Shown piece after piece: positions 1 through 64,000 of a stretch of DNA of 64,000 nt. The translations under genes were made by a program, and so were the position numbers. A model generated the notes under the pieces. That model did not search any database and was not told the origin of the DNA. It saw only the letters and a program-made list of their open reading frames with translations. Position 1 is the first letter of the stretch. Each line of letters starts with the position of its first letter. The stretch is from the NCBI GenBank assembly GCA_040384665.1, contig JAZKIY010000016.1, positions 11,334 to 75,333 on the forward strand, in the 5' to 3' direction. Source of the stretch: Pseudomonadota bacterium. Its GTDB lineage: Bacteria > Pseudomonadota > Gammaproteobacteria > Burkholderiales > Burkholderiaceae_C.

Positions 1-142
1 ATAGACACGCACGCGTGTCATGCACCGGACTGACGGTCCGCTGTGCACTGTCTACACTGGTTTGCCACTCCCGCAGTCTTGCGTCAGGGTGGCCACGTTG
101 GCCCAGCGCCATGTTGCAACCAGAACACCAGGAGACACACCC

Positions 143-1078
143 ATGCCCGCATTCGGCACCGTCACGATTGCCCACGACCCGCAGCAGCCGCGCATTGCCC
201 GCCTGCTGCTGAACCGGCCCGAACGCCTCAACCCCATCGGCAACAGCACGCCCGGCGACATCCGCAAGGCCATCCAATGGGCCGAGGCGCAAGACGAGGT
301 GCACGTGGTCATCGTTGAAGGGGCAGGGCGTGCTTTCTGTGCCGGTTACGACCTGGCGGAATACGCCGAGGGCGTGGACGCCGAAGGCTTTGTGGGCGAC
401 CACCCCTGCCGCCAGGAAAAAACGCCGTGGGACCCGATGGTCGACTACGCGGCCATGAAAGGCCACACCGAAGACTTCATGTCGCTGTGGCGTTGCAGCA
501 AGCCGACCATCGCCAAGGTGCACGGCTACGCAGTGGCGGGCGGCAGCGACATTGCGCTGTGCTGCGACCTGCTGGTGATGGCCGACGATGCCCGCATTGG
601 CTACATGCCCACCCGCGTCTGGGGCTGCCCGACCACCGCCATGTGGACCTACCGGCTCGGCGCCATCCGCGCCAAGCAGATGATGTTCACCGGCGACACC
701 ATCGACGGCAAAAAAGCCGCCGACTGGGGCCTGGCCAACATGGCGGTCCCGGCTGATGAGCTGGACGCCGCCACGCAAAAACTTGCCGAGCGCATTGCCG
801 GCGTGCCCAAGTCGCACCTCACGATGCACAAGCTGGTGGTCAACCAGGTCTGGCATTCGATGGGCCTGGAGCAGAGCCAGATGTTTGCCACCATCTTTGA
901 CGGCATCACCCGCCACAACCCCGAAGGCATGTGGTTCCGCCGCTATGCGCAGGCCGAAGGTTTCAAGGCCGCGGTGCAGTGGCGCGACAGCGGCAAGCCG
1001 ATCCCCCAGGGGGACGAGGCGAGGGCATTGATGGCCGAACTGGAAGCCCAGCTCGCCGCCGCCAAGGCCAAGCTGTAG
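143..1078 (+). CDS. enoyl-CoA hydratase/isomerase (crotonase) family protein
   Basis: ORF 20..1078. Crotonase hallmarks present ([29 protein letters not shown]). ATG 143, preceded by cAGGAGa, taken as start. Confidence 0.8.
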
Positions 1079-1079
1079 G

Positions 1080-2054
1080 TCAGTTCACCATCACCAGTTT
1101 GCCCTTGACGCCGCGTGAGCCCATGTGGGCGTACGCGGCTTTCAGGTCGGTCATCGGCACCGTGCTGTCGATCACCGGCTTGACCTTGCCTTGTGCGTAC
1201 CACTGCGCCAACTCGGCCAGTGCCGCGTTGTTGGCCTTGGGCTCGCGCTTGGCAAAGTCGCCCCAGAACACGCCAACGAGGGACGCGCCCTTGAGCAGCA
1301 TCAGGTTCAACGGCAGCGCCGGAATCGGGCCCGAAGCAAAACCCACCACCAGGTAACGGCCACGCCAGGCAATGGAGCGGAAGGCGGGTTCTGCAAAGTC
1401 GCCACCGACTGGGTCGTAAACCACGTCGGGGCCTTTGCCGTTGGTGGCGGCCTTGATGGCGTCGCGGAGGTTCTCGGTGGTGTAGTTGATGGTCGCGTCG
1501 GCACCGATGGACCGGCACAGCGCGCACTTCTCGTCGGTCGATGCGGCGGCGATCACCCGTGCACCCACCGCCTTGGCAATCTGAATGGCCGAGGTGCCCA
1601 CGCCGCCGGCGGCACCCAGCACCAGCAGCGTCTCCCCGGCCTTGAGTTGGGCCCGGTCGATCAGCGCGTGGTGCGAGGTGCCATAGACCAAAATGAACGC
1701 CGCCGCATCGACCATCGGAAACCCTGCCGGCAGCGGCATGCACAGCGCCGCCGGGGCAATGGCGTGGGTGCCAAAGCCGCCGGTGCCCGGCATGCAGGCC
1801 ACCGGCTGGCCCACTTGCAGGTGCGTCACGCCGTCGCCCAACGCCTGCACCACACCAGCGTATTCCGAGCCGGGCACAAAGGGCAGGGCGGGCTTCATCT
1901 GGTACTTGTTCTGCACGATCAGCAGGTCGGGGAAGTTCAGGCTGGCGGCCTTGATCTCGACCAGCACTTCGCCGGGGCCGGGCGTGGGCGTGGGCAGTTC
2001 CTTCCAGGTCAGCGCGTCCACGCCGGTCGGGGTCTCACAAAGCCATGCGTGCAT
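1080..2054 (-). CDS. NADPH:quinone oxidoreductase / zinc-type alcohol dehydrogenase (MDR) family protein
   Basis: ORF 1080..2072. MDR pattern present (GEVLVEIKAASLNFPDLL; LVLGAAGGVGTSAIQIAK dinucleotide fold). ATG 2054 with GGAG upstream preferred over TTG 2072. Confidence 0.8.
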   Translation of the reverse strand: MHAWLCETPTGVDALTWKELPTPTPGPGEVLVEIKAASLNFPDLLIVQNKYQMKPALPFVPGSEYAGVVQALGDGVTHLQVGQPVACMPGTGGFGTHAIAPAALCMPLPAGFPMVDAAAFILVYGTSHHALIDRAQLKAGETLLVLGAAGGVGTSAIQIAKAVGARVIAAASTDEKCALCRSIGADATINYTTENLRDAIKAATNGKGPDVVYDPVGGDFAEPAFRSIAWRGRYLVVGFASGPIPALPLNLMLLKGASLVGVFWGDFAKREPKANNAALAELAQWYAQGKVKPVIDSTVPMTDLKAAYAHMGSRGVKGKLVMVN

Positions 2055-2158
2055 GAAGTCTCCACTCGTCAAGGGTCAAAAGGCCAATGATAGAAGGGCG
2101 TTTGTCGCGGAGCGTGTCCCAGCAGCGACCTACAATCGTTCGCAACTTTCCCGACCCC

Positions 2159-2926
2159 ATGAAAATTCTCATTTCCAACGACGACGGCTTCCAGGCACCC
2201 GGCATTGTGGCGCTCTACGAGGCGCTGAAAGACCTGGGCGAGGTGGAGGTGATCGCACCCGAGCACAACAACAGCGCCAAGTCGAATGCGCTGACGCTGC
2301 ACTCCCCGCTGTACGTGCACCGTGCCACCAATGGCTTTCGCTACGTCAACGGCACCCCGGCCGACTGTGTGCACATCGCCATGACCGGCCTGCTGGGCTA
2401 CCGGCCCGACCTGGTGGTGAGTGGCATCAACAACGGCGCCAACATGGGCGACGACACCATTTACTCCGGCACCGTGGGCGCGGCGATGGAAGGTTACCTG
2501 TTTGGTGTGCCGGCGATTGCGTTTTCGCAGACCGAGAAAGGCTGGCACCACCTGGACGCCGCCGCGGCCAAGGCGCGTGAACTGGTCCAGCAAATGGGCC
2601 AGCACGGCCTGCATGGCGAGGCCCCCTGGCTGCTGAACGTCAACATCCCCAACCGCCCGCTGGCAGACATCAAGCCGATGAAGGTGTGCCGCCTGGGCCG
2701 CCGCCACCTGGCCGAACCGGTCATCCAGCAAACCAGCCCGAGGGGGGAGACCATGTACTGGATTGGCGCCGCCGGCGCCGCCAAAGACGACGCCGAAGGC
2801 ACCGACTTCCACGCCACCTTCCAGGGCCATGTCTCGTTGACACCGCTGCAGGTGGACCTGACCGACCACAACCACCTGCGCTACTGGGCGCAGACCGCCG
2901 CCGCGCTGAACGGGTCGGGCGCATGA
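2159..2926 (+). CDS. surE: 5'/3'-nucleotidase SurE
   Basis: N-terminus [16 protein letters not shown] from ATG 2159, plus [24 protein letters not shown]. First gene of the surE-pcm-nlpD-rpoS order. Confidence 0.9.
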
Positions 2927-3729
2927 CGCAGCGCCCCCGCTTCCCGGCACAGGAAACCCTGCCCACCTGGGTCAAGCGCGCTCCTGAAAAAGGAGCTATA
3001 CCGCTAGGTTTTACTAAGGCTGGACCCATAAAAGGCTTAAAAAATGAGGGGTTGCCCTTGCCCGTGGCCGGTTGGGGCATGGATTCGGCCCGGGTGCGCG
3101 AGCGCATGGTCGCGTTGCTGGCACGGCAAGGCGTGTCCGACCCGCAGGTGCTGGCCGCCATGGGGCGTGTCGAGCGCCACCGCTTCGTCGATTCCGCGTT
3201 GGCCAACCAGGCTTACGAAGACACCAGCCTGCCCATCGGGCTTGGGCAAACCATCTCCAAGCCTGGCGTGGTGGCGCGCATGCTGGAACTGCTGCGTGAG
3301 CCCTGGGTGGGTTCCGGGCAGCCGCTCGGCCGGGTGTTGGAGATTGGCACCGGCTGTGGCTACCAGGCCGCCGTGTTGAGTGCGCTGGCAAGCGAGGTCT
3401 ACAGCATGGAACGCCTGCGCGGCCTGCACGAGAAAGCCCGCGAGAACCTGCGCCCGTTCCGGCTTGCCAACCTGCACCTGCTGCTGGGCGACGGCATGGC
3501 CGGCTACCCCAAGGGGGCGCCGTACGCGGCCATCATTGCCGCCGCCGGTGGCGAGGCCTTGCCGACCACCTGGATCGACCAGCTCGCGCCCGGTGGCCGC
3601 CTGGTGGCACCGGTGTGCCAGCCCAACGGCGCACAGGCACTGACGGTGGTGGACAAGACGCCCACAGGCATTGTTCAGCGCTTCCTCGAGCCCGTCCTCT
3701 TTGTGCCCCTAAAATCGGGTGTTGCATGA
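2923..3729 (+). CDS. pcm: protein-L-isoaspartate O-methyltransferase
   Basis: [16 protein letters not shown] and SAM motif [19 protein letters not shown] 2923 overlaps the surE stop (ATGA). Alternative start ATG 3079 would give an E. coli-length protein, so the start is uncertain. Confidence 0.85.
2980..3049 (+). repeat. low-GC palindromic element, copy A (forward)
   Basis: Hairpin gctcctgaaaaaggagc plus core ggagctataccgctaggttttactaaggctgga (2992-3024). Lies in the pcm N-terminal extension or the surE-pcm spacer. Confidence 0.8.
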
Positions 3730-4595
3730 CCCGGAGGTATCGCGTGGTGTTTCGTAACTCTACAGTCGTGGTGGTGGCACTGATGGCTGTGCTGCTCTCC
3801 GCCTGCTCGTTCAACCGCGCGCCCAACCGGGCACCGGTCGAAGACCGCGCCGGCAGCAAGCCGCGGCCCATCGTCCGGCCGTCCAACGACACCCCCACAG
3901 TGGCACCCGACGCAGAGAACGCTGGCAAACCCGGTTTCTACACCGTCAAGCCCGGCGACACACTCAACCGCATTGGTTTTGAGGTCGGGCAGCGCCCGGC
4001 CGACATCGCCCGCTGGAGCGGCCTGGCCAACCCCAATGTGCTGGAAGTCGGACAGGTGCTGCGCGTTGTGGCGCCACCGTCCGAGGCGCCCGTTGCGCAA
4101 ACCAAGCCGGTCATCCCGCCCGGCATCTTGAGTTCGCCTGTGCCCACACCGCTGCCACCCGTGGGTGCGGCGTCTGTGCCCAACATCGCCACCACCGACA
4201 GCACACAGCCGCCTCCGGCCAGCGACGAAGAGGTGGCCTGGATGTGGCCGGCCACCGGCAACGTGATCGCCGGGTTTGACGAGGCCAAAAACAAGGGCCT
4301 GGACTTCGCTGGCAGCGCCGGAGACCCGGTACTGGCCGCGGCCGACGGTCGGGTGGTTTACGCCGGCGCAGGCTTGCGTGGCTACGGCAACCTCATCATC
4401 CTCAAACACAACAACACCTACCTCACCGCCTACGCGCACAACCAGCTGCTGCTGGTGAAGGAAGACCAGAACGTGCGCCGGGGCCAGAAGATTGCCGAGA
4501 TGGGCAACAGCGACGCCGACCGCGTGAAGCTGCACTTCGAGGTGCGCCGGCAAGGCAAGCCGGTGGACCCTGCCAAGTACCTGCCAGGCCGCTGA
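3726..4595 (+). CDS. nlpD: LysM/M23 peptidase lipoprotein NlpD
   Basis: Lipobox LLSAC, LysM segment [17 protein letters not shown], and M23 C-terminus [24 protein letters not shown] 3726 overlaps the pcm stop. Confidence 0.85.
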
Positions 4596-4597
4596 CG

Positions 4598-5575
4598 ATG
4601 ACGCGGCGCAACCTCCCAGGAGCCGAAATTGCGCCAGATGCGTTGCCCGCCAGTGCGCCGCGCGCGGGCAGTGATGCCCCCATGGACCTGCCTGCCGCCG
4701 AGTTGGTCGGTGAGTCCAGCGACGCGCTGACGCTTTATTTGCGGGACGTGCGCCGCACCACGCTGTTCACCCCGGAAGAAGAATTCGACACCGCAACCCG
4801 TGCCCGCGCCGGTGATTTTGAAGCCCGGCAGGCGATGATCGAACACAACCTGCGGCTGGTGGTCAGCATCGCCAAACACTACCTGGGCCGCGGGGTGCCG
4901 CTGTCGGACCTGATCGAAGAAGGCAACCTGGGCCTGATGCACGCCATCGACAAGTTTGAGCCCGAGCGTGGTTTCCGTTTCTCCACCTACGCCACCTGGT
5001 GGATCCGCCAGGCGGTGGAGCGGGCGGTGACCAACCAGGGCCGCGTGATCAGGCTGCCAGTGCATGTGATGCGCGAGGTCAAGAAGGTGCTGCGCGCGCG
5101 CCACCTGCTGGAATCTGACCCCGCCTACCTCGAGCGCCGCACCGGACTGGACGCCACCGGCGTGCGCAACGAAGACATTGCTGCACTGCTCGGCCGTGAC
5201 GTGCAGGACGTGACCGAATTGCTGGCGCTGGCCGAAAACCCGCGCTCGCTCGACGCCGCGCTCGACAAAACCGACGGCGACCACACCCTGATCGACACCG
5301 TGGCCGACGCCGTGACCCAGGACCCGACCGATGTGACCCAGTCGCACGAGGTCGAACGCCTGCTGGCGTTGTGGATGGACACCTTGACAGACCGCGAACG
5401 GCAGATTCTGGAAGGCCGCTTCGGTCTGCACCAGCACGAGCCGGAAACGCTGGAAGTCCTGAGCGAGCGCCTGGGGCTGACCCGTGAACGGGTGCGGCAG
5501 ATCCAGAACGAAGCGCTGCTCAAGCTCAAACGCTACCTGGCCCACCACGGCATTTCCCGCGACGCGGTCCTGTAG
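4598..5575 (+). CDS. rpoS: RNA polymerase sigma factor RpoS (sigma-70 family)
   Basis: Sigma regions 2-4 present ([47 protein letters not shown]). Sits immediately downstream of nlpD. Confidence 0.85.
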
Positions 5576-5580
5576 GCACC

Positions 5581-6366
5581 ATGGGCTGGCCAGTTCTCGT
5601 TTTTGACATCGAGTCGATCCCCGACATCGCCGGCCTGCGCGCGCTGCGCGGCAGCCCCGCAGAACACACCGACGCCGAGGTCTACCAGGCCTGGGTGCAG
5701 GAGCGCAAAGACAAGGGACAAAGCGACTTCATGCCGCTGCACCTGCAGCGCATCCTGGTGCTGTCGTGTGTGTTCCGCAACGCCGAGGGCTTGAAGGTGC
5801 ATTCCTTCGTGGACCGCGACGACCAGAGCGAAGGCAAGGTCATCCAGCAGTTCTTCAACACGCTGGAAAAGCACACGCCACAACTGGTGAGCTGGAATGG
5901 CGGCGGCTTCGATCTGCCAGTGCTGCACTACCGCGGCCTGAAACACGGCGTGGTGGCCGACAAGTACTGGGACATGGGCGACGATGACCGCGAGTTCAAA
6001 TGGAACAACTACATCAGCCGCTACCACCTGCGCCACCTCGATTTGATGGACCTGCTGGCCATGTACCAGCCCAAGAACAACGCGCCGCTCGACGCGATGG
6101 CCAAGCTCTGTGGTTTCCCCGGCAAGCTGGGCATGGACGGCTCCATGGTCTACCAGGGCTACCTCGACGGCCAGTTGGACGACATCCGCCGCTACTGCGA
6201 AACCGACGTGATGAACACCTATTTGCTGTACTGCCGCTTCCAGAAGATGCGCGGTGGCCTCACCGAGGCCGAGTACGAGCAGGAGATCACCTTGGTGAAA
6301 GACACCTTGGGCAACCTGGCGCCCACAGAAGCGCACTGGCAGCAGTACCTCGCCGCCTGGGGCTGA
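5581..6366 (+). CDS. predicted 3'-5' exonuclease related to the PolB exonuclease domain
   Basis: DEDD-type motifs VFDIESIP, WNGGGFDLPVL and YCETDVMNTYLLY. Confidence 0.7.
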   Translation: MGWPVLVFDIESIPDIAGLRALRGSPAEHTDAEVYQAWVQERKDKGQSDFMPLHLQRILVLSCVFRNAEGLKVHSFVDRDDQSEGKVIQQFFNTLEKHTPQLVSWNGGGFDLPVLHYRGLKHGVVADKYWDMGDDDREFKWNNYISRYHLRHLDLMDLLAMYQPKNNAPLDAMAKLCGFPGKLGMDGSMVYQGYLDGQLDDIRRYCETDVMNTYLLYCRFQKMRGGLTEAEYEQEITLVKDTLGNLAPTEAHWQQYLAAWG

Positions 6367-6398
6367 GAACTGGGTCTGGCACCTGAGACAATCGGGGC

Positions 6399-7874
6399 AT
6401 GACCGCAGCGACACCGCCAGACACTCCTCCATTGCCCGCAGGCCAGTCCCACGACCCCACCCGCGCCCCCGACACCGCCCACTCCCTGCCGCCAGGCCAC
6501 CTGCGGGTGGACGCGCTCGACATCGATGCGCAGGGCGTGGCCCGCAAACCCGATGGCAAGGTGGTCTTCATCGAAGGCGCACTGCCGTTCGAGGAGGTGA
6601 GCGTCAACGTTCACCGCAAGAAAAACAACTGGGAGCAGGGCACCGTCACGGCCATCCACCGCGAGTCGTCACAGCGCGTGAAGCCCGGCTGCCCGCATTT
6701 TGGCCTGCACGCCGGCGCCTGCGGCGGCTGCAAGATGCAGCACCTGCACCCGGCTGCGCAGGTGGCCGTCAAGCAGCGGGTGCTGGAAGACAACCTGTGG
6801 CACCTTGGCAAGGTCAAGGCCGAAACGGTGATGCGGCCCATCGAAGGCCCGGCCTGGGGCTACCGCTACCGCGCCCGGCTGTCGGTGCGCCATGTGCACA
6901 AGAAGGGCGAGGTGTTGGTGGGGTTCCACGAGCGCAAGAGCCGCTACGTGGCCGACATGCGCGAATGCCATGTGTTGCCGCCGCATGTGAATGCGATGCT
7001 GATGCCGCTGCGCGCGCTGGTTGCCTCGATGGACGCGATTGAAACACTCCCGCAGATTGAACTCGCCTGTGGTGACGAGGTGACCGCGCTGGTGCTGCGC
7101 CACCTGGAACCGCTCAGCCAGGCCGACCTGGCACGGCTGCGTGCGTTTGCGGTCGAACGACCTGGCTTGCAGTGGTGGTTGCAGTCCAAAGGACCAGAGA
7201 CGGTCAAGCTGCTCGACGAAGGCGGGCCTGAACTGGCGTACGCGCTGCCGCAATTCGGCATCACCATGCCCTTCAAGCCAACCGACTTCACCCAGGTCAA
7301 CCCGCACATCAACCGCGTGCTGGTGGCGCGTGCGCTGCGCCTGCTCGACCCCCAGCGGTCCGAGCGCGTGATCGACTGGTTCTGTGGTTTGGGCAACTTC
7401 ACGCTGCCGCTGGCCACGTTGGCCGGCGAAGTGCTTGGGATTGAGGGCAGCGAGGCCCTGGTGGCACGTTCCAGAGAGAATTTGAAGCTGAATCAGGATC
7501 AAGCCCTAGTGAAAACTAGGTTGTCAGCTACTAAATTTGTAGCGCGAAACCTCTTTGAGATGACCCCCGAGTTGCTGGCCGCTGACGGCCACGCCGACAA
7601 GTGGCTGGTGGACCCACCGCGCGAAGGCGCGTTCGCACTCGCCCAGGCATTGGCCGGCCTGAACCAGCAGCATCTGGCTGGGACGCCGTGGCCCGCTGGC
7701 TGGACCCCGCCCCAGCGCATCGTCTACGTCAGTTGCAACCCCGCCACGCTGGCCCGCGATGCCGGCCTGCTTGTGAACCTGGGGGGTTACCGCTGCACAG
7801 CGGCCGGGGTGGTGAACATGTTCCCGCACACAGCCCACGTCGAAAGCATCGCAGTCTTCGACCGCGTAGCGTAA
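6399..7874 (+). CDS. rlmD: 23S rRNA (uracil-C5)-methyltransferase RlmD (RumA)
   Basis: TRAM-like N-terminal part, Fe-S Cys cluster [21 protein letters not shown] motif [21 protein letters not shown], and catalytic [13 protein letters not shown]. Confidence 0.85.
7474..7543 (-). repeat. low-GC palindromic element, copy E (reverse), inside rlmD
   Basis: The reverse complement of 7499-7531 is gtagctgacaacctagttttcactagggcttga. Hairpin gctacaaatttagtagc. Confidence 0.8.
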
Positions 7875-7877
7875 AAA

Positions 7878-7905
7878 GGACAAGGGGCCCGAAGGCCCCT
7901 TGTTG
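7878..7905. terminator. bidirectional stem-loop between convergent rlmD and BI-1 genes
   Basis: caaggggcc-cgaa-ggccccttg (9-bp GC stem) flanked by an A-run on the left and tt on the right. Confidence 0.6.
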
Positions 7906-7933
7906 AAATCAGCGCAGCGCTCTATTCACGTCT

Positions 7934-8635
7934 TTAGTCGCGTTCGCCACCCATGATGCCGAACAGCGCCAGCATGGCCTGGAACACGTTGAACACGTTC
8001 AGGTACAGGGCCAAGGTGGCGCTGATGTAGTTGGTTTCGCCGCCGTCCATGATGCGCTTCAGGTCGTACACCATGAAAGCGCTGAAGATGCCGATGGCCG
8101 CAACCGACAAAGCCATCATGCCAGCGGTGGAGCCAACGAACACGTTGACGATGCCGCCCACCATCAACACGATGGCGCCGACGAACAGCCACTTGCCCAT
8201 GCCCGACAGGTCGCGCTTGATCACGCTGGACAGGCTGGCCATGGCAAAAAACACACCTGCCGTGCCGCCAAAGGCCAGCATGATCAGCTCGGAGCCGTTT
8301 TTAAAGCCCAGCACCATGGCGATCATGCGCGACAGCATCAGGCCCATGAAGAAGGTGAAGGCCAGCAGCACCGGCACGCCGGCGGCAGAGTTCTTGGTCT
8401 TCTCAATCGCGTACATGAAGGCGAACGCGCCGCCCAGAAACACCACCAGGCCCAGGCCACCCGTCAGTTGCAGGGTGAGGCCGGTGGCCACGCCAATCCA
8501 GGCACCGAGCACCGTGGGCAGCATGCTGATGGCCAGCAGCAAGTAGGTGTTGCGCAGCACGCGGTTGCGCTGTTCTGCCGAGACGCCGTAACCGTAGCCC
8601 GGCGATGGGTTCAGGGTTTGTACGCGGTCATTCAT
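7934..8635 (-). CDS. Bax inhibitor-1/YccA family inner membrane protein
   Basis: 233 aa and polytopic. Has the N-terminal RNRVLRNTYLLLAISMLPT segment typical of the family, and AGGAG before the ATG. Confidence 0.8.
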   Translation of the reverse strand: MNDRVQTLNPSPGYGYGVSAEQRNRVLRNTYLLLAISMLPTVLGAWIGVATGLTLQLTGGLGLVVFLGGAFAFMYAIEKTKNSAAGVPVLLAFTFFMGLMLSRMIAMVLGFKNGSELIMLAFGGTAGVFFAMASLSSVIKRDLSGMGKWLFVGAIVLMVGGIVNVFVGSTAGMMALSVAAIGIFSAFMVYDLKRIMDGGETNYISATLALYLNVFNVFQAMLALFGIMGGERD

Positions 8636-8799
8636 GGTGAGGGCTCCTGGTGCGTCAACATTGACGCGTTGCTGACATTTTAAATGGCGGTGGTGTCGCC
8701 GTCTTCAATACCCCTGCAATGTCCACACACATGCACCTGCTGTTGGCAGGGGCAATTTCGGTACAGTAGGTGTTCTTCAGCAACACCCGCCACCACACC

Positions 8800-9210
8800 A
8801 TGAAAACCAAACCTGTACTTGAACTGACCGACGTCAAAACCATCGCCGCCGCCGCAGAAGCCGAGGCCGTGAAAAACCAGTGGGCTGTGTCGATTGCCAT
8901 CGTGGACGATGGCGGGCACCTGCTGTGGCTGCAGCGGCTGGACGGCGCTGCAGCCATCTCGGCCCAGATTGCGCCTGCCAAGGCCCATACGGCGGCACTC
9001 GGTCGCCGCGAAAGCAAGGTCTATGAAGACGTGATCAATGGCGGCCGGATGTCGTTTCTGAGCGCGCCGGCACTGCAGGGCATGCTGGAGGGGGGGGTGC
9101 CCATCGTGCGCGATGGGCAGTGCATTGGTGCGGTGGGCGTGAGTGGTGTCAAATCCACCGAAGACGCCCAGATCGCCCGCGCGGGCATTGCCGCATTGGG
9201 CGGTGCATGA
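8800..9210 (+). CDS. GlcG/HbpS-like (DUF336) haem-binding family protein
   Basis: ORF 8770..9210. ATG 8800 gives MKTKPVLELTDVKTI..., followed by GGVPIVRDGQCIGAVGVSG, typical of DUF336. Confidence 0.7.
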   Translation: MKTKPVLELTDVKTIAAAAEAEAVKNQWAVSIAIVDDGGHLLWLQRLDGAAAISAQIAPAKAHTAALGRRESKVYEDVINGGRMSFLSAPALQGMLEGGVPIVRDGQCIGAVGVSGVKSTEDAQIARAGIAALGGA

Positions 9211-9309
9211 GACAAGTGGGTTGAAAAAAAAGCCTGGCTACCAGAGTTGTGTCTTTGGCTGGCTAAACGACCCTGCCGGCAAGTGGTGCCGGTTGTCGCT
9301 CCACTGAAA

Positions 9310-9522
9310 CTACTTGGTCAAGATCAGCTTGCCCAACTTGGTGGCCTGCAGACGGTAAACCAGACCGTTGTGCAGGATTTCCACCGTCTTCTGACCCTTG
9401 AGCAGTTCGCCGCTGTCCACCACGTGCGACAAGGCACGTTGCACAGCGCTGGCCGAATCCTGCCCTGGCACGGCGTCGTTCGCTGGCAGCGGTGAGGGCA
9501 GGGCGTGGACGTTGGCGAACAT
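9310..9522 (-). CDS. hemP: hemin uptake protein HemP
   Basis: 70 aa. The C-terminus ILHNGLVYRLQATKLGKLILTK matches the HemP family signature, and a Fur box lies immediately upstream. Confidence 0.7.
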   Translation of the reverse strand: MFANVHALPSPLPANDAVPGQDSASAVQRALSHVVDSGELLKGQKTVEILHNGLVYRLQATKLGKLILTK

Positions 9523-9564
9523 GGTGGTTGTGTCAGAAGTGATGGGCTGCGTTGAAAGTTATGT

Positions 9565-9583
9565 AATGATAATTGTTATCATT
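9565..9583. promoter_or_regulatory. Fur box upstream of hemP
   Basis: aatgataattgttatcatt is a near-perfect palindrome resembling the GATAATGATAATCATTATC consensus. It lies in the 99-nt exbD-hemP spacer. Confidence 0.7.
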
Positions 9584-9621
9584 TAAAAGTCAAGCGGATT
9601 CTTTGTAAATCCGCATTGGCG

Positions 9622-10035
9622 TTAAGGTGTTTTCGGCTCCGTGACGAAGCCAATCTTCTTCACGCCAGCCAGTTGTGCCGTGGCCATGGCCTGGGCCACA
9701 CGCTCGTAACGCACCGCCTTGTCGCCACGGATGTGCAGTTCGGGCTGGGGCTCCTGTTTGGCGGCCGCCTGCAGCCGGGTGGCCAGTTCGTCGTCCGGCA
9801 CAACGGCCTCGTTCCAGAAGTACGCGCCCTGGCCATCCACGGTGAGCAGAATGGTCTGCGGCTTCACGTCTTGGGGCTGGTTGGTGGCGCGCGGCAAATC
9901 GATGTTGACCGCGTGCTTCATCACCGGCACGGTGATGATGAAGATGATGAGCAGCACCAGCATCACGTCGACCAGCGGCGTCATGTTGATCTCGTTCATC
10001 ACCTCATCGGGCTCGTCTTGCGTTCCGAAAGCCAT
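9622..10035 (-). CDS. exbD: biopolymer transport protein ExbD/TolR
   Basis: 137 aa. INMTPLVDVMLVLLIIFIIT TM segment. Follows exbB with a 2-nt gap. Confidence 0.85.
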   Translation of the reverse strand: MAFGTQDEPDEVMNEINMTPLVDVMLVLLIIFIITVPVMKHAVNIDLPRATNQPQDVKPQTILLTVDGQGAYFWNEAVVPDDELATRLQAAAKQEPQPELHIRGDKAVRYERVAQAMATAQLAGVKKIGFVTEPKTP

Positions 10036-10037
10036 GT

Positions 10038-10754
10038 TCAGCCGCCTTTCTTCATGGGCACCACGTTGGCAACGCCACTGGTGCTGACACGTGCACCGGT
10101 CACAAAGTAGGCATGCAGGTCATGGGCAAAGCGGTTCAGCTTGGACAGCACCGACTTGTTGCCACGCACCAGCGCGTTGTAGCCCAGCACGGCGGGGATG
10201 GCCACAGCCAGACCCAGTGCGGTCATGATCAATGCTTCGCCAATGGGGCCAGCCACCTTGTCGATGGTGGCCTGGCCGGCGGCACCAATGCCCAGCAGCG
10301 CGTGGTAAATGCCCCAGACCGTGCCAAACAGGCCAACAAAGGGGGCGGTAGAACCAACCGAAGCCAGAATGGCCAGGCCGGACTGCATCTTGGCGGTGAA
10401 CTCGTCAAGGTTGTTGCGCAGGCAGCGCGTCACCCAGTCGCTCACGTCCAGGCTGTCGTGCAGGTGGGCCTGGGTGTTGCGGTGGTGGCTGGTGGCTTCA
10501 CGCCCTTCGATGGCGAGCTGGTGGAACGGGTTGTCGGCGTCAGGGCCGAGCTGCTTCAGGCCGCTGGCGAAATCGGGGTTGTGCCAGAAGTCCTGTGCCC
10601 GGCTGGCCAGGCGCTTGTATTTCATCAGGTCCAGTGTCTTGATGATGATCACCATCCACGAGGCCAACGACATGGCCAGCAGCAGCAGAAAGACCGCCTT
10701 GGTGACCAGATCGCCCTGCGACCAGACGTTCAAAAGACCGAGTTGGGATTCCAT
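10038..10754 (-). CDS. exbB: MotA/TolQ/ExbB proton channel protein
   Basis: 238 aa. The GLFGTVWGIYHAL / GEALIMTALGLAVAIPAV region is typical of ExbB. Confidence 0.85.
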   Translation of the reverse strand: MESQLGLLNVWSQGDLVTKAVFLLLLAMSLASWMVIIIKTLDLMKYKRLASRAQDFWHNPDFASGLKQLGPDADNPFHQLAIEGREATSHHRNTQAHLHDSLDVSDWVTRCLRNNLDEFTAKMQSGLAILASVGSTAPFVGLFGTVWGIYHALLGIGAAGQATIDKVAGPIGEALIMTALGLAVAIPAVLGYNALVRGNKSVLSKLNRFAHDLHAYFVTGARVSTSGVANVVPMKKGG

Positions 10755-10769
10755 AGTTTCTCCAGAGAA

Positions 10770-11462
10770 TTATTCAAGAACAAAATTGATTGGCACGTCA
10801 AACCACATGGTTTCCGCAACGCCGGCACGTTTGCCGGGCACATAGCGCCAGCGCAGCACAGTGTTCAGGGCGGTCTGGTCCAAGCGGTCAAAACCGCTGG
10901 AGCGCTTGATCTCGCCTTTGTCCGCAGTGCCATTGACGTTGATCAAGACGCGGATGACCACCTTGCCTTGCTCGCCCAGCCGTTTGCTGACGGGTGGGTA
11001 GGGCGGTTTGGGGTTCTGCAGGTAGTCGGCATCGCTGGACGGCAGCTCCACTTTCGGGGGCGCGGGTGGTGCTGGCGGCGCAGCAACGGCCACTGGCGCC
11101 ACGGGCACCAACACCGGCGGCGCAGGGATCGGGTCCGCCACGCCGGTGGGTGCGGTGGGAGAGGGGGTTGGGTCTGGAATGGCTTGCAGCTGCGGTGGCG
11201 GAGATGCCTGAACCTTCTGCACCACCGGTTGTGGCTTGACCGGCACCGGTGCCGGTGGTGGTGGCACCACCTTGGGTGCGGGCGGTTCAATGAATTCGCT
11301 CAGGATGGCTGCCGGGACGATGATCTCGACAGCGCGGCGCAACAGGCCACTTTGCAGGGCCCACAGTGCGGCCACGTGGAAAACCACCACGCTCAGGGCG
11401 ATCACGGCGTTGCGGCTGAGGCCAGAGCTCGGCTGGGTTGGGGTAGGCAGGGTCATGGTCAT
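10770..11462 (-). CDS. tonB: energy transducer TonB
   Basis: N-terminal TM anchor, Pro-rich spacer (PPAPKVVPPPPAPVPVKPQP...), and a C-terminal TonB domain (GKVVIRVLINVNGTADKGEIKRSSG). Confidence 0.8.
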   Translation of the reverse strand: MTMTLPTPTQPSSGLSRNAVIALSVVVFHVAALWALQSGLLRRAVEIIVPAAILSEFIEPPAPKVVPPPPAPVPVKPQPVVQKVQASPPPQLQAIPDPTPSPTAPTGVADPIPAPPVLVPVAPVAVAAPPAPPAPPKVELPSSDADYLQNPKPPYPPVSKRLGEQGKVVIRVLINVNGTADKGEIKRSSGFDRLDQTALNTVLRWRYVPGKRAGVAETMWFDVPINFVLE

Positions 11463-11571
11463 GGGGGCGGGGAGAACATCGGACTATAGGCAACTGCAGC
11501 GACAAATGCCGTGCAGCATGAACACCGTGCCTAGCGGCGGAACACCCACCAGGCCGACAGCACAATGGCGA

Positions 11572-11832
11572 TCAGGCTACCGACAACGATGGCCAGGTAT
11601 TCCATGGTTCTCCGCCGGTGGAATCAGGGCTGTGTGCTGTGCCCTCGCGGCGCAGCGCGGCCAAGGGACAACCCCCACCACATTGCGCCACCACCTCGCG
11701 TGCACAGCCTTCGCACTGGCCACACTGGGTGGCAACGCCCAATTCAAACTGGATCTCGTCAAAGCCCATGCCAGCGCGGGCATGCCGGGCAATGTCGCGG
11801 TCAGAGACTCGGTGGCAGATGCAGATGATCAT
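11572..11832 (-). CDS. bfd: bacterioferritin-associated ferredoxin (BFD-like [2Fe-2S])
   Basis: MIICICHRVSDRDI...QCGQCEGC Cys pattern, starting from ATG 11832 within ORF 11572..11892. Confidence 0.75.
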   Translation of the reverse strand: MIICICHRVSDRDIARHARAGMGFDEIQFELGVATQCGQCEGCAREVVAQCGGGCPLAALRREGTAHSPDSTGGEPWNTWPSLSVA

Positions 11833-11919
11833 GGCGAAGTGCAATTGTGTTAACGCTATTATAAATGCGAACGGGTTGCATTTGCAATTCAATGGGGATT
11901 TTTTTAACGCTTTACCTGT

Positions 11920-13047
11920 TCAATCGCTGTCTGCGCGCCACAAGATGGCCTCGGTGGCGTCGGCCAATGTGGCGCAGCCGCACAGCGCCATGGCGATTTC
12001 CAGTTCATCCCGGAGCAAACGCAGCACGTGGGCAACGCCCACCGCACCGGCATTCGCCAGTCCATAGACATACGGCCTTCCCACCAACACGGCCGTGGCG
12101 CCGAGGGCGACCGCCTTCAGCACGTCTGTGCCCCGGCGGATGCCGCCATCCACCAGCAAGGGCAGGGTGCCCTGCAAGGCATCGGCCACGCGGGGCAGCA
12201 CGGCCGCGGTGGCCGGGCTGGTGTCCAGCGTGCGGCCTCCGTGGTTGGAGACCACCAGCGCGGCCACACCGCGCTGTGCAGCCTCTTTGGCATCGTCGGG
12301 GTGCATCACGCCTTTCAGAACGATGGGCAGACGCGTCACCCCTTGGAGCCATTCCAGGTCTTCCCAGGTGGCGGCATGGCGGAGCAGGCCGTCAAACAGC
12401 GCGCTTTGGTGGTGTTGCAAAGAAAGCGCAGGCGCAGGTGGCATGCCGGCCAGGTTGACCGCACTGACGCCGGCCGGCAAACGAAAGCCCACCCGGCGTT
12501 CCCGGTCGCGGGCCCCATGGGTGGGCGCGTCCACGGTGAGCACCAGGGCCTCATAACCGCCACGCTCGGCACGCGCCACCAGTTCCCGGGTAAATCCTCG
12601 GTCGTGCTGCAGGTACAACTGGAACCACAGCGGCCCACGCCCTGGTTCGTGCAGCACGGCTTCTGCCACCGCTTCCAGTGCGACGCTGGCTTGGGTGCTG
12701 AGGACCATGCCGGCGCCCAGAGCCGCAGCGGCGTGGGCACAGGCCAATTCACCGTCGGGGTGCGCCATCCGCTGGTAGGCCACCGGCGCCAGCAGGATGG
12801 GGTGCTGCAAGGCATGGCCCAGCAAATGGGTGCGTGTGTGGCCGCCAGCCAGTGGGCGCAACACGCGCGGTTGCAGTTGCAGGGCGTCCCAGGTGTTGCG
12901 GTTGGCACGGAGGGTGATTTCATCGCCAGCCCCACCCGAAAAGTAGGCCCAGGCGTTGTCATCCATCACGCTGCGGGCATGCTGCTCATGGTCTGCCAGC
13001 GTCACCACCCCAGGGGGGATCGTGGCCAACTGGGGCGCCTGGCTCAT
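11920..13047 (-). CDS. FMN-dependent alpha-hydroxy acid dehydrogenase/oxidase (LldD/glycolate oxidase family)
   Basis: [18 protein letters not shown] and [17 protein letters not shown] motifs. ATG 13047 overlaps the piuC stop (ATGA). Confidence 0.8.
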
Positions 13048-13727
13048 GTGTCGGCCCACATCCGCAAGAGGTTGTGGTAATTACCAGTCAAGGCCACCGT
13101 GGCTGCGTTTTCACCATGTTCTGCGCGCAGTTGCAGCAAGGCCGTGTCCATGTCAAACAGCAGCTGGCGTTGCGCGTCGCTGCGCACCATGCTCTCAACC
13201 CAGAAGAAGCACGCCAGGCGCTCGCCGCGCGTGACCGGTGTGACCTGGTGCACCCGGTTGGCGGGGTACAGCAGCAGGTGACCTGCCGGGAGTTTGAAAC
13301 GCTGGGGGGCTGGCGTGTCCTGAATCACCAGTTCGCCTCCGTCATAGCTCTGTGGGTCTGACAGGAACAGCGTGCACGACAGGTCTGTGCGTACTTTCTG
13401 GCCGTTGTCGGGCTGGTAACGGACGGCGCTGTCCACATGGTCGCCGTAGTGGTTGCTGTTGCCGCCGTAGCGGTTGAACTGCGGTGCCAGCACACGCTTG
13501 GGCAGACAGGCCGAGAAAAATGCCAATTGGCGGTCCAGCGCCGCGAGCACCAGGGGGCGCAGTGCCCGCGCGGCATCACACGTGTGTGGCAACTGCTCGT
13601 TGTTCTTGACCAGTACCGCCTGGCTGCCGGCGCTGGCCCGACCATCGGACCACGGCGCCGTGGCCAGCAGGCGACGGGCTTGTTGAAGCTCGTCAGGGGT
13701 GAGTACGTCAGGAACTTTCAGCAGCAT
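13044..13727 (-). CDS. piuC: Fe(II)/2-oxoglutarate-dependent PKHD-type hydroxylase (PiuC/YbiX family)
   Basis: [22 protein letters not shown]-terminus and HYGDHVD iron-binding motif. Sits downstream of the TonB-dependent receptor. Confidence 0.8.
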
Positions 13728-13800
13728 GGGCAGGATTGTGTCGCTAAAAAGGAAAAGCCGATCCCACGCATGGGATCGGCTTGCAGAAGGATGGCAGTTC

Positions 13801-16221
13801 TTAGAACTTGGCTGACAGGCTCACGTACAGCAGGCGACCGGCACCAGGGATGTAGTGGCCACGGTACAGAGACTCGCCATACAGTTTGTTGGTGATGTTG
13901 CTCAGGGTGGCCTTCACCAGGAACTTCTCGTTGATTTTGTATTCGGCCAGCAAATCGGCCGTGACAAAACCGGGCACCTCAAAGATAGGGGCCGTCACAT
14001 CGGCGGGTGCCTGGCTGCTGCGCAGGTTCAGGCCACCGCCAAAGCGCCACTGCGGCGTGACCTGGTAAGTGCTGAAAACCGTGCCGCTGTGCTTGGGGCT
14101 CAGGCCAGGGCGGTCACCCACACGGTTGCCAACGGTGTTGACGTTGGACGCAGCGTTGTCGACCACGGCAATGGGCAGCCAGGTGTACGAGGCGAAGATT
14201 TCCCACTTCGGTGTTGGGCGGCCAGACAGGTCGATTTCAAAGCCAGTGGCGTGGCGCTTGCCAGACAGCAGCAAACGGGTGGCTGCTGTGTCCGGATCGG
14301 TGTTCCGTTCATTGGTTTTGGTGGTGCGGAAAATCGCCAGACGGGTGGTGAAACGTTTGTCGGCCGAGTCCAACTTGGCACCGAATTCGATGTTTTCGCT
14401 TTGTTCCGGTGGCGTGTTGGCGCTCAATGCGTTGTACGAGTAGGTGTCACCCGAGGTGTTGAACGAGGTACCGTACGAGAAGTGGAACGAGTCCAGATCG
14501 TTGGGTTGGTACAGAACGCCAACACGTTTGCTCACCTCGGAGATTTTTTGGCGGAAAGTGGTCGTTGTGGTGGGGCCTGCCGCGTTGTTGGGAATGGCGA
14601 AGTTGTCGTAGACGCCGTCCAGATGGTCATAACGCAGGCCGCCGAGCAACTTCCAGTGGGGGGCGACTTGCACCAGATCCTGGGCATAGATGCCGACGTT
14701 CTTGGCGGTGAATTCATTGCCAACCCGGAATATGCGCGCGCCTTCATTGATGGAAGCGCCATCGTTGGGTGTGCCGGCCGTGGTGGGTGGTTTGACAAGG
14801 TCTACACCGCCTTGTGCGGCGCTTCTGGCGGCGTACACCGTCTTCTCTTCCTGCGCAAAGTCAACACCCGTCTGCAGCGTGTGCTTGACGCCGAGCGCGT
14901 CAAACTTGGTGCTCAGGTCAGACTGCGCGTGGATGGTTTTGAAGTCCTGAACCTTGAGTTGGGTGCCCCGCGTGAGGACCGTGTTCGGACCGAAGTTGGT
15001 GAGGTCAACGGCGGCCGGGTTGCGAATCGTGCCCGTGGTGCCGGCAAAACGCACGGTACCGGCACGCTGGTCGCGTTCGAAGTCGCCAACACGGACCTGG
15101 CTGACCAATTCACTGCCATTGCCAAAGCGGTGGGTGTGGCTGAAACGGGCCACCTTGGCACCGCCTGCGCTGTAGTCGCTGGCCATACCGAAGTAGGCGT
15201 CGGGTGCCAGGCTGCCGATGAGGGTGTTGGTTGATTGCGAGTCTGTGGCCCGTGGACGGATGTACGGAATGCCGTAGTTCATGCCGTTGTTGTTGTCCAG
15301 GTAGTACAGGCTGGCCAGGAATTCGTCCGAGGTGCCAATGCCCCAGCGGTACGACAGGGCCAAGCCGCCTTTGTCCAGACTGCTGCCGCTGCCGTTGTTG
15401 TCGGCCTTGGTGCGCATCGCGGTGATGCGCAAACCGGCGTCCGGGTTGGTGTTGATGTTGAAGTCACCCACGATGCGCCGGTACTGGTGGCTGCCGATGG
15501 TGGTGGTGATTTCGTTCTCGTTGATCGCACGTGGAATTTTGCTGACCTGGTTGACCGCACCACCGGTGGAGCCCCGGCCGAACAGCAGCGAAGCCGAGCC
15601 GCGCAGCACCTCAACGCGGTCCAGGTTGAACGTGTCGCGGTCGTAGAAGGCGGGGTCACGCACGCCATCCAGAAAAATGTCACCGGTGCCGGCGAGCGAG
15701 AAGCCGCGCAGGCGAATGTCTTCCTCACCGCCTTCGGCTGCGAGGAAGGTCACGCCGGAAGTCTGGCGCAGGGCGTCCTTGACGGTGTCCAGGTTGCGGT
15801 CGCTGATCAGCTTTTCGGTGACCACGGTGATCGACTGTGGAATGTCACGCAGTTCCTGTTTGCCCTTGCCAATCGTGGTGGTGGTGGCGCGCACCGAGTC
15901 TTTGCCTTGCGCTTCTTCGCGCTTGTCGGTCACGGTGACCTGTTTCAGGGTTTGGCCTTCTGCAGGGGCCGCAGCTGGTTTGGGCGCTGCAGGATTCACA
16001 GTTGCTTGTGCCAGGAGGGTGGTGCTGTCTGCAGCCGGGCTGGCCGTTTCCGTGGGGGCGGCTGCTGTGCTGTCGTCGGCAGTCTGTGCCCAACCGGACA
16101 CCGATGCGGCCAGCATCAGCGCGCTCAAGGGAAGCCGTGCGAAGCCGGCAGCAGACGGTGAACTGTGGTTGGATGGAAATTGTTTTTTTGCCAAAATGGC
16201 CTCCGTTTGATGGCGAGCCAT
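13801..16221 (-). CDS. TonB-dependent siderophore (catecholate-type) outer membrane receptor
   Basis: 806 aa. Signal peptide ...[13 protein letters not shown], plug domain ([26 protein letters not shown]), beta-barrel, and terminal F. Confidence 0.85.
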
Positions 16222-16311
16222 GGGTGGCTCGATTGTTGTCAGAGGCTGGCTGGGGCGCCCAAAGAGGGCGCAGAAATGGCTTGCGACTGCGTTGGCCGCG
16301 AGCTTAAATCA

Positions 16312-16330
16312 AATAAGAACGATTCTTGTC
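16312..16330. promoter_or_regulatory. candidate Fur box upstream of the receptor operon
   Basis: aataagaacgattcttgtc has an internal palindrome aagaa-cga-ttctt and roughly 11-12/19 matches to the Fur consensus. It lies ~90 nt upstream of the receptor ATG. Confidence 0.5.
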
Positions 16331-16351
16331 AAGATTCGTACTTTTTGCGAG

Positions 16352-16381
16352 GCGTCGTTGGTTTTTTACAACCAACGACGC
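16352..16381. terminator. 12-bp stem-loop after the aminotransferase gene
   Basis: gcgtcgttggtt-ttttac-aaccaacgacgc, located 8 nt beyond the stop at 16389. No clear U-run on the minus-strand transcript. Confidence 0.45.
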
Positions 16382-16388
16382 AGGGGGC

Positions 16389-17585
16389 TCAGACGACTTT
16401 GGCGATGGACGCGCAGACGTGGTCGATGTTTTTGCTGTTCAGCGCGGCGACGCACATGCGGCCGGTGTCGGTGCCGTACACGCCGAACTCGCTGCGCAGG
16501 CGCACCATCTGGTCCTTGGAGAGGCCCGAGTAGCTGAACATGCCGATCTGGGTGGTGATGAAGGACATGTCCTGCTTCACGCCAGCGGCCTTCAGGCCGT
16601 CGACCAGCTTCTGGCGCATGGCCTTGATGCGCACGCGCATCTCACCCAGCTCTTTTTCCCACAGCGTGCGCAGCGCGGAGTCGTTCAACACAGCGGCCAC
16701 CACAGCACCGCCGTGGGTGGGCGGGTTGCTGTAGTTGGTGCGGATCACAATCTTCAGCTGGCTCAGCACGCGGCCGGCTTCTTCCTGGTTGTCGCACAAC
16801 ACGCTCAGTGCGCCGACGCGCTCACCGTACAGGCTGAAACTCTTGCTGAAGCTGGTGGACACAAAAAAGCTCAGGCCGGCAGCGACGAATTTGGCGATCA
16901 CGGCGCCGTCTTCGGCAATCCCGTGGCCAAAGCCCTGGTAAGCCATGTCGAGGAAAGCCACCAACTGCTTGCTTTTGACTGCCGCGACCACTTGGTCCCA
17001 TTGCGCAGCGGTGATGTCGTAGCCGGTGGGGTTGTGGCAGCAGGCGTGCAACACCACGATGGTGCCTGCGGGTGCCGCATTCAACGCGCCGAGCATGCCG
17101 TCGAAATTCACGCCACGGGCCACAGCGTCGTAGTACGGGTAGGTGTCGACTGCAAAGCCGGCGTTGGTGAACAGCGCGCGGTGGTTTTCCCAGCTCGGGT
17201 CGCTGATCAGCACGGTGGCGTTGGGGTTCAGGCGTTTCAGAAAATCGGCGCCCACCTTCAGGCCACCGGTACCGCCAATCGCCTGGATGGTGGCCACGCG
17301 ACCCGACTTGACGGGCTCGCTGTCGGTGCCGAACACGAGGCCCTTGACGGCCGCGTCGTACGCCGCAATGCCGTCGATGGGCAGGTAGCCGCGCGCCTTG
17401 GGCGATGCCATCATGGCTTTTTCAGCGGCTTGCACGCATTCGAGCAGGGGCAGCTTGCCGTTGTCGTCGTAATAAACACCCACACCGAGGTTGACCTTGG
17501 CCGGGTTGTTGTCGGCGTTGAACTGCTCGTTGAGACCCAGAATTGGGTCGCGCGGGGCCATTTCGACGGCGGTGAAGAGAGACAT
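16389..17585 (-). CDS. class I aspartate/aromatic amino acid aminotransferase (AspC/TyrB type)
   Basis: ATG 17585 within ORF 16389..17735. MSLFTAVEMAPRDPILGL N-terminus and PLP-lysine motif SFSKSFSLYGERVG. Confidence 0.85.
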   Translation of the reverse strand: MSLFTAVEMAPRDPILGLNEQFNADNNPAKVNLGVGVYYDDNGKLPLLECVQAAEKAMMASPKARGYLPIDGIAAYDAAVKGLVFGTDSEPVKSGRVATIQAIGGTGGLKVGADFLKRLNPNATVLISDPSWENHRALFTNAGFAVDTYPYYDAVARGVNFDGMLGALNAAPAGTIVVLHACCHNPTGYDITAAQWDQVVAAVKSKQLVAFLDMAYQGFGHGIAEDGAVIAKFVAAGLSFFVSTSFSKSFSLYGERVGALSVLCDNQEEAGRVLSQLKIVIRTNYSNPPTHGGAVVAAVLNDSALRTLWEKELGEMRVRIKAMRQKLVDGLKAAGVKQDMSFITTQIGMFSYSGLSKDQMVRLRSEFGVYGTDTGRMCVAALNSKNIDHVCASIAKVV

Positions 17586-17701
17586 GGAGAGTCCTTGGCA
17601 GGTGGTTGTATGGGGCGCGGGCCGGTGCCCAAGCGCATGGTCCGAAGGTGTTGTACGCTGTCGGGTTGGCCCAATTTTAAGGGTTGTCCCGAGGTAGCCC
17701 C

Positions 17702-19819
17702 ATGTCTGAGATCGCAGAAACCATCCCTGAGCCACGGCAAGGCGAATTCGTCAGCTACCCGGACTCGCCGTTCGAGCTGTACCAGCCGTACCCGCCTGCC
17801 GGTGACCAGCCGGTGGCAATCGCCAAATTGGTCGAAGGCCTGCGCGACGGCGAGGTGTTCCAGACACTGTTGGGGGTGACCGGCTCCGGCAAGACCTTCA
17901 CCATGGCCAACGTCATTGCCCAGATGGGGCGGCCCGCGATTGTGTTTGCGCCCAACAAGACCCTGGCCGCGCAGTTGTACAGCGAATTCCGCGAGTTTTT
18001 CCCGAAGAACGCAGTGGAGTACTTCGTCAGCTATTACGACTACTACCAGCCGGAGGCCTATGTGCCGCAGCGCGACCTGTTCATCGAGAAAGACTCGGCG
18101 ATCAACGAGCACATCGAGCAGATGCGCTTGAGTTGTACCAAAAGCGTGATCGAGCGGCGCGACGTGATCATCGTGGCCACCGTGTCGGCCATCTACGGCA
18201 TCGGTGAGCCCGAGAGCTACCACCGCATGGTGATGACGCTGCGGGTGGGTGACCAGATTGGCCAGCGCGACCTCATCGCCCAGTTGATCCGCATGCAGTA
18301 CCAGCGCAATGAACAAGATTTCTCGCGCGGCAAATTCCGCGTGCGTGGTGACACGATTGACGTGTTCCCCGCCGAGCACTCAGAGTTGGCGATCCGCATC
18401 GAGCTGTTTGACACCGAGATCGAGAGCCTGCAGCTGTTTGACCCGCTGACGGGCCGCATCCGGCAGAAAATCCCGCGTTTCACGGTGTATCCGTCGAGCC
18501 ACTACGTGACGCCGCGCGACCGGGTGTTGGTGGCGGTGGAAACGATCAAGGTGGAATTGGCCGAACGCCTGAAAGAGCTGGTGGGCATGGGCAAATTGGT
18601 AGAGGCGCAACGGCTGGAACAACGCACCCGTTTCGACCTTGAGATGCTGAGCGAAATTGGCCACTGCAAAGGCATTGAGAACTACACCCGGCATTTGTCG
18701 GGTGCGGCGCCGGGCAGCCCGCCGTCCACCCTGACCGACTACCTGCCCAAAGACGCGCTGATGTTCCTGGACGAGTCGCACGTGCTGATTGGTCAGCTCG
18801 GTGGGATGTACAACGGGGACCGCGCGCGCAAGACCACATTGGTGGAATACGGTTTTCGCCTGCCGAGTGCGCTGGACAACCGGCCGCTCAAATTCGAGGA
18901 GTTTGAAACCAAGGTCCGGCAGGCGGTGTTTGTGTCGGCCACACCGGCGGCGTATGAGAAAGAACACGCCGGGCAAGTGGTGGAGCAGGTGGTGCGGCCC
19001 ACGGGGTTGGTGGACCCGGAGGTCGAGGTACGCCCCGCGACCCACCAGGTGGACGATGTGCTGCAGGAAATTCGCATCCGGGTCGAGAAAAATGAGCGGG
19101 TCTTGATCACCACGTTGACCAAGCGCATGGCCGAGCAACTGACCGACTACCTGGGCGACAACGGCGTCAAGGTGCGCTACCTGCACAGCGATGTGGACAC
19201 GGTGGAGCGGGTAGAGATCCTGCGTGACCTGCGTTTGGGAGCCTTCGACGTGCTGGTGGGTATTAACCTGCTGCGCGAGGGCCTGGACATTCCAGAGGTC
19301 AGTCTGGTGGCCATCCTGGATGCAGACAAAGAAGGGTTTCTGCGCTCCGAGCGCTCGCTGATCCAGACCATTGGGCGCGCTGCCCGCAACCTGAACGGGC
19401 GGGCGATTTTGTATGCGGACCGCATCACCGACTCGATGAAACTTGCCATCGGTGAAACCGAGCGCCGCCGCACCAAGCAGGTGGCGCACAACCTGGCCAT
19501 GGGCATCACGCCGCGCAGCATTGTGAAGCAGGTGCGCGACCTGATCGACGGGGTCTACAGCGAAAAAGCGGGGCGTGAGGCCGAACGGCTGGAACAGGCG
19601 GCCGTGCAGCGCGCCCGGGTGGAGGACATGAGCGAGAAAGACGTGTCGCGTGAAATCAAGCGCCTGGAAAAACAGATGCTGGAACACGCACGCAACCTCG
19701 AATTCGAGAAGGCGGCCCGCGTTCGGGACCAGTTGGCCCTGCTGAAAGAGCAGGCTTTTGGCGCGCCGGGGACCGACAACATCGCCCCGTCGGTGCCAAC
19801 CGGCCAGCCTGGGCGATGA
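17702..19819 (+). CDS. uvrB: excinuclease ABC subunit B
   Basis: [15 protein letters not shown] Walker A, helicase motifs, and a C-terminal UVR domain ([17 protein letters not shown]). Confidence 0.95.
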
Positions 19820-20133
19820 ATTTGGCTGGGCTGTTCGGTTATTTGTCCACCAATGATGGTTGGACAAGTTGTGTTCGGTGACCCTTGTTTTTCTGAAAGA
19901 ATACGCCTTGATTTTTGTTGAATTGGGCCGATAACTGGACTGTTTTAGTCCGGTTTGAACTTAAGCCGAGGTTTTGGCTCAATCAAGCAACCACTGGTAC
20001 GAAGACTGACTGCTTCATGGAAATGCGGTGGTGTCTCCCAACAAGGCTGTTCGCTGGTATGGGGTGAGGAGGGGTTTGGAGTGGTTTATTTGTTCGAGAC
20101 TGTCTTGGACAAATCTGCGACTTATCGGTACAG

Positions 20134-20188
20134 TTACTTGACTGATTTGTTTGGTCTTGTGCTATACTTGACTCCGTTACTCAACAAC
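20134..20188. promoter_or_regulatory. two candidate IscR type-1 half-conserved operators
   Basis: ttaCTTGACTgattt... (20134) and atACTTGACTccgttACTCaac (20164) both match the left half of ATAsyyGACTrwwwyAGTCrrsTAT. They lie ~140-195 nt upstream of iscR. Confidence 0.35.
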
Positions 20189-20328
20189 CAAGCTGTCGGG
20201 TGTTTGACCGCAAATACCTGATGACCGCCAGCGCGAATCTCTTGTCAGGTCCGTACAGGGTAGTGCTTCAGGGCTCACAAAGCCGGGAGCGTTTTCAAGG
20301 TTCACAAGCACAACATAAGGAGCTTGCC

Positions 20329-20865
20329 ATGCGTCTCACAACCAAAGGCCGATTTGCGGTCACAGCCATGATTGATCTGGCCCTGCGCCAGAATTCGGGC
20401 CCTGTGACCTTGGCCGCCATCAGCCAGCGCCAGCAAATCTCCTTGTCCTACCTGGAGCAACTGTTCGGCAAGCTGCGCCGCCACGAACTGGTCGAATCGA
20501 CCCGTGGCCCTGGCGGCGGCTACACCCTGGGCCGCAAAGCGGCCGAGATCACCGTGGCCGACATCATCGTCTCAGTGGACGAACCCATTGACGCGACGCA
20601 GTGTGGCGGCAAGGAAAACTGCCTGGGTGAAGCCGGCCGTTGTATGACGCACGAACTCTGGGCGGCGCTCAACACGCGCATGGTCGAGTTCCTCGACTCC
20701 GTGTCGTTGCAAAAGCTGGTGGACGAGCAAATTGCCAAGGGTGTGCAGATCGAGGACAAGCCCACGGTCAAGCGCGCCATTTCCAGCATGCCAGTTGTCA
20801 AGCCAATTCGCGTGAACGCGCCGAATTCGGTGTTTGCGCTCGGCAACGTTTTCGCCAAATCCTGA
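20329..20865 (+). CDS. iscR: Fe-S cluster assembly transcriptional regulator IscR (Rrf2 family)
   Basis: ATG 20329 after [25 protein letters not shown]-terminus and Cys ligands in [20 protein letters not shown]. Confidence 0.9.
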
Positions 20866-20915
20866 CGCGGCCCAATCCGTTTTTTGCCAGCCCGTCGTTC
20901 TGTACAGAGCCAGCC

Positions 20916-22136
20916 ATGGACACCACCCCGCACTTCCCCATTTACATGGACTACAGCGCCACCAACCCGTGCGACCCGCGCGTGGTGGACGCGATGATTC
21001 CCTGGTTGCGTGAGCACTTCGGCAACCCGGCGTCGCGCAGCCACGCCTGGGGTTGGGAAGCGGAGGCGGCGGTTGAAAATGCCCGCGAGCAGATTGCCGC
21101 ACTGATCGGTGCGGACCCACGCGAGATTGTCTGGACTTCCGGCGCGACCGAGTCCAACAACCTGGCGCTGAAGGGCGCGGCCAACTTCTACAAGACCAAG
21201 GGCAAGCACCTCATCACGGTGAAGACCGAGCACAAGGCGGTGCTGGACACCTGCCGTGAGCTGGAGCGCCAGGGCTTTGAAGTCACTTACATGGATGTGC
21301 AGGCCGACGGTCTGCTGGACCTTGAGGCCTTCAAGGCCGCGATCCGGCCCGACACGATTCTGGCCAGCGTGATGTTCGTCAACAACGAGATCGGCGTCAT
21401 CCAGGACATCGCGGCCATTGGCAAGATTTGCCGTGAGAAGGGCGTGATCTTCCATGTGGACGCAGCGCAGGCGACAGGCCGCGTCGACATCGACCTGGCC
21501 ACGCTGCCGGTCGATCTGATGAGCCTGACCTCGCACAAGACCTATGGCCCCAAGGGCATTGGCGCGCTGTACGTGCGCCGCAAGCCGCGCATCCGCCTGG
21601 AAGCACAGATGCACGGCGGTGGCCACGAGCGCGGCATGCGTTCCGGCACGCTGCCCACGCACCAGTGCGTCGGCATGGGCGAGGCCTACCGCATCGCCAA
21701 GGAAGAAATGGCGGCCGAGAACGTGCGCATCCGTGCCCTGCACGAGCGCATGCTGGCCGGCCTGAAAGACGTGGAGCAGGTTTTCATCAACGGCCATGAA
21801 ACCCAGCGCGTACCGCACAACCTCAACATGAGCTTCAACTTTGTTGAGGGCGAATCGCTGATCATGGGCATCAAGGGGCTCGCGGTGTCGAGCGGTTCGG
21901 CCTGCACCTCGGCCAGCCTGGAGCCCAGCTATGTGCTGCGTGCCCTTGGCCGCAGCGACGAACTGGCCCACAGCAGCCTGCGCATGACGATTGGCCGCTG
22001 GACCACCGAAGAAGAGATCGACTACGCGATTGCCACCATCAAGCAAAACGTAGCCAAGCTGCGCGACTTGAGCCCGTTGTGGGAAATGCACCAGGACGGC
22101 ATTGACATCAGCACTATTCAATGGGCTGCGCATTGA
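20916..22136 (+). CDS. iscS: cysteine desulfurase IscS
   Basis: ATG 20916 within ORF 20640..22136. PLP-lysine [16 protein letters not shown] and active-site loop SSGSACTS. Confidence 0.95.
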
Positions 22137-22168
22137 CGCAGACCTGTTTTGATTGAAGGAGAAACGCC

Positions 22169-22555
22169 ATGGCATATTCTGAAAAAGTCGTAGACCACTA
22201 CGAAAACCCCCGCAACGTCGGCTCGTTCGACAAGGGTGACGACACCGTGGGCACCGGCATGGTCGGCGCGCCGGCTTGCGGCGACGTGATGAAGTTGCAA
22301 ATCAAGGTCAACCCGGTGACGGGTGTGATCGAAGACGCACGCTTCAAGACCTACGGTTGCGGTTCGGCCATTGCCTCCAGCTCGCTGGTGACCGAATGGG
22401 TCAAGGGCAAGACGCTGGACGAAGCGGCGGCGCTGAAAAACAGCCAGATCGCCGAAGAACTGGCGCTGCCGCCGGTCAAGATCCACTGCTCCATCCTCGC
22501 CGAAGACGCGATCAAGGCAGCGGTCGACGACTACAAGAAAAAACACACGCATTGA
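22169..22555 (+). CDS. iscU: Fe-S cluster scaffold IscU
   Basis: GAPACGDVMKLQIKV, YGCGSAIASSS and LPPVKIHCS motifs. Confidence 0.95.
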   Translation: MAYSEKVVDHYENPRNVGSFDKGDDTVGTGMVGAPACGDVMKLQIKVNPVTGVIEDARFKTYGCGSAIASSSLVTEWVKGKTLDEAAALKNSQIAEELALPPVKIHCSILAEDAIKAAVDDYKKKHTH

Positions 22556-22609
22556 CCCAACGCACCGGGTGCCTTGAATGGCAACCGACCTGCGTGACCT
22601 GAGAAGAAC

Positions 22610-22933
22610 ATGGCCGTTACCCTGACCGAAGCCGCCGCACGGCACGTGACCCGCTACCTGTCCAAAAGGGGCAAGGGTGTGGGCGTGCGCTTAGGCGTCA
22701 AGACCACCGGCTGCTCCGGCATGGCCTACAAGCTCGAGTACGTGGACGACCTCGCGCCCGAAGACGTGGTGTTTGAAGGCCACGGCGTGAAGATTTTGAT
22801 TGACCCGAAAAGTCTGGCCTACATCGACGGCACCGAACTGGACTTTGTGCGCGAAGGCCTGAACGAAGGCTTCAAGTTCAACAACCCGAACGAGCGGGAC
22901 CGCTGCGGTTGCGGAGAGAGCTTCAGAATTTGA
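22610..22933 (+). CDS. iscA: iron-sulfur cluster insertion protein IscA
   Basis: 107 aa with [13 protein letters not shown] and a C-terminal CGCGESF. Confidence 0.9.
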
Positions 22934-23002
22934 GTGTGCGCCTGCGCTGCGCCTCAGCCCAACCAACCGCCACCCCATTTCGCGCTGGCGGTTTTTTTTG
23001 AC

Positions 23003-23536
23003 ATGAACCTGCAATCTTCCGATTTCGAACTGTTTGGCGTGCCTGCGCAATTTGCGCAGGACAGCGCCGCGCTCGATGCGCGCTGGAAAGAGTTGCAGCG
23101 CGAGGCGCACCCGGACCGTTTCGCGGCCAGCGGTGCCGCCGCGCAACGGGTGGCGATGCAGTGGTCGGTGCGCATCAACGAGGCCTACCAGCGGCTCAAA
23201 AATCCGCTGAAACGGGCCGCCTACCTGTGCGAAATGAACGGGGTCCAAATCGACGCCGAAAACAACACCGCCATGCCGGGCGCTTTTTTGATGCAGCAGA
23301 TGGCATGGCGCGAGGCGCTGGACGAGGCCGATGGCGAACCCGCGCTGGACACGCTCAACAGCGAAGTGCAGCAGGCACGCCAGCAGGCATTGGCCCGCTG
23401 TGCAGAACTGCTGGACGTGCAGCACGACGCGGCCGCCGCCGCGCAGCAGGTGAGGGCGCTGATGTTCATCGAGCGTTTCGCCAGTGACATAGAAGCCCGG
23501 TTCGACCGGATGGACACCGAGGCACGGGGACAATAA
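23003..23536 (+). CDS. hscB: co-chaperone HscB
   Basis: ATG 23003. J-domain with HPDRF, and located between iscA and hscA. Confidence 0.85.
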
Positions 23537-23540
23537 CGCG

Positions 23541-25397
23541 ATGGCATTGCTGCAAATTTCTGAACCAGGCTACTCGCCCGACCCGCACACCCGGCGCATT
23601 GCGCTGGGCATTGACCTGGGCACCACGCACTCGCTGGTGGCGGCGGTGCGCAACGGTGTGGCCGAGTGCCTCCCCGACGCCCTTGGCCAGGTCGTCTTGC
23701 CTTCGGTGGTGCGCTACCTGGACAACAACGGCCGAAAAATCGGCTTTGAGGCGCAGGCCGCCCTCAGTGACGACCCGGAAAACACCATCGCTTCGGTCAA
23801 GCGCTTCATGGGGCGGGGCTTGGCCGACATTGCCAACCGCGACCAACTGCCTTACCGCTTCATCGACAAACCTGGCATGGTCGGCCTGATGACACGCGCC
23901 GGCGAGAAGTCCCCGGTGGAGGTGAGTGCCGAGATTCTGGCGACGCTGCGCTTTCGCGCCGAAGACACCTTCAACGACGACATCCATGGCGTGGTGATCA
24001 CCGTGCCGGCCTATTTTGACGACGCCCAGCGCCAGGCGACCAAAGACGCGGCCCAACTCGCCGGCCTGAACGTGCTGCGTCTGATCAACGAACCCACCGC
24101 CGCCGCGATTGCCTATGGGCTGGACAACGCCAGCGAGGGCATCTACGCGGTGTACGACCTCGGTGGCGGCACCTTCGACATTTCCATCCTGCGCCTGAGC
24201 CGTGGCGTGTTCGAAGTGATTGCCACCGGCGGCGACTCGGCCCTGGGCGGCGACGACTACGACCGCGCGCTGGCCGACTGGGTGCTGCAGCAAACCGGCA
24301 CCGTGGTGGACAACGCCTCCGACAAGGCCGCAATGAAAGTTGCCGCACGGGCCTGCAAGGAAGCGCTGACTGCTACAGATTCCGTAGCATTCTCGGTAGA
24401 TTTGACTGAGGCTCAGCTGCGATTTGAGGTAAAAATTGCCGATTTTGAGGCAACAACGGCTGCCTTGACCGCCAAAACCCTGTCCGCGGTCCGCAAGGCC
24501 CTGCGCGATGCCAAGCTGCAGAAAGACGAGGTCAAGGGCGTGGTGATGGTGGGTGGCTCCACCCGCATGCCGCAGATCCAGCGCGCCGTGGCCGATTTCT
24601 TTGGCCAGGCACCGCTGAACAACCTCAACCCCGACGAGGTGGTGGCGCTGGGCGCCGCCATCCAGGCCAACCAGCTGGCCGGCAACGCCGGCAGCGAAGA
24701 CCTGCTGCTGCTCGACGTGATCCCGCTCTCACTCGGCATCGAGACCATGGGCGGTCTGGTCGAACGCATCGTGCCCCGCAACCAGACCATCCCCACCGCC
24801 ATGGCGCAGGACTTCACCACCTACCAGGACGGCCAGACCGCGCTGGCGCTGCACGTGGTGCAGGGCGAACGCGACCTGGTGGCCGACTGCCGCAGCCTGG
24901 CGCGTTTCGAGCTGCGCGGCATTCCGCCGATGGCCGCCGGCGCCGCCCGCATCCGGGTGGTGTTCACGGTCGACGCCGACGGCCTGCTGAGCGTCAGTGC
25001 CAAAGAGCAGGGCAGCGGCGTCGAGGCGAAAATCGACGTCAAACCGTCTTATGGCCTGACCGACGACCAGATCGCCACCATGCTGCAAGACAGCTTTGCC
25101 ACCGCCGAACAAGACATGCAGGCCCGCGCGCTGGCCGAAGCCCGGCTGGAGGCCGACCGCATGCTGCTGGCGATTGGCTCGGCACTGGCGGCCGATGCCG
25201 ACTTGCTGGGCACGCAAGAGCGTGCCACCATCGACACGCTGGCCCAGGCCGTGGTGGCGGCCAAACCCTTGACCGATGCCAAGGCGATTGAAGCGGCCAC
25301 CGAAGCGCTGGCCAAAGGCACCGAAGCCTTTGCCGCCATGCGCATGAACCGGGGCATCCACAAAGCCCTGGCCGGCAAAAATATCGAGACGGTCTGA
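23541..25397 (+). CDS. hscA: Fe-S protein assembly chaperone HscA (Hsp70 family)
   Basis: [11 protein letters not shown]-terminus, [26 protein letters not shown] and [10 protein letters not shown] motifs. Confidence 0.95.
24372..24450 (+). repeat. low-GC palindromic element-like patch, copy G (forward), inside hscA
   Basis: Hairpin gctacagattccgtagc plus core gtagcattctcggtagatttgactgaggctcag (24384-24416). This is the most diverged copy. Confidence 0.7.
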
Positions 25398-25422
25398 AGA
25401 CCGCACAACCCGAGCGCTCCAC

Positions 25423-25761
25423 ATGCCCACCATCCGAATCCTGCCGCACCCCGAATACTGTCCCCAGGGCGCCGAAGTGACGGCCCCCGCCGGCACCTCC
25501 ATCTGCGAGGCGCTGCTGGACCACCACATCAACATCGAGCACGCCTGCGACATGAGCTGCGCCTGCACCACCTGCCACATCATCGTGCGCGAGGGCTTTG
25601 CGTCGCTGAACGAACTCGACGAAAACGAGGAAGACCTGCTCGACCGCGCCTGGGGCCTGGAGCCCAACTCGCGCCTGAGCTGCCAGGCTTTTTTGGCGCA
25701 GCAAGATGTGGTTGTTGAAATCCCCAAGTACTCAATTAACCACGCCAAAGAGAACCACTGA
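25423..25761 (+). CDS. fdx: ISC-type [2Fe-2S] ferredoxin
   Basis: 112 aa with Cys pattern ACDMSCACTTCH ... LSCQ. Confidence 0.9.
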   Translation: MPTIRILPHPEYCPQGAEVTAPAGTSICEALLDHHINIEHACDMSCACTTCHIIVREGFASLNELDENEEDLLDRAWGLEPNSRLSCQAFLAQQDVVVEIPKYSINHAKENH

Positions 25762-26477
25762 TGTCCCGTCAGATCGTCCTCGACACCGAAACCACCGGTC
25801 TATCGGCCGAGAATGGCGACCGCATCATCGAGATCGGCTGTGTCGAGCTGCTCAACCGCAAGCTGACCGGCCACAACAAGCACTTCTACCTGAACCCCGG
25901 GCGTGACAGCCACGAAGAGGCGTTGAAGGTGCACGGCATCAGCAACGAGTTCCTGCGCGACAAACCCAAGTTCGCCGCCGTGGCCCAGGAGCTGATGGAC
26001 TACCTGCAGGGCGCAGAAATCATCATCCACAACGCCGCGTTCGACGTCGGTTTCCTGAACAAGGAACTCGAGCTGATCGGCGAGCCGCCCTTCAAAGCCA
26101 GCGTTGGCAGCGTCACCGACACGTTGGTGATGGCCAAGGAAATGTTCCCCGGCAAACGCAACTCGCTCGACGCGCTGTGCGCCCGCCTCGGCGTGGACAA
26201 CTCCGGCCGCACCCTGCACGGCGCACTGCTGGACGCCGAACTGCTGGCCGACGTCTACATCAACCTGACCCGCGGGCAAGACGCGCTGCTGGTGGATTTG
26301 TCCCCCAGCGACACCCAGCAGGTGCAGACCGAGGTGGTGGATTTGCGCGGTTTTGTGCTGCCGGTGTTGACCGCCAGCACGGGCGAATTGACCGAGCATG
26401 AAGCGCTGTTGGCCCAACTGGACAAGGCTTCGGGCGGCAAGACGGTGTGGCGCCATGACGCCGCGTCGGTGGCATGA
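25761..26477 (+). CDS. dnaQ: DNA polymerase III epsilon subunit (3'-5' proofreading exonuclease)
   Basis: Exo motifs VLDTETTGL, IIHNAAFDVGFL and HGALLDAELLADVY. The ATG overlaps the fdx stop (cTGATGt). Confidence 0.85.
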   Translation: MSRQIVLDTETTGLSAENGDRIIEIGCVELLNRKLTGHNKHFYLNPGRDSHEEALKVHGISNEFLRDKPKFAAVAQELMDYLQGAEIIIHNAAFDVGFLNKELELIGEPPFKASVGSVTDTLVMAKEMFPGKRNSLDALCARLGVDNSGRTLHGALLDAELLADVYINLTRGQDALLVDLSPSDTQQVQTEVVDLRGFVLPVLTASTGELTEHEALLAQLDKASGGKTVWRHDAASVA

Positions 26478-26571
26478 GGCGCCTTACAAAGCGTAACGCC
26501 GTCTCCGCTGGCATGTCGGGTCGCATACTTTATGCTCGGTGATGGTGCACAAAAACAATGAGAACAACCGA

Positions 26572-27993
26572 ATGAGTGGCGAACAGATTCACCCCGTCAT
26601 CCTCTGTGGTGGAAGCGGTACCCGTTTGTGGCCGCTGTCGCGCAAGACCTATCCGAAGCAGTTCATCCCCTTGCTGGGCGACAAGTCGCTGTTGCAGCTG
26701 ACGATGGAACGTCTGGCGTCGCTGGGTTCGGTGTGGTGCATTGGCGCCGAAGACCACCGTTTTCTGGTGGACGACGCTGCCCGCGCCGCTGGCTTGTCGG
26801 TGCTGCAGATTCTGGAACCCAGTGCCCGCAACACGGCTGCTGCGATGGCGCTGGCCGCCTTGCAGGCCAGACCCGACGAACTGCTGCTGTTTTGTCCGGC
26901 AGACCATTACATTCCCGACGTCGCCGCATTTGGCGACATGGTGCGCTCTGCCGTCCCTTCTGCCCACGCCGGCCACATTGTCACTTTTGGCGTGGTGCCC
27001 AACCACCCCAGCACGGCCTATGGCTACATCGAACAAGGGCATGCCTTGCCCGAGGGTGGTCTGTCGGTGGCGCAGTTTGTGGAGAAGCCAGACGCATTTC
27101 GTGCGTCTGAACTGCTCGCCACAGGCCGACACCTGTGGAATGCCGGTATTTTTCTCGTGCAAGCCGATGTGCTGGCCTCAGCCCTGGCGCGGCATGCCCC
27201 AGCGATCTGGCAAGCCTGTGTCGCGGCCATGGCTGCCAAGCGCGTTGAGGCCCATTTCGTTCGCCCTGAAGCGGTGGCATTCGAGACCAGCCCGTCTGAC
27301 AGCATCGACTATGCGGTGATGGAGAAACACGACCGGCTGGCGGTGTACCGCTTTGCTGGCGCCTGGAGCGATGTGGGCAGCTGGAATGCGGTGGCGCAAC
27401 TCAGCCGCCAGCACGCCGATGGCAACCGCACGGCGGGCGCACCCGGCCATGCGCATTTCTTGCAGGCCGAAAACACCTTTGTGCACGTCAGCAACCGGCC
27501 GGTGGTGGCCCTCGGTACGCGCAACCTGTTGATCGTGGACACGCCCGACGCGTTGCTGGTAGCCGACGCCGACCATGCCGAAAAAGTCAAGCAGGCCGTG
27601 GCCATGCTGGAGGCGCAGGAGTCGCCGCAGGCCGGTGCACACCGCAAGGTCAATCGCCCGTGGGGCAGCTACGACAGCGTGGACCAAGGGCCAAGGCACC
27701 AGGTCAAGCGCATCACCGTTCGGCCGGGCGGCAAACTCAGCCTGCAGATGCACCACCACCGCGCCGAACATTGGATCGTGGTGCAAGGCACGGCCGTGGT
27801 CACGCGCGGCGACGAGCAGATCGTGCTGCACGAAAACCAGTCCACCTACATCCCGTTGGGCGTCAAACACCGGCTGGAAAACCCCGGCAAGACCGATCTG
27901 GAGATCATCGAGGTGCAGTCCGGCAGCTACCTGGGTGAAGACGACATCGTGCGGTTTGAAGACACGTACGGGCGGGTGTCGAACGGCAATTGA
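26572..27993 (+). CDS. manC: mannose-1-phosphate guanylyltransferase / mannose-6-phosphate isomerase (type II)
   Basis: ILCGGSGTRLWPLSR N-terminal NTP-transferase motif and a C-terminal cupin (RPWGSYDSVD...LSLQMHHHRAEHWIVV). Confidence 0.85.
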   Translation: MSGEQIHPVILCGGSGTRLWPLSRKTYPKQFIPLLGDKSLLQLTMERLASLGSVWCIGAEDHRFLVDDAARAAGLSVLQILEPSARNTAAAMALAALQARPDELLLFCPADHYIPDVAAFGDMVRSAVPSAHAGHIVTFGVVPNHPSTAYGYIEQGHALPEGGLSVAQFVEKPDAFRASELLATGRHLWNAGIFLVQADVLASALARHAPAIWQACVAAMAAKRVEAHFVRPEAVAFETSPSDSIDYAVMEKHDRLAVYRFAGAWSDVGSWNAVAQLSRQHADGNRTAGAPGHAHFLQAENTFVHVSNRPVVALGTRNLLIVDTPDALLVADADHAEKVKQAVAMLEAQESPQAGAHRKVNRPWGSYDSVDQGPRHQVKRITVRPGGKLSLQMHHHRAEHWIVVQGTAVVTRGDEQIVLHENQSTYIPLGVKHRLENPGKTDLEIIEVQSGSYLGEDDIVRFEDTYGRVSNGN

Positions 27994-28030
27994 GGCCGTA
28001 ACTTGAAGCGGCATCGGTCACAATGGTCCG

Positions 28031-28864
28031 ATGCAGTTCGTCAGTTACCAACCTGGCCACACCGCCGTGGTGCTGGACTCGCCGCACAGCGGCACCGATT
28101 ACCCGAAAGACTTCGCCTTCAGCTGCGATCTGGCGTCGCTGCGGCGGGCGGAAGACACCCACGTCGAGCGGCTGTACAGCTTTGCGCCGGCGCTGGGCGT
28201 GGCCTGGGTTGAGGCGCATTTCCCGCGCAGCTACCTGGACACCAACCGCAACACCACCGAGATCGACGAGTCGCTACTGGACGGTCCCTGGCCGGGCGTG
28301 CTGGAGGGTGGTAGCAAGGTCAGGTTGGGCAAAGGGCTGGTCTGGCGATTGACCGACGACGGGCGGCCGATTTACCAGCGGCGGCTGACCGTGGCCGAGG
28401 TAGAGGCGCGCATCGCGCACTGCTGGCAGCCGTACCACGCGGCGGTGGCCAGCGCCATTGACGCGGCCCACCAGCGCCATGGCTACAGCCTGCACATCAA
28501 CTGCCATTCGATGCCGGCCGTGTCGTCCAGCCATGCCACCGAATTCCCGGGCCTGGTACACGCCGACTTTGTGGTCGGCAACCGCGACGGCACCACTGCC
28601 AGCAACGCGCTGATGGCCCTGGTGGCCGGCCATTTGGCGGGGTTCGGCTACGACGTGGCCTGCAACCACCCGTACAAGGGGGTGGAACTGGTGCGCCGCT
28701 ATGGCCGCCCGGCCGAACACCGGCACAGCCTGCAACTGGAGATCAACCGCAAGCTCTACATGGACGAGGCCACGCTGGCCATCCACAGCGGCTTTGCGCC
28801 GCTGCAGGCGCACCTGGTGTCGCTGGTGCAGCGCTTGCTGGAAACCGACCCTAGAACACTCTAG
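28031..28864 (+). CDS. N-formylglutamate amidohydrolase family protein
   Basis: 277 aa. VLDSPHSGTDYP and LHINCHSMP motifs are typical of the FGase family. Confidence 0.7.
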   Translation: MQFVSYQPGHTAVVLDSPHSGTDYPKDFAFSCDLASLRRAEDTHVERLYSFAPALGVAWVEAHFPRSYLDTNRNTTEIDESLLDGPWPGVLEGGSKVRLGKGLVWRLTDDGRPIYQRRLTVAEVEARIAHCWQPYHAAVASAIDAAHQRHGYSLHINCHSMPAVSSSHATEFPGLVHADFVVGNRDGTTASNALMALVAGHLAGFGYDVACNHPYKGVELVRRYGRPAEHRHSLQLEINRKLYMDEATLAIHSGFAPLQAHLVSLVQRLLETDPRTL

Positions 28865-28866
28865 AT

Positions 28867-28936
28867 GCTCTGTTTTTGATAGCTGAATCGCGAGATTTGA
28901 CTAGGGCTTGCAGTGCTTTTTGATCGAATTTGCGGC
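28867..28936 (+). repeat. low-GC palindromic element, copy D (forward), between the convergent FGase-like gene and pyrD
   Basis: Hairpin gctctgtttttgatagc plus core atagctgaatcgcgagatttgactagggcttgc (28879-28911). An adjacent inverted half-core ccctagaacactctag sits at 28849-28864. Confidence 0.8.
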
Positions 28937-29947
28937 CTGGGTGACCAAAGCGGGGCCCTGGTAGATCAAACCGGTGTAAATCTGCACCAGGTCGGCCCCG
29001 GCCTCGATTTTGGACACCGCGTCCGCGGCCGACATCACACCGCCCACGCCAATGATGGGGAAGGCCGTGCCGAGTGCCGCGCGCAGTTGAGCGATGACCC
29101 GGTTGCTCATTGCCAGCACCGGTGCACCGCTCAGGCCGCCGGCCTCTTGCGCGTGTGCCTGGCCCTGCACCGCGTCGCGGCTGAGGGTGGTGTTGGTGGC
29201 CACCACGCCGTCCATGCCGTGGCGCTGCAGCGTGGCGGCGATCACCGCCACCTGGGCCTCGTCCAGGTCGGGCGCGATTTTCACAAACAGCGGCACGCGG
29301 CGCTGGTGCGCCTGGGCCAGGGTTTCGCGGCGCTCGGCCAATGCACCCAGCAGGCCGTCGAGCGCGGCGTCGCTCTGCAGCGCGCGCAGGTTCTTGGTGT
29401 TGGGGCTGGAGATGTTCACCGTCACGTAGTCGGCATGCGGGTAGACGCCTTCCAGGCAGGCCAGGTAGTCGTCGGTGGCTTTTTCAATGGGCGTGGCGGC
29501 GTTCTTGCCAATGTTCAGGCCCAGAATGCGCCCATGTTGGCGGAACGAGGCCTTCTGCACGTTGGCCACAAACGCGTCCAGCCCGCCGTTGTTGAAGCCC
29601 AGGCGGTTGATCAGGGCGTTGGCCTCGGGCAGGCGGAACATGCGTGGCTTGGGGTTGCCCGGCTGGGCCTTGGGCGTGACGGTGCCGACCTCCACGAACC
29701 CAAACCCCATCGCGCCCAGGCCGTCGATGCAGCGCGCGTTTTTGTCCAGCCCGGCCGCCAGGCCCACCCGGTTGGGAAAGCGCAACCCGGCCACGGTGAC
29801 CGGGTCGTTCACAAAGCCGCTGCAGTAGGCCCATTGCAGCGGTGTGCCTTGCACACGGGCGAGGGTGGCCAGCGTCAGGTCGTGCGCGGCTTCGGGGTCG
29901 AGCCCGAACAAAAAGGGGCGGGCGAGGGCGTAGGGCAGCAGGGGCAT
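28901..29947 (-). CDS. pyrD: dihydroorotate dehydrogenase (quinone), class 2
   Basis: ATG 29947 within ORF 28901..29977. [26 protein letters not shown] and GLNIGKN motifs. Confidence 0.9.
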
Positions 29948-30036
29948 GGGTGGGTGGCGTTGGATAATCCCGGCCACCGCCCGGAAAGAGTCCGGGCGGC
30001 GTCAGCCGGGCAGCCGGGTATTGTCGCAAAAGCACC

Positions 30037-30708
30037 ATGAACCAAGACGAACTGAAAACGCGGGTCGGCCAGGCCGCCCTCCATTACGTGCCCGAAGGCG
30101 AGATCATTGGCGTGGGCACCGGCTCCACCGTCAACAAGTTCATCGACGCGCTGGCCAGCATGAAAGACCGCATCCGGGGCGCTGTCAGCAGCTCCCAGGC
30201 GTCCACCGCACGCTTGCAGGCGCTGGGCATCCCAGTGTTTGACTGCAACGAGGTCGGCGAACTGGCGGTCTACATCGACGGCGCGGACGAGATCGACCCG
30301 CACGGCCACATGGTCAAGGGCGGCGGTGCCGCACTGACGCGCGAGAAGATCGTCGCCGCCCAGTCGCGGCAGTTTGTCTGCATTGCAGACGACAGCAAGC
30401 TGGTGCAGACGCTGGGCAAGTTCCCGTTGCCGGTGGAGGTCATTCCCATGGCCAGCGCGCGGGTGGTGCGCCAGTTTGCCGCGCTCGGCGGGCAAGGGCG
30501 GTTGCGGCTGGTGAACGGTGTGCCGCTGGTGACCGACAACGGCCAGCACATCCTGGACGTGACCGGCCTGCAGATCGCCGACCCGCTGGCCTTTGAGGAC
30601 CTGGTCAACCAGTGGCCCGGTGTGGTGGAGGTGGGAGTGTTTGCCCGCCAGAAGGCGGCGGTGTGCCTGCTGGGCACGGCCCAGGGGGTGCAGACGCTGG
30701 TCTACTGA
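30037..30708 (+). CDS. rpiA: ribose-5-phosphate isomerase A
   Basis: [27 protein letters not shown] and [11 protein letters not shown] motifs. Confidence 0.9.
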
Positions 30709-30730
30709 GCCCTGGCGGGTCCGTTCGGGC

Positions 30731-31261
30731 TCAGTGCAGCGTGGCGTCGTCCGGCGTGCTGGGCGCGATCTTGAAGAAGCCCGTGCCAGCGCTGCCACGG
30801 CCCACCTCCTGCTCGGTGGCCTCGCGGATGGCACGCACCTTCAGGTGGATGCGCAGCGCAATGCCCGCCAGCGGGTGGTTGCCGTCCAGCACCACGTGCT
30901 CGGGGTAGATGTCGGTCACCACGTACACCACGTTGCGTGGTGCGTCCGGGTTGCAACCGGCTGGCAGGCCCTCGAAGGTCATGCCTTCTTCCAGTTCCTT
31001 GGGGAAACGCTCGCGCGCTTCCAGGAACACCAGGTTCTCGTCGTAGTCGCCAAACGCGTGTTCGGGCTCCAGGTGCAGGTCGATGGTGTCGCCCACGGTG
31101 TGGCCCTGCAGCGCCGCGTCAATGCGGTCCAGCAGGTCGTGCCCGCCAACGAAAAACTCCACCGGCTCGTCGAGCACGTCCAGGGTGTCGTCGAGGGTGT
31201 CTTTCAGCGTCCAGGTCAGGGCGACCACACATTGTTCGGTGATGGTGTCAAGCATTTCCAT
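30731..31261 (-). CDS. slyD: FKBP-type peptidyl-prolyl cis-trans isomerase, SlyD-like
   Basis: ATG 31261 (or 31255) within ORF 30731..31321. Has the FKBP plus insert-in-flap layout (VVALTWTLKD..., HPLAGIALRIHLKV). Confidence 0.8.
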   Translation of the reverse strand: MEMLDTITEQCVVALTWTLKDTLDDTLDVLDEPVEFFVGGHDLLDRIDAALQGHTVGDTIDLHLEPEHAFGDYDENLVFLEARERFPKELEEGMTFEGLPAGCNPDAPRNVVYVVTDIYPEHVVLDGNHPLAGIALRIHLKVRAIREATEQEVGRGSAGTGFFKIAPSTPDDATLH

Positions 31262-31275
31262 ACGACAATTGTCCC

Positions 31276-32400
31276 ATGGACGTGAACACCCCTTTGCCGC
31301 TGCTGGGCGGCCTGACCGCACAGCAATTCATGCGGCGCCACTGGCAGAAAAAACCGCTGTTGATCCGCCAGGCCATTCCTGGCATGCGCCCGCTGCTGGA
31401 CCGGCAGGCGCTGTTTGCGCTGGCTGCCAGCGACGACGTCGAGTCCCGCCTGGTGGTGCGCCAGGGCGAGCGCTGGCGCATGCGCCAGGGGCCGTTTGCA
31501 CGCCGCGCCTTGCCGCCGCTGGCCCAGCCGGACTGGACGCTGCTGCTGCAGGGCATGGATTTGCACCACGACGGCCTGCACGACCTGCTGCAAGCCTTTC
31601 GTTTTGTGCCCGACGCCCGGCTGGACGACCTGATGGTCAGCTACGCCAGCGACGGCGGCGGGGTGGGCCCGCACTTTGACAGCTACGACGTGTTCCTGCT
31701 GCAGGCCGAAGGCCGCCGCCGATGGCGCATTGGCCGCCAGAAAGACCTGAGCCTGCGCGACGACGTGCCACTGAAAATCCTGGCCCATTTCGAGCCAGAG
31801 CAAGAGTTCGTGCTGGAGCCCGGTGACATGCTCTACCTGCCGCCGCGCTACGCCCACGACGGCGACGCGCAAGGCGCCTGCATGACCTACTCCATCGGCT
31901 TTCGTGCACCGTCCAAAGGCGAGATCGCCCGCGAACTGCTGCTGCGGTTGGCCGACGACGCCGACGACGCCACCCTCTACCGCGACCGCGACCAGCCCGC
32001 TGTGACCGACAGCGCCCGTTTGCCAGAGGGGTTGGAGGCGTTTGCCAAAGACGCCTTGCACGCCTTGCTCCAGGATGGCGAGGCCTTGCGCCGGTCGCTG
32101 GGCGAGTGGGCCACCGAGCCCAAACCCAGTGTGTGGTTTGACACTGCAGGCGACGGCGCCGCCCCCGACCTGTCCACCGGCATCCGGCTCGACCGCCGCA
32201 CACGCATGCAGTACGACGCGCAGCATGTGTTCATCAACGGTGAGAGCTTCCGGGCCGGTGGCCGCGACGCGCGCCTGATGCAGCAGTTGGCCCAGACGCG
32301 CCAACTCACAGCGGCCGATGCCCAACGCTTGAGCACCGATGCGGCCGAACTCGTCGCCACGTGGCAGCAATCGGGCTGGTTACATGCCCAAGCCCTGTGA
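31276..32400 (+). CDS. cupin-4/JmjC-type ribosomal protein oxygenase (RoxA/YcfD-like)
   Basis: FMRRHWQKKPLLIRQAIP N-terminus, GVGPHFDSYDVFLLQAEGRRRW iron-binding strand, and YLPPRYAHDG. Confidence 0.7.
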   Translation: MDVNTPLPLLGGLTAQQFMRRHWQKKPLLIRQAIPGMRPLLDRQALFALAASDDVESRLVVRQGERWRMRQGPFARRALPPLAQPDWTLLLQGMDLHHDGLHDLLQAFRFVPDARLDDLMVSYASDGGGVGPHFDSYDVFLLQAEGRRRWRIGRQKDLSLRDDVPLKILAHFEPEQEFVLEPGDMLYLPPRYAHDGDAQGACMTYSIGFRAPSKGEIARELLLRLADDADDATLYRDRDQPAVTDSARLPEGLEAFAKDALHALLQDGEALRRSLGEWATEPKPSVWFDTAGDGAAPDLSTGIRLDRRTRMQYDAQHVFINGESFRAGGRDARLMQQLAQTRQLTAADAQRLSTDAAELVATWQQSGWLHAQAL

Positions 32401-32567
32401 ACGTGAAATTACAGGTCCTGAACACTGGCAATCCGTGTTTCCCCGCGAATGCGGTGCGCATCGGTATAATTTGGCGGTTGAGTTAAAGAGTCTGGGTGCT
32501 TTTTTACTCACGACTCCGCCAGTCTGTTGGCATTTCCCGGGTTTTTCTTCCATTAAAGGACTTTCAA

Positions 32568-32774
32568 ATGAACAAATTGCTCGTTTTGGCTACGCTGGTT
32601 GCTGCTGTTTCCCTCGCCGCTTGCGGCAAGAAAGAAGAGCCGGCTCCTGCGCCAGCACCAGCACCCGTGGCAGCACCCGCTCCCGCGCCAGCACCTGAAG
32701 CAGCCGCTTCCGCAGCTTCGGCCGCCGATGCCGCAGCTTCTGCCACCGCAGCACCTGCTTCTGCCGCCAAGTAA
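32568..32774 (+). CDS. small Ala/Pro-rich lipoprotein
   Basis: ATG 32568 after AAAGGA. Signal plus lipobox MNKLLVLATLVAAVSLAAC, then a low-complexity AP/AS tail. Followed by a strong terminator. Confidence 0.6.
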   Translation: MNKLLVLATLVAAVSLAACGKKEEPAPAPAPAPVAAPAPAPAPEAAASAASAADAAASATAAPASAAK

Positions 32775-32786
32775 TTTCTTGCGCTG

Positions 32787-32818
32787 GAAAAAAGCCGGCC
32801 CTCGGGCCGGCTTTTTTG
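32787..32818. terminator. bidirectional rho-independent terminator
   Basis: aaaaaagccggcc-ctcg-ggccggctttttt, with an A-run and a T-run flanking an 8-bp GC stem. Lies between the convergent lipoprotein and MBL genes. Confidence 0.8.
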
Positions 32819-32831
32819 TGGGCGAATGGTT

Positions 32832-33611
32832 TCAGGGCAACACTGTGATCCAACCTGTGCCGCTGGCGGCATCGGCCAATGTGATGGTGCAGGGCGCGCT
32901 GTCCAAGGCGTCAACCAGGGCCTGCTGCACCAGCTCTGGTGTGTTGTTCTGCAAACTCAAATGGGCGGCCACCACCTGGCGCAGCGGGCCAGTGCGGAGT
33001 GTTTTCAGCAGGTGGGCGGCTTCTTCGTTCGCCAGGTGCCCAAGCCGGCCGGTGATGCGCTGCTTCAGGAACGGTGGGTAGGCGGACTGGGCCACCAGCG
33101 CCGGGTCGTGGTTGCATTCCAGCAGCAGCGCGTGGCAGGCCTGCAGGTGCTGGGTGACGTGGGCGGTGATGTGGCCCAGGTCGGTCAATACACCGAAGGT
33201 GAACTGGCCGTCGGTGCAGGTGAGCTGGAGCGGCTCGCGCGCGTCGTGTGGCACGGTGAAGGGCATGACCTGCAGGTCGCCCACCGCCAGCGGTTCGCCG
33301 TCGCGGGCGAGGCAGAGCCAGGGGTCGATCTCGGTGTGGTTCAGCGCGCTGCGGGTGCCCTGGCTCATCCACACGGGCAACTGCTCGCGAACGGCCAGCT
33401 GGCGCACACAACCGATGTGGTCGGCATGCTCGTGGGTGATGAAGACGGCGTCGAGGTCGGCGGTGCACAGGCCGGCCAGCGCCAGCCGCTGGTCGAGCTG
33501 GCGGATGCCGAAGCCGCAGTCCACCAGCAGGCGGCTGGTGCGACCGCCGGTGGTGGACTCGATGACGGTGGCGTTGCCCGTGCTGCCGCTGCCCAGGCTT
33601 TTGAAGCGCAT
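32832..33611 (-). CDS. MBL-fold metallo-hydrolase
   Basis: MRFKSLGSGSTGNA N-terminus and the FITHEHADHIG metal motif. Confidence 0.75.
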   Translation of the reverse strand: MRFKSLGSGSTGNATVIESTTGGRTSRLLVDCGFGIRQLDQRLALAGLCTADLDAVFITHEHADHIGCVRQLAVREQLPVWMSQGTRSALNHTEIDPWLCLARDGEPLAVGDLQVMPFTVPHDAREPLQLTCTDGQFTFGVLTDLGHITAHVTQHLQACHALLLECNHDPALVAQSAYPPFLKQRITGRLGHLANEEAAHLLKTLRTGPLRQVVAAHLSLQNNTPELVQQALVDALDSAPCTITLADAASGTGWITVLP

Positions 33612-33648
33612 CAGGTGGCGCCGGTGCCGTGGGGCGGCACCGGGGTGC

Positions 33649-34734
33649 TTACTTCAGGTCGTCGGCAATGACCTGCACGATGCGCTGGGCATTGGCCGAG
33701 GTCTCGGCCGCGCCGGTGGTGTTGAGCACCGACACGGTGGTCGCTTCGCCCTGGCTGCTGACCTTGATGCGGTACTTGAGTGGGGCTGCCCCGGACGACG
33801 AACTGCTGAACAACTTGCTGAAGAAGCCGCTTTCCTTCTTGTTGGCGGTGGGCTCGACATAGCGCACAAAGTAGGTGCCTTGCGAACGGTCGCGGTCTTC
33901 GACGGTGAAGCCGGTGCGGTCCAGCGCCAGGCCGACACGGCGCCAGGCGCGGTCAAAGCCCTCGTCGATCTGCAGTTGCGGCTGGTTGTTGGTGTTGACG
34001 ATCCGCGTGCCGGCGCGCGCGGCACCGGCGGTGGCCAACGTGCGCGACTGCTCTTGCGTCACGCCGAGCTTGACCATCAGGCGGCGCAGGAATTCGGTTT
34101 CCAGTTCCGGGTCGGCCGGGCGTGGCTGCCAGATGGTTTCGGTTTTCTGGGCGCCGTCGCGGTAGACCTCGACAAAACCACGGTGGCTGATGTAAATCTC
34201 GGTGTTGCCGGTGGGGGTGCGCTCGATGCGGGTGCGGAACTTGTCGCGCTCGCCGCTGGAGTAGACGTTTTCGAACACCTTGCCGATGGTGCTGCGGATG
34301 AAATCTTGCGGGATCTTGGCGCGGTTCTCGGCAAAGTCGGTTTCCATGATGCCGAGGTTCTGCTGGTCCAGCGTCAGCAGGAAACCGCTTTCCTGCCAGA
34401 AGTCGCGCACTGGGCTCCAGAGCTGTTCGGCCGGGCGGTTGACCACCAGCCAGCGCTGGTTGCCGGCGCGTTCGATGCGCACGTCGCCCACCGCAATGGC
34501 CGCCGTGGGCACCGAGGTGTTGGTTTGTCCGGCCTGGAAGCCGGTGGCGGTGACCACGCTGCCGGGCACCAGGTAGCGGGAGTCGCGCGAGAGTTGGGAC
34601 AGGTCGGGCGGCACGTCGAGCGACGGGGCCTTGCCCGCGCTCTTGTAGTCAATCTTGTCGCCTTCCAGCACGCTGCAGGCGGTGAGTGCGAGCAGCAGCA
34701 GGCTCAGGCCGCCGATTTTGGTCAGTTGGTTCAC
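33649..34734 (-). CDS. bamC: outer membrane protein assembly factor BamC (NlpB)
   Basis: GTG 34734 after GAGGA. Lipobox LLLALTAC and an LWSPVRDFWQESGFLL...METDFAENRAKIPQD region. Located directly downstream of dapA. Confidence 0.7.
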   Translation of the reverse strand: MNQLTKIGGLSLLLLALTACSVLEGDKIDYKSAGKAPSLDVPPDLSQLSRDSRYLVPGSVVTATGFQAGQTNTSVPTAAIAVGDVRIERAGNQRWLVVNRPAEQLWSPVRDFWQESGFLLTLDQQNLGIMETDFAENRAKIPQDFIRSTIGKVFENVYSSGERDKFRTRIERTPTGNTEIYISHRGFVEVYRDGAQKTETIWQPRPADPELETEFLRRLMVKLGVTQEQSRTLATAGAARAGTRIVNTNNQPQLQIDEGFDRAWRRVGLALDRTGFTVEDRDRSQGTYFVRYVEPTANKKESGFFSKLFSSSSSGAAPLKYRIKVSSQGEATTVSVLNTTGAAETSANAQRIVQVIADDLK

Positions 34735-34751
34735 TTGGGTGTCCTCGGTTC

Positions 34752-35633
34752 TCAAATCAGACCGCACTGGCTGAGCGCGGCTTCCACCACCGGCTGGCTG
34801 GCTGGGGTCAAAGGGGTCATGGGCAGGCGCAGGGTGCCGCCGCAGCGGCCCATGCGGGCCAGCGCCCATTTCACGGGAATCGGGTTGGCTTCCACAAACA
34901 GATGCCGGTGCAGCGGCATGAGTTCCATCTGCAGGGCCATGGCCTCGCGCACGTTGCCGGCAATGGCGGCCATGCACAGCTGGTGCATTTTCTTAGGCGC
35001 CACGTTGGCGGTGACGCTGATGTTGCCCTGGCCACCGCAGAGCATCAGCGCCACGGCGGTGGGGTCGTCACCCGAGTAGATGGCAAAGCCTTTGGGCGCT
35101 TCGCGGATCAGCCACTGGGCGCGTTCGATGTTGCCGGTGGCTTCCTTGATGCCAATGATGCCGGGCACCTGGGCCAGGCGCATCACCGTGTCTTGCAGCA
35201 TGTCGGCCACGGTGCGACCGGGCACGTTGTACAGCACCGTGGGCAGGTCCACCGCTTCGGCAATCGCCTTGAAGTGCAGGTACTGGCCTTCTTGTGTGGG
35301 CTTGTTGTAGTAGGGCACGACCTGCAGCTGGCAGTCGGCGCCGACCTTCTTGGCAAAGCGCGCCAGCTCAATGGCCTCGGTGGTGGAGTTGGCCCCGCAG
35401 CCGGCCATGATGGGCACGCGCTTGGCGGCCTGCTCAACCGAGACGCGGATGATCTCGCAATGCTCTTCCACATTGACTGTGGGCGACTCGCCGGTGGTGC
35501 CGACCACGCCAATGCAGTCGGTGCCTTCGGCGATGTGCCAGTCGATCAGACTGCGCAGTGTGGGGTAGTCCACGCTGCCGTCTTCATGCAGGGGGGTGAC
35601 GAGCGCAACAATGCTGCCGGTGATGGGTGTCAT
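34752..35633 (-). CDS. dapA: 4-hydroxy-tetrahydrodipicolinate synthase
   Basis: ATG 35633 within ORF 34752..35678. [11 protein letters not shown] and [11 protein letters not shown] motifs. Confidence 0.9.
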
Positions 35634-35702
35634 GTCCACGATGGGTTGCTGGGTCGATGGGGGCCCCAGGAAACACACCTTGGGGCCGACTCGGCATTCT
35701 AC

Positions 35703-36284
35703 CTAGAGCCGGTAGGCCTTTTGTGTGTCTTCCGGGTGCAGGGCCGTGGCTTCGTTCACCGCCACGATGCGCTGCACAAAACGGTCGGGCTGGGGCAGGA
35801 AGCCGGCCTCGTAGGCCACCACCCGCAGGCCCTGGCACAGCGCCAGCAACTCGCCCGGCCGCAGCAGGAAGTCTGGTCGCGAGGGTTTGCCCACGGTTTC
35901 GTTGCCCAGGGCAAAGGTTTCGTACAGCAGCACGCCGCCCGGGGCCAGGCTGGCCAGCAGGGTGGGCAGCAGCGGGCGCCAGAGGTAGTTGGTGACGACC
36001 ACCGCGTCAAACCTGCGCGGCTGTTCGCCGTGCACGAAGGGCCAGGGGCCGTTCTCGATGTCGGCCAACACGGCTTCGCCCAGGCCGGCCACGGCCGCCA
36101 CCGCCTCGGGGGAACGGTCCACGCCGGTGACCATGTGGTCAAGGCTGGCCAACCAGCGCATGTGGCGGCCATGGCCACAGGCCACGTCCAGCACGCTGCC
36201 GCCGGCGGGAATCAGGTGCGACCAGCGTTGTACCCAGGTGGAGGGGGGTTCGGTGCCATGTGGGTTTGGGGGAGAAGTGGTCAT
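35703..36284 (-). CDS. class I SAM-dependent methyltransferase
   Basis: 193 aa with SAM motif I VLDVACGHGRHMRWLA. The start overlaps the SDR stop (ATGA). Confidence 0.7.
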   Translation of the reverse strand: MTTSPPNPHGTEPPSTWVQRWSHLIPAGGSVLDVACGHGRHMRWLASLDHMVTGVDRSPEAVAAVAGLGEAVLADIENGPWPFVHGEQPRRFDAVVVTNYLWRPLLPTLLASLAPGGVLLYETFALGNETVGKPSRPDFLLRPGELLALCQGLRVVAYEAGFLPQPDRFVQRIVAVNEATALHPEDTQKAYRL

Positions 36285-37093
36285 CGAGGTTTGACGTTGT
36301 CGTTCAGGGCCGCCAGCGCCATCTTGTCCACCAGCGCGGGCCAGAGGAATTTGAGCACACGGGCCAGCTTGTCGCGCGGCGTCATCAGCACCTCGCGTTG
36401 GCGGCGTTCCAGCCCGGTCAGCATCAGCTGCACGCAGGTGGCCACTGGCATGGCCTTGTCTTCTTTCAGGCCGCTGGTGCCAGCGGGCTGGCCGGCGGCG
36501 TTGAAGCCACGGCGGCGGATGTCTGTCGCCACCACGCCGGGGTAGGCGATGGTGACGCTGACGCCTGCACCCAACAACTCGGTGCGCAGCGCTTCAAAAA
36601 AGCCGGTCATCGCGAACTTGGTGGCGCTGTAGGCGGTGCGGCCCGGCACGCCCACCAGCCCGGCCAGGGACGACACTGCCAGGATGCTGCCACGCGTCGC
36701 CTTGAGGTGCGGCAGCGCCGCGTGCGTGCACCAGACGCTGCCCCAGTGGTTGATGCGCATCAGCGTTTCGTACCAGGCCAGGTCGGCGGCCTGCACATCG
36801 GCCAGCAGCGCCTGGGCCGACATGCCGGCGTTGTTGACCAGCACGTCGATGCGGCCAAAGCGGGCCACGGCAGCGTCAATCAGGGCGCGGCACTGCGGCT
36901 CGACCGACACGTCGGCCGGCACCACCAGCGTTTGCGCGCCCAGCGCCTCGCACGACGCCGCCACCGCCGCGAGCGCATTGGCGTTGCGGGCGGCCAGCAC
37001 CAGTGCGCAGGCACCGCCATGGGTGGCGGCCAGCTGGCGCGCCATCTCGGCGCCCAGGCCTTCCGATGCGCCGGTAATCACTATTGTTTTCAT
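36281..37093 (-). CDS. short-chain dehydrogenase/reductase (SDR)
   Basis: ATG 37093. MKTIVITGASEGLG cofactor motif and the YSATKFAMTGF catalytic YxxxK. Confidence 0.8.
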   Translation of the reverse strand: MKTIVITGASEGLGAEMARQLAATHGGACALVLAARNANALAAVAASCEALGAQTLVVPADVSVEPQCRALIDAAVARFGRIDVLVNNAGMSAQALLADVQAADLAWYETLMRINHWGSVWCTHAALPHLKATRGSILAVSSLAGLVGVPGRTAYSATKFAMTGFFEALRTELLGAGVSVTIAYPGVVATDIRRRGFNAAGQPAGTSGLKEDKAMPVATCVQLMLTGLERRQREVLMTPRDKLARVLKFLWPALVDKMALAALNDNVKPR

Positions 37094-37149
37094 AGCTGAA
37101 CCTCTAGGTTTCACTAAGGCTGGAGGCCGAAAAGACTTGAAAAATGCGG
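37080..37149 (+). repeat. low-GC palindromic element, copy B (forward), abutting the SDR start codon
   Basis: Hairpin (a)ctattgttttcatagc plus core atagctgaacctctaggtttcactaaggctgga (37092-37124). Confidence 0.8.
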
Positions 37150-37314
37150 TTCAAGGCTCAAAAACAGGCCCACACCTGGTTCGCCACCGTGAAAAAGAAG
37201 TCGGGCTGGGTGTAGAGCGAAAACACCGCCAGCAGCACCCCCAACACCAGCACGATGCCCGCCCCGCGCCGCAGCAGTGCGCGGCGCTGGCTGGGGCTGT
37301 GCATCCGGCGCATC

Positions 37315-38535
37315 TCAGTGCGCCGGGCTGGGCGACAGCCGGGCGATGGCGGTTTCCTTGATCGGCAGGTTCAGCAGGCCCGCCAGCACGCCCAGCGCAA
37401 TGGTGATGCCCCAGACCACGTCGTAGCTGCCGGTGCGGTCGTACAGAAAACCGCCGAGCCAGACGCCGAGGAACGAGCCAATCTGGTGGGCGAAAAACAC
37501 AAACCCGCCGAGCATGGACAAATGCTGGATGCCAAAAATCTGCGCCACCATCGCGTTCGTCACCGGCACGGTGGAGAGCCACAGCAGGCCCATCACCGCC
37601 GAGAAGATGTAGACCGACATCGGCGTCAGCGGCAACAGCAAAAAGAGGCCAATCACCACCGTGCGTGCAAAGTAGATGAAGGCCAGTATCTTGCGCTTGG
37701 CCAGCTTCTGGCCCAGGGCCCCGGCAATGTAGGTACCAAACACATTGAACAGGCCAATCAGCGCCAGCGAGTAGCTCGCCACCTGCGGTGTGAGGCCGTG
37801 GTCACGCAAATAGCTGGGCATGTGCACACCAATGAACACCACCTGGAAGCCGCAGACAAAGTAGCCCAGCATCAGCAGCTGGAAGCTGGGGTATTTCAAG
37901 GCCTCGGTCAGCGCCTGTGCAATGGTTTGCTGCCGCGCTGGCGCGGCGTTGCCGGCAAAACCCGGTTCGCGCAGGCCCCAGGCCAGCGGGACGATCAGCA
38001 GCGCGGCCATGCCCAGCAGCACCAGCGCCAGTTGCCAGCCCATGGTGCTGATCAAAAAGCCTTCGGTTGGCACCATCAAAAACTGGCCGAACGAGCCCGC
38101 TGCGGCGGCAATGCCCATCGCGTTGGAGCGCTTCTCGGGCGCGACGTTGCGGCCAATCACGCCGTAGATCACCGCGTAGGTGGTGCCGGCCTGCGCCACG
38201 CCGATCATCACCCCCGCGCTGAGTGCAAACAGCAGCGGTGTGGGCGAATACGCCATGCCCACCAGGCCCAGCGCGTACAGCACCGCCCCGGCAACGATGA
38301 CGCGGAAGGCGCCAAACCGGTCGGCCAGCATGCCGGCAAAAATGCCGGCCACGCCCCAGGCCAGGTTCTGGATCGCCAGCGCAAAGGCGAAGTTCTCGCG
38401 CGTCCAGCCTTGGTCTTGCGTGATCGGTTGCAGCCACAGGCCAAAGCCGTGGCGAATGCCCATCGACAGGGTGACGATGGCGGCGCCGCAGACCAGCACC
38501 TGCGTCATGGACAGGGGTTTGTGGGGAGAAGTCAT
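37315..38535 (-). CDS. MFS transporter
   Basis: 406 aa with about 12 hydrophobic segments and a GMLADRFG loop motif. Confidence 0.8.
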   Translation of the reverse strand: MTSPHKPLSMTQVLVCGAAIVTLSMGIRHGFGLWLQPITQDQGWTRENFAFALAIQNLAWGVAGIFAGMLADRFGAFRVIVAGAVLYALGLVGMAYSPTPLLFALSAGVMIGVAQAGTTYAVIYGVIGRNVAPEKRSNAMGIAAAAGSFGQFLMVPTEGFLISTMGWQLALVLLGMAALLIVPLAWGLREPGFAGNAAPARQQTIAQALTEALKYPSFQLLMLGYFVCGFQVVFIGVHMPSYLRDHGLTPQVASYSLALIGLFNVFGTYIAGALGQKLAKRKILAFIYFARTVVIGLFLLLPLTPMSVYIFSAVMGLLWLSTVPVTNAMVAQIFGIQHLSMLGGFVFFAHQIGSFLGVWLGGFLYDRTGSYDVVWGITIALGVLAGLLNLPIKETAIARLSPSPAH

Positions 38536-38674
38536 GCCGTGAATGTAGCGATTTCGGCCCGTGGCCGCTGACGCCTGCGTGGCAACGCGCGGGCGGCGTG
38601 CATTCGGGAACTGTGGTTATGTCCAGTTGTTTGGTGCCGGGCGGTCTACAATGCGCCGCAACCTCCCAGGACCC

Positions 38675-40645
38675 ATGGCCACCAAACCCCCCAGCGATTA
38701 CTCCGAAAGTTCGATCCGCGTGCTCAAGGGCCTGGAGCCCGTCAAGCAGCGGCCGGGCATGTACACCCGCACCGACAACCCGCTGCACGTCATCCAGGAA
38801 GTGCTGGACAACGCGGCCGACGAGGCGCTGGCCGGCCACGGCAAAAAGATCAAGGTCACACTGCACGCCGACGGCTCGGTCGGCATTGATGACGACGGCC
38901 GCGGCATCCCGTTTGGCCTGCACCCGGAAGAAAAAGCGCCGGTGATCGAGCTGGTCTTCACCCGGCTGCACGCCGGGGGCAAGTTTGACAAGGGCAAGGG
39001 CGGCGCCTACAGCTTTTCCGGTGGCCTGCACGGCGTGGGTGTGAGCGTCACCAACGCGCTCGCCACCCGGCTGGAGGCCACCAGCTACCGCGAAGGCCAG
39101 GCCGCCCGGCTGGTGTTCTCGGCCGGCGACGTGGTTGAGCCCCTGGTGGCCCGGCCGCAGGGCGAGGGCGACCGCAAGCAGGGCACCAGCGTGCGCGTCT
39201 GGCCCGACGCCAAGTACTTCGAGTCCAGCGCGCTGCCCATGGCCGAGCTGACGCATTTGCTGCGCAGCAAGGCGGTGCTGATGCCGGGCGTCAGCGTCAC
39301 GCTGGTGGTAGAAAAAACCAAAGACAGCCAGACCTGGCTCTACAAAGGCGGCCTGCGCGACTACATGATGCAGACGCTGACCGGCGAGCCGGTGATCCCG
39401 CTGTTTGAAGGCGAGGGTTTTGCCGACAGCGGCAACGACAACTTTGCCGAAGGCGAGGGCGCCCAGTGGTGCGTGGCCTTCACCGAAGACGGTGCCCCGG
39501 TGCGCGAAAGCTACGTCAACCTGATCCCCACCAGCGCCGGTGGCACCCACGACAGCGGCCTGCGCGACGGCCTGTTCACCGCGGTGAAAAGTTTCGTGGA
39601 CCTGCACAGCCTGCTGCCCAAGGGCGTGAAGCTGCTGCCCGAAGACGTGTTCGCCCGCGCCAGCTACGTGCTTTCCGCCAAGGTGCTGGACCCGCAGTTC
39701 CAGGGCCAGATCAAGGAACGCCTCAACTCGCGCGACGCGGTGCGCCTGGTCTCCAGCTTTGTGCGGCCCACGCTGGAGCTGTGGCTGAACCAGCACGTGG
39801 AGTACGGCAAGAAGCTGGCCGAACTCGCCATCAAGGCCGCGCAAACGCGCCAGCGCGCCGGCCAGAAGGTGGAGAAGCGCAAAGGTTCCGGCGTGGCCGT
39901 GTTGCCCGGCAAGCTGACCGACTGCGAGAGCCGCGACATTGCCCACAACGAGGTGTTTCTGGTCGAGGGCGACTCCGCCGGTGGCAGCGCCAAGATGGGC
40001 CGCGACAAAGAAAGCCAGGCGATATTGCCGCTGCGGGGCAAGGTGCTCAACACCTGGGAAGTGGAGCGCGACCGGCTGTTTGCCAACACCGAAATCCACG
40101 ACATCGCGGTGGCGATTGGCGTCGATCCGCACGGGCCGAACGACACGCCCGATTTGACCGGCCTGCGCTACGGCAAGGTCTGCATCCTCAGCGATGCCGA
40201 TGTGGACGGCTCGCACATCCAGGTGCTGCTGCTGACCTTGTTCTTCCGGCACTTCCCCAAGCTCATCGAGACCGGCCATGTGTACGTGGCGCGGCCACCG
40301 CTGTTCCGGGTGGACGCGCCCGCCCGCGGCAAAAAACCCGCCGCCAAGTTCTACGCGCTGGACGAAGGCGAACTCACCGCCACGCTGGACAAGCTGCGCA
40401 AGGAAGGCGTGAAAGAGGGCGCCTGGAGCATCAGCCGCTTCAAGGGCCTGGGCGAGATGAACGCCGAGCAGCTGTGGGACACCACGCTCAACCCCGACAC
40501 CCGCCGCCTGCTGCCGGTGCAGTTGGGCAGCATTGACTTTGCGCAGACCGAAAACCTCATCACCCAGCTGATGGGCAAAGGCGAAGCCGCTGCCCGCCGT
40601 GCGCTGATGGAGCTGCACGGCGATGCGGTGGAGGTGGACGTTTGA
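38675..40645 (+). CDS. parE: DNA topoisomerase IV subunit B
   Basis: ATG 38675 within ORF 38561..40645. GLEPVKQRPGMYT, GLHGVGVSVTNALA and EGDSAGGSAK motifs. Paired with parC. Confidence 0.9.
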   Translation: MATKPPSDYSESSIRVLKGLEPVKQRPGMYTRTDNPLHVIQEVLDNAADEALAGHGKKIKVTLHADGSVGIDDDGRGIPFGLHPEEKAPVIELVFTRLHAGGKFDKGKGGAYSFSGGLHGVGVSVTNALATRLEATSYREGQAARLVFSAGDVVEPLVARPQGEGDRKQGTSVRVWPDAKYFESSALPMAELTHLLRSKAVLMPGVSVTLVVEKTKDSQTWLYKGGLRDYMMQTLTGEPVIPLFEGEGFADSGNDNFAEGEGAQWCVAFTEDGAPVRESYVNLIPTSAGGTHDSGLRDGLFTAVKSFVDLHSLLPKGVKLLPEDVFARASYVLSAKVLDPQFQGQIKERLNSRDAVRLVSSFVRPTLELWLNQHVEYGKKLAELAIKAAQTRQRAGQKVEKRKGSGVAVLPGKLTDCESRDIAHNEVFLVEGDSAGGSAKMGRDKESQAILPLRGKVLNTWEVERDRLFANTEIHDIAVAIGVDPHGPNDTPDLTGLRYGKVCILSDADVDGSHIQVLLLTLFFRHFPKLIETGHVYVARPPLFRVDAPARGKKPAAKFYALDEGELTATLDKLRKEGVKEGAWSISRFKGLGEMNAEQLWDTTLNPDTRRLLPVQLGSIDFAQTENLITQLMGKGEAAARRALMELHGDAVEVDV

Positions 40646-41436
40646 ACCAGCGCTGGCATGCTGCCATGGCCGCGCTGCTGCTGTGGCTGCACGCGCCTGC
40701 GGTGGCCGACGTCTGGGGCTACATCGACGCCGCCGGTGTGGCGCACTTCGCCGCCGAGCCCGTGGACGCCCGCTACGAGCTGTTCTTCAAAGGCGGCCCC
40801 AACCTGGTGAACGGCGTGGCCATTGCCGAGCCGGCGCCCACGGCGGCCGGTGCGCGTTCCCGCAAGCTGCTCACCTTCTTTGAGATTTCCAGCAACTACA
40901 AGTCGGTGCGCCACCTGCTGCGTGAAGCGGCGCAGGCGCACAACATCGAGTTCGAGCTGCTGCAGGCGCTGATCGCCACCGAGTCGGGGTTCGACCCGGT
41001 GGTCGTGTCGCCGCGCGGGGCGGTGGGGCTGATGCAGGTGCTGCCCACCACCGCCGAACGCTACGGCATGGTGGCCAGCCAACTGGCCGACCCGCGCACC
41101 AACATCCGCGCCGGTGCCCGCCACCTGCGCACGCTGATGGACCTGTTTCCCGGCCGGCTGGACCTGACACTGGCCGCCTACAACGCCGGTGACGGCGCGG
41201 TGCGGCGTGCCGGCAACCGCGTGCCCGACTACCCCGAAACCCAAAACTACGTGACCACGGTCATGGCGCTCTACACCGAGCTGAAGCCACCGCTGGCCGT
41301 GCAGCAACGCCGCCAGGCCAACAACCGCCTGCTGGCCACGCAGGGCGGTGCGCTGGGCCGCGGCAACATGGTGTTGCCGGCCACCGCGCAACGCCCCGCG
41401 CTCGATTTGCCCCCGGGTCTGCTGGTTGAACGCTGA
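40642..41436 (+). CDS. lytic transglycosylase (SLT domain) protein
   Basis: Signal-like MAALLLWLHAPAVA and the SLT motif ATESGFDP...GAVGLMQV. Start is either TTG 40642 (overlapping the parE stop) or ATG 40666. Confidence 0.75.
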   Translation: MNQRWHAAMAALLLWLHAPAVADVWGYIDAAGVAHFAAEPVDARYELFFKGGPNLVNGVAIAEPAPTAAGARSRKLLTFFEISSNYKSVRHLLREAAQAHNIEFELLQALIATESGFDPVVVSPRGAVGLMQVLPTTAERYGMVASQLADPRTNIRAGARHLRTLMDLFPGRLDLTLAAYNAGDGAVRRAGNRVPDYPETQNYVTTVMALYTELKPPLAVQQRRQANNRLLATQGGALGRGNMVLPATAQRPALDLPPGLLVER

Positions 41437-41460
41437 CCCCTGAACGACGGACTGTTTCCC

Positions 41461-43836
<2,376 letters not shown>

Positions 43837-43981
43837 GGTGGACGTTAAATACGCACAAAGATGCCGAGTTTCACGCTCATATTTGGAGTCGGAGCATTTT
43901 TAATGTGTGAACGTTTTCATTGGTTTAAAGTAAAAACACTATTACTCCTCGCCAGATGTGAGTGATGTATGAGTGTCTTGT

Positions 43982-44010
43982 TTGACGTTGTATTAATGAA
44001 TGCCAATAAT
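43982..44010 (+). promoter_or_regulatory. candidate sigma-70 promoter for the orphan gene
   Basis: TTGACG, a 17-nt spacer, then AATAAT, ending 30 nt upstream of ATG 44040. Confidence 0.4.
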
Positions 44011-44039
44011 CTCATGCTAATGAACCTATTTCGTCATCA

Positions 44040-44609
44040 ATGTCCATAACTGATTGGCTTACCCTTGCGCTTGTACTGATTACTACCTTTTATGCGTGGG
44101 CGACGTTTGAGATTCTTCGCGCTAATAAAAGCGTAGTACAAGCGATGCAGGCTCAAACCGAAGCTCAGTTGCGCCCCTACATCGTCGCTGCCGTTGCGGT
44201 TCGTGCTGGCACAACTCTTCTACTACTTGAGATTCGGAATACTGGAAAATCGCATGCAGTTGATGTCCGTTTGGCGATGGATAAGGACTTCTTCTTTAAT
44301 GGGGAGAAAGCTGAAAAAAATATCGCTAGGATGAATATCTTTACACAGCCGATTGAGTCACTTTCTCCGGGGGTAAGTATCCCATTCGTTCTCGGAGTCG
44401 GACATTCGATATTTGCTAATAGTGTGGATGACTCAATCTGTCCTAAGGTGTTCTCTATAACAGCGGAGTATTCGTTCGCGGGAAGACGATACAAAGAACA
44501 GAACATTATCGACCTACGACCGCTGATGAATAGCAGCGCGGAACATGATCCTATCGCTGAGGAAGTGAAGAAGTTTCGTGAGAGTCTTGAGAAGGTGCTC
44601 CGAAAGTGA
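44040..44609 (+). CDS. hypothetical membrane-anchored protein (low-GC orphan)
   Basis: 189-aa ORF in a ~40% GC patch. N-terminal TM helix WLTLALVLITTFYAWATFEIL, and AT-rich codon usage unlike its neighbours. I recognise no family. Confidence 0.55.
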   Translation: MSITDWLTLALVLITTFYAWATFEILRANKSVVQAMQAQTEAQLRPYIVAAVAVRAGTTLLLLEIRNTGKSHAVDVRLAMDKDFFFNGEKAEKNIARMNIFTQPIESLSPGVSIPFVLGVGHSIFANSVDDSICPKVFSITAEYSFAGRRYKEQNIIDLRPLMNSSAEHDPIAEEVKKFRESLEKVLRK

Positions 44610-44615
44610 CGGGGC

Positions 44616-44661
44616 TTGCGAAAACTGATCACGTGGGCATCCGCGTGATCAGTTTTCGCAA
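44616..44661. repeat. perfect 18-bp inverted repeat (stem-loop) after the orphan gene
   Basis: ttgcgaaaactgatcacg, a 10-nt loop, then cgtgatcagttttcgcaa. No U-run follows. Confidence 0.85.
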
Positions 44662-44764
44662 AGGCAACCAACGGACTGAGTTGGGTTCAGATCCCAACTC
44701 TGCCCTGGCGTTCAAGCCGAACGCGGCCCCCCGGTTGGCGTGAGCCGACGCACCCCAACACGCC

Positions 44765-45580
44765 ATGACCCGGAACCAATCCCTCACCCGCCCCAACGCG
44801 ACAGCCCAGGCCAGCATCCAGGCCCAGGTGGCGGTGCTGGTGACGCTGTCCACCCTGCTGCAGTGCCTCGCGCTGCTCGGCGTGTTGCCCATTGCCCCCG
44901 GCAGTCTGGGGCGCCATGTGTACAGCACGGTGGAGTTGTTGCTGGTGGCTGGGTTGCTTTACCAGGGGTGGCGCATCTGGCAGTGGGCTGTGGCGACGGG
45001 GCAAGGTGCGCTGGTGCAGCAGGTGGCGCGGCTGTGTTTTTATTCGCTGCTGCTGTGTGGCTTGGGCGACATCGTCAACCGCAACTACCTCGAACGGTAC
45101 TACCAATGGGACGAGGTGATCCGGCACGGCTACCTGATCCAGTCCATTGTGTTTTTCTTCCCTGGCTATACCTTGGTGCTGGTGGCCAACTGGCTTTTGG
45201 GCGCGCCGCATGTCCGCCCGCGCACGGTGGTGTTGGGCACCCTGGCTGCGCTGGGGGTGGGGGCTCTGGCGTTCTTCGGCAGTTTCGACCCTCGGGTGAA
45301 TGCCTTGGCCTCGGCGGCCATGCTGGCCTACACCCTGTTGCACGCGGTGCTGGTGGTGTCTGTGGTGTGGGTGGTCCGGGCCTGTGGCTGGTCTGCCAGC
45401 AGCCTGGTGGCGATCGGTGTGTTTCTGGCGGCGGTGGCAGATGCGCTGATTGGCCATTTCTGGATTTTCAGCGACCATTTCCCGGTGATCGAACACGTGA
45501 ACTGGATCGTCTATTTCGCCTCGCTGGCGCTGATTCAGCAGTTGCCATTTTTGGCAGCGCGGGCACATCCGGCCGATTGA
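44765..45580 (+). CDS. polytopic integral membrane protein (possibly YhhN/lysoplasmalogenase-like)
   Basis: 271 aa with 7-8 hydrophobic segments. The LLCGLGDIVN and IFSDHF motifs are reminiscent of YhhN, but the family call is tentative. Confidence 0.55.
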   Translation: MTRNQSLTRPNATAQASIQAQVAVLVTLSTLLQCLALLGVLPIAPGSLGRHVYSTVELLLVAGLLYQGWRIWQWAVATGQGALVQQVARLCFYSLLLCGLGDIVNRNYLERYYQWDEVIRHGYLIQSIVFFFPGYTLVLVANWLLGAPHVRPRTVVLGTLAALGVGALAFFGSFDPRVNALASAAMLAYTLLHAVLVVSVVWVVRACGWSASSLVAIGVFLAAVADALIGHFWIFSDHFPVIEHVNWIVYFASLALIQQLPFLAARAHPAD

Positions 45581-45668
45581 GATGGCGTGATCATTCGCGC
45601 CGAACACCAGGGCCACCCACGCGCTGACGTGGGCCCCGCGTTCCCTTCCGCTTGCCTTTCTGGCTGGC

Positions 45669-46175
45669 TCAGGACAGCCGCAACTCTTCGTGTTTGCCCA
45701 AGCTGGTGGGTCGCTCGCCGGTCACTGCGGCTTTGGCCATTTTGAAGAGCTGGGTCATCTTGCTTTCCTGCACGTCCCAGTATTCGGCCTGAGCGATGTG
45801 CACCGCCAGCAAAACAAGGTCGGGGTCGGTGGGGCCGCCGGGGAACCAGGCTTTGGCGAGGGGCGACCAGAGTTCTTCTTTGCGGCGGGCGTCGTCCACA
45901 AATTCGGCGGTGCCGGCGAGCGACACATAGCTGTCGGCGCCCGGGTCGGCAAAGCTCACGTTGACCGCCTTGTCTGCCTGCAGGCGCGCATGGGGTTCGC
46001 CAGACTTGGCGATGAAGAAGTACAGCGTGGCGTCTTCGTCGATGTCGCGGTTCTGGACTGTCATTGGTTGCGCATAAAGCGCGCCGCTGGGGCCCCGGCT
46101 GGTCAGCATGCCGAAGCGGATGTCTTTGATGAGTTCCCACAGCTTGGTGTGGATGGTGGACGGGTCGGTGGGCAT
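45669..46175 (-). CDS. pyridoxamine 5'-phosphate oxidase-like / general stress protein 26 family
   Basis: ATG 46175 within ORF 45669..46307. IRFGMLTS...LYFFIAKSGEPHARL...AEYWD pattern. Confidence 0.7.
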   Translation of the reverse strand: MPTDPSTIHTKLWELIKDIRFGMLTSRGPSGALYAQPMTVQNRDIDEDATLYFFIAKSGEPHARLQADKAVNVSFADPGADSYVSLAGTAEFVDDARRKEELWSPLAKAWFPGGPTDPDLVLLAVHIAQAEYWDVQESKMTQLFKMAKAAVTGERPTSLGKHEELRLS

Positions 46176-46293
46176 GGGGCTCCTTGTGGGGTGGAATGGC
46201 AATGTTCCACTGTAGGAGCGGCACCGCGCGCTGGCTGTCGGTGCGGGGCACCACGGGCTGTGGGTGAAGTCCCACAGCCGGAAGGCGGTGAAG

Positions 46294-46761
46294 TCAGGCC
46301 ACTTCAACGATCATTTCAATTTCCACACACGCCCCCAACGGCAGCTGCGCCACGCCAAAGGCGCTGCGGGCGTGGGCGCCGCGTTCGCCAAACACCTGGC
46401 CGATCAGCTCGCTGCAGCCGTTGGTGACGAGGTGGTGGTCGGTGTAGTCGGGTGTGGAGTTCACCAAGCTCATCAGCTTGACGATGCGTTTGACGCCGTT
46501 CAGGTCACTGCCGGCGGCCTGCATGGCGGCGTTCAGGGTGCCGAGCAGGTCGATGGCGATGGCGCGGGCGGCGGCTTTGCCTTCTTCGGTGGCCATGTTC
46601 TTGCCGAGTTGGCCGACCCAGGGTTTGCCGTCTTTCTTGGCGATGTGGCCGCTCAAAAACACCAGCTTGCCACTTTGCACAAAGGGCACGTAGGCGGCTG
46701 CGGGCACGGAAACGGGGGGCAGGGTGATCTGGAGCTGTTCCAGGGTGGTGTAAATGCTCAT
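46294..46761 (-). CDS. RidA/YjgF/RutC family protein
   Basis: 155 aa with a GKLVFLSGHIA...SAFGVAQLPLGACVEIEMIVEV C-terminus typical of the family. Confidence 0.8.
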   Translation of the reverse strand: MSIYTTLEQLQITLPPVSVPAAAYVPFVQSGKLVFLSGHIAKKDGKPWVGQLGKNMATEEGKAAARAIAIDLLGTLNAAMQAAGSDLNGVKRIVKLMSLVNSTPDYTDHHLVTNGCSELIGQVFGERGAHARSAFGVAQLPLGACVEIEMIVEVA

Positions 46762-46764
46762 ACG

Positions 46765-46834
46765 GTCTCTTTTTTAGGTCAAATAGGCTTCAAGCCCTAG
46801 TACAGTCTAGCGATGTTGCTATTGAATGAATAGC
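46765..46834 (-). repeat. low-GC palindromic element, copy F (reverse), filling the ridA / transglutaminase spacer
   Basis: The reverse complement of 46790-46822 is atagcaacatcgctagactgtactagggcttga. Hairpin gctattcattcaatagc. Confidence 0.8.
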
Positions 46835-46836
46835 GT

Positions 46837-47820
<984 letters not shown>

Positions 47821-47846
47821 GGCGGGCTTTCAGTGGCCTGGGGCTT

Positions 47847-50522
47847 TCAAGCGCCGACGCTGAGCTTGTCTTCGCCCGAATGGGTGAAGTACAGCGCGCC
47901 AATGCGCTCTGACAGGCGGTAGGCCACGGCGCTGCACTGGGCCAGCTGGTCGATGAAGGCCGGGTGGCGCGGCGCAGCGGGGCGCTGTTTGTCGGTGGCG
48001 GGTGCATTGCCGGCGGGGGCGGCCTGCACCATCTCGGCCAGTGACCAGCTGCCGGGGTCGGGCAGGGCCAGGCCGAGCGCGTCCAGCGCGTCAGGCGTGG
48101 TGCCGGCCAGCTTGGCGAGCCGGCCACCGAGCGACTGCGCCACCCACCCAAGCGAGCGCGGGTTGTCGCGGTCCAGCACCAGCAAATCCAGCAGCGCCGG
48201 GATGTCGCGCCGCTGCTGGTACTGGGCGTGGAAGGTGATGGTGCTGTCAAACAGCGCCACCAGCGCCTCGAAGCCGCCTTCGTCGTGCACCGCACCGGTC
48301 TCGAAGCTCTCGGCCATGGCGGTGGAGAGAAAGCCCAGCCGCTCGATGTGTCGGCCGATGCTGAGCAGGCGCCAGCCGTCGTCGCGCGTCATGCGGTCGG
48401 TTTGCGCGCCGGTCATGGCGGCCATGTACATGCTGGCGGCTTCCAGCGCCTGCAGCGCGTGGGTGGTGGCGTAGTCGCCGTGGTTTTCGGTGAAGCGTTG
48501 GAAAAACTCGGCCTCGGCGCGGCCGATCAGTTTCCATTGCTCCTGCGACAGCCGCTCCCGCACCGACGACGCGGCCAGCCGGGTGGCGCGCAGGTTGTAG
48601 CCGACGCTGCCGGCGCCGTCTTCGGCCGTCAGGTTGGCCACCAGCGAACGCTCGAACACCCGGCGGGCCTGGGTGGCGGCGGGCACGTCGGGTAGCACCA
48701 GGTTGGTGCGCACCGCGAGGTCGCTCAGCCAGGCCAACAGCGGCTGGGACGACTGGTCTTCGCCGTTCAGCGACTCCAGCGTCAGCCGGGCCAGGCGGAT
48801 GGTGTTCTCGGTGCGCTCGGTGTAGCGGCCAAGCCAGAACAGGTTCTCGGCGGCGCGGCTGGTGACGACCCGCTTGCCGTGCACCAAAGACGAGCGCGAG
48901 GCGCGCGCCGGCAACAGGGTGGAGTTGTCGACCTCGCCGTCGGTCATGACCCAGACGTCGGCGCTGCCGCCGCCGCGCTGCATCGAGGCGACGCCGGCGT
49001 CGGCACTGGCAATGCGGGCCAGCCCGCCGGGCAGCACGCGCCAAGAGCGCGGGCCGTCAGACACCGCGTACACCCGCAGCAGCACCGAGCGCGGCACGAT
49101 GCGGCCGGTGTCCGCCGGGGACGTGCCCTCGGGCGCATCGGGCCGCCAGGTTGGCATTTGTGACAGCGGCAGGTAAGACTGCACGGTGTGCGCGTCGCCC
49201 TGCCGCATGATGCGGCCAGCCCATTCGTCGAGCTGGCGGCGCGACTGCGAGCGGCCCAGCACCGCGTGGAAAGAACCGTGGCTGCGCGAGCCCACATAGG
49301 TGGGCTTGATCACGCTCTGCTGCAGCCGGGGCAGCGCGTCCTGCATGGCCGCGCGTTCGCCGCACCACCAGGTGGGCATGGCCGGCAGCAGCAGTTTTTC
49401 GCCGGTGAAATGGCGCGACAGCGCAGGCAGAAAGCCCAGCAGCGCGGACGACTCCAGAAAACCCGCACCAGGCGCGTTGGCCACCAGCACGTTGCCGGCG
49501 CGGATGGCCTGCAGCAGGCCGGGCACGCCAAGGCGCGAGTCGGGGCGCAGCTCCAGCGGGTCGAGGAAAGGGTCGTCCAGCCGCTTCAGCAGGCCGTGCA
49601 CCGGCTCCAGCCCGCGCAGCGTGCGCAGGTAGACATGCTGGTCGCGCACCGTCAGGTCACTGCCTTCCACCAGCGTGATGCCGAGGTAGCGCGCCAGGTA
49701 GGCGTGCTCGAAATAGGTTTCGTTGTACGGGCCGGGCGTCAGCAGCGCAATGTGCGCGTCGGCCCCGGCGCTGCTGAGCTGCTTGAGGTTGTCGATCAGT
49801 GCCCGGTAGGTGGCCGCCAGCCGCTGGATGTGCAGGCCCTGGAAGGCCTGCGGAAACTGGCGCGAAATCGCGATGCGGTTTTCCAGCAGGTAACCCAGGC
49901 CAGACGGGGCTTCGGTGCTTTGCGACACCACCCACCAGTGGCCGTCGGGCCCACGGGCGAGGTCGAACGCCGCCACGTGCAACCGGGGGCCGGCCGCTGG
50001 CGGCGCGCCGTGCATCTCGCGCAGGTAGCCGGGGTGGCCCTGCACCAGGGCGGGTGGCAGCAGGCCCTTGGCCAGCAGCTGCTGCGGGCCGTACACGTCG
50101 GCCAGCACCTGTTCCAGCAGCTGCATGCGCTGCAGCACGCCGGCCTCGATCTGCCGCCAGTCGCCGGGCGGGATGATCAGCGGGAACAGCTCCAGCGACC
50201 AGGGCCGCTGCGGGCCGCTGGTGTCGGCATAGACGTTGTAGGTGACGCCGTTGTCGCGGATCTGCCGCGCCAGCTGGGCACTGCGGCGGTTCAGGTCCAG
50301 CAGGCCCTGGTGGCCCAGGTGGTTGAAGAAGCCGCGCCAGGGGCCGGTCAGGCCCGGCAGGCCGGCTGGCGCATCGCCGTGGGGGTTGCCGGCGTGGCCG
50401 CGGGTGGCACCACGCAGCTCGTCGTAATGCTCGGCCGCGGCCGGCGTCGCGAGGGCGCCGGCCAACCCGGCCGGGCTTTCGCCGGCCTGTGCGTCAAAAA
50501 GGGATGAATTTGGTGTTTCCAC
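47847..50522 (-). CDS. fusion protein: circularly permuted type-2 ATP-grasp domain + alpha-E domain
   Basis: 891 aa with a GTG start. The N-terminal half resembles the 497-aa CP ATP-grasp protein at 56817. The C-terminal half carries the alpha-E signature AAENLFWLGRYTERTENTIRLARL. Confidence 0.8.
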   Translation of the reverse strand: METPNSSLFDAQAGESPAGLAGALATPAAAEHYDELRGATRGHAGNPHGDAPAGLPGLTGPWRGFFNHLGHQGLLDLNRRSAQLARQIRDNGVTYNVYADTSGPQRPWSLELFPLIIPPGDWRQIEAGVLQRMQLLEQVLADVYGPQQLLAKGLLPPALVQGHPGYLREMHGAPPAAGPRLHVAAFDLARGPDGHWWVVSQSTEAPSGLGYLLENRIAISRQFPQAFQGLHIQRLAATYRALIDNLKQLSSAGADAHIALLTPGPYNETYFEHAYLARYLGITLVEGSDLTVRDQHVYLRTLRGLEPVHGLLKRLDDPFLDPLELRPDSRLGVPGLLQAIRAGNVLVANAPGAGFLESSALLGFLPALSRHFTGEKLLLPAMPTWWCGERAAMQDALPRLQQSVIKPTYVGSRSHGSFHAVLGRSQSRRQLDEWAGRIMRQGDAHTVQSYLPLSQMPTWRPDAPEGTSPADTGRIVPRSVLLRVYAVSDGPRSWRVLPGGLARIASADAGVASMQRGGGSADVWVMTDGEVDNSTLLPARASRSSLVHGKRVVTSRAAENLFWLGRYTERTENTIRLARLTLESLNGEDQSSQPLLAWLSDLAVRTNLVLPDVPAATQARRVFERSLVANLTAEDGAGSVGYNLRATRLAASSVRERLSQEQWKLIGRAEAEFFQRFTENHGDYATTHALQALEAASMYMAAMTGAQTDRMTRDDGWRLLSIGRHIERLGFLSTAMAESFETGAVHDEGGFEALVALFDSTITFHAQYQQRRDIPALLDLLVLDRDNPRSLGWVAQSLGGRLAKLAGTTPDALDALGLALPDPGSWSLAEMVQAAPAGNAPATDKQRPAAPRHPAFIDQLAQCSAVAYRLSERIGALYFTHSGEDKLSVGA

Positions 50523-50603
50523 GGGTCACGCAATTGTCACACCCAATCCGCAGGCAACAGGGCCAGACGTCGCAGCGAAGCGACACCTGGGCCTGGCCAT
50601 GGT

Positions 50604-53600
50604 TCAGGGCTTGGACGAATGCCGCATGTCGCGGGTGAACGGGAACTCGCGGCTGCCGGGCAGCTGGATGTTGGCGGCCGGCACCTGCAGCGTGCCGGGG
50701 GTGTGGCCCATGCGGAAGAAGCGGCCCAGGCGCCGGCTTTCGGCCTCGTAGGCGTTGACGGGGAAGGTCTCGTGGTTGCGGCCACCGGGGTGGGTGACGT
50801 GGTACTGGCAACCGCCGAGCGAGCGCTTCATCCAGGTGTCCACAATGTCAAACACCAGCGGGGCGTGCACACCGATGGACGGGTGCAGGCTGGACGGTGG
50901 GTTCCAGGCCTTGTAGCGCACGCCAGCGACGTACTCGCCCACGGTGCCGGTGGCCTGCAGCGGCAGCGGCTCGCCGTTGCAGGTGATGGCGTAGCGGCTG
51001 GTGTTGAAGCCGGTCACCCGCACCTCGATGCGCTCCAGCGACGAATCCACGTAGCGGGCGGTGCCGCCGGAGGTGCTTTCTTCGCCCATCACGTGCCAGG
51101 GTTCCAGCGCGTTGCGCAGCGTGAGTTCCACGCCCTGCACATGGACTTCGCCCACCAGCGGGAAGCGGAATTCAAAGTGCGGCGCAAACCAGGCCGGGTC
51201 GAAGGCGTAGCCGGCTTGTTTCATCTCGGCCATCACGTCGTCAAAGTCCATCTGCACAAAGGTCGGCAGCAGGAAGCGGTCGTGCAGCTCGGTGCCCCAG
51301 CGGGTGGCGGGCGCCTCGTACGGTGTTTTCCAGAAGCGTGCCACCAGGGCACGCAGCAGCAGCTGCTGGGCAATGCTCATGCGGGCGTGGGGCGGCATCT
51401 CGAAGGCGCGCAGCTCCAGCAGACCGAGCCGGCCGGTGGAACTGTCGGGCGAGTACATCTTGTCGATGCAGAACTCGCTGCGGTGGGTGTTGCCGGTGAC
51501 GTCGATCAGGATGTTGCGCAGCGCGCGGTCCACCAGCCACGGTGGCATGGTCTGGCCGTGTTTTTCGCGGTTCTTGCGGATTTCTGCCAGCGCAATTTCC
51601 AGCTCGTAGAGCTGGTCGTTGCGGGCTTCGTCGACACGGGGGGCCTGGCTGGTCGGGCCAATGAACATGCCGCTGAACAAATAGCTGAGCGACGGGTGGT
51701 TGTGCCAGTACAGCAGCAGGCTGGCCAGCAGCTCGGGCTGGCGCAAAAACGGGCTGTCGGCCGGGCTGGCGCCGCCCATCACAAAGTGGTTGCCACCGCC
51801 GGTGCCGGTGTGGCGGCCGTCGTTCATGAACTTCTCGGCCGAGAGGCGGGTCTCGAACGCGGCCTGGTACAGGAACTCGGTGTGTTGCACCAGCTCGTTC
51901 CACGAATGGGCCGGGTGGATGTTGACCTCGATCACGCCGGGGTCGGGGGTGACCTGCAGCACTTTCAGGCGCGGGTCGCGGGGCGGTGGGTAGCCTTCGA
52001 GCACCAGCTTCACGCCGAGTTCGGTGGCGGTGGCTTCAATGGCGGCGAGCAAATCGAGGTAGTCGTCCAGCCGCGCCAGGGGCGGCATGAAGCAGTACAG
52101 CGCGCTGGAGGGCTGGCCCTGTTTTTCGGCCTTGGGGCCGCTGGCGCGGCGCGGGTCGCGTACCTCCACACACAGCGCGGTGCGGGTCAGGCCTGCAGCC
52201 GAATGGAAGCGTTCTGGCGCTTTGGCAAAACCAGCCGGCTCGGGCTGGCCAGGGCGTTGTGCGTTGTCGGTGCCGATGGGCTGGCCGGGGCCGCCCTGGC
52301 GCAGGCGTGCGGCTTCGCCGGGGGCAACGCTGCGGGCCAGGTAGGCAATCGCCTGGCGGCCTTCGGCGGCTGGGGGCGCTGGCACGGATGCCGGTGCAGG
52401 GGCCGTGGCGGCGTAACGCGCCTGCAGCACGTTGGCGGGGGCCAGGGGGCCGCGCGGCGCAAACGGGTCCTGCTCGATCAGGTAGGGGTAGTCGGACTTG
52501 CTGACCCAGGGCAGGGCGTCCAGCGGCAGGCGGTAACCCATGGGCGAGTCGCCGGGGATCAGGTACATGCGGCCGTCGCGGAAGAACCAGGGGCCGGTGC
52601 GCCACAGCGGGCCGGCCAGGCGAGTGCCTGCGTCGTCGTCGTTCGGCTGCAGCGGCAGCACGTAGCCGACCACCGTGTCGAGTTTTTGCGAGAACACGCG
52701 GCGCAGCCGGGCGCGCTCCATCTCGTCGTCGAGCTTGGACTCGAACGGGTCCACGTTGACCGGCAGGCGGCCTTCGCGCCAGAGGTAATACAGCGCGTCC
52801 TCAAAGCCGGGCTGGATGTGCTGGTCGGTCAGGTTCAGCTTGTGGCTCAGCAGCGTGACGAAGCGTTTGGCGTCGTCGCTGGTGTAGTTGGAAGGCACAC
52901 GTTCGTCGGCAAACAAATCCGGGTTGCGCCACACCGGCTGGCCGTCGGCACGCCAGTAAATGCCCAGCGCCCAGCGCGGCAGTTGCTCGCCGGGGTACCA
53001 CTTGCCCTGGCCAAAGTGCAGGAAGCCGCCGCGGCCGTATTCGTTGCGCAGCTTGTGAACCAGCTCGGTGGCGATGCCGCGTTTGGTGGGGCCGAGGGCG
53101 TCGGTGTTCCATTCGGCGGCGTCGCGGTCGCCCACCGCCACAAAGGTGGGCTCGCCGCCCATGGTCAGGCGCACGTCGCCGGCCACCAGCTCCTGGTCGA
53201 CCGCGTTGCCGAGGGCCAGTACGGCGTCCCACTGCGCGTCGGTGTAGGGCTTGGTGACGCGGGGCGACTCGTGGATGCGGGTGATGCCCATGTGGTGGCT
53301 GAACTCGACCTCGGCCTCGTCCACGCCGCCCTCGATCGGGGCGGCACTCGACGGTTGCGGCGTGCAGGCCAGCGGGATGTGGCCTTCGCCGGCCATCAGG
53401 CCCGAGGTGGCGTCCAGCCCGATCCAGCCGGCGCCAGGCAGGTACACCTCGCACCAGGCGTGCAGGTCGGTGAAGTCCACCGTGGTGCCGCTGGGGCCGT
53501 CGAGCGCTTTCACGTCGGGCGTGAGCTGGATCAGGTAGCCGGAGACAAAACGCGCTGCCAGGCCGCAGTGGCGCAGCAGTTCCACCAGCAGCCAGCCCGA

Positions 53601-54146
53601 GTCGCGGCAGGAGCCGCTGGCGTTGGTCAGCGTTTCTTCCGGCGACTGCACGCCGGGCTCCATGCGGATCAAATAATTGATGTCGCGCGCCACCTGCTGG
53701 TTCAGGGCAACCAGGAAATCAATGGTGCGGCGGGGTGTGCGGTCGATCGCGTCCAGGTAGGTCTGCAGCATCGGCGTGGCGGGGCCGGTGATCAGGTATG
53801 GCGCGAGTTCCTGCTTCTGCGTTTCGCTGTAGGTGAACGGGAAGGTTTCCGCGTTGGGTTCGAGGAAGAAGTCGAACGGGTCGTAGACCGACATCTCGGC
53901 CACCATGTCCACCGTGACCTTGAACTCGGTGACTTTTTCGGGAAACACCAGCCGAGCCAGGTAGTTGGCAAACGGGTCCTGTTGCCAGTTGATGAAGTGG
54001 CCCACCGGCTCGACCTTGAGCGAATACGAAATGATGTTGCTGCGGCAGTGCGGCGCCGGGCGCAAACGCACCACTTGCGACCCGAGCGTGACCGGTCGGT
54101 CGTACTTGTAGTGGGTGATGTGGCTGAGGGCGGCGTGGATCGACAT
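50604..54146 (-). CDS. large transglutaminase-like protein (Bact_transglu_N + transglutaminase core + DUF2126-type C-terminal region)
   Basis: ATG 54146 gives [18 protein letters not shown]. Catalytic context [27 protein letters not shown] / [22 protein letters not shown]. About 1180 aa. Confidence 0.8.
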   Translation of the reverse strand: [1180 protein letters not shown]

Positions 54147-54282
54147 GCAGTGTTTCCGTGGTTGGAACGACAAAAAGCCAGGCTCTGGTTAACCGGCGCA
54201 GTCGTAGCTTAGCAAGACGCGAGCCATGCCAGTGTGACAGCCTTTGGCCAGCGTGCTTTCATAATGGCCAGCACCGCGTGCC

Positions 54283-56730
54283 ATGCCCCCGCCTTTGAAA
54301 CCGCCTTCCCCCGCCAAGCCGTCCGGCTGGGCTGCGCCCGCCGCGCTGGGGCCGGGCTTGCTGGCGGCGATTGGCGGAGTCGCCTGGCAGTTGCAGCAGG
54401 CGGCGCTCTGGGCTGGCTGGCGGTATGCGGGGTTGGCGTTGGCCGCGTTGGTGCTGCTGGTGTCTGCCTTGCGTTTCACCCGCGCTGGCCACTGGCGCAA
54501 CGGCTGGCTCTGCATCGGCCTGGTGGTGCTCGGTTTCAGCCTGACCGGGGCGCGCGCCAGTCTGCAGGCCCTGGAGCGGCTGGACCCGGCGCTGGAGGGG
54601 CGCGACATCGTGGTCACCGGCTGGGTGGCGGCCATGCCACAGCGCCATGCCAACGGCCTGCGGCTGCGTTTTGCGGTGGACTCGGCCAGCCTCGCCGGGC
54701 AACCGGTGCGCCTGCCGCCGTTGCTGCAACTTGGCTGGTACAGCGGCGCCTGGCGCGCCGAGCCGACCGATGCCCTGGCGCTGCAGCCTTCGCCTCCCGA
54801 GGTGAAGGCCGGTGAGCAGTGGCAGCTGACGGTGCGGCTGAAAGCGCCGCACGGCAACCACAACCCGCACGGGTTTGACTACGAACTGTGGCTGTGGGAC
54901 CAGCAGGTCCATGCCACCGGTTATGTGCGCGCCAGCGCCAAAGACCCCCCACCCCAGCGGCTTGCCAGCAGCTGGCGCTACCCGGTGGAGCAGGCCCGCC
55001 AGCGGGTGCGCGACGCGGTGTTTGTGCAGGTGCCCGACCCCCAGGTCGCGGGCGTGATTGCGGCGCTGGTCACCGGCGACCAGAGCGCCATTGACCGCGC
55101 CGACTGGGACGTCTTCCGTGCCACCGGCGTGGCGCACCTGATGAGCATCTCCGGCCTGCACATAACCATGTTTGCCTGGCTCGCCGCGGCGCTGGTGAAC
55201 GCGCTGTGGCGGCGCAGCGCGCGGCTGTGCCTGTGGCTGCCCGCGCCACACGCCGCGCTGGCGGGTGGCGTGGCGCTGGCGGCGGCCTACGCGCTGTTCA
55301 GCGGCTGGGGGGTGCCAGCCCAGCGCACCGTGTGCATGCTGGCTGTGGCAGCGCTGCTGCGGGCGTCGGGCCGGCACTGGCCGCCCATCACCCGCTGGCT
55401 GCTGGTGATGGCCGTGGTGGTGGCGCTCGACCCCTGGGCCTTGCTGCAGGCCGGTTTCTGGCTCAGTTTTGTCGCCGTGGCGGTGCTGTTTGCTACAAAT
55501 ACAGGAGCTGAATCGCAAGGTTCTACTAAGGCTTGGGGCAGATTTCGTTTAATTTTGAGTGAACAGGCGGTGGTCACGGTCGCTTTGGCACCTTTGACGC
55601 TGCTGTTGTTCGGCCAGGTCTCGCTGGTGGGCATGCTGGCCAACCTGCTGGCGATTCCCTGGGTGACGCTGGTGCTGACGCCGCTGGCCATGGCGGGTGC
55701 GGTGTTCGCGCCCCTCTGGACGCTGGCCGCCGGCGCGACCGACGCGCTGGTGTGGCTGCTGCGGCCCATGGCCGGCTGGCCGTGGGCCACCTATGCCACC
55801 GCGGCCGCGCCATTGTGGGCCGGCGTGGCGGGCCTGGCCGGCGGGGTGCTGCTGGTCTGGCGCTGGCCGTGGCCCTTGCGTGCGCTCGGTCTGCCCCTGT
55901 TGCTGCCAGTGCTGCTGTGGCAGGCGCCACGCCCGGCGCCGGGAGAGTTTGAGCTGCTCGCGGCCGACGTGGGGCAGGGCACCGCCGTGCTGGTGCGCAC
56001 CGCCCGCCACACCCTGGTGTACGACGCCGGCCCGCGTTTTTCGAGCGAGAGCGACGCCGGGCACCGGGTGCTGGTGCCGCTGCTGCGGGCGCTGGACGAG
56101 CGGGTCGACACGCTGGTGTTGAGCCACCGCGACCTGGACCACACCGGCGGCGCCGAAGCCGTGCTGGCCACGCAGCCGCAGGCCCGCCTGCTCAGCTCCA
56201 TCGAAGACCAGCACCCGCTGCAGGCGCTGCGGCCCGCCACCCGCTGCCATGCCGGCCAGCGCTGGGACTGGGATGGGGTGGCATTCGAGGTGCTGCACCC
56301 GCTGGCCGGCGACTACCAGACGCCGCAAAAAAGCAACGCCATGAGCTGTGTGCTGCGCGTGTCCAACGGCCGGCACCATGCGCTGCTGGCCGGCGACATC
56401 GAAGCCGCGCAGGAGGCACGGTTGGTGGCCAGTGGGGCCCCGCTGCAGGCCGATGTGTTGCTGGTGCCGCACCACGGCAGCAAGACATCGTCCACCAGCG
56501 CGTTTCTGGCCCAGGTGTCACCCCGTTTCGCGCTGGTGCAGGCCGCCTACCGCAACCGCTTTGGCCACCCGGCGCCAGCGGTGCTGGCACGTTACGACGC
56601 ACTCGGCATCGCGGTGTTCGACTCGCCCGGCTGCGGCGCCATGGCCTGGCGCTCGGCACAGCCCGCAACGCTGGACTGTCACCGCAATGCCCGGCGCCGC
56701 TACTGGCACCACCACACCGGTGCAGAATGA
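54283..56730 (+). CDS. comEC: DNA internalization-related competence protein ComEC/Rec2
   Basis: Polytopic competence domain (HLMSISGLHITMFAWL) plus a C-terminal MBL domain (LSHRDLDHTGG, LVPHHGSKTS). Confidence 0.8.
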   Translation: MPPPLKPPSPAKPSGWAAPAALGPGLLAAIGGVAWQLQQAALWAGWRYAGLALAALVLLVSALRFTRAGHWRNGWLCIGLVVLGFSLTGARASLQALERLDPALEGRDIVVTGWVAAMPQRHANGLRLRFAVDSASLAGQPVRLPPLLQLGWYSGAWRAEPTDALALQPSPPEVKAGEQWQLTVRLKAPHGNHNPHGFDYELWLWDQQVHATGYVRASAKDPPPQRLASSWRYPVEQARQRVRDAVFVQVPDPQVAGVIAALVTGDQSAIDRADWDVFRATGVAHLMSISGLHITMFAWLAAALVNALWRRSARLCLWLPAPHAALAGGVALAAAYALFSGWGVPAQRTVCMLAVAALLRASGRHWPPITRWLLVMAVVVALDPWALLQAGFWLSFVAVAVLFATNTGAESQGSTKAWGRFRLILSEQAVVTVALAPLTLLLFGQVSLVGMLANLLAIPWVTLVLTPLAMAGAVFAPLWTLAAGATDALVWLLRPMAGWPWATYATAAAPLWAGVAGLAGGVLLVWRWPWPLRALGLPLLLPVLLWQAPRPAPGEFELLAADVGQGTAVLVRTARHTLVYDAGPRFSSESDAGHRVLVPLLRALDERVDTLVLSHRDLDHTGGAEAVLATQPQARLLSSIEDQHPLQALRPATRCHAGQRWDWDGVAFEVLHPLAGDYQTPQKSNAMSCVLRVSNGRHHALLAGDIEAAQEARLVASGAPLQADVLLVPHHGSKTSSTSAFLAQVSPRFALVQAAYRNRFGHPAPAVLARYDALGIAVFDSPGCGAMAWRSAQPATLDCHRNARRRYWHHHTGAE
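55492..55561 (+). repeat. low-GC palindromic element, copy C (forward), inside comEC
   Basis: Hairpin gctacaaatacaggagc plus core ggagctgaatcgcaaggttctactaaggcttgg (55504-55536). Confidence 0.8.
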
Positions 56731-56816
56731 GCGTCTGATGCCCCGGAAGCGCGTCGCCCACCCGCCACACGGCATGGGCCTGAAACTTGCTAAGCTGTGA
56801 ACAGGAGATTGCGCAG

Positions 56817-58280
56817 ATGCAGAAATTCGACGAGATGTACACCGCCTTGCCCTACAAGTTCTTCACGGACGGCAAGGAGATCCGGGACCATTACAAAATC
56901 TACGACGCCTGGCTGGCCAAGCAGCCCGGCGACATGATGCGCAAGCGGCGCGAAGAAGCGGAAATGATCTTCCGCCGCGTTGGCATCACCTTTGCCGTTT
57001 ACGGCGCCAAAGAAGAAGACGCCGACAACGGTGGCACCGAGCGGCTGATCCCGTTCGACTTGATCCCGCGCGTGATCCCCGCCGCCGAATGGCAGGCGAT
57101 GGAAAAAGGCCTGGTGCAACGTGTCACCGCACTCAACCGTTTCCTGCACGACGTCTACCACGACCAGGAAATCATCAAGGCCGGCCTGATCCCCGCCGAG
57201 CAGTTGCTCAACAACGCCCAGTTCCGCCCCGAGATGGTGGGGGTGGACGTGCCGAACCAGACCTACTCGCACATCGCCGGGGTGGACATCGTGCGTGCCG
57301 CCAACGCCCAGGGCGGCGGCGAGTATTACGTGCTGGAAGACAACCTGCGCGTGCCCAGCGGCGTGAGCTACATGCTGGAAAACCGCAAGATGATGATGCG
57401 GCTGTTCCCCGACCTGTTCAACCAGCACCAGGTGGCACCGGTGGCCCACTACCCCGACCTGTTGCTGGAAACGCTGCGGGCCTCGGCCCCACCCGCCACC
57501 GCCGACCCGACCGTGGTGGTGCTCACCCCCGGCATGTACAACAGCGCCTACTTCGAGCACGCCTTCCTGGCCCAGCAAATGGGCGTGGAGCTGGTCGAGG
57601 GCCAGGACCTGCTGGTCAAGGACGATTTCGTCTACATGCGCACCACCCGGGGCCCGAAGCGGGTGGACGTGATCTACCGCCGGCTGGACGACGACTTCCT
57701 TGACCCCGAGGTGTTCCGCCCCACGTCCACGCTCGGCTGTGCGGGGTTGATGCGCGCCTACCGCGCCGGCAACGTCACCATCTGCAACGCGGTGGGCACC
57801 GGCGTGGCGGACGACAAGTCGGTCTACCCCTACGTGCCCAAGATGATCGAGTTCTACCTCGGTGAAAAGCCGATCCTGAACAACGTGCCGACCTACATGT
57901 GCCGCAACAAGGACGAGCTGGCCTACACCCTGGACAACCTGAAAGACCTGGTGGTGAAAGAGGTGCACGGCGCGGGCGGCTACGGCATGCTGGTCGGCCC
58001 GGCCGCCACCACCGCCGAGATCGAAGACTTCCGCAAGGCGCTGCTCGCCAACCCGAGCGGCTACATCGCCCAGCCCACGTTGAGCCTGTCGAGCTGCCCG
58101 ACCTTTGTGGAGAGCGGCATTGCGCCACGCCACATCGACCTGCGCCCCTTTGTGCTCAGCGGCAAAGAGGTGCAGATGGTGCCCGGCGGCCTGACCCGTG
58201 TGGCGCTGAAAGAAGGCTCTCTGGTGGTCAACTCGTCACAGGGCGGTGGCACCAAAGACACCTGGATCCTGGAAGTCTGA
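56817..58280 (+). CDS. circularly permuted type-2 ATP-grasp protein
   Basis: ATG 56817 after AGGAG. MQKFDEMY...EAEMIFRRVGITFAVYG...ERLIPFDLIPRVI matches the family pattern. Confidence 0.85.
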   Translation: MQKFDEMYTALPYKFFTDGKEIRDHYKIYDAWLAKQPGDMMRKRREEAEMIFRRVGITFAVYGAKEEDADNGGTERLIPFDLIPRVIPAAEWQAMEKGLVQRVTALNRFLHDVYHDQEIIKAGLIPAEQLLNNAQFRPEMVGVDVPNQTYSHIAGVDIVRAANAQGGGEYYVLEDNLRVPSGVSYMLENRKMMMRLFPDLFNQHQVAPVAHYPDLLLETLRASAPPATADPTVVVLTPGMYNSAYFEHAFLAQQMGVELVEGQDLLVKDDFVYMRTTRGPKRVDVIYRRLDDDFLDPEVFRPTSTLGCAGLMRAYRAGNVTICNAVGTGVADDKSVYPYVPKMIEFYLGEKPILNNVPTYMCRNKDELAYTLDNLKDLVVKEVHGAGGYGMLVGPAATTAEIEDFRKALLANPSGYIAQPTLSLSSCPTFVESGIAPRHIDLRPFVLSGKEVQMVPGGLTRVALKEGSLVVNSSQGGGTKDTWILEV

Positions 58281-58310
58281 CGCGGTCACCAAGAACAAAA
58301 AGGAATCACG

Positions 58311-59270
58311 ATGCTTTCACGAACCGCCGACCATTTGTTCTGGATGTCGCGCTACACCGAGCGCGCCGAAAACACCGCGCGCATGCTCGATGTGAACTAC
58401 CAGACCGCGCTGTTGCCCCAGTCCACGGCCGTGGCAGAACTCGGCTGGAAAGGCCTGCTGAGTATCAGCGAGCTGCTGCCGGCCTACAAGGCCAAACACG
58501 AGAACTTCAAGTCGTCTGAAGTGATGGAATTCATGGTGCGCGACGAAAGCAACCCGTCGAGCATCATTTCCTGCCTGCGCGCCGCCCGCGAGAACGCCCG
58601 CGCCGTGCGCGGCACCCTCACCACCGAGGTCTGGGAGACGCAAAACCAGACTTGGCTCGAGCTGAACCGCATGTTGCGTTCCGGCGAATTCGAGAGCGAC
58701 CCGGCGCAGTTTTTCGAGTGGGTGAAGTTCCGCTCGCACCTGTCGCGCGGCGTGACGGTGGGCACGATGCTGATGGACGAGGCGCTGTACTTCATGCGCC
58801 TCGGCACCTTCCTGGAGCGGGCCGACAACACCGCCCGGCTGGTGGACGTGAAGTTTCACGCCCTGCAGAGCGACTTTTATGGCGCCGCCAGCGAAAAAGA
58901 CCAAGAGTACGACTTCTACCACTGGAGCGCGATTTTGCGCAGCGTCTCCGGCTTCGAAATCTACCGCAAGGTCTACCGCGACGTGATCAAACCCGAACGG
59001 GTGGCCGAACTGCTGATTTTGCGGCCCGACATGCCGCGTTCGCTGCACGCCAGCCTGAACGAGGTGGTTGGCAACCTGGCCATGGTGGCGGGCGAACCGG
59101 CCAGCGAAACCCTGCGCCGGGCCGGCAAACTGCGTGCCGAGCTGCAGTACGGCCGCATCGACGAAATCCTGGCCACCGGCCTGCACGCCTTCCTGACGCA
59201 GTTCCTGGACCGCGTCAACGAGCTGGGCATGCACGTCAGCCGTGAATTTTTGCTGCCGGCGGCCCACTAA
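58311..59270 (+). CDS. alpha-E domain protein
   Basis: The MLSRTADHLFWMSRYTERAENTARMLDV N-terminus is the alpha-E signature. AAGGAA RBS, 30 nt after the ATP-grasp gene. Confidence 0.8.
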   Translation: MLSRTADHLFWMSRYTERAENTARMLDVNYQTALLPQSTAVAELGWKGLLSISELLPAYKAKHENFKSSEVMEFMVRDESNPSSIISCLRAARENARAVRGTLTTEVWETQNQTWLELNRMLRSGEFESDPAQFFEWVKFRSHLSRGVTVGTMLMDEALYFMRLGTFLERADNTARLVDVKFHALQSDFYGAASEKDQEYDFYHWSAILRSVSGFEIYRKVYRDVIKPERVAELLILRPDMPRSLHASLNEVVGNLAMVAGEPASETLRRAGKLRAELQYGRIDEILATGLHAFLTQFLDRVNELGMHVSREFLLPAAH

Positions 59271-59306
59271 AGGGCGGGCTGGCGGCCAACGCCAGCGACA
59301 ATGGGC

Positions 59307-59335
59307 TTGATATCAGGGTCTTCCCCGGGTACAAT
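59307..59335 (+). promoter_or_regulatory. candidate sigma-70 promoter of the rimP-nusA-infB operon
   Basis: TTGATA, an exact 17-nt spacer, then TACAAT. Confidence 0.45.
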
Positions 59336-59350
59336 GCGCACTTCACGACC

Positions 59351-59382
59351 AAACGGGCGGGTATTTACCGCCCGTTTTTTTT
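59351..59382 (+). terminator. intrinsic terminator-like hairpin in the rimP leader
   Basis: aaacgggcgg-gtattta-ccgcccgttt followed by a run of 8 T. Lies ~15 nt downstream of the candidate -10 and ~60 nt upstream of rimP. Confidence 0.7.
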
Positions 59383-59439
59383 GGCCGATCGTTTTTCACA
59401 CCGCGTGTTTTTCACGCGATTCCGGGGTTCAACCAGACA

Positions 59440-60063
59440 GTGGCACTGCAGCAAATCGTCGAGCAAACCGTGGCCGGCTTCGGCTATGACCTGATTGAGG
59501 TGGAACGTTCCGCCGGGGGCTTGCTGCGCATCACGATCGATTTGCCCTGGGTCGCCGGCGTCGAGCAGTTTGTGACGGTGGAAGACTGCGAGAAAGTCAC
59601 GCGCCAGCTGCAGTTTGCGCTGGAGGTTGACGGGGTGGTGTACCAGCGTCTGGAAGTGTCGTCGCCCGGGATTGACCGGCCTTTGCGGCACGCACAGGAC
59701 TTTGAGCGTTTTGTGGGCGAGGTGGTGGACATCACGCTGAAGGCGCCGATCGGCAGCGCGGCGGTGGCGGCGTCCAACGCGGCAGCGGGCCTGGCCGGTG
59801 TGGTTGAGCCGGGCGCCACAGTGCCCGCCGGCTACGTGAACGCCAACCGCAAGAAGTTTCGTGGCACGCTGGAAAAAACAGAGGCTGGCTGGCAGGTGGT
59901 CTGGAGCGATGCGCCGCAAGCCAAGCCAGGTCAGAAAGTCAGCCGCAAGCGCAGCCCGGTGCCGATGAGTGCCCTGGGCTTCACGCTGGAAGAGATACGC
60001 GACGCGCGGCTGGCGCCGATTGTGGACTTCAAGGGCCGCAGGCCCAAGGACGTGGCCGAATGA
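59440..60063 (+). CDS. rimP: ribosome maturation factor RimP
   Basis: GTG 59440. ...VAGFGYDLIEVERSAGGLLRITID... and YQRLEVSSPGIDRPL motifs. Directly precedes nusA. Confidence 0.8.
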   Translation: MALQQIVEQTVAGFGYDLIEVERSAGGLLRITIDLPWVAGVEQFVTVEDCEKVTRQLQFALEVDGVVYQRLEVSSPGIDRPLRHAQDFERFVGEVVDITLKAPIGSAAVAASNAAAGLAGVVEPGATVPAGYVNANRKKFRGTLEKTEAGWQVVWSDAPQAKPGQKVSRKRSPVPMSALGFTLEEIRDARLAPIVDFKGRRPKDVAE

Positions 60064-60178
60064 TGGCGCAGCGCAACAACGTGCCCGGTGATGCACCGGG
60101 ACAAACCCAAAACGCAGTTCGGGTCGGTGCCGGTGGCAACGCCGGACGGTCCGCAGATTTAGACAGGAGTGCAGTGGC

Positions 60179-61681
60179 ATGAATCGCGAAATGTTGATGT
60201 TGGTGGATGCCATCTCGCGCGAAAAAAGCGTCGAACGCGACGTGGTGTTCGCAGCGGTGGAGTCGGCGCTGGCGCAGGCCACGAAAAAGCTCTATGCCGG
60301 CGACGTGGACATCCGCGTCGCGGTGGACCGCGACAGCGGCAGCTACGAAACCTTCCGCCGCTGGCTGGTGGTGCCCGACGAGGCCGGCCTGCAGAACCCG
60401 GACGCCGAAGAGCTGCTGATGGACGCCAAGGAACGCATCGCCGATGTGGAAGAGGGCGAGTACATCGAAGAAGGCGTCGAGTCGGTGCCGATTGGCCGCA
60501 TTGGCGCCATGGCCGCCAAGCAGGTCATTCTGCAAAAAATCCGCGACGCCGAACGCGAGATGCTGCTGAACGACTTCATGTCGCGCGGCGACAATATTTT
60601 TGTCGGCACCGTCAAGCGCCTCGACAAGGGCGATCTGATCGTTGAAAGCGGCCGGGTTGAAGGCCGCCTCAAGCGCAGCGAGATGATCCCGAAAGAAAAC
60701 CTGCGCACCGGCGACCGGGTGCGGGCCATGATCATGTCGGTGGACCTGACCTTGCGTGGCGCGCCGATTTTGTTGTCGCGCAGCGCACCCGAGTACATGA
60801 CGGAGCTGTTCAAGCACGAGGTGCCCGAGATCGAACAGGGCCTGCTGGAGATCAAGTCCTGCGCCCGTGACCCCGGTTCGCGCGCCAAGATCGCGGTGCT
60901 GAGCCACGACAAACGGGTTGACCCCATCGGCACCTGCGTCGGTGTGCGCGGCACCCGCGTCAACTCGGTCACCAACGAACTGGCCGGCGAACGCGTCGAC
61001 ATCGTGCTGTGGAGCGAAGACCCGGCGCAGTTTGTGATTGGCGCATTGGCCCCGGCCAACGTGTCGTCCATCGTGGTGGACGAAGAGCGCCACGCGATGG
61101 ACGTGGTGGTGGACGAGGAAAACCTCGCCATCGCCATTGGCCGTGGCGGCCAGAACGTGCGCCTGGCGTCCGAGCTGACCGGCTGGAAGATCAACATCAT
61201 GGACGCCACCGAGTCGGCGCAGAAGAACGCCGACGAAACCGGTTCGATCCGCGCCCTGTTCACCGAGAAGCTCGACGTGGACGAGGAAGTGGCCGACATC
61301 CTGATCGCCGAAGGCTTCACCAGCCTGGAAGAAGTGGCCTACGTGCCGATCCAGGAAATGCTGGAAATCGAGAGCTTTGACGAAGACACGGTGAACGAAC
61401 TCCGTGCCCGCGCCAAGGACGTGCTGCTGACACTGGAAATCGCCAAGGAAGAGGGTGTTGAAACCGTTTCCCAGGCGCTGCGCGACATCGAGGGCCTGAC
61501 GCCCGAACTGATCGCCCAACTCACCGAGGCGGGCGTGCACAGCCGCGACGACCTGGCCGACCTGGCCACGGACGAACTCACCGACATCACCGGCCAGACT
61601 GCGGAAGAGGCCACCGCCCTGATCATGACCGCTCGCGCGCACTGGTTTACCAGTGACGCCGACGAAGAGTCTGGGTCATGA
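60179..61681 (+). CDS. nusA: transcription termination/antitermination factor NusA
   Basis: [19 protein letters not shown]-terminus, S1 and KH domains ([25 protein letters not shown]), and a C-terminal acidic repeat. Confidence 0.95.
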
Positions 61682-61705
61682 AGGCCATCACCAGGAACGC
61701 CAGAT

Positions 61706-64000
61706 ATGCCCAGTACCACCGTTGCCGAGTTCGCTGCAGAACTCAAAAAATCACCCGAAACCCTGCTTGACCAGCTCAAGGCTGCCGGGGTCGCCAAGTC
61801 CAGCGTCAGCGATGCGCTGAACGACGCCGACAAACAGCGCCTGCTTGGTTTCCTGCAAGTCAGCCACGGCACTGTCGTGGCCGACCGCAAGAAGATCACG
61901 CTGGTGAAGAAATCCACCAGCGAGATCAAGCAGGCCGACGCCACCGGACGCGCCCGCACGATCCAGGTCGAGGTGCGCAAGAAGCGCACCTTCATCAAGC
62001 GTGACGACGAGCTGGAAGCCACCCCCGCACCTGCGATTGAGGCACCCGCGCCCGAGGTGCAGGCCCCGGCGGGCATTGACGACGCTGAACTCGCCCGCCG
62101 TGAGGAAGAGGCGCGCCGCCATGCCGAGCTGCTGCGCCGCCAGGAAGAAGACCTGACTGAAAAGCGCCGCCTGCGCGAGACCAACGAGGCCCGCGAACGC
62201 GAGGCCGCCGAACGCGCCGCCGCCTACGAAGCCGCCGAACGTGCCAAGAAAGAGGCGTTGGCCGACAAGGCCACGATGAACGACGCCTCGGCAATGGAAG
62301 CCAAGGCGCAGCGCGCCGCCGCTGAAGCGGCTGCCAAGGAAGAAGCGCGTCTGAAGACCGAGGCCGAATCCAAGGCCCGCTCCGACGACGAAGCCGCCCG
62401 CACGGTGGACCTGCAGGACCGCCGTCGCCGCGCCGAGGCCGAGGCCGCCGCCATCCGCACCATGATGTCCACGCCCAAAAAGGTGTTGACGGCCAAGAAG
62501 CCGGAAGAGCTCAAGCCCGCCGTCAAGGTGGACCCGAACAAGCCCGGCATGAAGGGCACGCTGCACAAGCCAGCGGGCTCGGCCACGGCCAAACCCGCGC
62601 CCGGCGCTGCGGCGGCACCTGGCGATGCCAACAAGGAAGTCAAATCCGCCAAGCTGTCGTCCAGCTGGGCGGGCGACCCGGCCAAGAAGAAAGAAATCAA
62701 GACCCGTGGCGACAGCAGTGGCGGCGTGGGCCGTGGCAACTGGCGTGGCGGGCCGCGTGGCCGCCGTGGCAATGACCGCAACGACCGGGGTGACGTGGCT
62801 GTGGCCGCACCGGTGGAAGCGCGCGTGATCGAAGTGCACGTGCCGGAAACCATCACCGTGGCCGAACTGGCGCACAAGATGGCGGTCAAGTCGTCCGAAG
62901 TGATCAAGCACCTGATGAAGCTGGGCCAGATGGTCACCATCAACCAGCCGCTGGACCAGGACACCGCCATGATCGTGGTGGAAGAAATGGGCCACAAGGC
63001 CATCGTGGCCGCGCTGGACGATCCCGAAGCTTTCACCGACCAGGACGTGGGCGCCGCCGAAGGCGAAGCGCTGCCGCGTGCCCCTGTGGTGACCGTCATG
63101 GGCCACGTTGACCACGGCAAGACCTCGCTGCTGGACTACATCCGCCGTGCCAAGGTCGCTTCCGGCGAAGCCGGCGGCATCACCCAGCACATTGGTGCCT
63201 ACCACGTGGAAACCCCGCGTGGCATGGTGTCCTTCCTCGACACCCCGGGCCACGAGGCGTTCACCGCCATGCGGGCCCGTGGTGCCAAGGCCACCGACAT
63301 CGTGATCCTGGTGGTCGCAGCCGACGACGGCGTGATGCCGCAGACCCGCGAAGCCATCAAACACGCGAAAGCGGCCGGTGTGCCGATCGTGGTGGCGGTC
63401 AACAAGATCGACAAGCCCGATGCCAACCCGGAACGCGTCAAGCAGGAGCTGGTGGTCGAGCAGGTGGTGCCGGAAGAGTACGGCGGCGAGTCGCCGTTTG
63501 TCTCGGTGTCTGCCAAGACCGGCCAGGGCATTGACGAACTGCTGGAGCAGGTGCTGCTGCAGGCCGAAGTGCTGGAACTGAAGGCGCCGGTGGACGCCAT
63601 GGCCAAGGGCCTGGTGATTGAAGCCCAGCTGGACAAGGGCCGCGGCCCTGTGGCCACCGTGCTGGTGCAGTCCGGCACACTGAAGACCGGCGACGTGGTG
63701 TTGGCAGGCCAGACCTATGGCCGCGTGCGCGCCATGCTGGACGAGAACGGCCGCACCATCAAGACCGCAGGCCCGTCGATCCCGGTGGAAATCCAGGGTC
63801 TGACGGAAGTGCCGCAGGCCGGCGACGAGTTCATGGTGCTGACCGACGAGCGCCGTGCGCGCGAAATCGCCACCTACCGTGCCGGCAAGTTCCGCAACAC
63901 CAAGCTGGCCAAGCAGCAGGCCGCCAAGCTGGAGAACATGTTCTCCGACATGACGGCGGGCGAGGTCAAGATGCTGCCCATCATCGTCAAGTCCGACGTG
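61706..64000 (+). CDS. infB: translation initiation factor IF-2 (3' end beyond the window)
   Basis: Not in the ORF track because it is open-ended. ATG 61706 gives [29 protein letters not shown]. The G-domain [20 protein letters not shown] (codon at 63086) is in frame, and the frame stays open to 64000. Confidence 0.9.

Follow-up and report, generated by a model that had tools for sequence, protein, structure and literature searches.

Haemophilus USS and Neisseria DUS have cores of 9-12 nt and occur at about one per kb, and the Rickettsia palindromic elements RPE-1 to RPE-8, reportedly described by Ogata and colleagues in 2000, are clearly palindromic, CGTC-tagged sequences of 100-150 bp that add 30-50 residues. 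The GTAG-tagged REP superfamily has been described together with its RAYT (Y1 HUH) transposases (Nunvar, 2010, PMC2817692; Di Nocera, 2013, PMC3733652). The latter work also takes up the RPEs and, for GTAG/CGTC REPs, describes the same placement relative to genes as that found below, as well as intragenic REPs in repair genes (PMC3733652). BRE is a beta-proteobacterial repeat of Bordetella and Comamonadaceae, reported in Polaromonas, Delftia, Acidovorax, and Rhodoferax (Hot et al., 2011, PMC3110155). The element analyzed here resembles BRE in its Comamonadaceae hosts, its mainly intergenic location, and some copies lying wholly inside coding sequences. BRE differs in being ~90 bp long, 69% GC, flanked by T runs, and often tandem (VNTR-like), and no similarity was found to the published BRE sequences, which are GC-rich (TTTTTTTGGCCGCGGGCCGCCCAAGGCAAAAAAGCCCCC...) and unrelated (PMC3110155).

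Our analysis of the window (the whole 64-kb stretch of DNA) suggests, with a probability of roughly 0.6, that seven loci within it are copies of an old repeat of fixed length (~67 nt) that has been passed on vertically. It would be an AT-rich form, specific to one lineage and with a degraded central stem, of a REP-like repeat found across Comamonadaceae. All seven cores listed in an earlier note on this DNA were recovered at their positions and strands, both orientations being in use, and they align without gaps over ~67 nt as members of a genuine dispersed repeat of non-coding type. The copies are as follows.

Copy 1, 2980..3046, plus strand: intergenic, between surE (2087-2926, +) and pcm (3079-3729, +), sense; sequence GCTCCTGAAAAAGGAGC followed by core and tail; leave-one-out E 3.7e-10.
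Copy 2, 7477..7543, minus strand: within rlmD (6399-7874, +), antisense; E 6e-12 with the 67-copy model.
Copy 3, 24372..24438, plus strand: within hscA (23541-25397, +), sense, frame 0; E 6.3e-12 with the 67-copy model.
Copy 4, 28867..28933, plus strand: convergent spacer between the FGase gene, which terminates with a TAG (28862-28864) 2 nt before the element, and pyrD (28901-29977, -), whose final ~11 codons and stop are supplied by the tail.
Copy 5, 37080..37146, plus strand: between an SDR gene (36281-37093, -), whose initiating ATG lies within the first hairpin, and the end of the ORF upstream of it on the minus strand; antisense to both neighbours; top scorer of the leave-one-out search; E 1.3e-17 with the 67-copy model.
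Copy 6, 46768..46834, minus strand: in sense orientation between a transglutaminase-like gene (46837-47820, -), which terminates with a TGA 2 nt before the element, and a RidA/YjgF-like gene (46294-46761, -); E 8.8e-16 with the 67-copy model.
Copy 7, 55492..55558, plus strand: within comEC (54283-56730, +), sense, frame 0; E 2.1e-15 with the 67-copy model.

The claim that the seven loci are more alike than chance allows was upheld by a leave-one-out nhmmer search, which recovered 7/7 copies (E 3.7e-10 to 7.9e-6) and no further member with E < 0.3 in the 64-kb window. The 67-copy model, which left out the three intragenic window copies (rlmD, hscA, and comEC), matched these three at E-values of 2e-15 to 6e-12. 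Within the window, the motif GCTMY-N7-RKAGC was observed six times (0.46 expected) and ACTRRGGCT seven times (1.07 expected), and both are confined to the seven full copies. The copies are indeed AT-rich patches, with 39-45% GC against 66-73% in their flanks and 65% in the surrounding DNA. That all copies are AT-rich within a GC-rich genome could inflate similarity scores, and GCT-N11-AGC superficially resembles a tRNA D-arm. Nevertheless, a likeness due to chance or composition, or an origin in degenerate tRNA-like loci, was refuted and deserves virtually no weight: the leave-one-out search, with E-values down to 4e-10, picked up no further AT-rich patch, a related genome contains dozens of exact matches to the 42-nt pattern versus 0 in 2.9 million viral contigs, and ARAGORN predicted no tRNA or tmRNA.

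The proposed architecture stood only in part. The GCT-N11-AGC hairpin was claimed for every copy, but the copy at 37080 begins with ACT instead of GCT; of the 17-nt hairpin itself, only 3-4 bp are secure, and there is no covariation in the window variant. The term palindromic had to be restricted, since whole elements fold weakly (DNA z-scores of -2.8 to +1.5) and are only vestigially palindromic. The tail is the least conserved section of the element.

The attribution to Comamonadaceae was borne out, with relatives in Polaromonas, Rhodoferax, Acidovorax-like genomes, Variovorax, Ottowia, and MAGs, and the exact pattern also matched in other Comamonadaceae. In the closest complete genome (OZ260072.1), at least 49 exact pattern matches fall in at least 45 separate 8-kb blocks, and those listed span 0.12 to 3.04 Mb; the repeat is therefore high-copy and dispersed. 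In 740 kb of contigs from other Comamonadaceae, the hairpin-1 motif was counted 50 times versus ~5 expected, the latter figure being extrapolated from the motif expectation in the window. Relatives carrying hairpin 1 align without gaps to the window type, although most non-window copies were gathered with a fixed-spacing pattern, which inflates conservation and the gap-free columns 1-44. The element unit is constant at ~67 nt and comprises three modules: (i) GCTAY-N7-RTAGC; (ii) in most relatives, a 9-bp GC-rich palindrome (TGCYAGCGCWT-N7-AWGCGCTRG) preceded by an RTAG(C) tag, which in the window lineage has decayed to CGCTAG..ACTRRGGCTTG; and (iii) a common tail, AGGCC-GATTTGGCTT-GAAAA. The tag (RKAG) lies 3 nt upstream of the stem, its first base being A in 42/70 and G in 28/70 copies and its second base T in 60/70. 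The two stems of the relatives are 83.5% paired (slid controls: 17-48%) and show some changes of the compensatory and G-U kinds, and canonical relatives fold with z-scores of -3.0 and -5.2. The vestigial stem of the window type is 68% paired, without covariation.

Like GTAG REPs, the repeat is short, high-copy, and dispersed, its sequence classes are species-specific, and in its canonical relatives an imperfect GC-rich palindrome is preceded, a few bases to the 5' side, by an xTAG tag that stays unpaired. Unlike in GTAG REPs, the tag (mostly ATAG) is less strict than the GTAG variants given in PMC3733652, and the unit is a tripartite 67-nt sequence of strictly constant length, with an extra small hairpin bearing an inverted tag copy and a conserved AT-rich tail, while the window variant is AT-rich and has largely lost the palindrome. 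A further departure from REPs and REPINs, which typically form head-to-head dimers, is that every copy is a singleton and none belongs to an inverted pair; the closest neighbours are separated by 4.5 kb in the window and by more than 1.7 kb in the other loci examined.

The statement that no transposase accompanies the copies was confirmed for the 64-kb window, where no RAYT or Y1 transposase was found either. Likewise, a tblastn search for RAYT with an approximate E. coli query returned nothing below E 0.2 in 1.44 Mb of sequence, which covers the genome in part, so that, unlike in GTAG REPs, no RAYT is linked to the element within the sequence searched. The earlier note had also applied the label MITE. 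A classical MITE, i.e., an IS deletion derivative with terminal inverted repeats and target-site duplications that is moved by a transposase acting in trans, would be in keeping with small, dispersed copies in both orientations, without coding capacity or a transposase nearby. However, the element lacks terminal inverted repeats: its ends read TTGCTAC... and ...GGCTTGAAAA, and the left end (consensus TTGCTAY) and the right end, as read from the sequence, are not complementary. No target-site duplications were detected, as in GTAG REPs: shared flanking 4-, 5-, and 6-mers numbered 28, 11, and 4, no commoner overall than in shuffled pairings (34.3, 10.2, and 2.4). An all-against-all BLAST of sampled loci, covering part of the genome, returned orthologous regions only, with no IS or longer repeat sharing the element. 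Pairwise identity between copies has a median of 62% and a maximum of 86%, and this absence of near-identical copies gives no sign of recent mobility. Together with the small length differences of intragenic copies described below (6/9 within -8 to +8 aa of homologues), these results led us to drop the MITE label and make such an origin very improbable.

By contrast, the REP part of the label is borne out by the genomic distribution of the repeat. With gene calls in the loci made heuristically from GC by codon position, the 42 intergenic contexts comprised 18 convergent, 21 tandem, and 3 divergent spacers (39/42 convergent or tandem), which matches the placement of REPs in convergent or unidirectional spacers, at 3' ends, and rarely in divergent ones. 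In 13/70 copies a stop codon precedes the element by exactly 2 nt, and in 22/70 by 1-3 nt, comparable to the distance of ~20 bp or less that separates GTAG REPs from the 3' end of the upstream gene. This position directly after stop codons, the well-paired hairpins of the relatives with their compensatory and G-U changes, and the RNA roles proposed in the REP literature could also be explained by a structured RNA family under RNA-level selection, in the form of sRNA genes or cis-acting 3'-UTR stabiliser or terminator modules, which the DNA repeats would simply encode. We regard this explanation as unlikely, given that Rfam yielded nothing at gathering thresholds and, at E <= 10, only chance matches far below threshold; RNAalifold returned no consensus structure, with window-type pair frequencies equal to the expectation under independence; none of the copies overlaps a promoter-like or terminator-like site; and 8/21 tandem-spacer and 11/19 intragenic copies are antisense to transcription. 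As in REPs, action in the transcript, as 3'-end or translation-termination-proximal elements, or on DNA, as protein-binding sites, is probable for the intergenic copies.

Three of the seven window copies are intragenic (rlmD, hscA, and comEC), which the earlier note did not remark. The repeat is not purely extragenic: about a quarter of all copies, well above what is usual for GTAG REPs, lie in-frame within genes, mostly not as simple insertions. Only the +0 and -1 frames of the element are commonly open, and these are used by 8/8 sense and 11/11 antisense intragenic copies, respectively; the TGA at codon 15 of the element is substituted in every sense intragenic copy. Copy 2 encodes a 22-residue peptide through the single open minus-strand frame, copy 3 encodes a 22-residue peptide in HscA, and copy 7 encodes ATNTGAESQGSTKAWGRFRLIL in a loop of the ComEC Competence domain.

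Unusually, conserved genes carry the element in frame, for the most part without any change in length relative to homologues. Against distant homologues, 6/9 intragenic copies compared show a small difference (-8 to +8 aa), including MutS (-1), DprA (0), ComEC (-8), HscA (+4), and RlmD (+8), where an insertion would give +22; RlmJ (+15), CobU (+19), and MoeA (+38) are insertion-like. HscA has 618-619 aa in most Comamonadaceae matches, the copy 3 peptide is homologous to a native HscA loop, and GCTAY-N7-GTAGC is retained in rare codons of hscA in Variovorax and Rhodoferax. The RlmD loop is of equal length among Comamonadaceae (+8 aa versus E. coli), and at this unchanged length rlmD is dimorphic for presence or absence of the hairpin, with single-arm intermediates. 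In ComEC, 269 residues fall on the 269 profile positions of the Pfam Competence domain, and a solved ComEC carries a still longer loop where copy 7 sits. The host genes include several of DNA maintenance or competence: mutS, dprA, comEC, and a helicase-nuclease-like ORF, the family of which was judged from its translation only.

As in the RPEs, small dispersed repeats occupy surface loops or linkers encoded in-frame by many housekeeping genes, without a known transposase; they are of ancient origin, are decaying, and are conserved between species at orthologous sites. Unlike in the RPEs, most gene copies are length-neutral, and the host is a free-living, GC-rich betaproteobacterium. Occasional in-frame copies, with DNA repair and tRNA synthetase genes prominent among the hosts, also occur in GTAG REPs.

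Length neutrality in hscA, rlmD, comEC, dprA, and mutS, the rlmD dimorphism with its intermediates, the persistence of orthologous positions with lineage 'dialects', and the DNA-maintenance and competence hosts would also be expected of DNA recognition sites sharpened in situ, by USS/DUS-like molecular drive or for a chromosome-organising protein, without the spread of any unit. Similarities to USS/DUS extend to the use of both orientations in genes and spacers without indels, to enrichment in genome-maintenance genes and close to 3' ends, to dialects that differ between lineages, and to flanks that are AT-rich and helically phased. Nonetheless, a 67-nt motif of more than 40 bits is not plausibly assembled from random sequence by point mutation, and its density, which in the 64-kb window with its 7 copies is about one per 9 kb and elsewhere is lower, is far under the one per kb or so of USS/DUS. 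Moreover, unlike a USS/DUS core, neither conserved sub-motif occurs on its own, outside the seven elements, in the window; the RlmJ, CobU, and MoeA copies resemble insertions; and no clear strand bias with respect to GC skew was apparent. We therefore consider in-situ origin quite unlikely and retain the reading of a vertically inherited REP-like repeat.

Orthologous copies were kept in every comparison made, across genera, and change only slightly slower than third codon positions. Copy 4 has orthologues in three loci (L001, L006, and L007), and orthologues of the copy 1 spacer in Ramlibacter (L073) and in MAG GCA_027490925.1 (L072) keep the first hairpin while the core has diverged. By PWM log-odds, the orthologous hscA and rlmD copies each match the core type of their own genome, the V. 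terrae type being built from two copies only; the core of copy 2 is of the window type (+25 bits). Thus, the copies of one genome, those in hscA and rlmD among them, undergo concerted evolution of their central core. A genome-specific trans-acting activity recognising the hairpin modules would maintain both this concert and the constant length. By analogy with REP/RAYT systems, a candidate for such an activity may be a Y1 HUH nuclease acting on single-stranded DNA, and the outcome would be the replacement of one copy with another as template, not insertion in the classical sense.

The seven loci described in the earlier note, whose coordinates and strands proved correct, belong to one family of dispersed repeats, hereafter the element, and align without gaps over about 67 nt. 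Using Pfam and synteny with annotated relatives to identify the genes of the window, we placed them as follows:

2980-3046, plus strand: copy 1, between surE and pcm
7477-7543, minus strand: copy 2, within rlmD, antisense
24372-24438, plus strand: copy 3, within hscA, sense
28867-28933, plus strand: copy 4, filling the convergent spacer between the FGase gene and pyrD (FGase stop codon 2 nt upstream; last pyrD codons encoded by the element tail)
37080-37146, plus strand: copy 5, abutting the start codon of an opposite-strand short-chain dehydrogenase gene
46768-46834, minus strand: copy 6, 2 nt after the TGA of a transglutaminase-like gene
55492-55558, plus strand: copy 7, within comEC, sense

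With leave-one-out nhmmer models, every copy was recovered from the 64-kb window (E 3.7e-10 to 7.9e-6), and nothing outside the seven scored better than E 0.3. The intragenic window copies in rlmD, hscA and comEC were also found, at E 2e-15 to 6e-12, by a profile of 67 copies that left these three out and drew mostly on other genomes. The two sub-motifs with the highest conservation, GCTMY-N7-RKAGC (6 observed, 0.46 expected in the window) and ACTRRGGCT (7 observed, 1.07 expected), are confined to the seven copies, and chance similarity is excluded. The copies are indeed AT-rich patches in GC-rich DNA, with 39-45% GC against 66-73% in their flanks. The GCT-N11-AGC start reported as common to all holds for six, the copy at 37080 starting with ACT, and the proposed 17-nt hairpin is secure for 3-4 bp and not beyond; conservation is lowest in the tail.

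According to Pfam, the window holds housekeeping genes only and no transposase, integrase or Y1 nuclease, which bears out the remark that no transposase accompanies the copies. The transglutaminase-like gene (46837-47820, minus strand) carries a (CAACAG)n run at 46840-46880, encoding a C-terminal poly-glutamine tract, directly before its TGA and copy 6. The lowest GC of the window (58%) is found at 44000-46000, a segment with two ORFs (44040-44609 and 44765-45580), neither matching Pfam, that may be foreign or fast-evolving DNA. On either side of comEC lies one of two paralogous gene sets, the two being on opposite strands, one with circularly permuted ATP-grasp, Alpha-E domain and transglutaminase/DUF2126 genes (46837-54173, minus) and one with ATP-grasp and Alpha-E genes only (56787-59270, plus). 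At 33649-35678 (minus), the longest BamC/NlpB-like lipoprotein and DapA (DHDPS) ORFs overlap by about 225 nt, and the lipoprotein gene probably starts downstream of its first possible start codon.

The family is real and, beyond the window, abundant. From the seven copies we derived a 42-nt IUPAC pattern, for which about 4 chance matches are expected across all 185,579 species genomes scanned; it matched at least 62 stretches. The closest complete genome, OZ260072.1 (a 3.23-Mb "uncultured Burkholderiaceae" MAG with HscA 98% and RlmD 95% identical to those of the window), has at least 49 matches in at least 45 separate 8-kb blocks between 0.12 and 3.04 Mb. Among the matches listed, others lie in Ottowia flava and in MAGs labelled Polaromonas, Rhodoferax, Comamonadaceae and Burkholderiales. 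The wider scan yields many further copies, both in OZ260072.1 and in other Comamonadaceae, a family for which the earlier note had mentioned similar repeats. A single Methylophilaceae match was not confirmed by the HMM, and an association with phages was rejected, as the pattern has no match among 2.9 million viral contigs. Seventy distinct copies align gap-free, with the consensus tgaTT GCTAYtgATTyaRTAGC TgAAtCGCtAGaTTyCACTrrGGCTtG AGGCCgATTTGGCTTgAAAA; because most non-window copies were ascertained by the fixed 42-nt pattern, its invariant columns and the gaplessness of columns 1-44 are partly by construction. The right flank past the AAAA tail shows no conservation. A second short GC-rich repeat, GCCyCTGaAgGGCC / CTGTGAGGGCC, sometimes in tandem, lies outside the 67-nt unit just right of the tails of several copies (loci L015, L031, L049, L062, L063 and L047 of OZ260072.1).

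We collected contigs of other Comamonadaceae through relatives of HscA and RlmD. In 740 kb of these contigs GCTMY-N7-RKAGC, the first hairpin, occurs 50 times, against about 5 expected by extrapolation from the window expectation, and is mostly followed by TGCYAGCGCWT-N7-AWGCGCTRG-AGGCC-nATTTGGCTTAAA, that is, a 9-bp GC-rich palindrome and a tail common with the window type. Twenty-three copies of this canonical type align with one another without gaps and match the window type column for column. Across the two stems of these copies, 83.5% of cells are paired (17-48% with slid partners), four pairs have changed on both sides, and two examples fold at z -3.0 and -5.2. Like REPs, which bear a GTAG tag near the palindrome, the canonical relatives have an RTAG(C) tag 3 nt upstream of it. 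Since these relatives keep the palindrome, the window type is a derived variant in which it has decayed to CGCTAG...ACTRRGGCTTG. The paired CTAG tetranucleotides of the earlier note correspond to this remnant, which is 68% paired and lacks covariation. The best-supported reading is that the loci represent an old, vertically inherited REP-like family, which forms a Comamonadaceae branch among tagged palindromic repeats, and that in the lineage-specific window variant most of the palindrome has been lost.

In Variovorax terrae the core is of a third type, CGTCCAGG..CCTGGACC. At 4515-4580 and 6373-6440 of its locus L008 this core variant of its own, CGTCCAGGGCGCCTGGACC, a different palindrome, follows the common first hairpin, and the variant is also imprinted in the hscA of the species (L008, 10832). 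Canonical copies occur at the same two positions (~570 and ~8800) flanking rlmD in four unrelated metagenomic contigs (L077, L079, L084 and L085); these look like further orthologous intergenic sites. The window has no copies at the corresponding places.

A structured RNA family is a possible function for the intergenic sense copies, against which stand the missing covariation support, the lack of an Rfam match (none at gathering thresholds nor at E<=10) and the numerous antisense and coding copies. For the window type, RNAalifold finds no consensus structure in either strand orientation, pair frequencies equal the independent-column expectation, covariation is lacking both in pairs 4 and 5 of the hairpin and in a "hairpin 2", and the window copies fold weakly (DNA z -2.8 to +1.5). 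A tRNA/tmRNA or D-arm reading was rejected, as ARAGORN finds none. No sigma-70 promoter or intrinsic terminator site overlaps the copies, the totals being at shuffle level, and manual sigma-54 and -10/-35 readings are not conserved among them.

A classical MITE is rejected. No target-site duplications were found in the flanks of the copies, terminal inverted repeats are absent from the consensus when it is read directly, and no longer repeat or IS contains the element at the loci compared. Near-identical copies are missing as well, pairwise identity having a maximum of 86% and a median of 62%, so that the element is not a recently active MITE; of the label "REP/MITE-like" only the first half stands, on the placement at gene 3' ends. 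No RAYT, the Y1 HUH transposase associated with REPs, was detected in the window or in 1.44 Mb of sampled sequence, searched with an approximate query. Identity with BRE, a beta-proteobacterial GC-rich repeat of ~90 bp, was ruled out, its published sequences being unrelated to the element (PMC3110155).

For the placement of the copies, genes were called heuristically from the GC content of the first, second and third codon positions. By these calls, 42 copies are intergenic, 18 in convergent, 21 in tandem (13 sense, 8 antisense) and 3 in divergent spacers, and in 31 of the 42 the left neighbour, in element orientation, is the 3' end of a gene. A stop codon lies 1-3 nt upstream in 22 of 70 copies and exactly 2 nt before the first G in 13 (TGA in 10). 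Such placement at 3' ends, in convergent and tandem spacers, has also been reported for GTAG- and CGTC-tagged REPs (PMC3733652). Orientation against local GC skew (7/19 vs 13/12) shows no convincing bias. Where the element is antisense to the downstream gene, the start codon is often inside the first hairpin or a few nt past it (window 37093; L042, L050, L052, L058, L068), and in such cases the GCTCC hairpin variant creates a Shine-Dalgarno-like GGAGC on the opposite strand.

Further copies were found within genes for MutS, DprA, RlmJ, MoeA and CobU, which were confirmed against solved structures, and for MetG, a RecB/AddA-like helicase-nuclease, PBP1C, an outer-membrane efflux protein, an acyl-CoA synthetase and others, which were named from translations alone (open frames that look like real proteins). 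The element has one commonly open frame per strand: among 51 non-genic copies, +0 is open in 26 and -1 in 28, -0 in 16, and +1, +2 and -2 in one each. Survival in genes is restricted to the two common frames (8/8 sense and 11/11 antisense copies), and the TGA at codon 15 of the element is replaced in all sense in-gene copies. If 66 nt were simply inserted, the protein would gain 22 residues, and we compared this with the host proteins, with E. coli sequences as a further reference for HscA and RlmD:

HscA: 618-619 aa in most Comamonadaceae matches; +4 aa relative to E. coli
RlmD: loop length equal among the Comamonadaceae compared; +8 aa relative to E. coli
ComEC: Competence domain with 269 residues on 269 profile positions; a solved ComEC has a longer loop at the element site
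DprA: 0 aa, collinear with the solved homologue
MutS: -1 aa, collinear with the solved homologue
RlmJ: +15 aa, apparent insertion
CobU: +19 aa, apparent insertion
MoeA: +38 aa, apparent insertion

On these lengths, simple insertion into hscA, rlmD, comEC, dprA and mutS was rejected. Most gene copies thus sit in pre-existing linkers or loops of similar length, and they appear to replace sequence instead of adding it; in HscA, the element-encoded peptide ATDSVAF... is homologous to the native strand.

For each of the four window sites with relatives available (hscA, rlmD, surE-pcm and FGase-pyrD), other genera have the first hairpin in the orthologous place; coding copies spell it with rare codons (GCT ACW ... 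GTA GC), their genomes having ~80-85% GC3. The rlmD loop comes in two forms across Comamonadaceae: among 46 metagenomic rlmD genes (from loci L075-L154), 17 carry GCT ACN NNN TTY GTA GCN (peptide LAAT) and 29 have no hairpin and mostly read CCC ACC ... GTG (peptide LAPT), with a few single-arm intermediates (in L076, L077 and L082). A 28-residue RlmD loop is present in all 17 hairpin genes and in 12 of the 29 others (~40%). The cores were typed by PWM:

Core type of the hscA and rlmD copies (PWM log-odds over columns 18-49; the V. terrae type is defined by two copies only)
hscA, window: window type +17, canonical -21, V. terrae type -15
hscA, V. terrae: window type -30, canonical not positive, V. 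terrae type +15
rlmD, window: window type +25, canonical +7.5, V. terrae type not positive
rlmD, five other genomes: window type -6 to -39, canonical +19 to +29, V. terrae type not positive

The core type of the hscA and rlmD copies is therefore specific to the genome, and the orthologues show concerted evolution with the copies elsewhere in their own genome, with the caveat that coding constraint also makes orthologues alike for other reasons. In the comparison addressing purifying selection, orthologous copies evolve only slightly more slowly than third codon positions, and most pairs have both members ascertained by one pattern. In RlmD, the difference in core type goes with a change from ALAAT to RLSAT in an otherwise conserved peptide, so that the loop follows the repeat type of the genome and not the protein phylogeny, which points to a force at the nucleotide level that overrides protein conservation, be it conversion from a template or selection for a factor acting in trans.

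An attractive alternative is a class of uptake-sequence-like or binding sites arising in situ, with which the length neutrality of gene copies, the rlmD dimorphism and the DNA-maintenance functions of host genes agree; it is weakened by the 67-nt unit, whose sub-motifs never occur alone and which is hard to build by point mutation. For the REP-like family, we infer that a genome-specific activity acting in trans may keep the copies at constant length and in concert through templated copy-to-copy replacement. By analogy with REPs, this activity could be a RAYT-type Y1 HUH nuclease that recognises the hairpin modules in single-stranded DNA, and intergenic copies may act in a REP-like way, either as DNA bound by proteins or, in mRNA, as 3'-end or termination-proximal elements. 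A bolder version, which we regard as rather unlikely, is a length-preserving templated "cassette overwrite" in Comamonadaceae, in which the GCTAY-N7-RTAGC module and the shared tail would serve as recognition sites for a genome-specific enzyme that swaps the ~30-nt core between them for that of another copy. If true, more than 100 dispersed 67-nt elements would be kept in concert, those in essential genes included, and loops of the hscA, rlmD, comEC, mutS and dprA products would be rewritten with their length unchanged; repeats would then be maintained in a new way, and lineage-specific variation in protein loops would have a new source.

Elements of this kind, and intragenic REPs in repair genes, are already known. 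Neither name searches nor sequence-string searches of the searchable literature gave a description of a Comamonadaceae REP-type family, the window-type and canonical core strings occurring only in primers of unrelated papers. The Comamonadaceae family, its tripartite unit of fixed length and the AT-rich variant with a degraded stem seem to be new, as does the evidence for length neutrality of the copies inside conserved genes and for their concerted evolution with those elsewhere in the genome.

Few components of bacterial genomes are as poorly understood as REP-type repeats. With a fixed length, orthologues traceable across genera and copies inside conserved proteins, this family offers an unusually clean natural experiment. 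The element is also a useful marker for binning and typing of the lineage, and calls for care in annotation, because its copies overlap start sites, stop sites and C-termini. If our reading is confirmed, both the homogenisation of REP families and the reshaping of proteins by selfish or domesticated repeats would become directly testable.

Follow-up and report, generated by a model that had tools for sequence, protein, structure and literature searches.

The hscA Gene and Its Low-GC Patch

The analysed window, i.e., the whole stretch of 64,000 nucleotides, carries the gene row iscS-iscU-iscA-hscB-hscA-fdx, and the coding sequence of hscA lies at positions 23541–25397 of the forward strand (618 aa plus stop in the ORF list). 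The protein gave 589 bits against Pfam HSP70 and aligned to DnaK structures over almost the whole of its 618-aa length (E 1e-124), and the substrate-binding domain of E. coli HscA (1u00) aligned to residues 391–616 (E 2.6e-77). The product is the Hsp70-type Fe-S cluster chaperone HscA, encoded after hscB in the isc operon.

The first-pass annotation had reported an element-like, low-GC patch inside this gene, and both the composition and a gapless match to a repeat family (33.7–36.4 bits, see below) showed it to be real. In 80-nt windows, the GC content drops to 0.46–0.49 at positions 24360–24480, against 0.6–0.75 in both flanks. The comparison of third codon positions proposed in that annotation gave a GC3 of 0.35–0.39 in the patch (0.39 over 33 codons) versus about 0.85 in the remaining codons, and the patch is the lowest 25-codon GC3 window of the entire gene. 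The composition edge is sharp on the 5′ side. On the 3′ side, low GC3 continues for about 29 nt beyond the last position of the 66-nt element, and the sequence and GC profile place this extension at 24437–24465 on the forward strand (about ten A/T-ending codons outside the element model). Elsewhere in the family, GC is back to 0.67 right after position 66, so the extension is specific to hscA.

No sigma-70-like promoter site was found within hscA, and terminator-like matches were only weak. The hscA copy shows no unusual RNA fold (z = −1.14), and the Rfam scan of the whole 64-kb window returned no family above the threshold.

Membership in a 66-nt Repeat Family

The repeat family was collected with nhmmer seeded with four other copies from the window; the iterations gave 223 and then 271 copies. 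The model aligned to hscA at 24371–24435 without gaps over model positions 1–65 (36.4 bits, E 1.1e-8), and the match still reached 33.7 bits (E 1.5e-7) when the model was built without the hscA copy. Patches shuffled by base or by codon gave at most 8.4 bits, and random synonymous recoding of the same peptide gave 19–22 bits at the 99.9th percentile, with a maximum of 30.6 (n = 5000). As the observed score exceeds this last null, the codon choice of hscA is itself element-like, beyond what the peptide demands. On the basis of these scores and null tests, the low-GC patch is a genuine in-frame member of the dispersed family, and the copy occupies 24371–24436 on the forward strand.

The hscA copy is identical to the consensus at 42 of 66 positions (family range 36–59). 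The bases that are invariant or nearly so across the family are C3, T4, A16, G17, C18, A28, G29, T32, A35, C36, T37, A38, G40, G41, C42, T43, A63 and A64; the hscA copy keeps 16 of 17 such bases and has lost A38, which is G. Position 1 of the element falls on the third base of T277, with codons A278–K298 at positions 2–64. Three parts can be told apart on the forward strand. The palindrome GCTAC-N7-GTAGC (24372–24388, element positions 2–18) contains the family-invariant C3, T4, A16, G17 and C18 and encodes A-T-D-S-V-A. The core AGATTTGACTGAGGCT (24398–24413, positions 28–43) keeps the near-invariant bases except A38. The tail CGATTTGAGGTAAAAAT (24420–24436, positions 50–66) encodes R-F-E-V-K and uses the rare codons CGA, TTT, GTA and AAA.

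Length Neutrality and Protein Structure

The alignment of 30 orthologues supported the earlier statement that no net insertion is present: the patch aligned to the native segment without gaps over 33–34 residues in nearly all of them, and the segment length is identical in all Burkholderiales orthologues compared, so that the net change in HscA is 0 residues. The first-pass annotation had pointed to the subdomain IIB region of the nucleotide-binding domain, and the structure mapping agreed with it. When HscA is aligned to DnaK, the patch lies between the IIB helices, and AlphaFold2 predicts, within the residues of the element (278–299), a strand at 281–287, a turn and a strand at 292–298 with a pLDDT of about 90. 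The 22 codons of the element are thus predicted to encode the beta-hairpin (residues 281–298) of subdomain IIB. The element stands in place of the native hairpin of this subdomain and is not added to it.

The Repeat Family in the Genome

The genome (3.0 Mb, 65% GC) contains 271 copies of the AT-rich, 66-nt repeat. The element has about 42% GC, sharp edges and about 56 bits of information over its 66 nt, and conservation is position-specific, with fully invariant columns beside columns of 0.1–0.3 bits. Only one of the 271 copies shows a net length change, despite a divergence of about 27% from the consensus. The family is star-like: the mean pairwise identity equals the expectation for independent columns, and there are no near-identical pairs. 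Copies lie about 10 kb apart with a spacing CV of 0.65, against 0.91–0.98 for random placement, and they are always solitary, each at least 1 kb from the next. The family also has helically phased AT tracts.

Terminal inverted repeats (TIRs) are absent, the best match between the element ends being 5 of 12, and direct repeats of k = 4–8 across the ends, as expected of target-site duplications (TSDs), were no commoner than in mismatched controls. The orientation relative to transcription is not biased (55 copies in the same and 62 in the opposite direction), which argues against a role at the RNA level. RNAalifold, run with 90 copies, predicted no base pairs, and two candidate hairpins paired no better than shuffled sequences and showed no covariation across the family; the only pairing potential in the element is a 5-bp stem (positions 2–6/14–18).

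The comparison of genomes G000 and G002 revealed no presence/absence polymorphism in the window. In one 50-kb block, shared with a species of 92% nucleotide identity, five copies lie at the same places; as all five are orthologous, no insertion junction could be read. In G002, matches on both strands are interspersed along a single contig (replichore polarity, judged by eye). A single Y1_Tnp-type gene was found at C73:1769–2095; it lies 1.8 kb from the closest member of the family and is not flanked by copies. Genes of the same type are present in G009, G010 and G014, of which G009 and G014 gave no element matches even in a sensitive search and G010 gave none in a stricter search.

Other Copies in the Window and in Coding Sequences

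Apart from the hscA copy, six members of the family were located in the window. Two are intergenic and on the forward strand, namely 2979–3043 (nhmmer 45.2 bits) and 28866–28927 (37.7 bits), the latter lying at the same place in G002 according to synteny and alignment. Two are on the reverse strand, at 7480–7544 (43.2 bits) and at 46771–46835 (53.0 bits; a weak orthologous copy of 16 bits in G004). The copy at 37081–37143 (forward strand, 56.7 bits) has an orthologous copy in G002 and overlaps, with its palindrome end, the start codon of a gene on the minus strand. The copy at 55491–55552 (forward strand, 50.3 bits) is in frame in a ComEC-like membrane protein gene, is spanned by the open frame, uses the same element reading frame as the hscA copy and encodes the peptide FATNTGAESQGSTKAWGRFRLI. 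At this site, G004 carries an unrelated GC-rich segment that is 18 nt longer, i.e., the ComEC protein is 6 residues shorter here than in G004.

In the whole genome, about 57 of the 271 copies (21%; the count comes from a crude gene caller) lie inside coding frames and 79% are intergenic, in a genome that is about 85% coding. Two reading frames hold 47 of the 57 coding copies. Coding copies did not differ from intergenic ones in filling unusually large gaps between copies. The proteins of ten host genes were read, three hosts were confirmed by Pfam in a search that also covered hscA, and four were compared with orthologues. The RlmI-like gene (49 bits; 22 aa versus 22 aa) and the thioredoxin-TPR gene (23 versus 23) are length-neutral. 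DapE has gained about 12 residues and the FemAB-like protein 13 to 20, in both cases exactly at the element, so real addition of sequence does occur. Altogether, three of the six genes tested for length are neutral (HscA, RlmI-like, thioredoxin-TPR) and three are not.

Distribution and Age of the hscA Patch

Of 13 orthologues taken from the genus itself and from sister genera, 10 have the lowest GC3 window of the gene at residues 268–278. A GC3 dip is present in 31 of 80 further Comamonadaceae orthologues, the exact GCTAC-N7-GTAGC in 18 of the same 80 genes, and these further orthologues reach 27.6 bits against the model built from the present genome. In the HscA tree, computed with the patch left out, basal lineages do not have it. 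The repeat search gave 1–37 matches in six genomes of the clade (five with the dip) and 0 matches in six more distant relatives without the patch. The AT-rich segment is therefore confined to the clade that carries the repeat, and it is not a general feature of relatives lacking the family; the low-GC outgroup hscA genes L027 and L024 do not resemble it either. A clade of Comamonadaceae comprising this genus, Rhodoferax, some Polaromonas and others has the patch at the same site, and its distribution indicates that it is ancient and vertically inherited across this clade.

The core AGATTTGACTGAGGCT is kept in G002 and in the Rhodoferax-type L116, L129, L132 and L136 and is more diverged in the Polaromonas-type L135. 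The CGATTTGA motif is conserved in sister genera; in general, the palindrome and CGATTTGA are mainly conserved outside this genus, whereas the core is not. In dip orthologues from outside this genus, positions 3, 4, 16, 17 and 18 are matched in 92–94% of cases. Synonymous choices follow the invariant bases: GCT (T4) is used in 36 of 55 cases versus 10% expected, GTA (A16) in 32 of 67 versus 3%. In the element tail, CGA makes up 9 of the 15 Arg codons versus 4% expected. The sequences are related, however, so shared ancestry inflates these counts. Synonymous sites of the palindrome stem are fixed, while those of the loop take all four bases, and the peptide SATDSVAF is retained only where the palindrome is retained.

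Not all relatives have kept the copy. It is decaying in three congeners (L003, L013 and L016, 14–16 bits), which weakens the case for the DNA site being needed everywhere, and decay is also seen in most Polaromonas and Limnohabitans.

Origin and Possible Role of the Patch

The explanation that we favour, at a probability of roughly 55%, is that the patch is an ancient in-frame family member that replaced the native hairpin and has been held by constraint on both protein and DNA. A single replacement-type event would have placed the element in hscA of the clade ancestor, either as an insertion accompanied by the loss of just as much target DNA or as a conversion-like overwrite, and hydrophobic strand positions would then have been kept or restored at the low-information positions of the element. 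Since then, the constraint would have been dual: the hairpin is required by the protein, and the same DNA belongs to a set of about 270 sites, evenly spaced and constrained in length, that a DNA-binding factor probably reads. In lineages where the constraint on DNA lapsed, the patch would drift to GC-rich codons and the peptide would diverge. We know of no mechanism that swaps exactly 66 nt of target for a 66-nt element, and the origin step is for this reason only inferred. The first-pass annotation had preferred replacement, gene conversion or very old domestication to a simple 70-nt insertion, and the length, structure, GC3 and distribution data all favour this choice; very old domestication is the best supported of the three because several genera share the patch.

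The retention of the hscA copy in related genera suggests that a signal resides in the DNA itself, and the family as a whole behaves as a constrained DNA signal rather than as a live transposon. More tentatively, and with considerable doubt, the 66-nt unit could be a working chromosomal signal of the Comamonadaceae clade, read on double-stranded DNA about every 10 kb. Its putative reader may belong to the architectural or nucleoid proteins, or may be a factor that confers specificity on uptake or recombination.

Some of the same data would also be expected if no insertion had ever taken place and native hscA codons had stepped in situ toward a favoured 66-nt motif, in the manner of uptake sequences, driven for example by biased uptake and recombination or by a binding site needed about every 10 kb. 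Uptake sequences are known to overwrite codons (PMC2817400), three of the six tested genes show zero length change, and the patch peptides are chimeric, with native-type hydrophobic residues at low-information positions. The peptide A-x-x-x-[VI]-A is two synonymous changes from the invariant GCT-N11-AGC, and the pattern pre-exists in the outgroup FemAB-like protein (IASSLIA), thioredoxin-TPR protein (AMEFVA) and one HscA (AQEEVA). The star-like family without near-identical copies, the lack of TIRs and TSDs, and the even spacing without orientation bias relative to genes fit as well. However, a sharp-edged motif of 66 nt and about 56 bits is hard to reach by point mutation and, to our knowledge, greatly exceeds all uptake and architectural motifs in length. 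The residues gained at the element by DapE (about 12) and the FemAB-like protein (about 13–20), and the share of coding copies (21% against about 85% of the genome), also speak against evolution in place, and much of the same hscA core is shared by scattered lineages (this genus, Rhodoferax types and, loosely, some Polaromonas), which fits one ancestral complete copy. We regard evolution in place as rather unlikely.

A dead, selfish, MITE-like element is a less probable source still. It would have spread in an old burst, the hscA length would have been restored by a compensating deletion or replacement, and the patch would now be a neutral relic. In-frame repeats are tolerated in housekeeping genes of Rickettsia (PMC10969869), several congeners and most Polaromonas and Limnohabitans show a decaying hscA copy, and the absence of identical copies means that the family is not active now. 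But neutral decay accords poorly with a net length change in 1 of 271 copies at 27% divergence, with invariant columns beside columns of 0.1–0.3 bits, with the even spacing, and with rare codons kept at invariant positions across genera that are otherwise saturated at synonymous sites; the missing TIRs and TSDs do not suit such an element either. Two further possibilities treat the resemblance to the repeat as coincidental or irrelevant, and we give both very little credence. A patch acquired by recombination from an hscA donor of lower GC would explain why a core gene contains a short segment of unusual composition, but not the gapless repeat match (E about 1e-7), the same kind of patch in unrelated genes, vertical inheritance across the clade or the dissimilar low-GC outgroup genes L027 and L024. 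Rare codons that are clustered and conserved at a domain sub-element might serve translational pausing or co-translational folding, an RNA structure or an internal promoter, yet this leaves the match to 270 mostly non-coding copies unexplained; moreover, there is no promoter-like site in hscA, the RNA fold is ordinary without covariation or an Rfam match, and what is fixed in the stem is the identity of particular bases rather than codon rarity as such, while synonymous sites in the loop vary freely.

If the favoured reading, i.e., an ancient in-frame member under dual constraint, is correct, one stretch of an essential gene holds two codes, that of a 22-codon beta-hairpin and that of the invariant positions of the repeat, maintained across genera. 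Length-neutral copies do not fit the picture of a repeat inserted into a loop and thus point to an unrecognised route of repeats or DNA signals into genes. The even spacing of about 10 kb, the rare length changes and the phased AT tracts make the family a testable candidate for a signal in chromosome organisation or DNA uptake in the environmentally important Comamonadaceae, for which we know of no such signal described. Such a signal, if true, would be strong enough to overwrite codons in some 50 genes, including those for the hairpin of an essential chaperone, and would exceed by far the length of any other DNA signal known to overlie protein-coding sequence. Low-GC patches of this kind should not be taken as horizontal transfer or assembly error.

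Comparison with Known Systems

Like MITEs, the copies are small, AT-rich, non-autonomous-looking, sharp-edged and dispersed units of fixed length, but they lack the defining TIR and TSD, and young, near-identical copies are missing. By definition, REPs lie outside genes; they are imperfect palindromes with a GTAG/GGAG tag and usually flank a RAYT gene. The present family shares with REP/BIME sequences the abundance of short, mostly intergenic elements, presumed protein-binding sites, some of which overlap gene ends; it differs in that the element is not palindromic overall and the Y1_Tnp-type gene is not flanked by copies. An association with RAYT was rejected on this ground and because relatives that lack the family have the Y1_Tnp-type gene too.

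The uptake sequences of Haemophilus (USS) and Neisseria (DUS) have cores of 9–12 nt, about 30 nt when extended, and occur in more than 1000 copies, most or many of them in genes. Karlin et al. are said to have found in 1996 that USS are evenly spaced. The present motif is unlike them in its 66 nt, its 271 copies, 79% of which are intergenic, and the residues that some coding copies add. It resembles them in the hundreds of copies, the position-specific information and the lack of orientation bias relative to genes, as well as in AT tracts in helical phase. Uptake sequences overwrite codons without length change, favouring certain frames and the less constrained parts of proteins (PMC2817400); of the six genes tested here, three are length-neutral and three are not.

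The BRE repeat is known from Bordetella and from Comamonadaceae (Polaromonas, Rhodoferax, Acidovorax, Delftia); it is about 90 bp long with 69% GC and forms tandem arrays of variable number, some copies being wholly coding (PMC3110155). Identity with BRE was rejected, as the present element is 66 nt long, has about 42% GC and is solitary (PMC3110155 for BRE).

According to PMC10969869, which summarises the work of Ogata et al., the RPE of Rickettsia is dispersed over many unrelated genes, in which it lies in frame. As far as that summary goes, the two are alike in having a conserved peptide in limited frames, sited where the fold tolerates it, with housekeeping genes among the hosts (PMC10969869), and the present element is likewise read through in frame inside an intact gene, that of the 618-aa HscA. 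RPE is described there as palindromic and about 100–150 bp long (PMC10969869), in contrast to 66 nt and a 5-bp palindrome at one end here, and the present element is, unlike RPE, evenly spaced with almost no length variation. By the same account, RPE adds its whole length to the host protein (PMC10969869), whereas the copies in hscA and in the RlmI-like and thioredoxin-TPR genes replace residues one for one.

The AT-rich patch of hscA and its place in the protein

The hscA gene (23541-25397, + strand) is preceded by iscS, iscU, iscA and hscB, followed by fdx, and encodes an HscA of 618 aa that matched Pfam HSP70 with 589 bits and DnaK structures with an E value of 1e-124; the substrate-binding domain of E. 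coli HscA aligned to its residues 391-616. The analysis in 80-nt windows showed a GC content of 0.46-0.49 around 24360-24480 against 0.6-0.75 on both sides. GC3 was 0.39 in the 33 codons of the patch and 0.85 in the remaining hscA, and the gene-wide GC3 minimum fell within the patch.

The first-pass annotation had seen no obvious net insertion and had pointed to the subdomain IIB region, and both points were borne out. The segment aligned without gaps in 30 HscA orthologues, three of them departing from the usual length of 33-34 residues. The DnaK alignment placed it in the sheet that lies between the subdomain IIB helices. An AlphaFold2 model that drew on 38 orthologues (pLDDT ~90) gave a helix at 259-275, a strand at 281-287, a turn, a strand at 292-298 and a helix at 299-305. 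Positions 2-64 of the 66-nt repeat described below correspond to codons A278-K298, so that, by the DnaK alignment and the model, the element encodes the whole IIB hairpin. The patch departs from the consensus peptide of the element, ATDLIAESPGFTRA*GRFGLKI, mostly at the alternating strand positions V282, F284, V286, L288, L293 and V297, where it carries hydrophobic residues of the outgroup type.

The 66-nt repeat family

A repeat search grouped 24386-24415 with four other loci of the window. The nhmmer search seeded with these four loci, the hscA copy not being among the seeds, retrieved 223 and then 271 copies at E <= 1e-3 from the source genome (G000; 3.0 Mb, 64.8% GC). The unit is 65-66 nt long, with edges that are sharp in both sequence information and composition, and the consensus reads TGCTACTGATTTAATAGCTGAATCGCCAGGTTTCACTAGGGCTTGAGGCCGATTTGGCTTGAAAAT. 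The bases that are invariant or nearly so are C3 T4, A16 G17 C18, A28 G29, T32, A35 C36 T37 A38, G40 G41 C42 T43 and A63 A64, while the remaining columns hold almost no information. The copies in the window lie at 2979, 7480, 24371, 28866, 37081, 46771 and 55491; all five that lie in the block shared with the sister species G002 occupy the same places there (92% nucleotide identity).

Terminal inverted repeats and target duplications were looked for in the family and were absent, and no near-identical pairs occurred among the copies, whose mean pairwise identity equals the expectation for independent columns. Net length change was absent in 270 of the 271 copies although divergence is ~27%. 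The copies showed no orientation bias relative to the flanking genes, and neither RNA structure, an Rfam match nor a promoter signal was found for the element. Their spacing is even: gaps average 9.8 kb (CV 0.65), against simulated CVs of 0.98 under uniform random placement (minimum 0.81 in 2000 trials) and 0.91 when intergenic spacers were picked at random (minimum 0.73). All gaps measure at least 1 kb, and only a few are longer than 30 kb. Across all copies, AT tracts recur every ~12 nt (positions 7-12, 19-24, 31-36, 49-54 and 61-66) with GC-richer sequence between them, a phasing suggestive of DNA bending or of protein contact on one face. On these features combined, a constrained site on double-stranded DNA is a better fit than a transposon that is live or decaying neutrally.

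Membership of the hscA patch

The stretch 24371-24435 matched model positions 1-65 without gaps (36.4 bits, E 1.1e-8), and still scored 33.7 bits (E 1.5e-7) against a leave-one-out model from which the hscA copy had been removed. Shuffling the bases or codons of the patch gave at most 8.4 bits, and when its peptide was recoded with synonymous codons at random, the 99.9th percentile was only 19-22 bits; codon choice in the patch therefore follows the element. With 42/66 positions identical to the consensus, the hscA copy is within the 36-59 seen across the family, and A38 is the only invariant or near-invariant base lost. Low GC3 continues for about ten more codons 3' of the element edge (24437-24465, + strand), unlike the rest of the family, where genomic GC is regained immediately past this edge.

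Distribution among relatives

For the orthologous hscA site, the score was 43 bits in the sister species G002 and, in three congeners, 14-16 bits; in the congener G004 and in sister genera only the palindromic part (positions 2-18; GCTAC-N7-GTAGC in the G000 copy) matched. Ten of 13 orthologues from the same genus and sister genera had the GC3 minimum of the whole gene at residues 268-278, whereas in more distant members of the bacterial family it lay outside the patch, whose GC3 was ~0.96. A further 80 HscA genes of Comamonadaceae included 31 with the GC3 dip and 18 with the exact GCTAC-N7-GTAGC. Scores of 19-28 bits against the G000 model were reached by several Rhodoferax- and Polaromonas-type genes, which have much of the core in common, the Rhodoferax-type core being AGATTTGAC.AGGGCT. 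On the HscA tree built without the patch columns, the basal lineages lack the patch and the inner clade repeatedly shows its peptide SATDSVAF; in most Polaromonas and Limnohabitans the derivatives of the patch are GC-rich and diverged. Polaromonas-type HscA genes also occur at three loci (L119, L125 and L159) from public MAG records named 'Synechococcus sp. UW140' and 'Rhizobium sp. Q54', which are probably mislabelled bins.

An equally AT-rich patch in repeat-free genomes had been put forward as the outcome that would speak against kinship with the repeats, and the opposite was seen. With a sequence-only covariance model, six clade genomes (five with the dip) gave 1-37 family hits and six genomes without the dip gave none at E <= 0.1; the family model was built from G000 only, so that counts in other genera are lower bounds.

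Other coding copies

According to a positional-GC gene caller, whose calls are approximate, 57 of the 271 copies lie inside coding frames, 28 with the reverse-strand reading ~xLKPNRPQALVKPGDSAxK and 19 with the hscA-frame reading ~ATxSxAxSQxSTKAxGxFxLK. By sequence, the hosts resemble DnaX, DapE, HrpA, a ChpA-like kinase, ComEC, an RlmI-like PUA-methyltransferase, a thioredoxin-TPR protein, a FemAB-like protein and penicillin acylase; Pfam bore out four of these assignments (DapE-type peptidase, methyltransferase, thioredoxin-TPR and FemAB-like proteins).

Relative to outgroups, net length change is zero in HscA and in the RlmI-like PUA/SAM-methyltransferase (C10:141971-142034, L031, outside the window; 49-bit copy, 22 vs 22 aa), in whose codons DNA identity to the element rises from 12-20/66 in outgroups to 46/66 in G000. 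It is also zero in the thioredoxin-TPR protein (C65:15251-15315, L169, outside the window; 23 vs 23 aa in the nearest relatives without the dip). The in-frame copies in DapE (C6:20488-20550, L051) and the FemAB-like protein (C8:112393-112457, L190), both outside the window, come with ~+12 aa and ~+13 to +20 aa, respectively. The copy in the ComEC-like membrane protein gene (55491-55552, + strand), read in the same element frame as the hscA copy, goes with -6 aa relative to G004, whose sequence there is unrelated, GC-rich and 18 nt longer. By these per-gene changes, the element substitutes for a variable native length, equal to its own in structured regions. The palindrome end falls on native-looking residues in DapE (P-LLV), the thioredoxin-TPR protein (NA.E.VA) and the FemAB-like protein (IASSLIA).

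Roughly one in three non-internal copies overlaps an end of a called gene. At 37081-37143 (+ strand) an SDR-type gene on the minus strand begins within the palindrome end, which covers its opening codons, start codon included (MKTIV); copies thus overlap gene starts too.

Constraint on the DNA and origin of the patch

Within the clade, the Ala codon that contains element position 4 reads GCT in 36 of 55 sequences (10% in the rest of hscA) and the Val codon with position 16 is GTA in 32 of 67 (3%), counts inflated by the common ancestry of the sequences, while the two synonymous sites of the loop show all four bases. Such a difference between the synonymous sites of stem and loop is difficult to account for unless selection acts on the bases or conversion has recurred. 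In dip orthologues outside the genus, positions 3, 4, 16, 17 and 18 are matched in 92-94%, and the core invariants much less often. The same rare codons are still kept although protein identity is ~45% in the patch against ~76% in the rest of the gene.

We favour, with a probability of about 0.55, the reading that the patch is a true, old family member that replaced the native hairpin and is held by constraints on both protein and DNA. The replacement may have occurred in one step, by insertion with loss of target DNA or by a conversion-like overwrite, which would fit the complete core common to scattered lineages and the residues added in DapE and the FemAB-like protein. Evolution in situ toward the motif, driven genome-wide in the manner of DNA uptake sequences (PMC2817400), suits the chimeric patches of unchanged length, the evenly spaced copies and the motif-like structure of the family; a signal of 66 nt and ~56 bits is hard to square with it, and we regard it as rather unlikely. 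Somewhat less likely still is a neutral relic element, which would account for the decay in several lineages but is at odds with the invariant columns, the spacing and the almost complete lack of length changes. A patch brought in by foreign recombination and a codon-pausing or RNA signal both appear very improbable.

Comparison with known systems

No description of the 66-nt element was found in the literature searched; BRE, the one Comamonadaceae repeat on record, is GC-rich, arranged in tandem and distinct from it. G000 has a single Y1_Tnp (IS200/RAYT-type) gene, and in the same region (C73:1400-2500) the direct repeat AATTGGGG(T/A)CAGATT in the AT-rich stretch just downstream of the gene is not the 66-nt element. 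The family lacks the terminal inverted repeats and target duplications that define MITEs, the tag and flanking transposase of REP/RAYT systems, and the net insertion and long palindrome of Rickettsia palindromic elements. The latter (PMC10969869) are nevertheless the closest analogue for in-frame tolerance, while the USS/DUS class is the closest for codon overwriting and even spacing.
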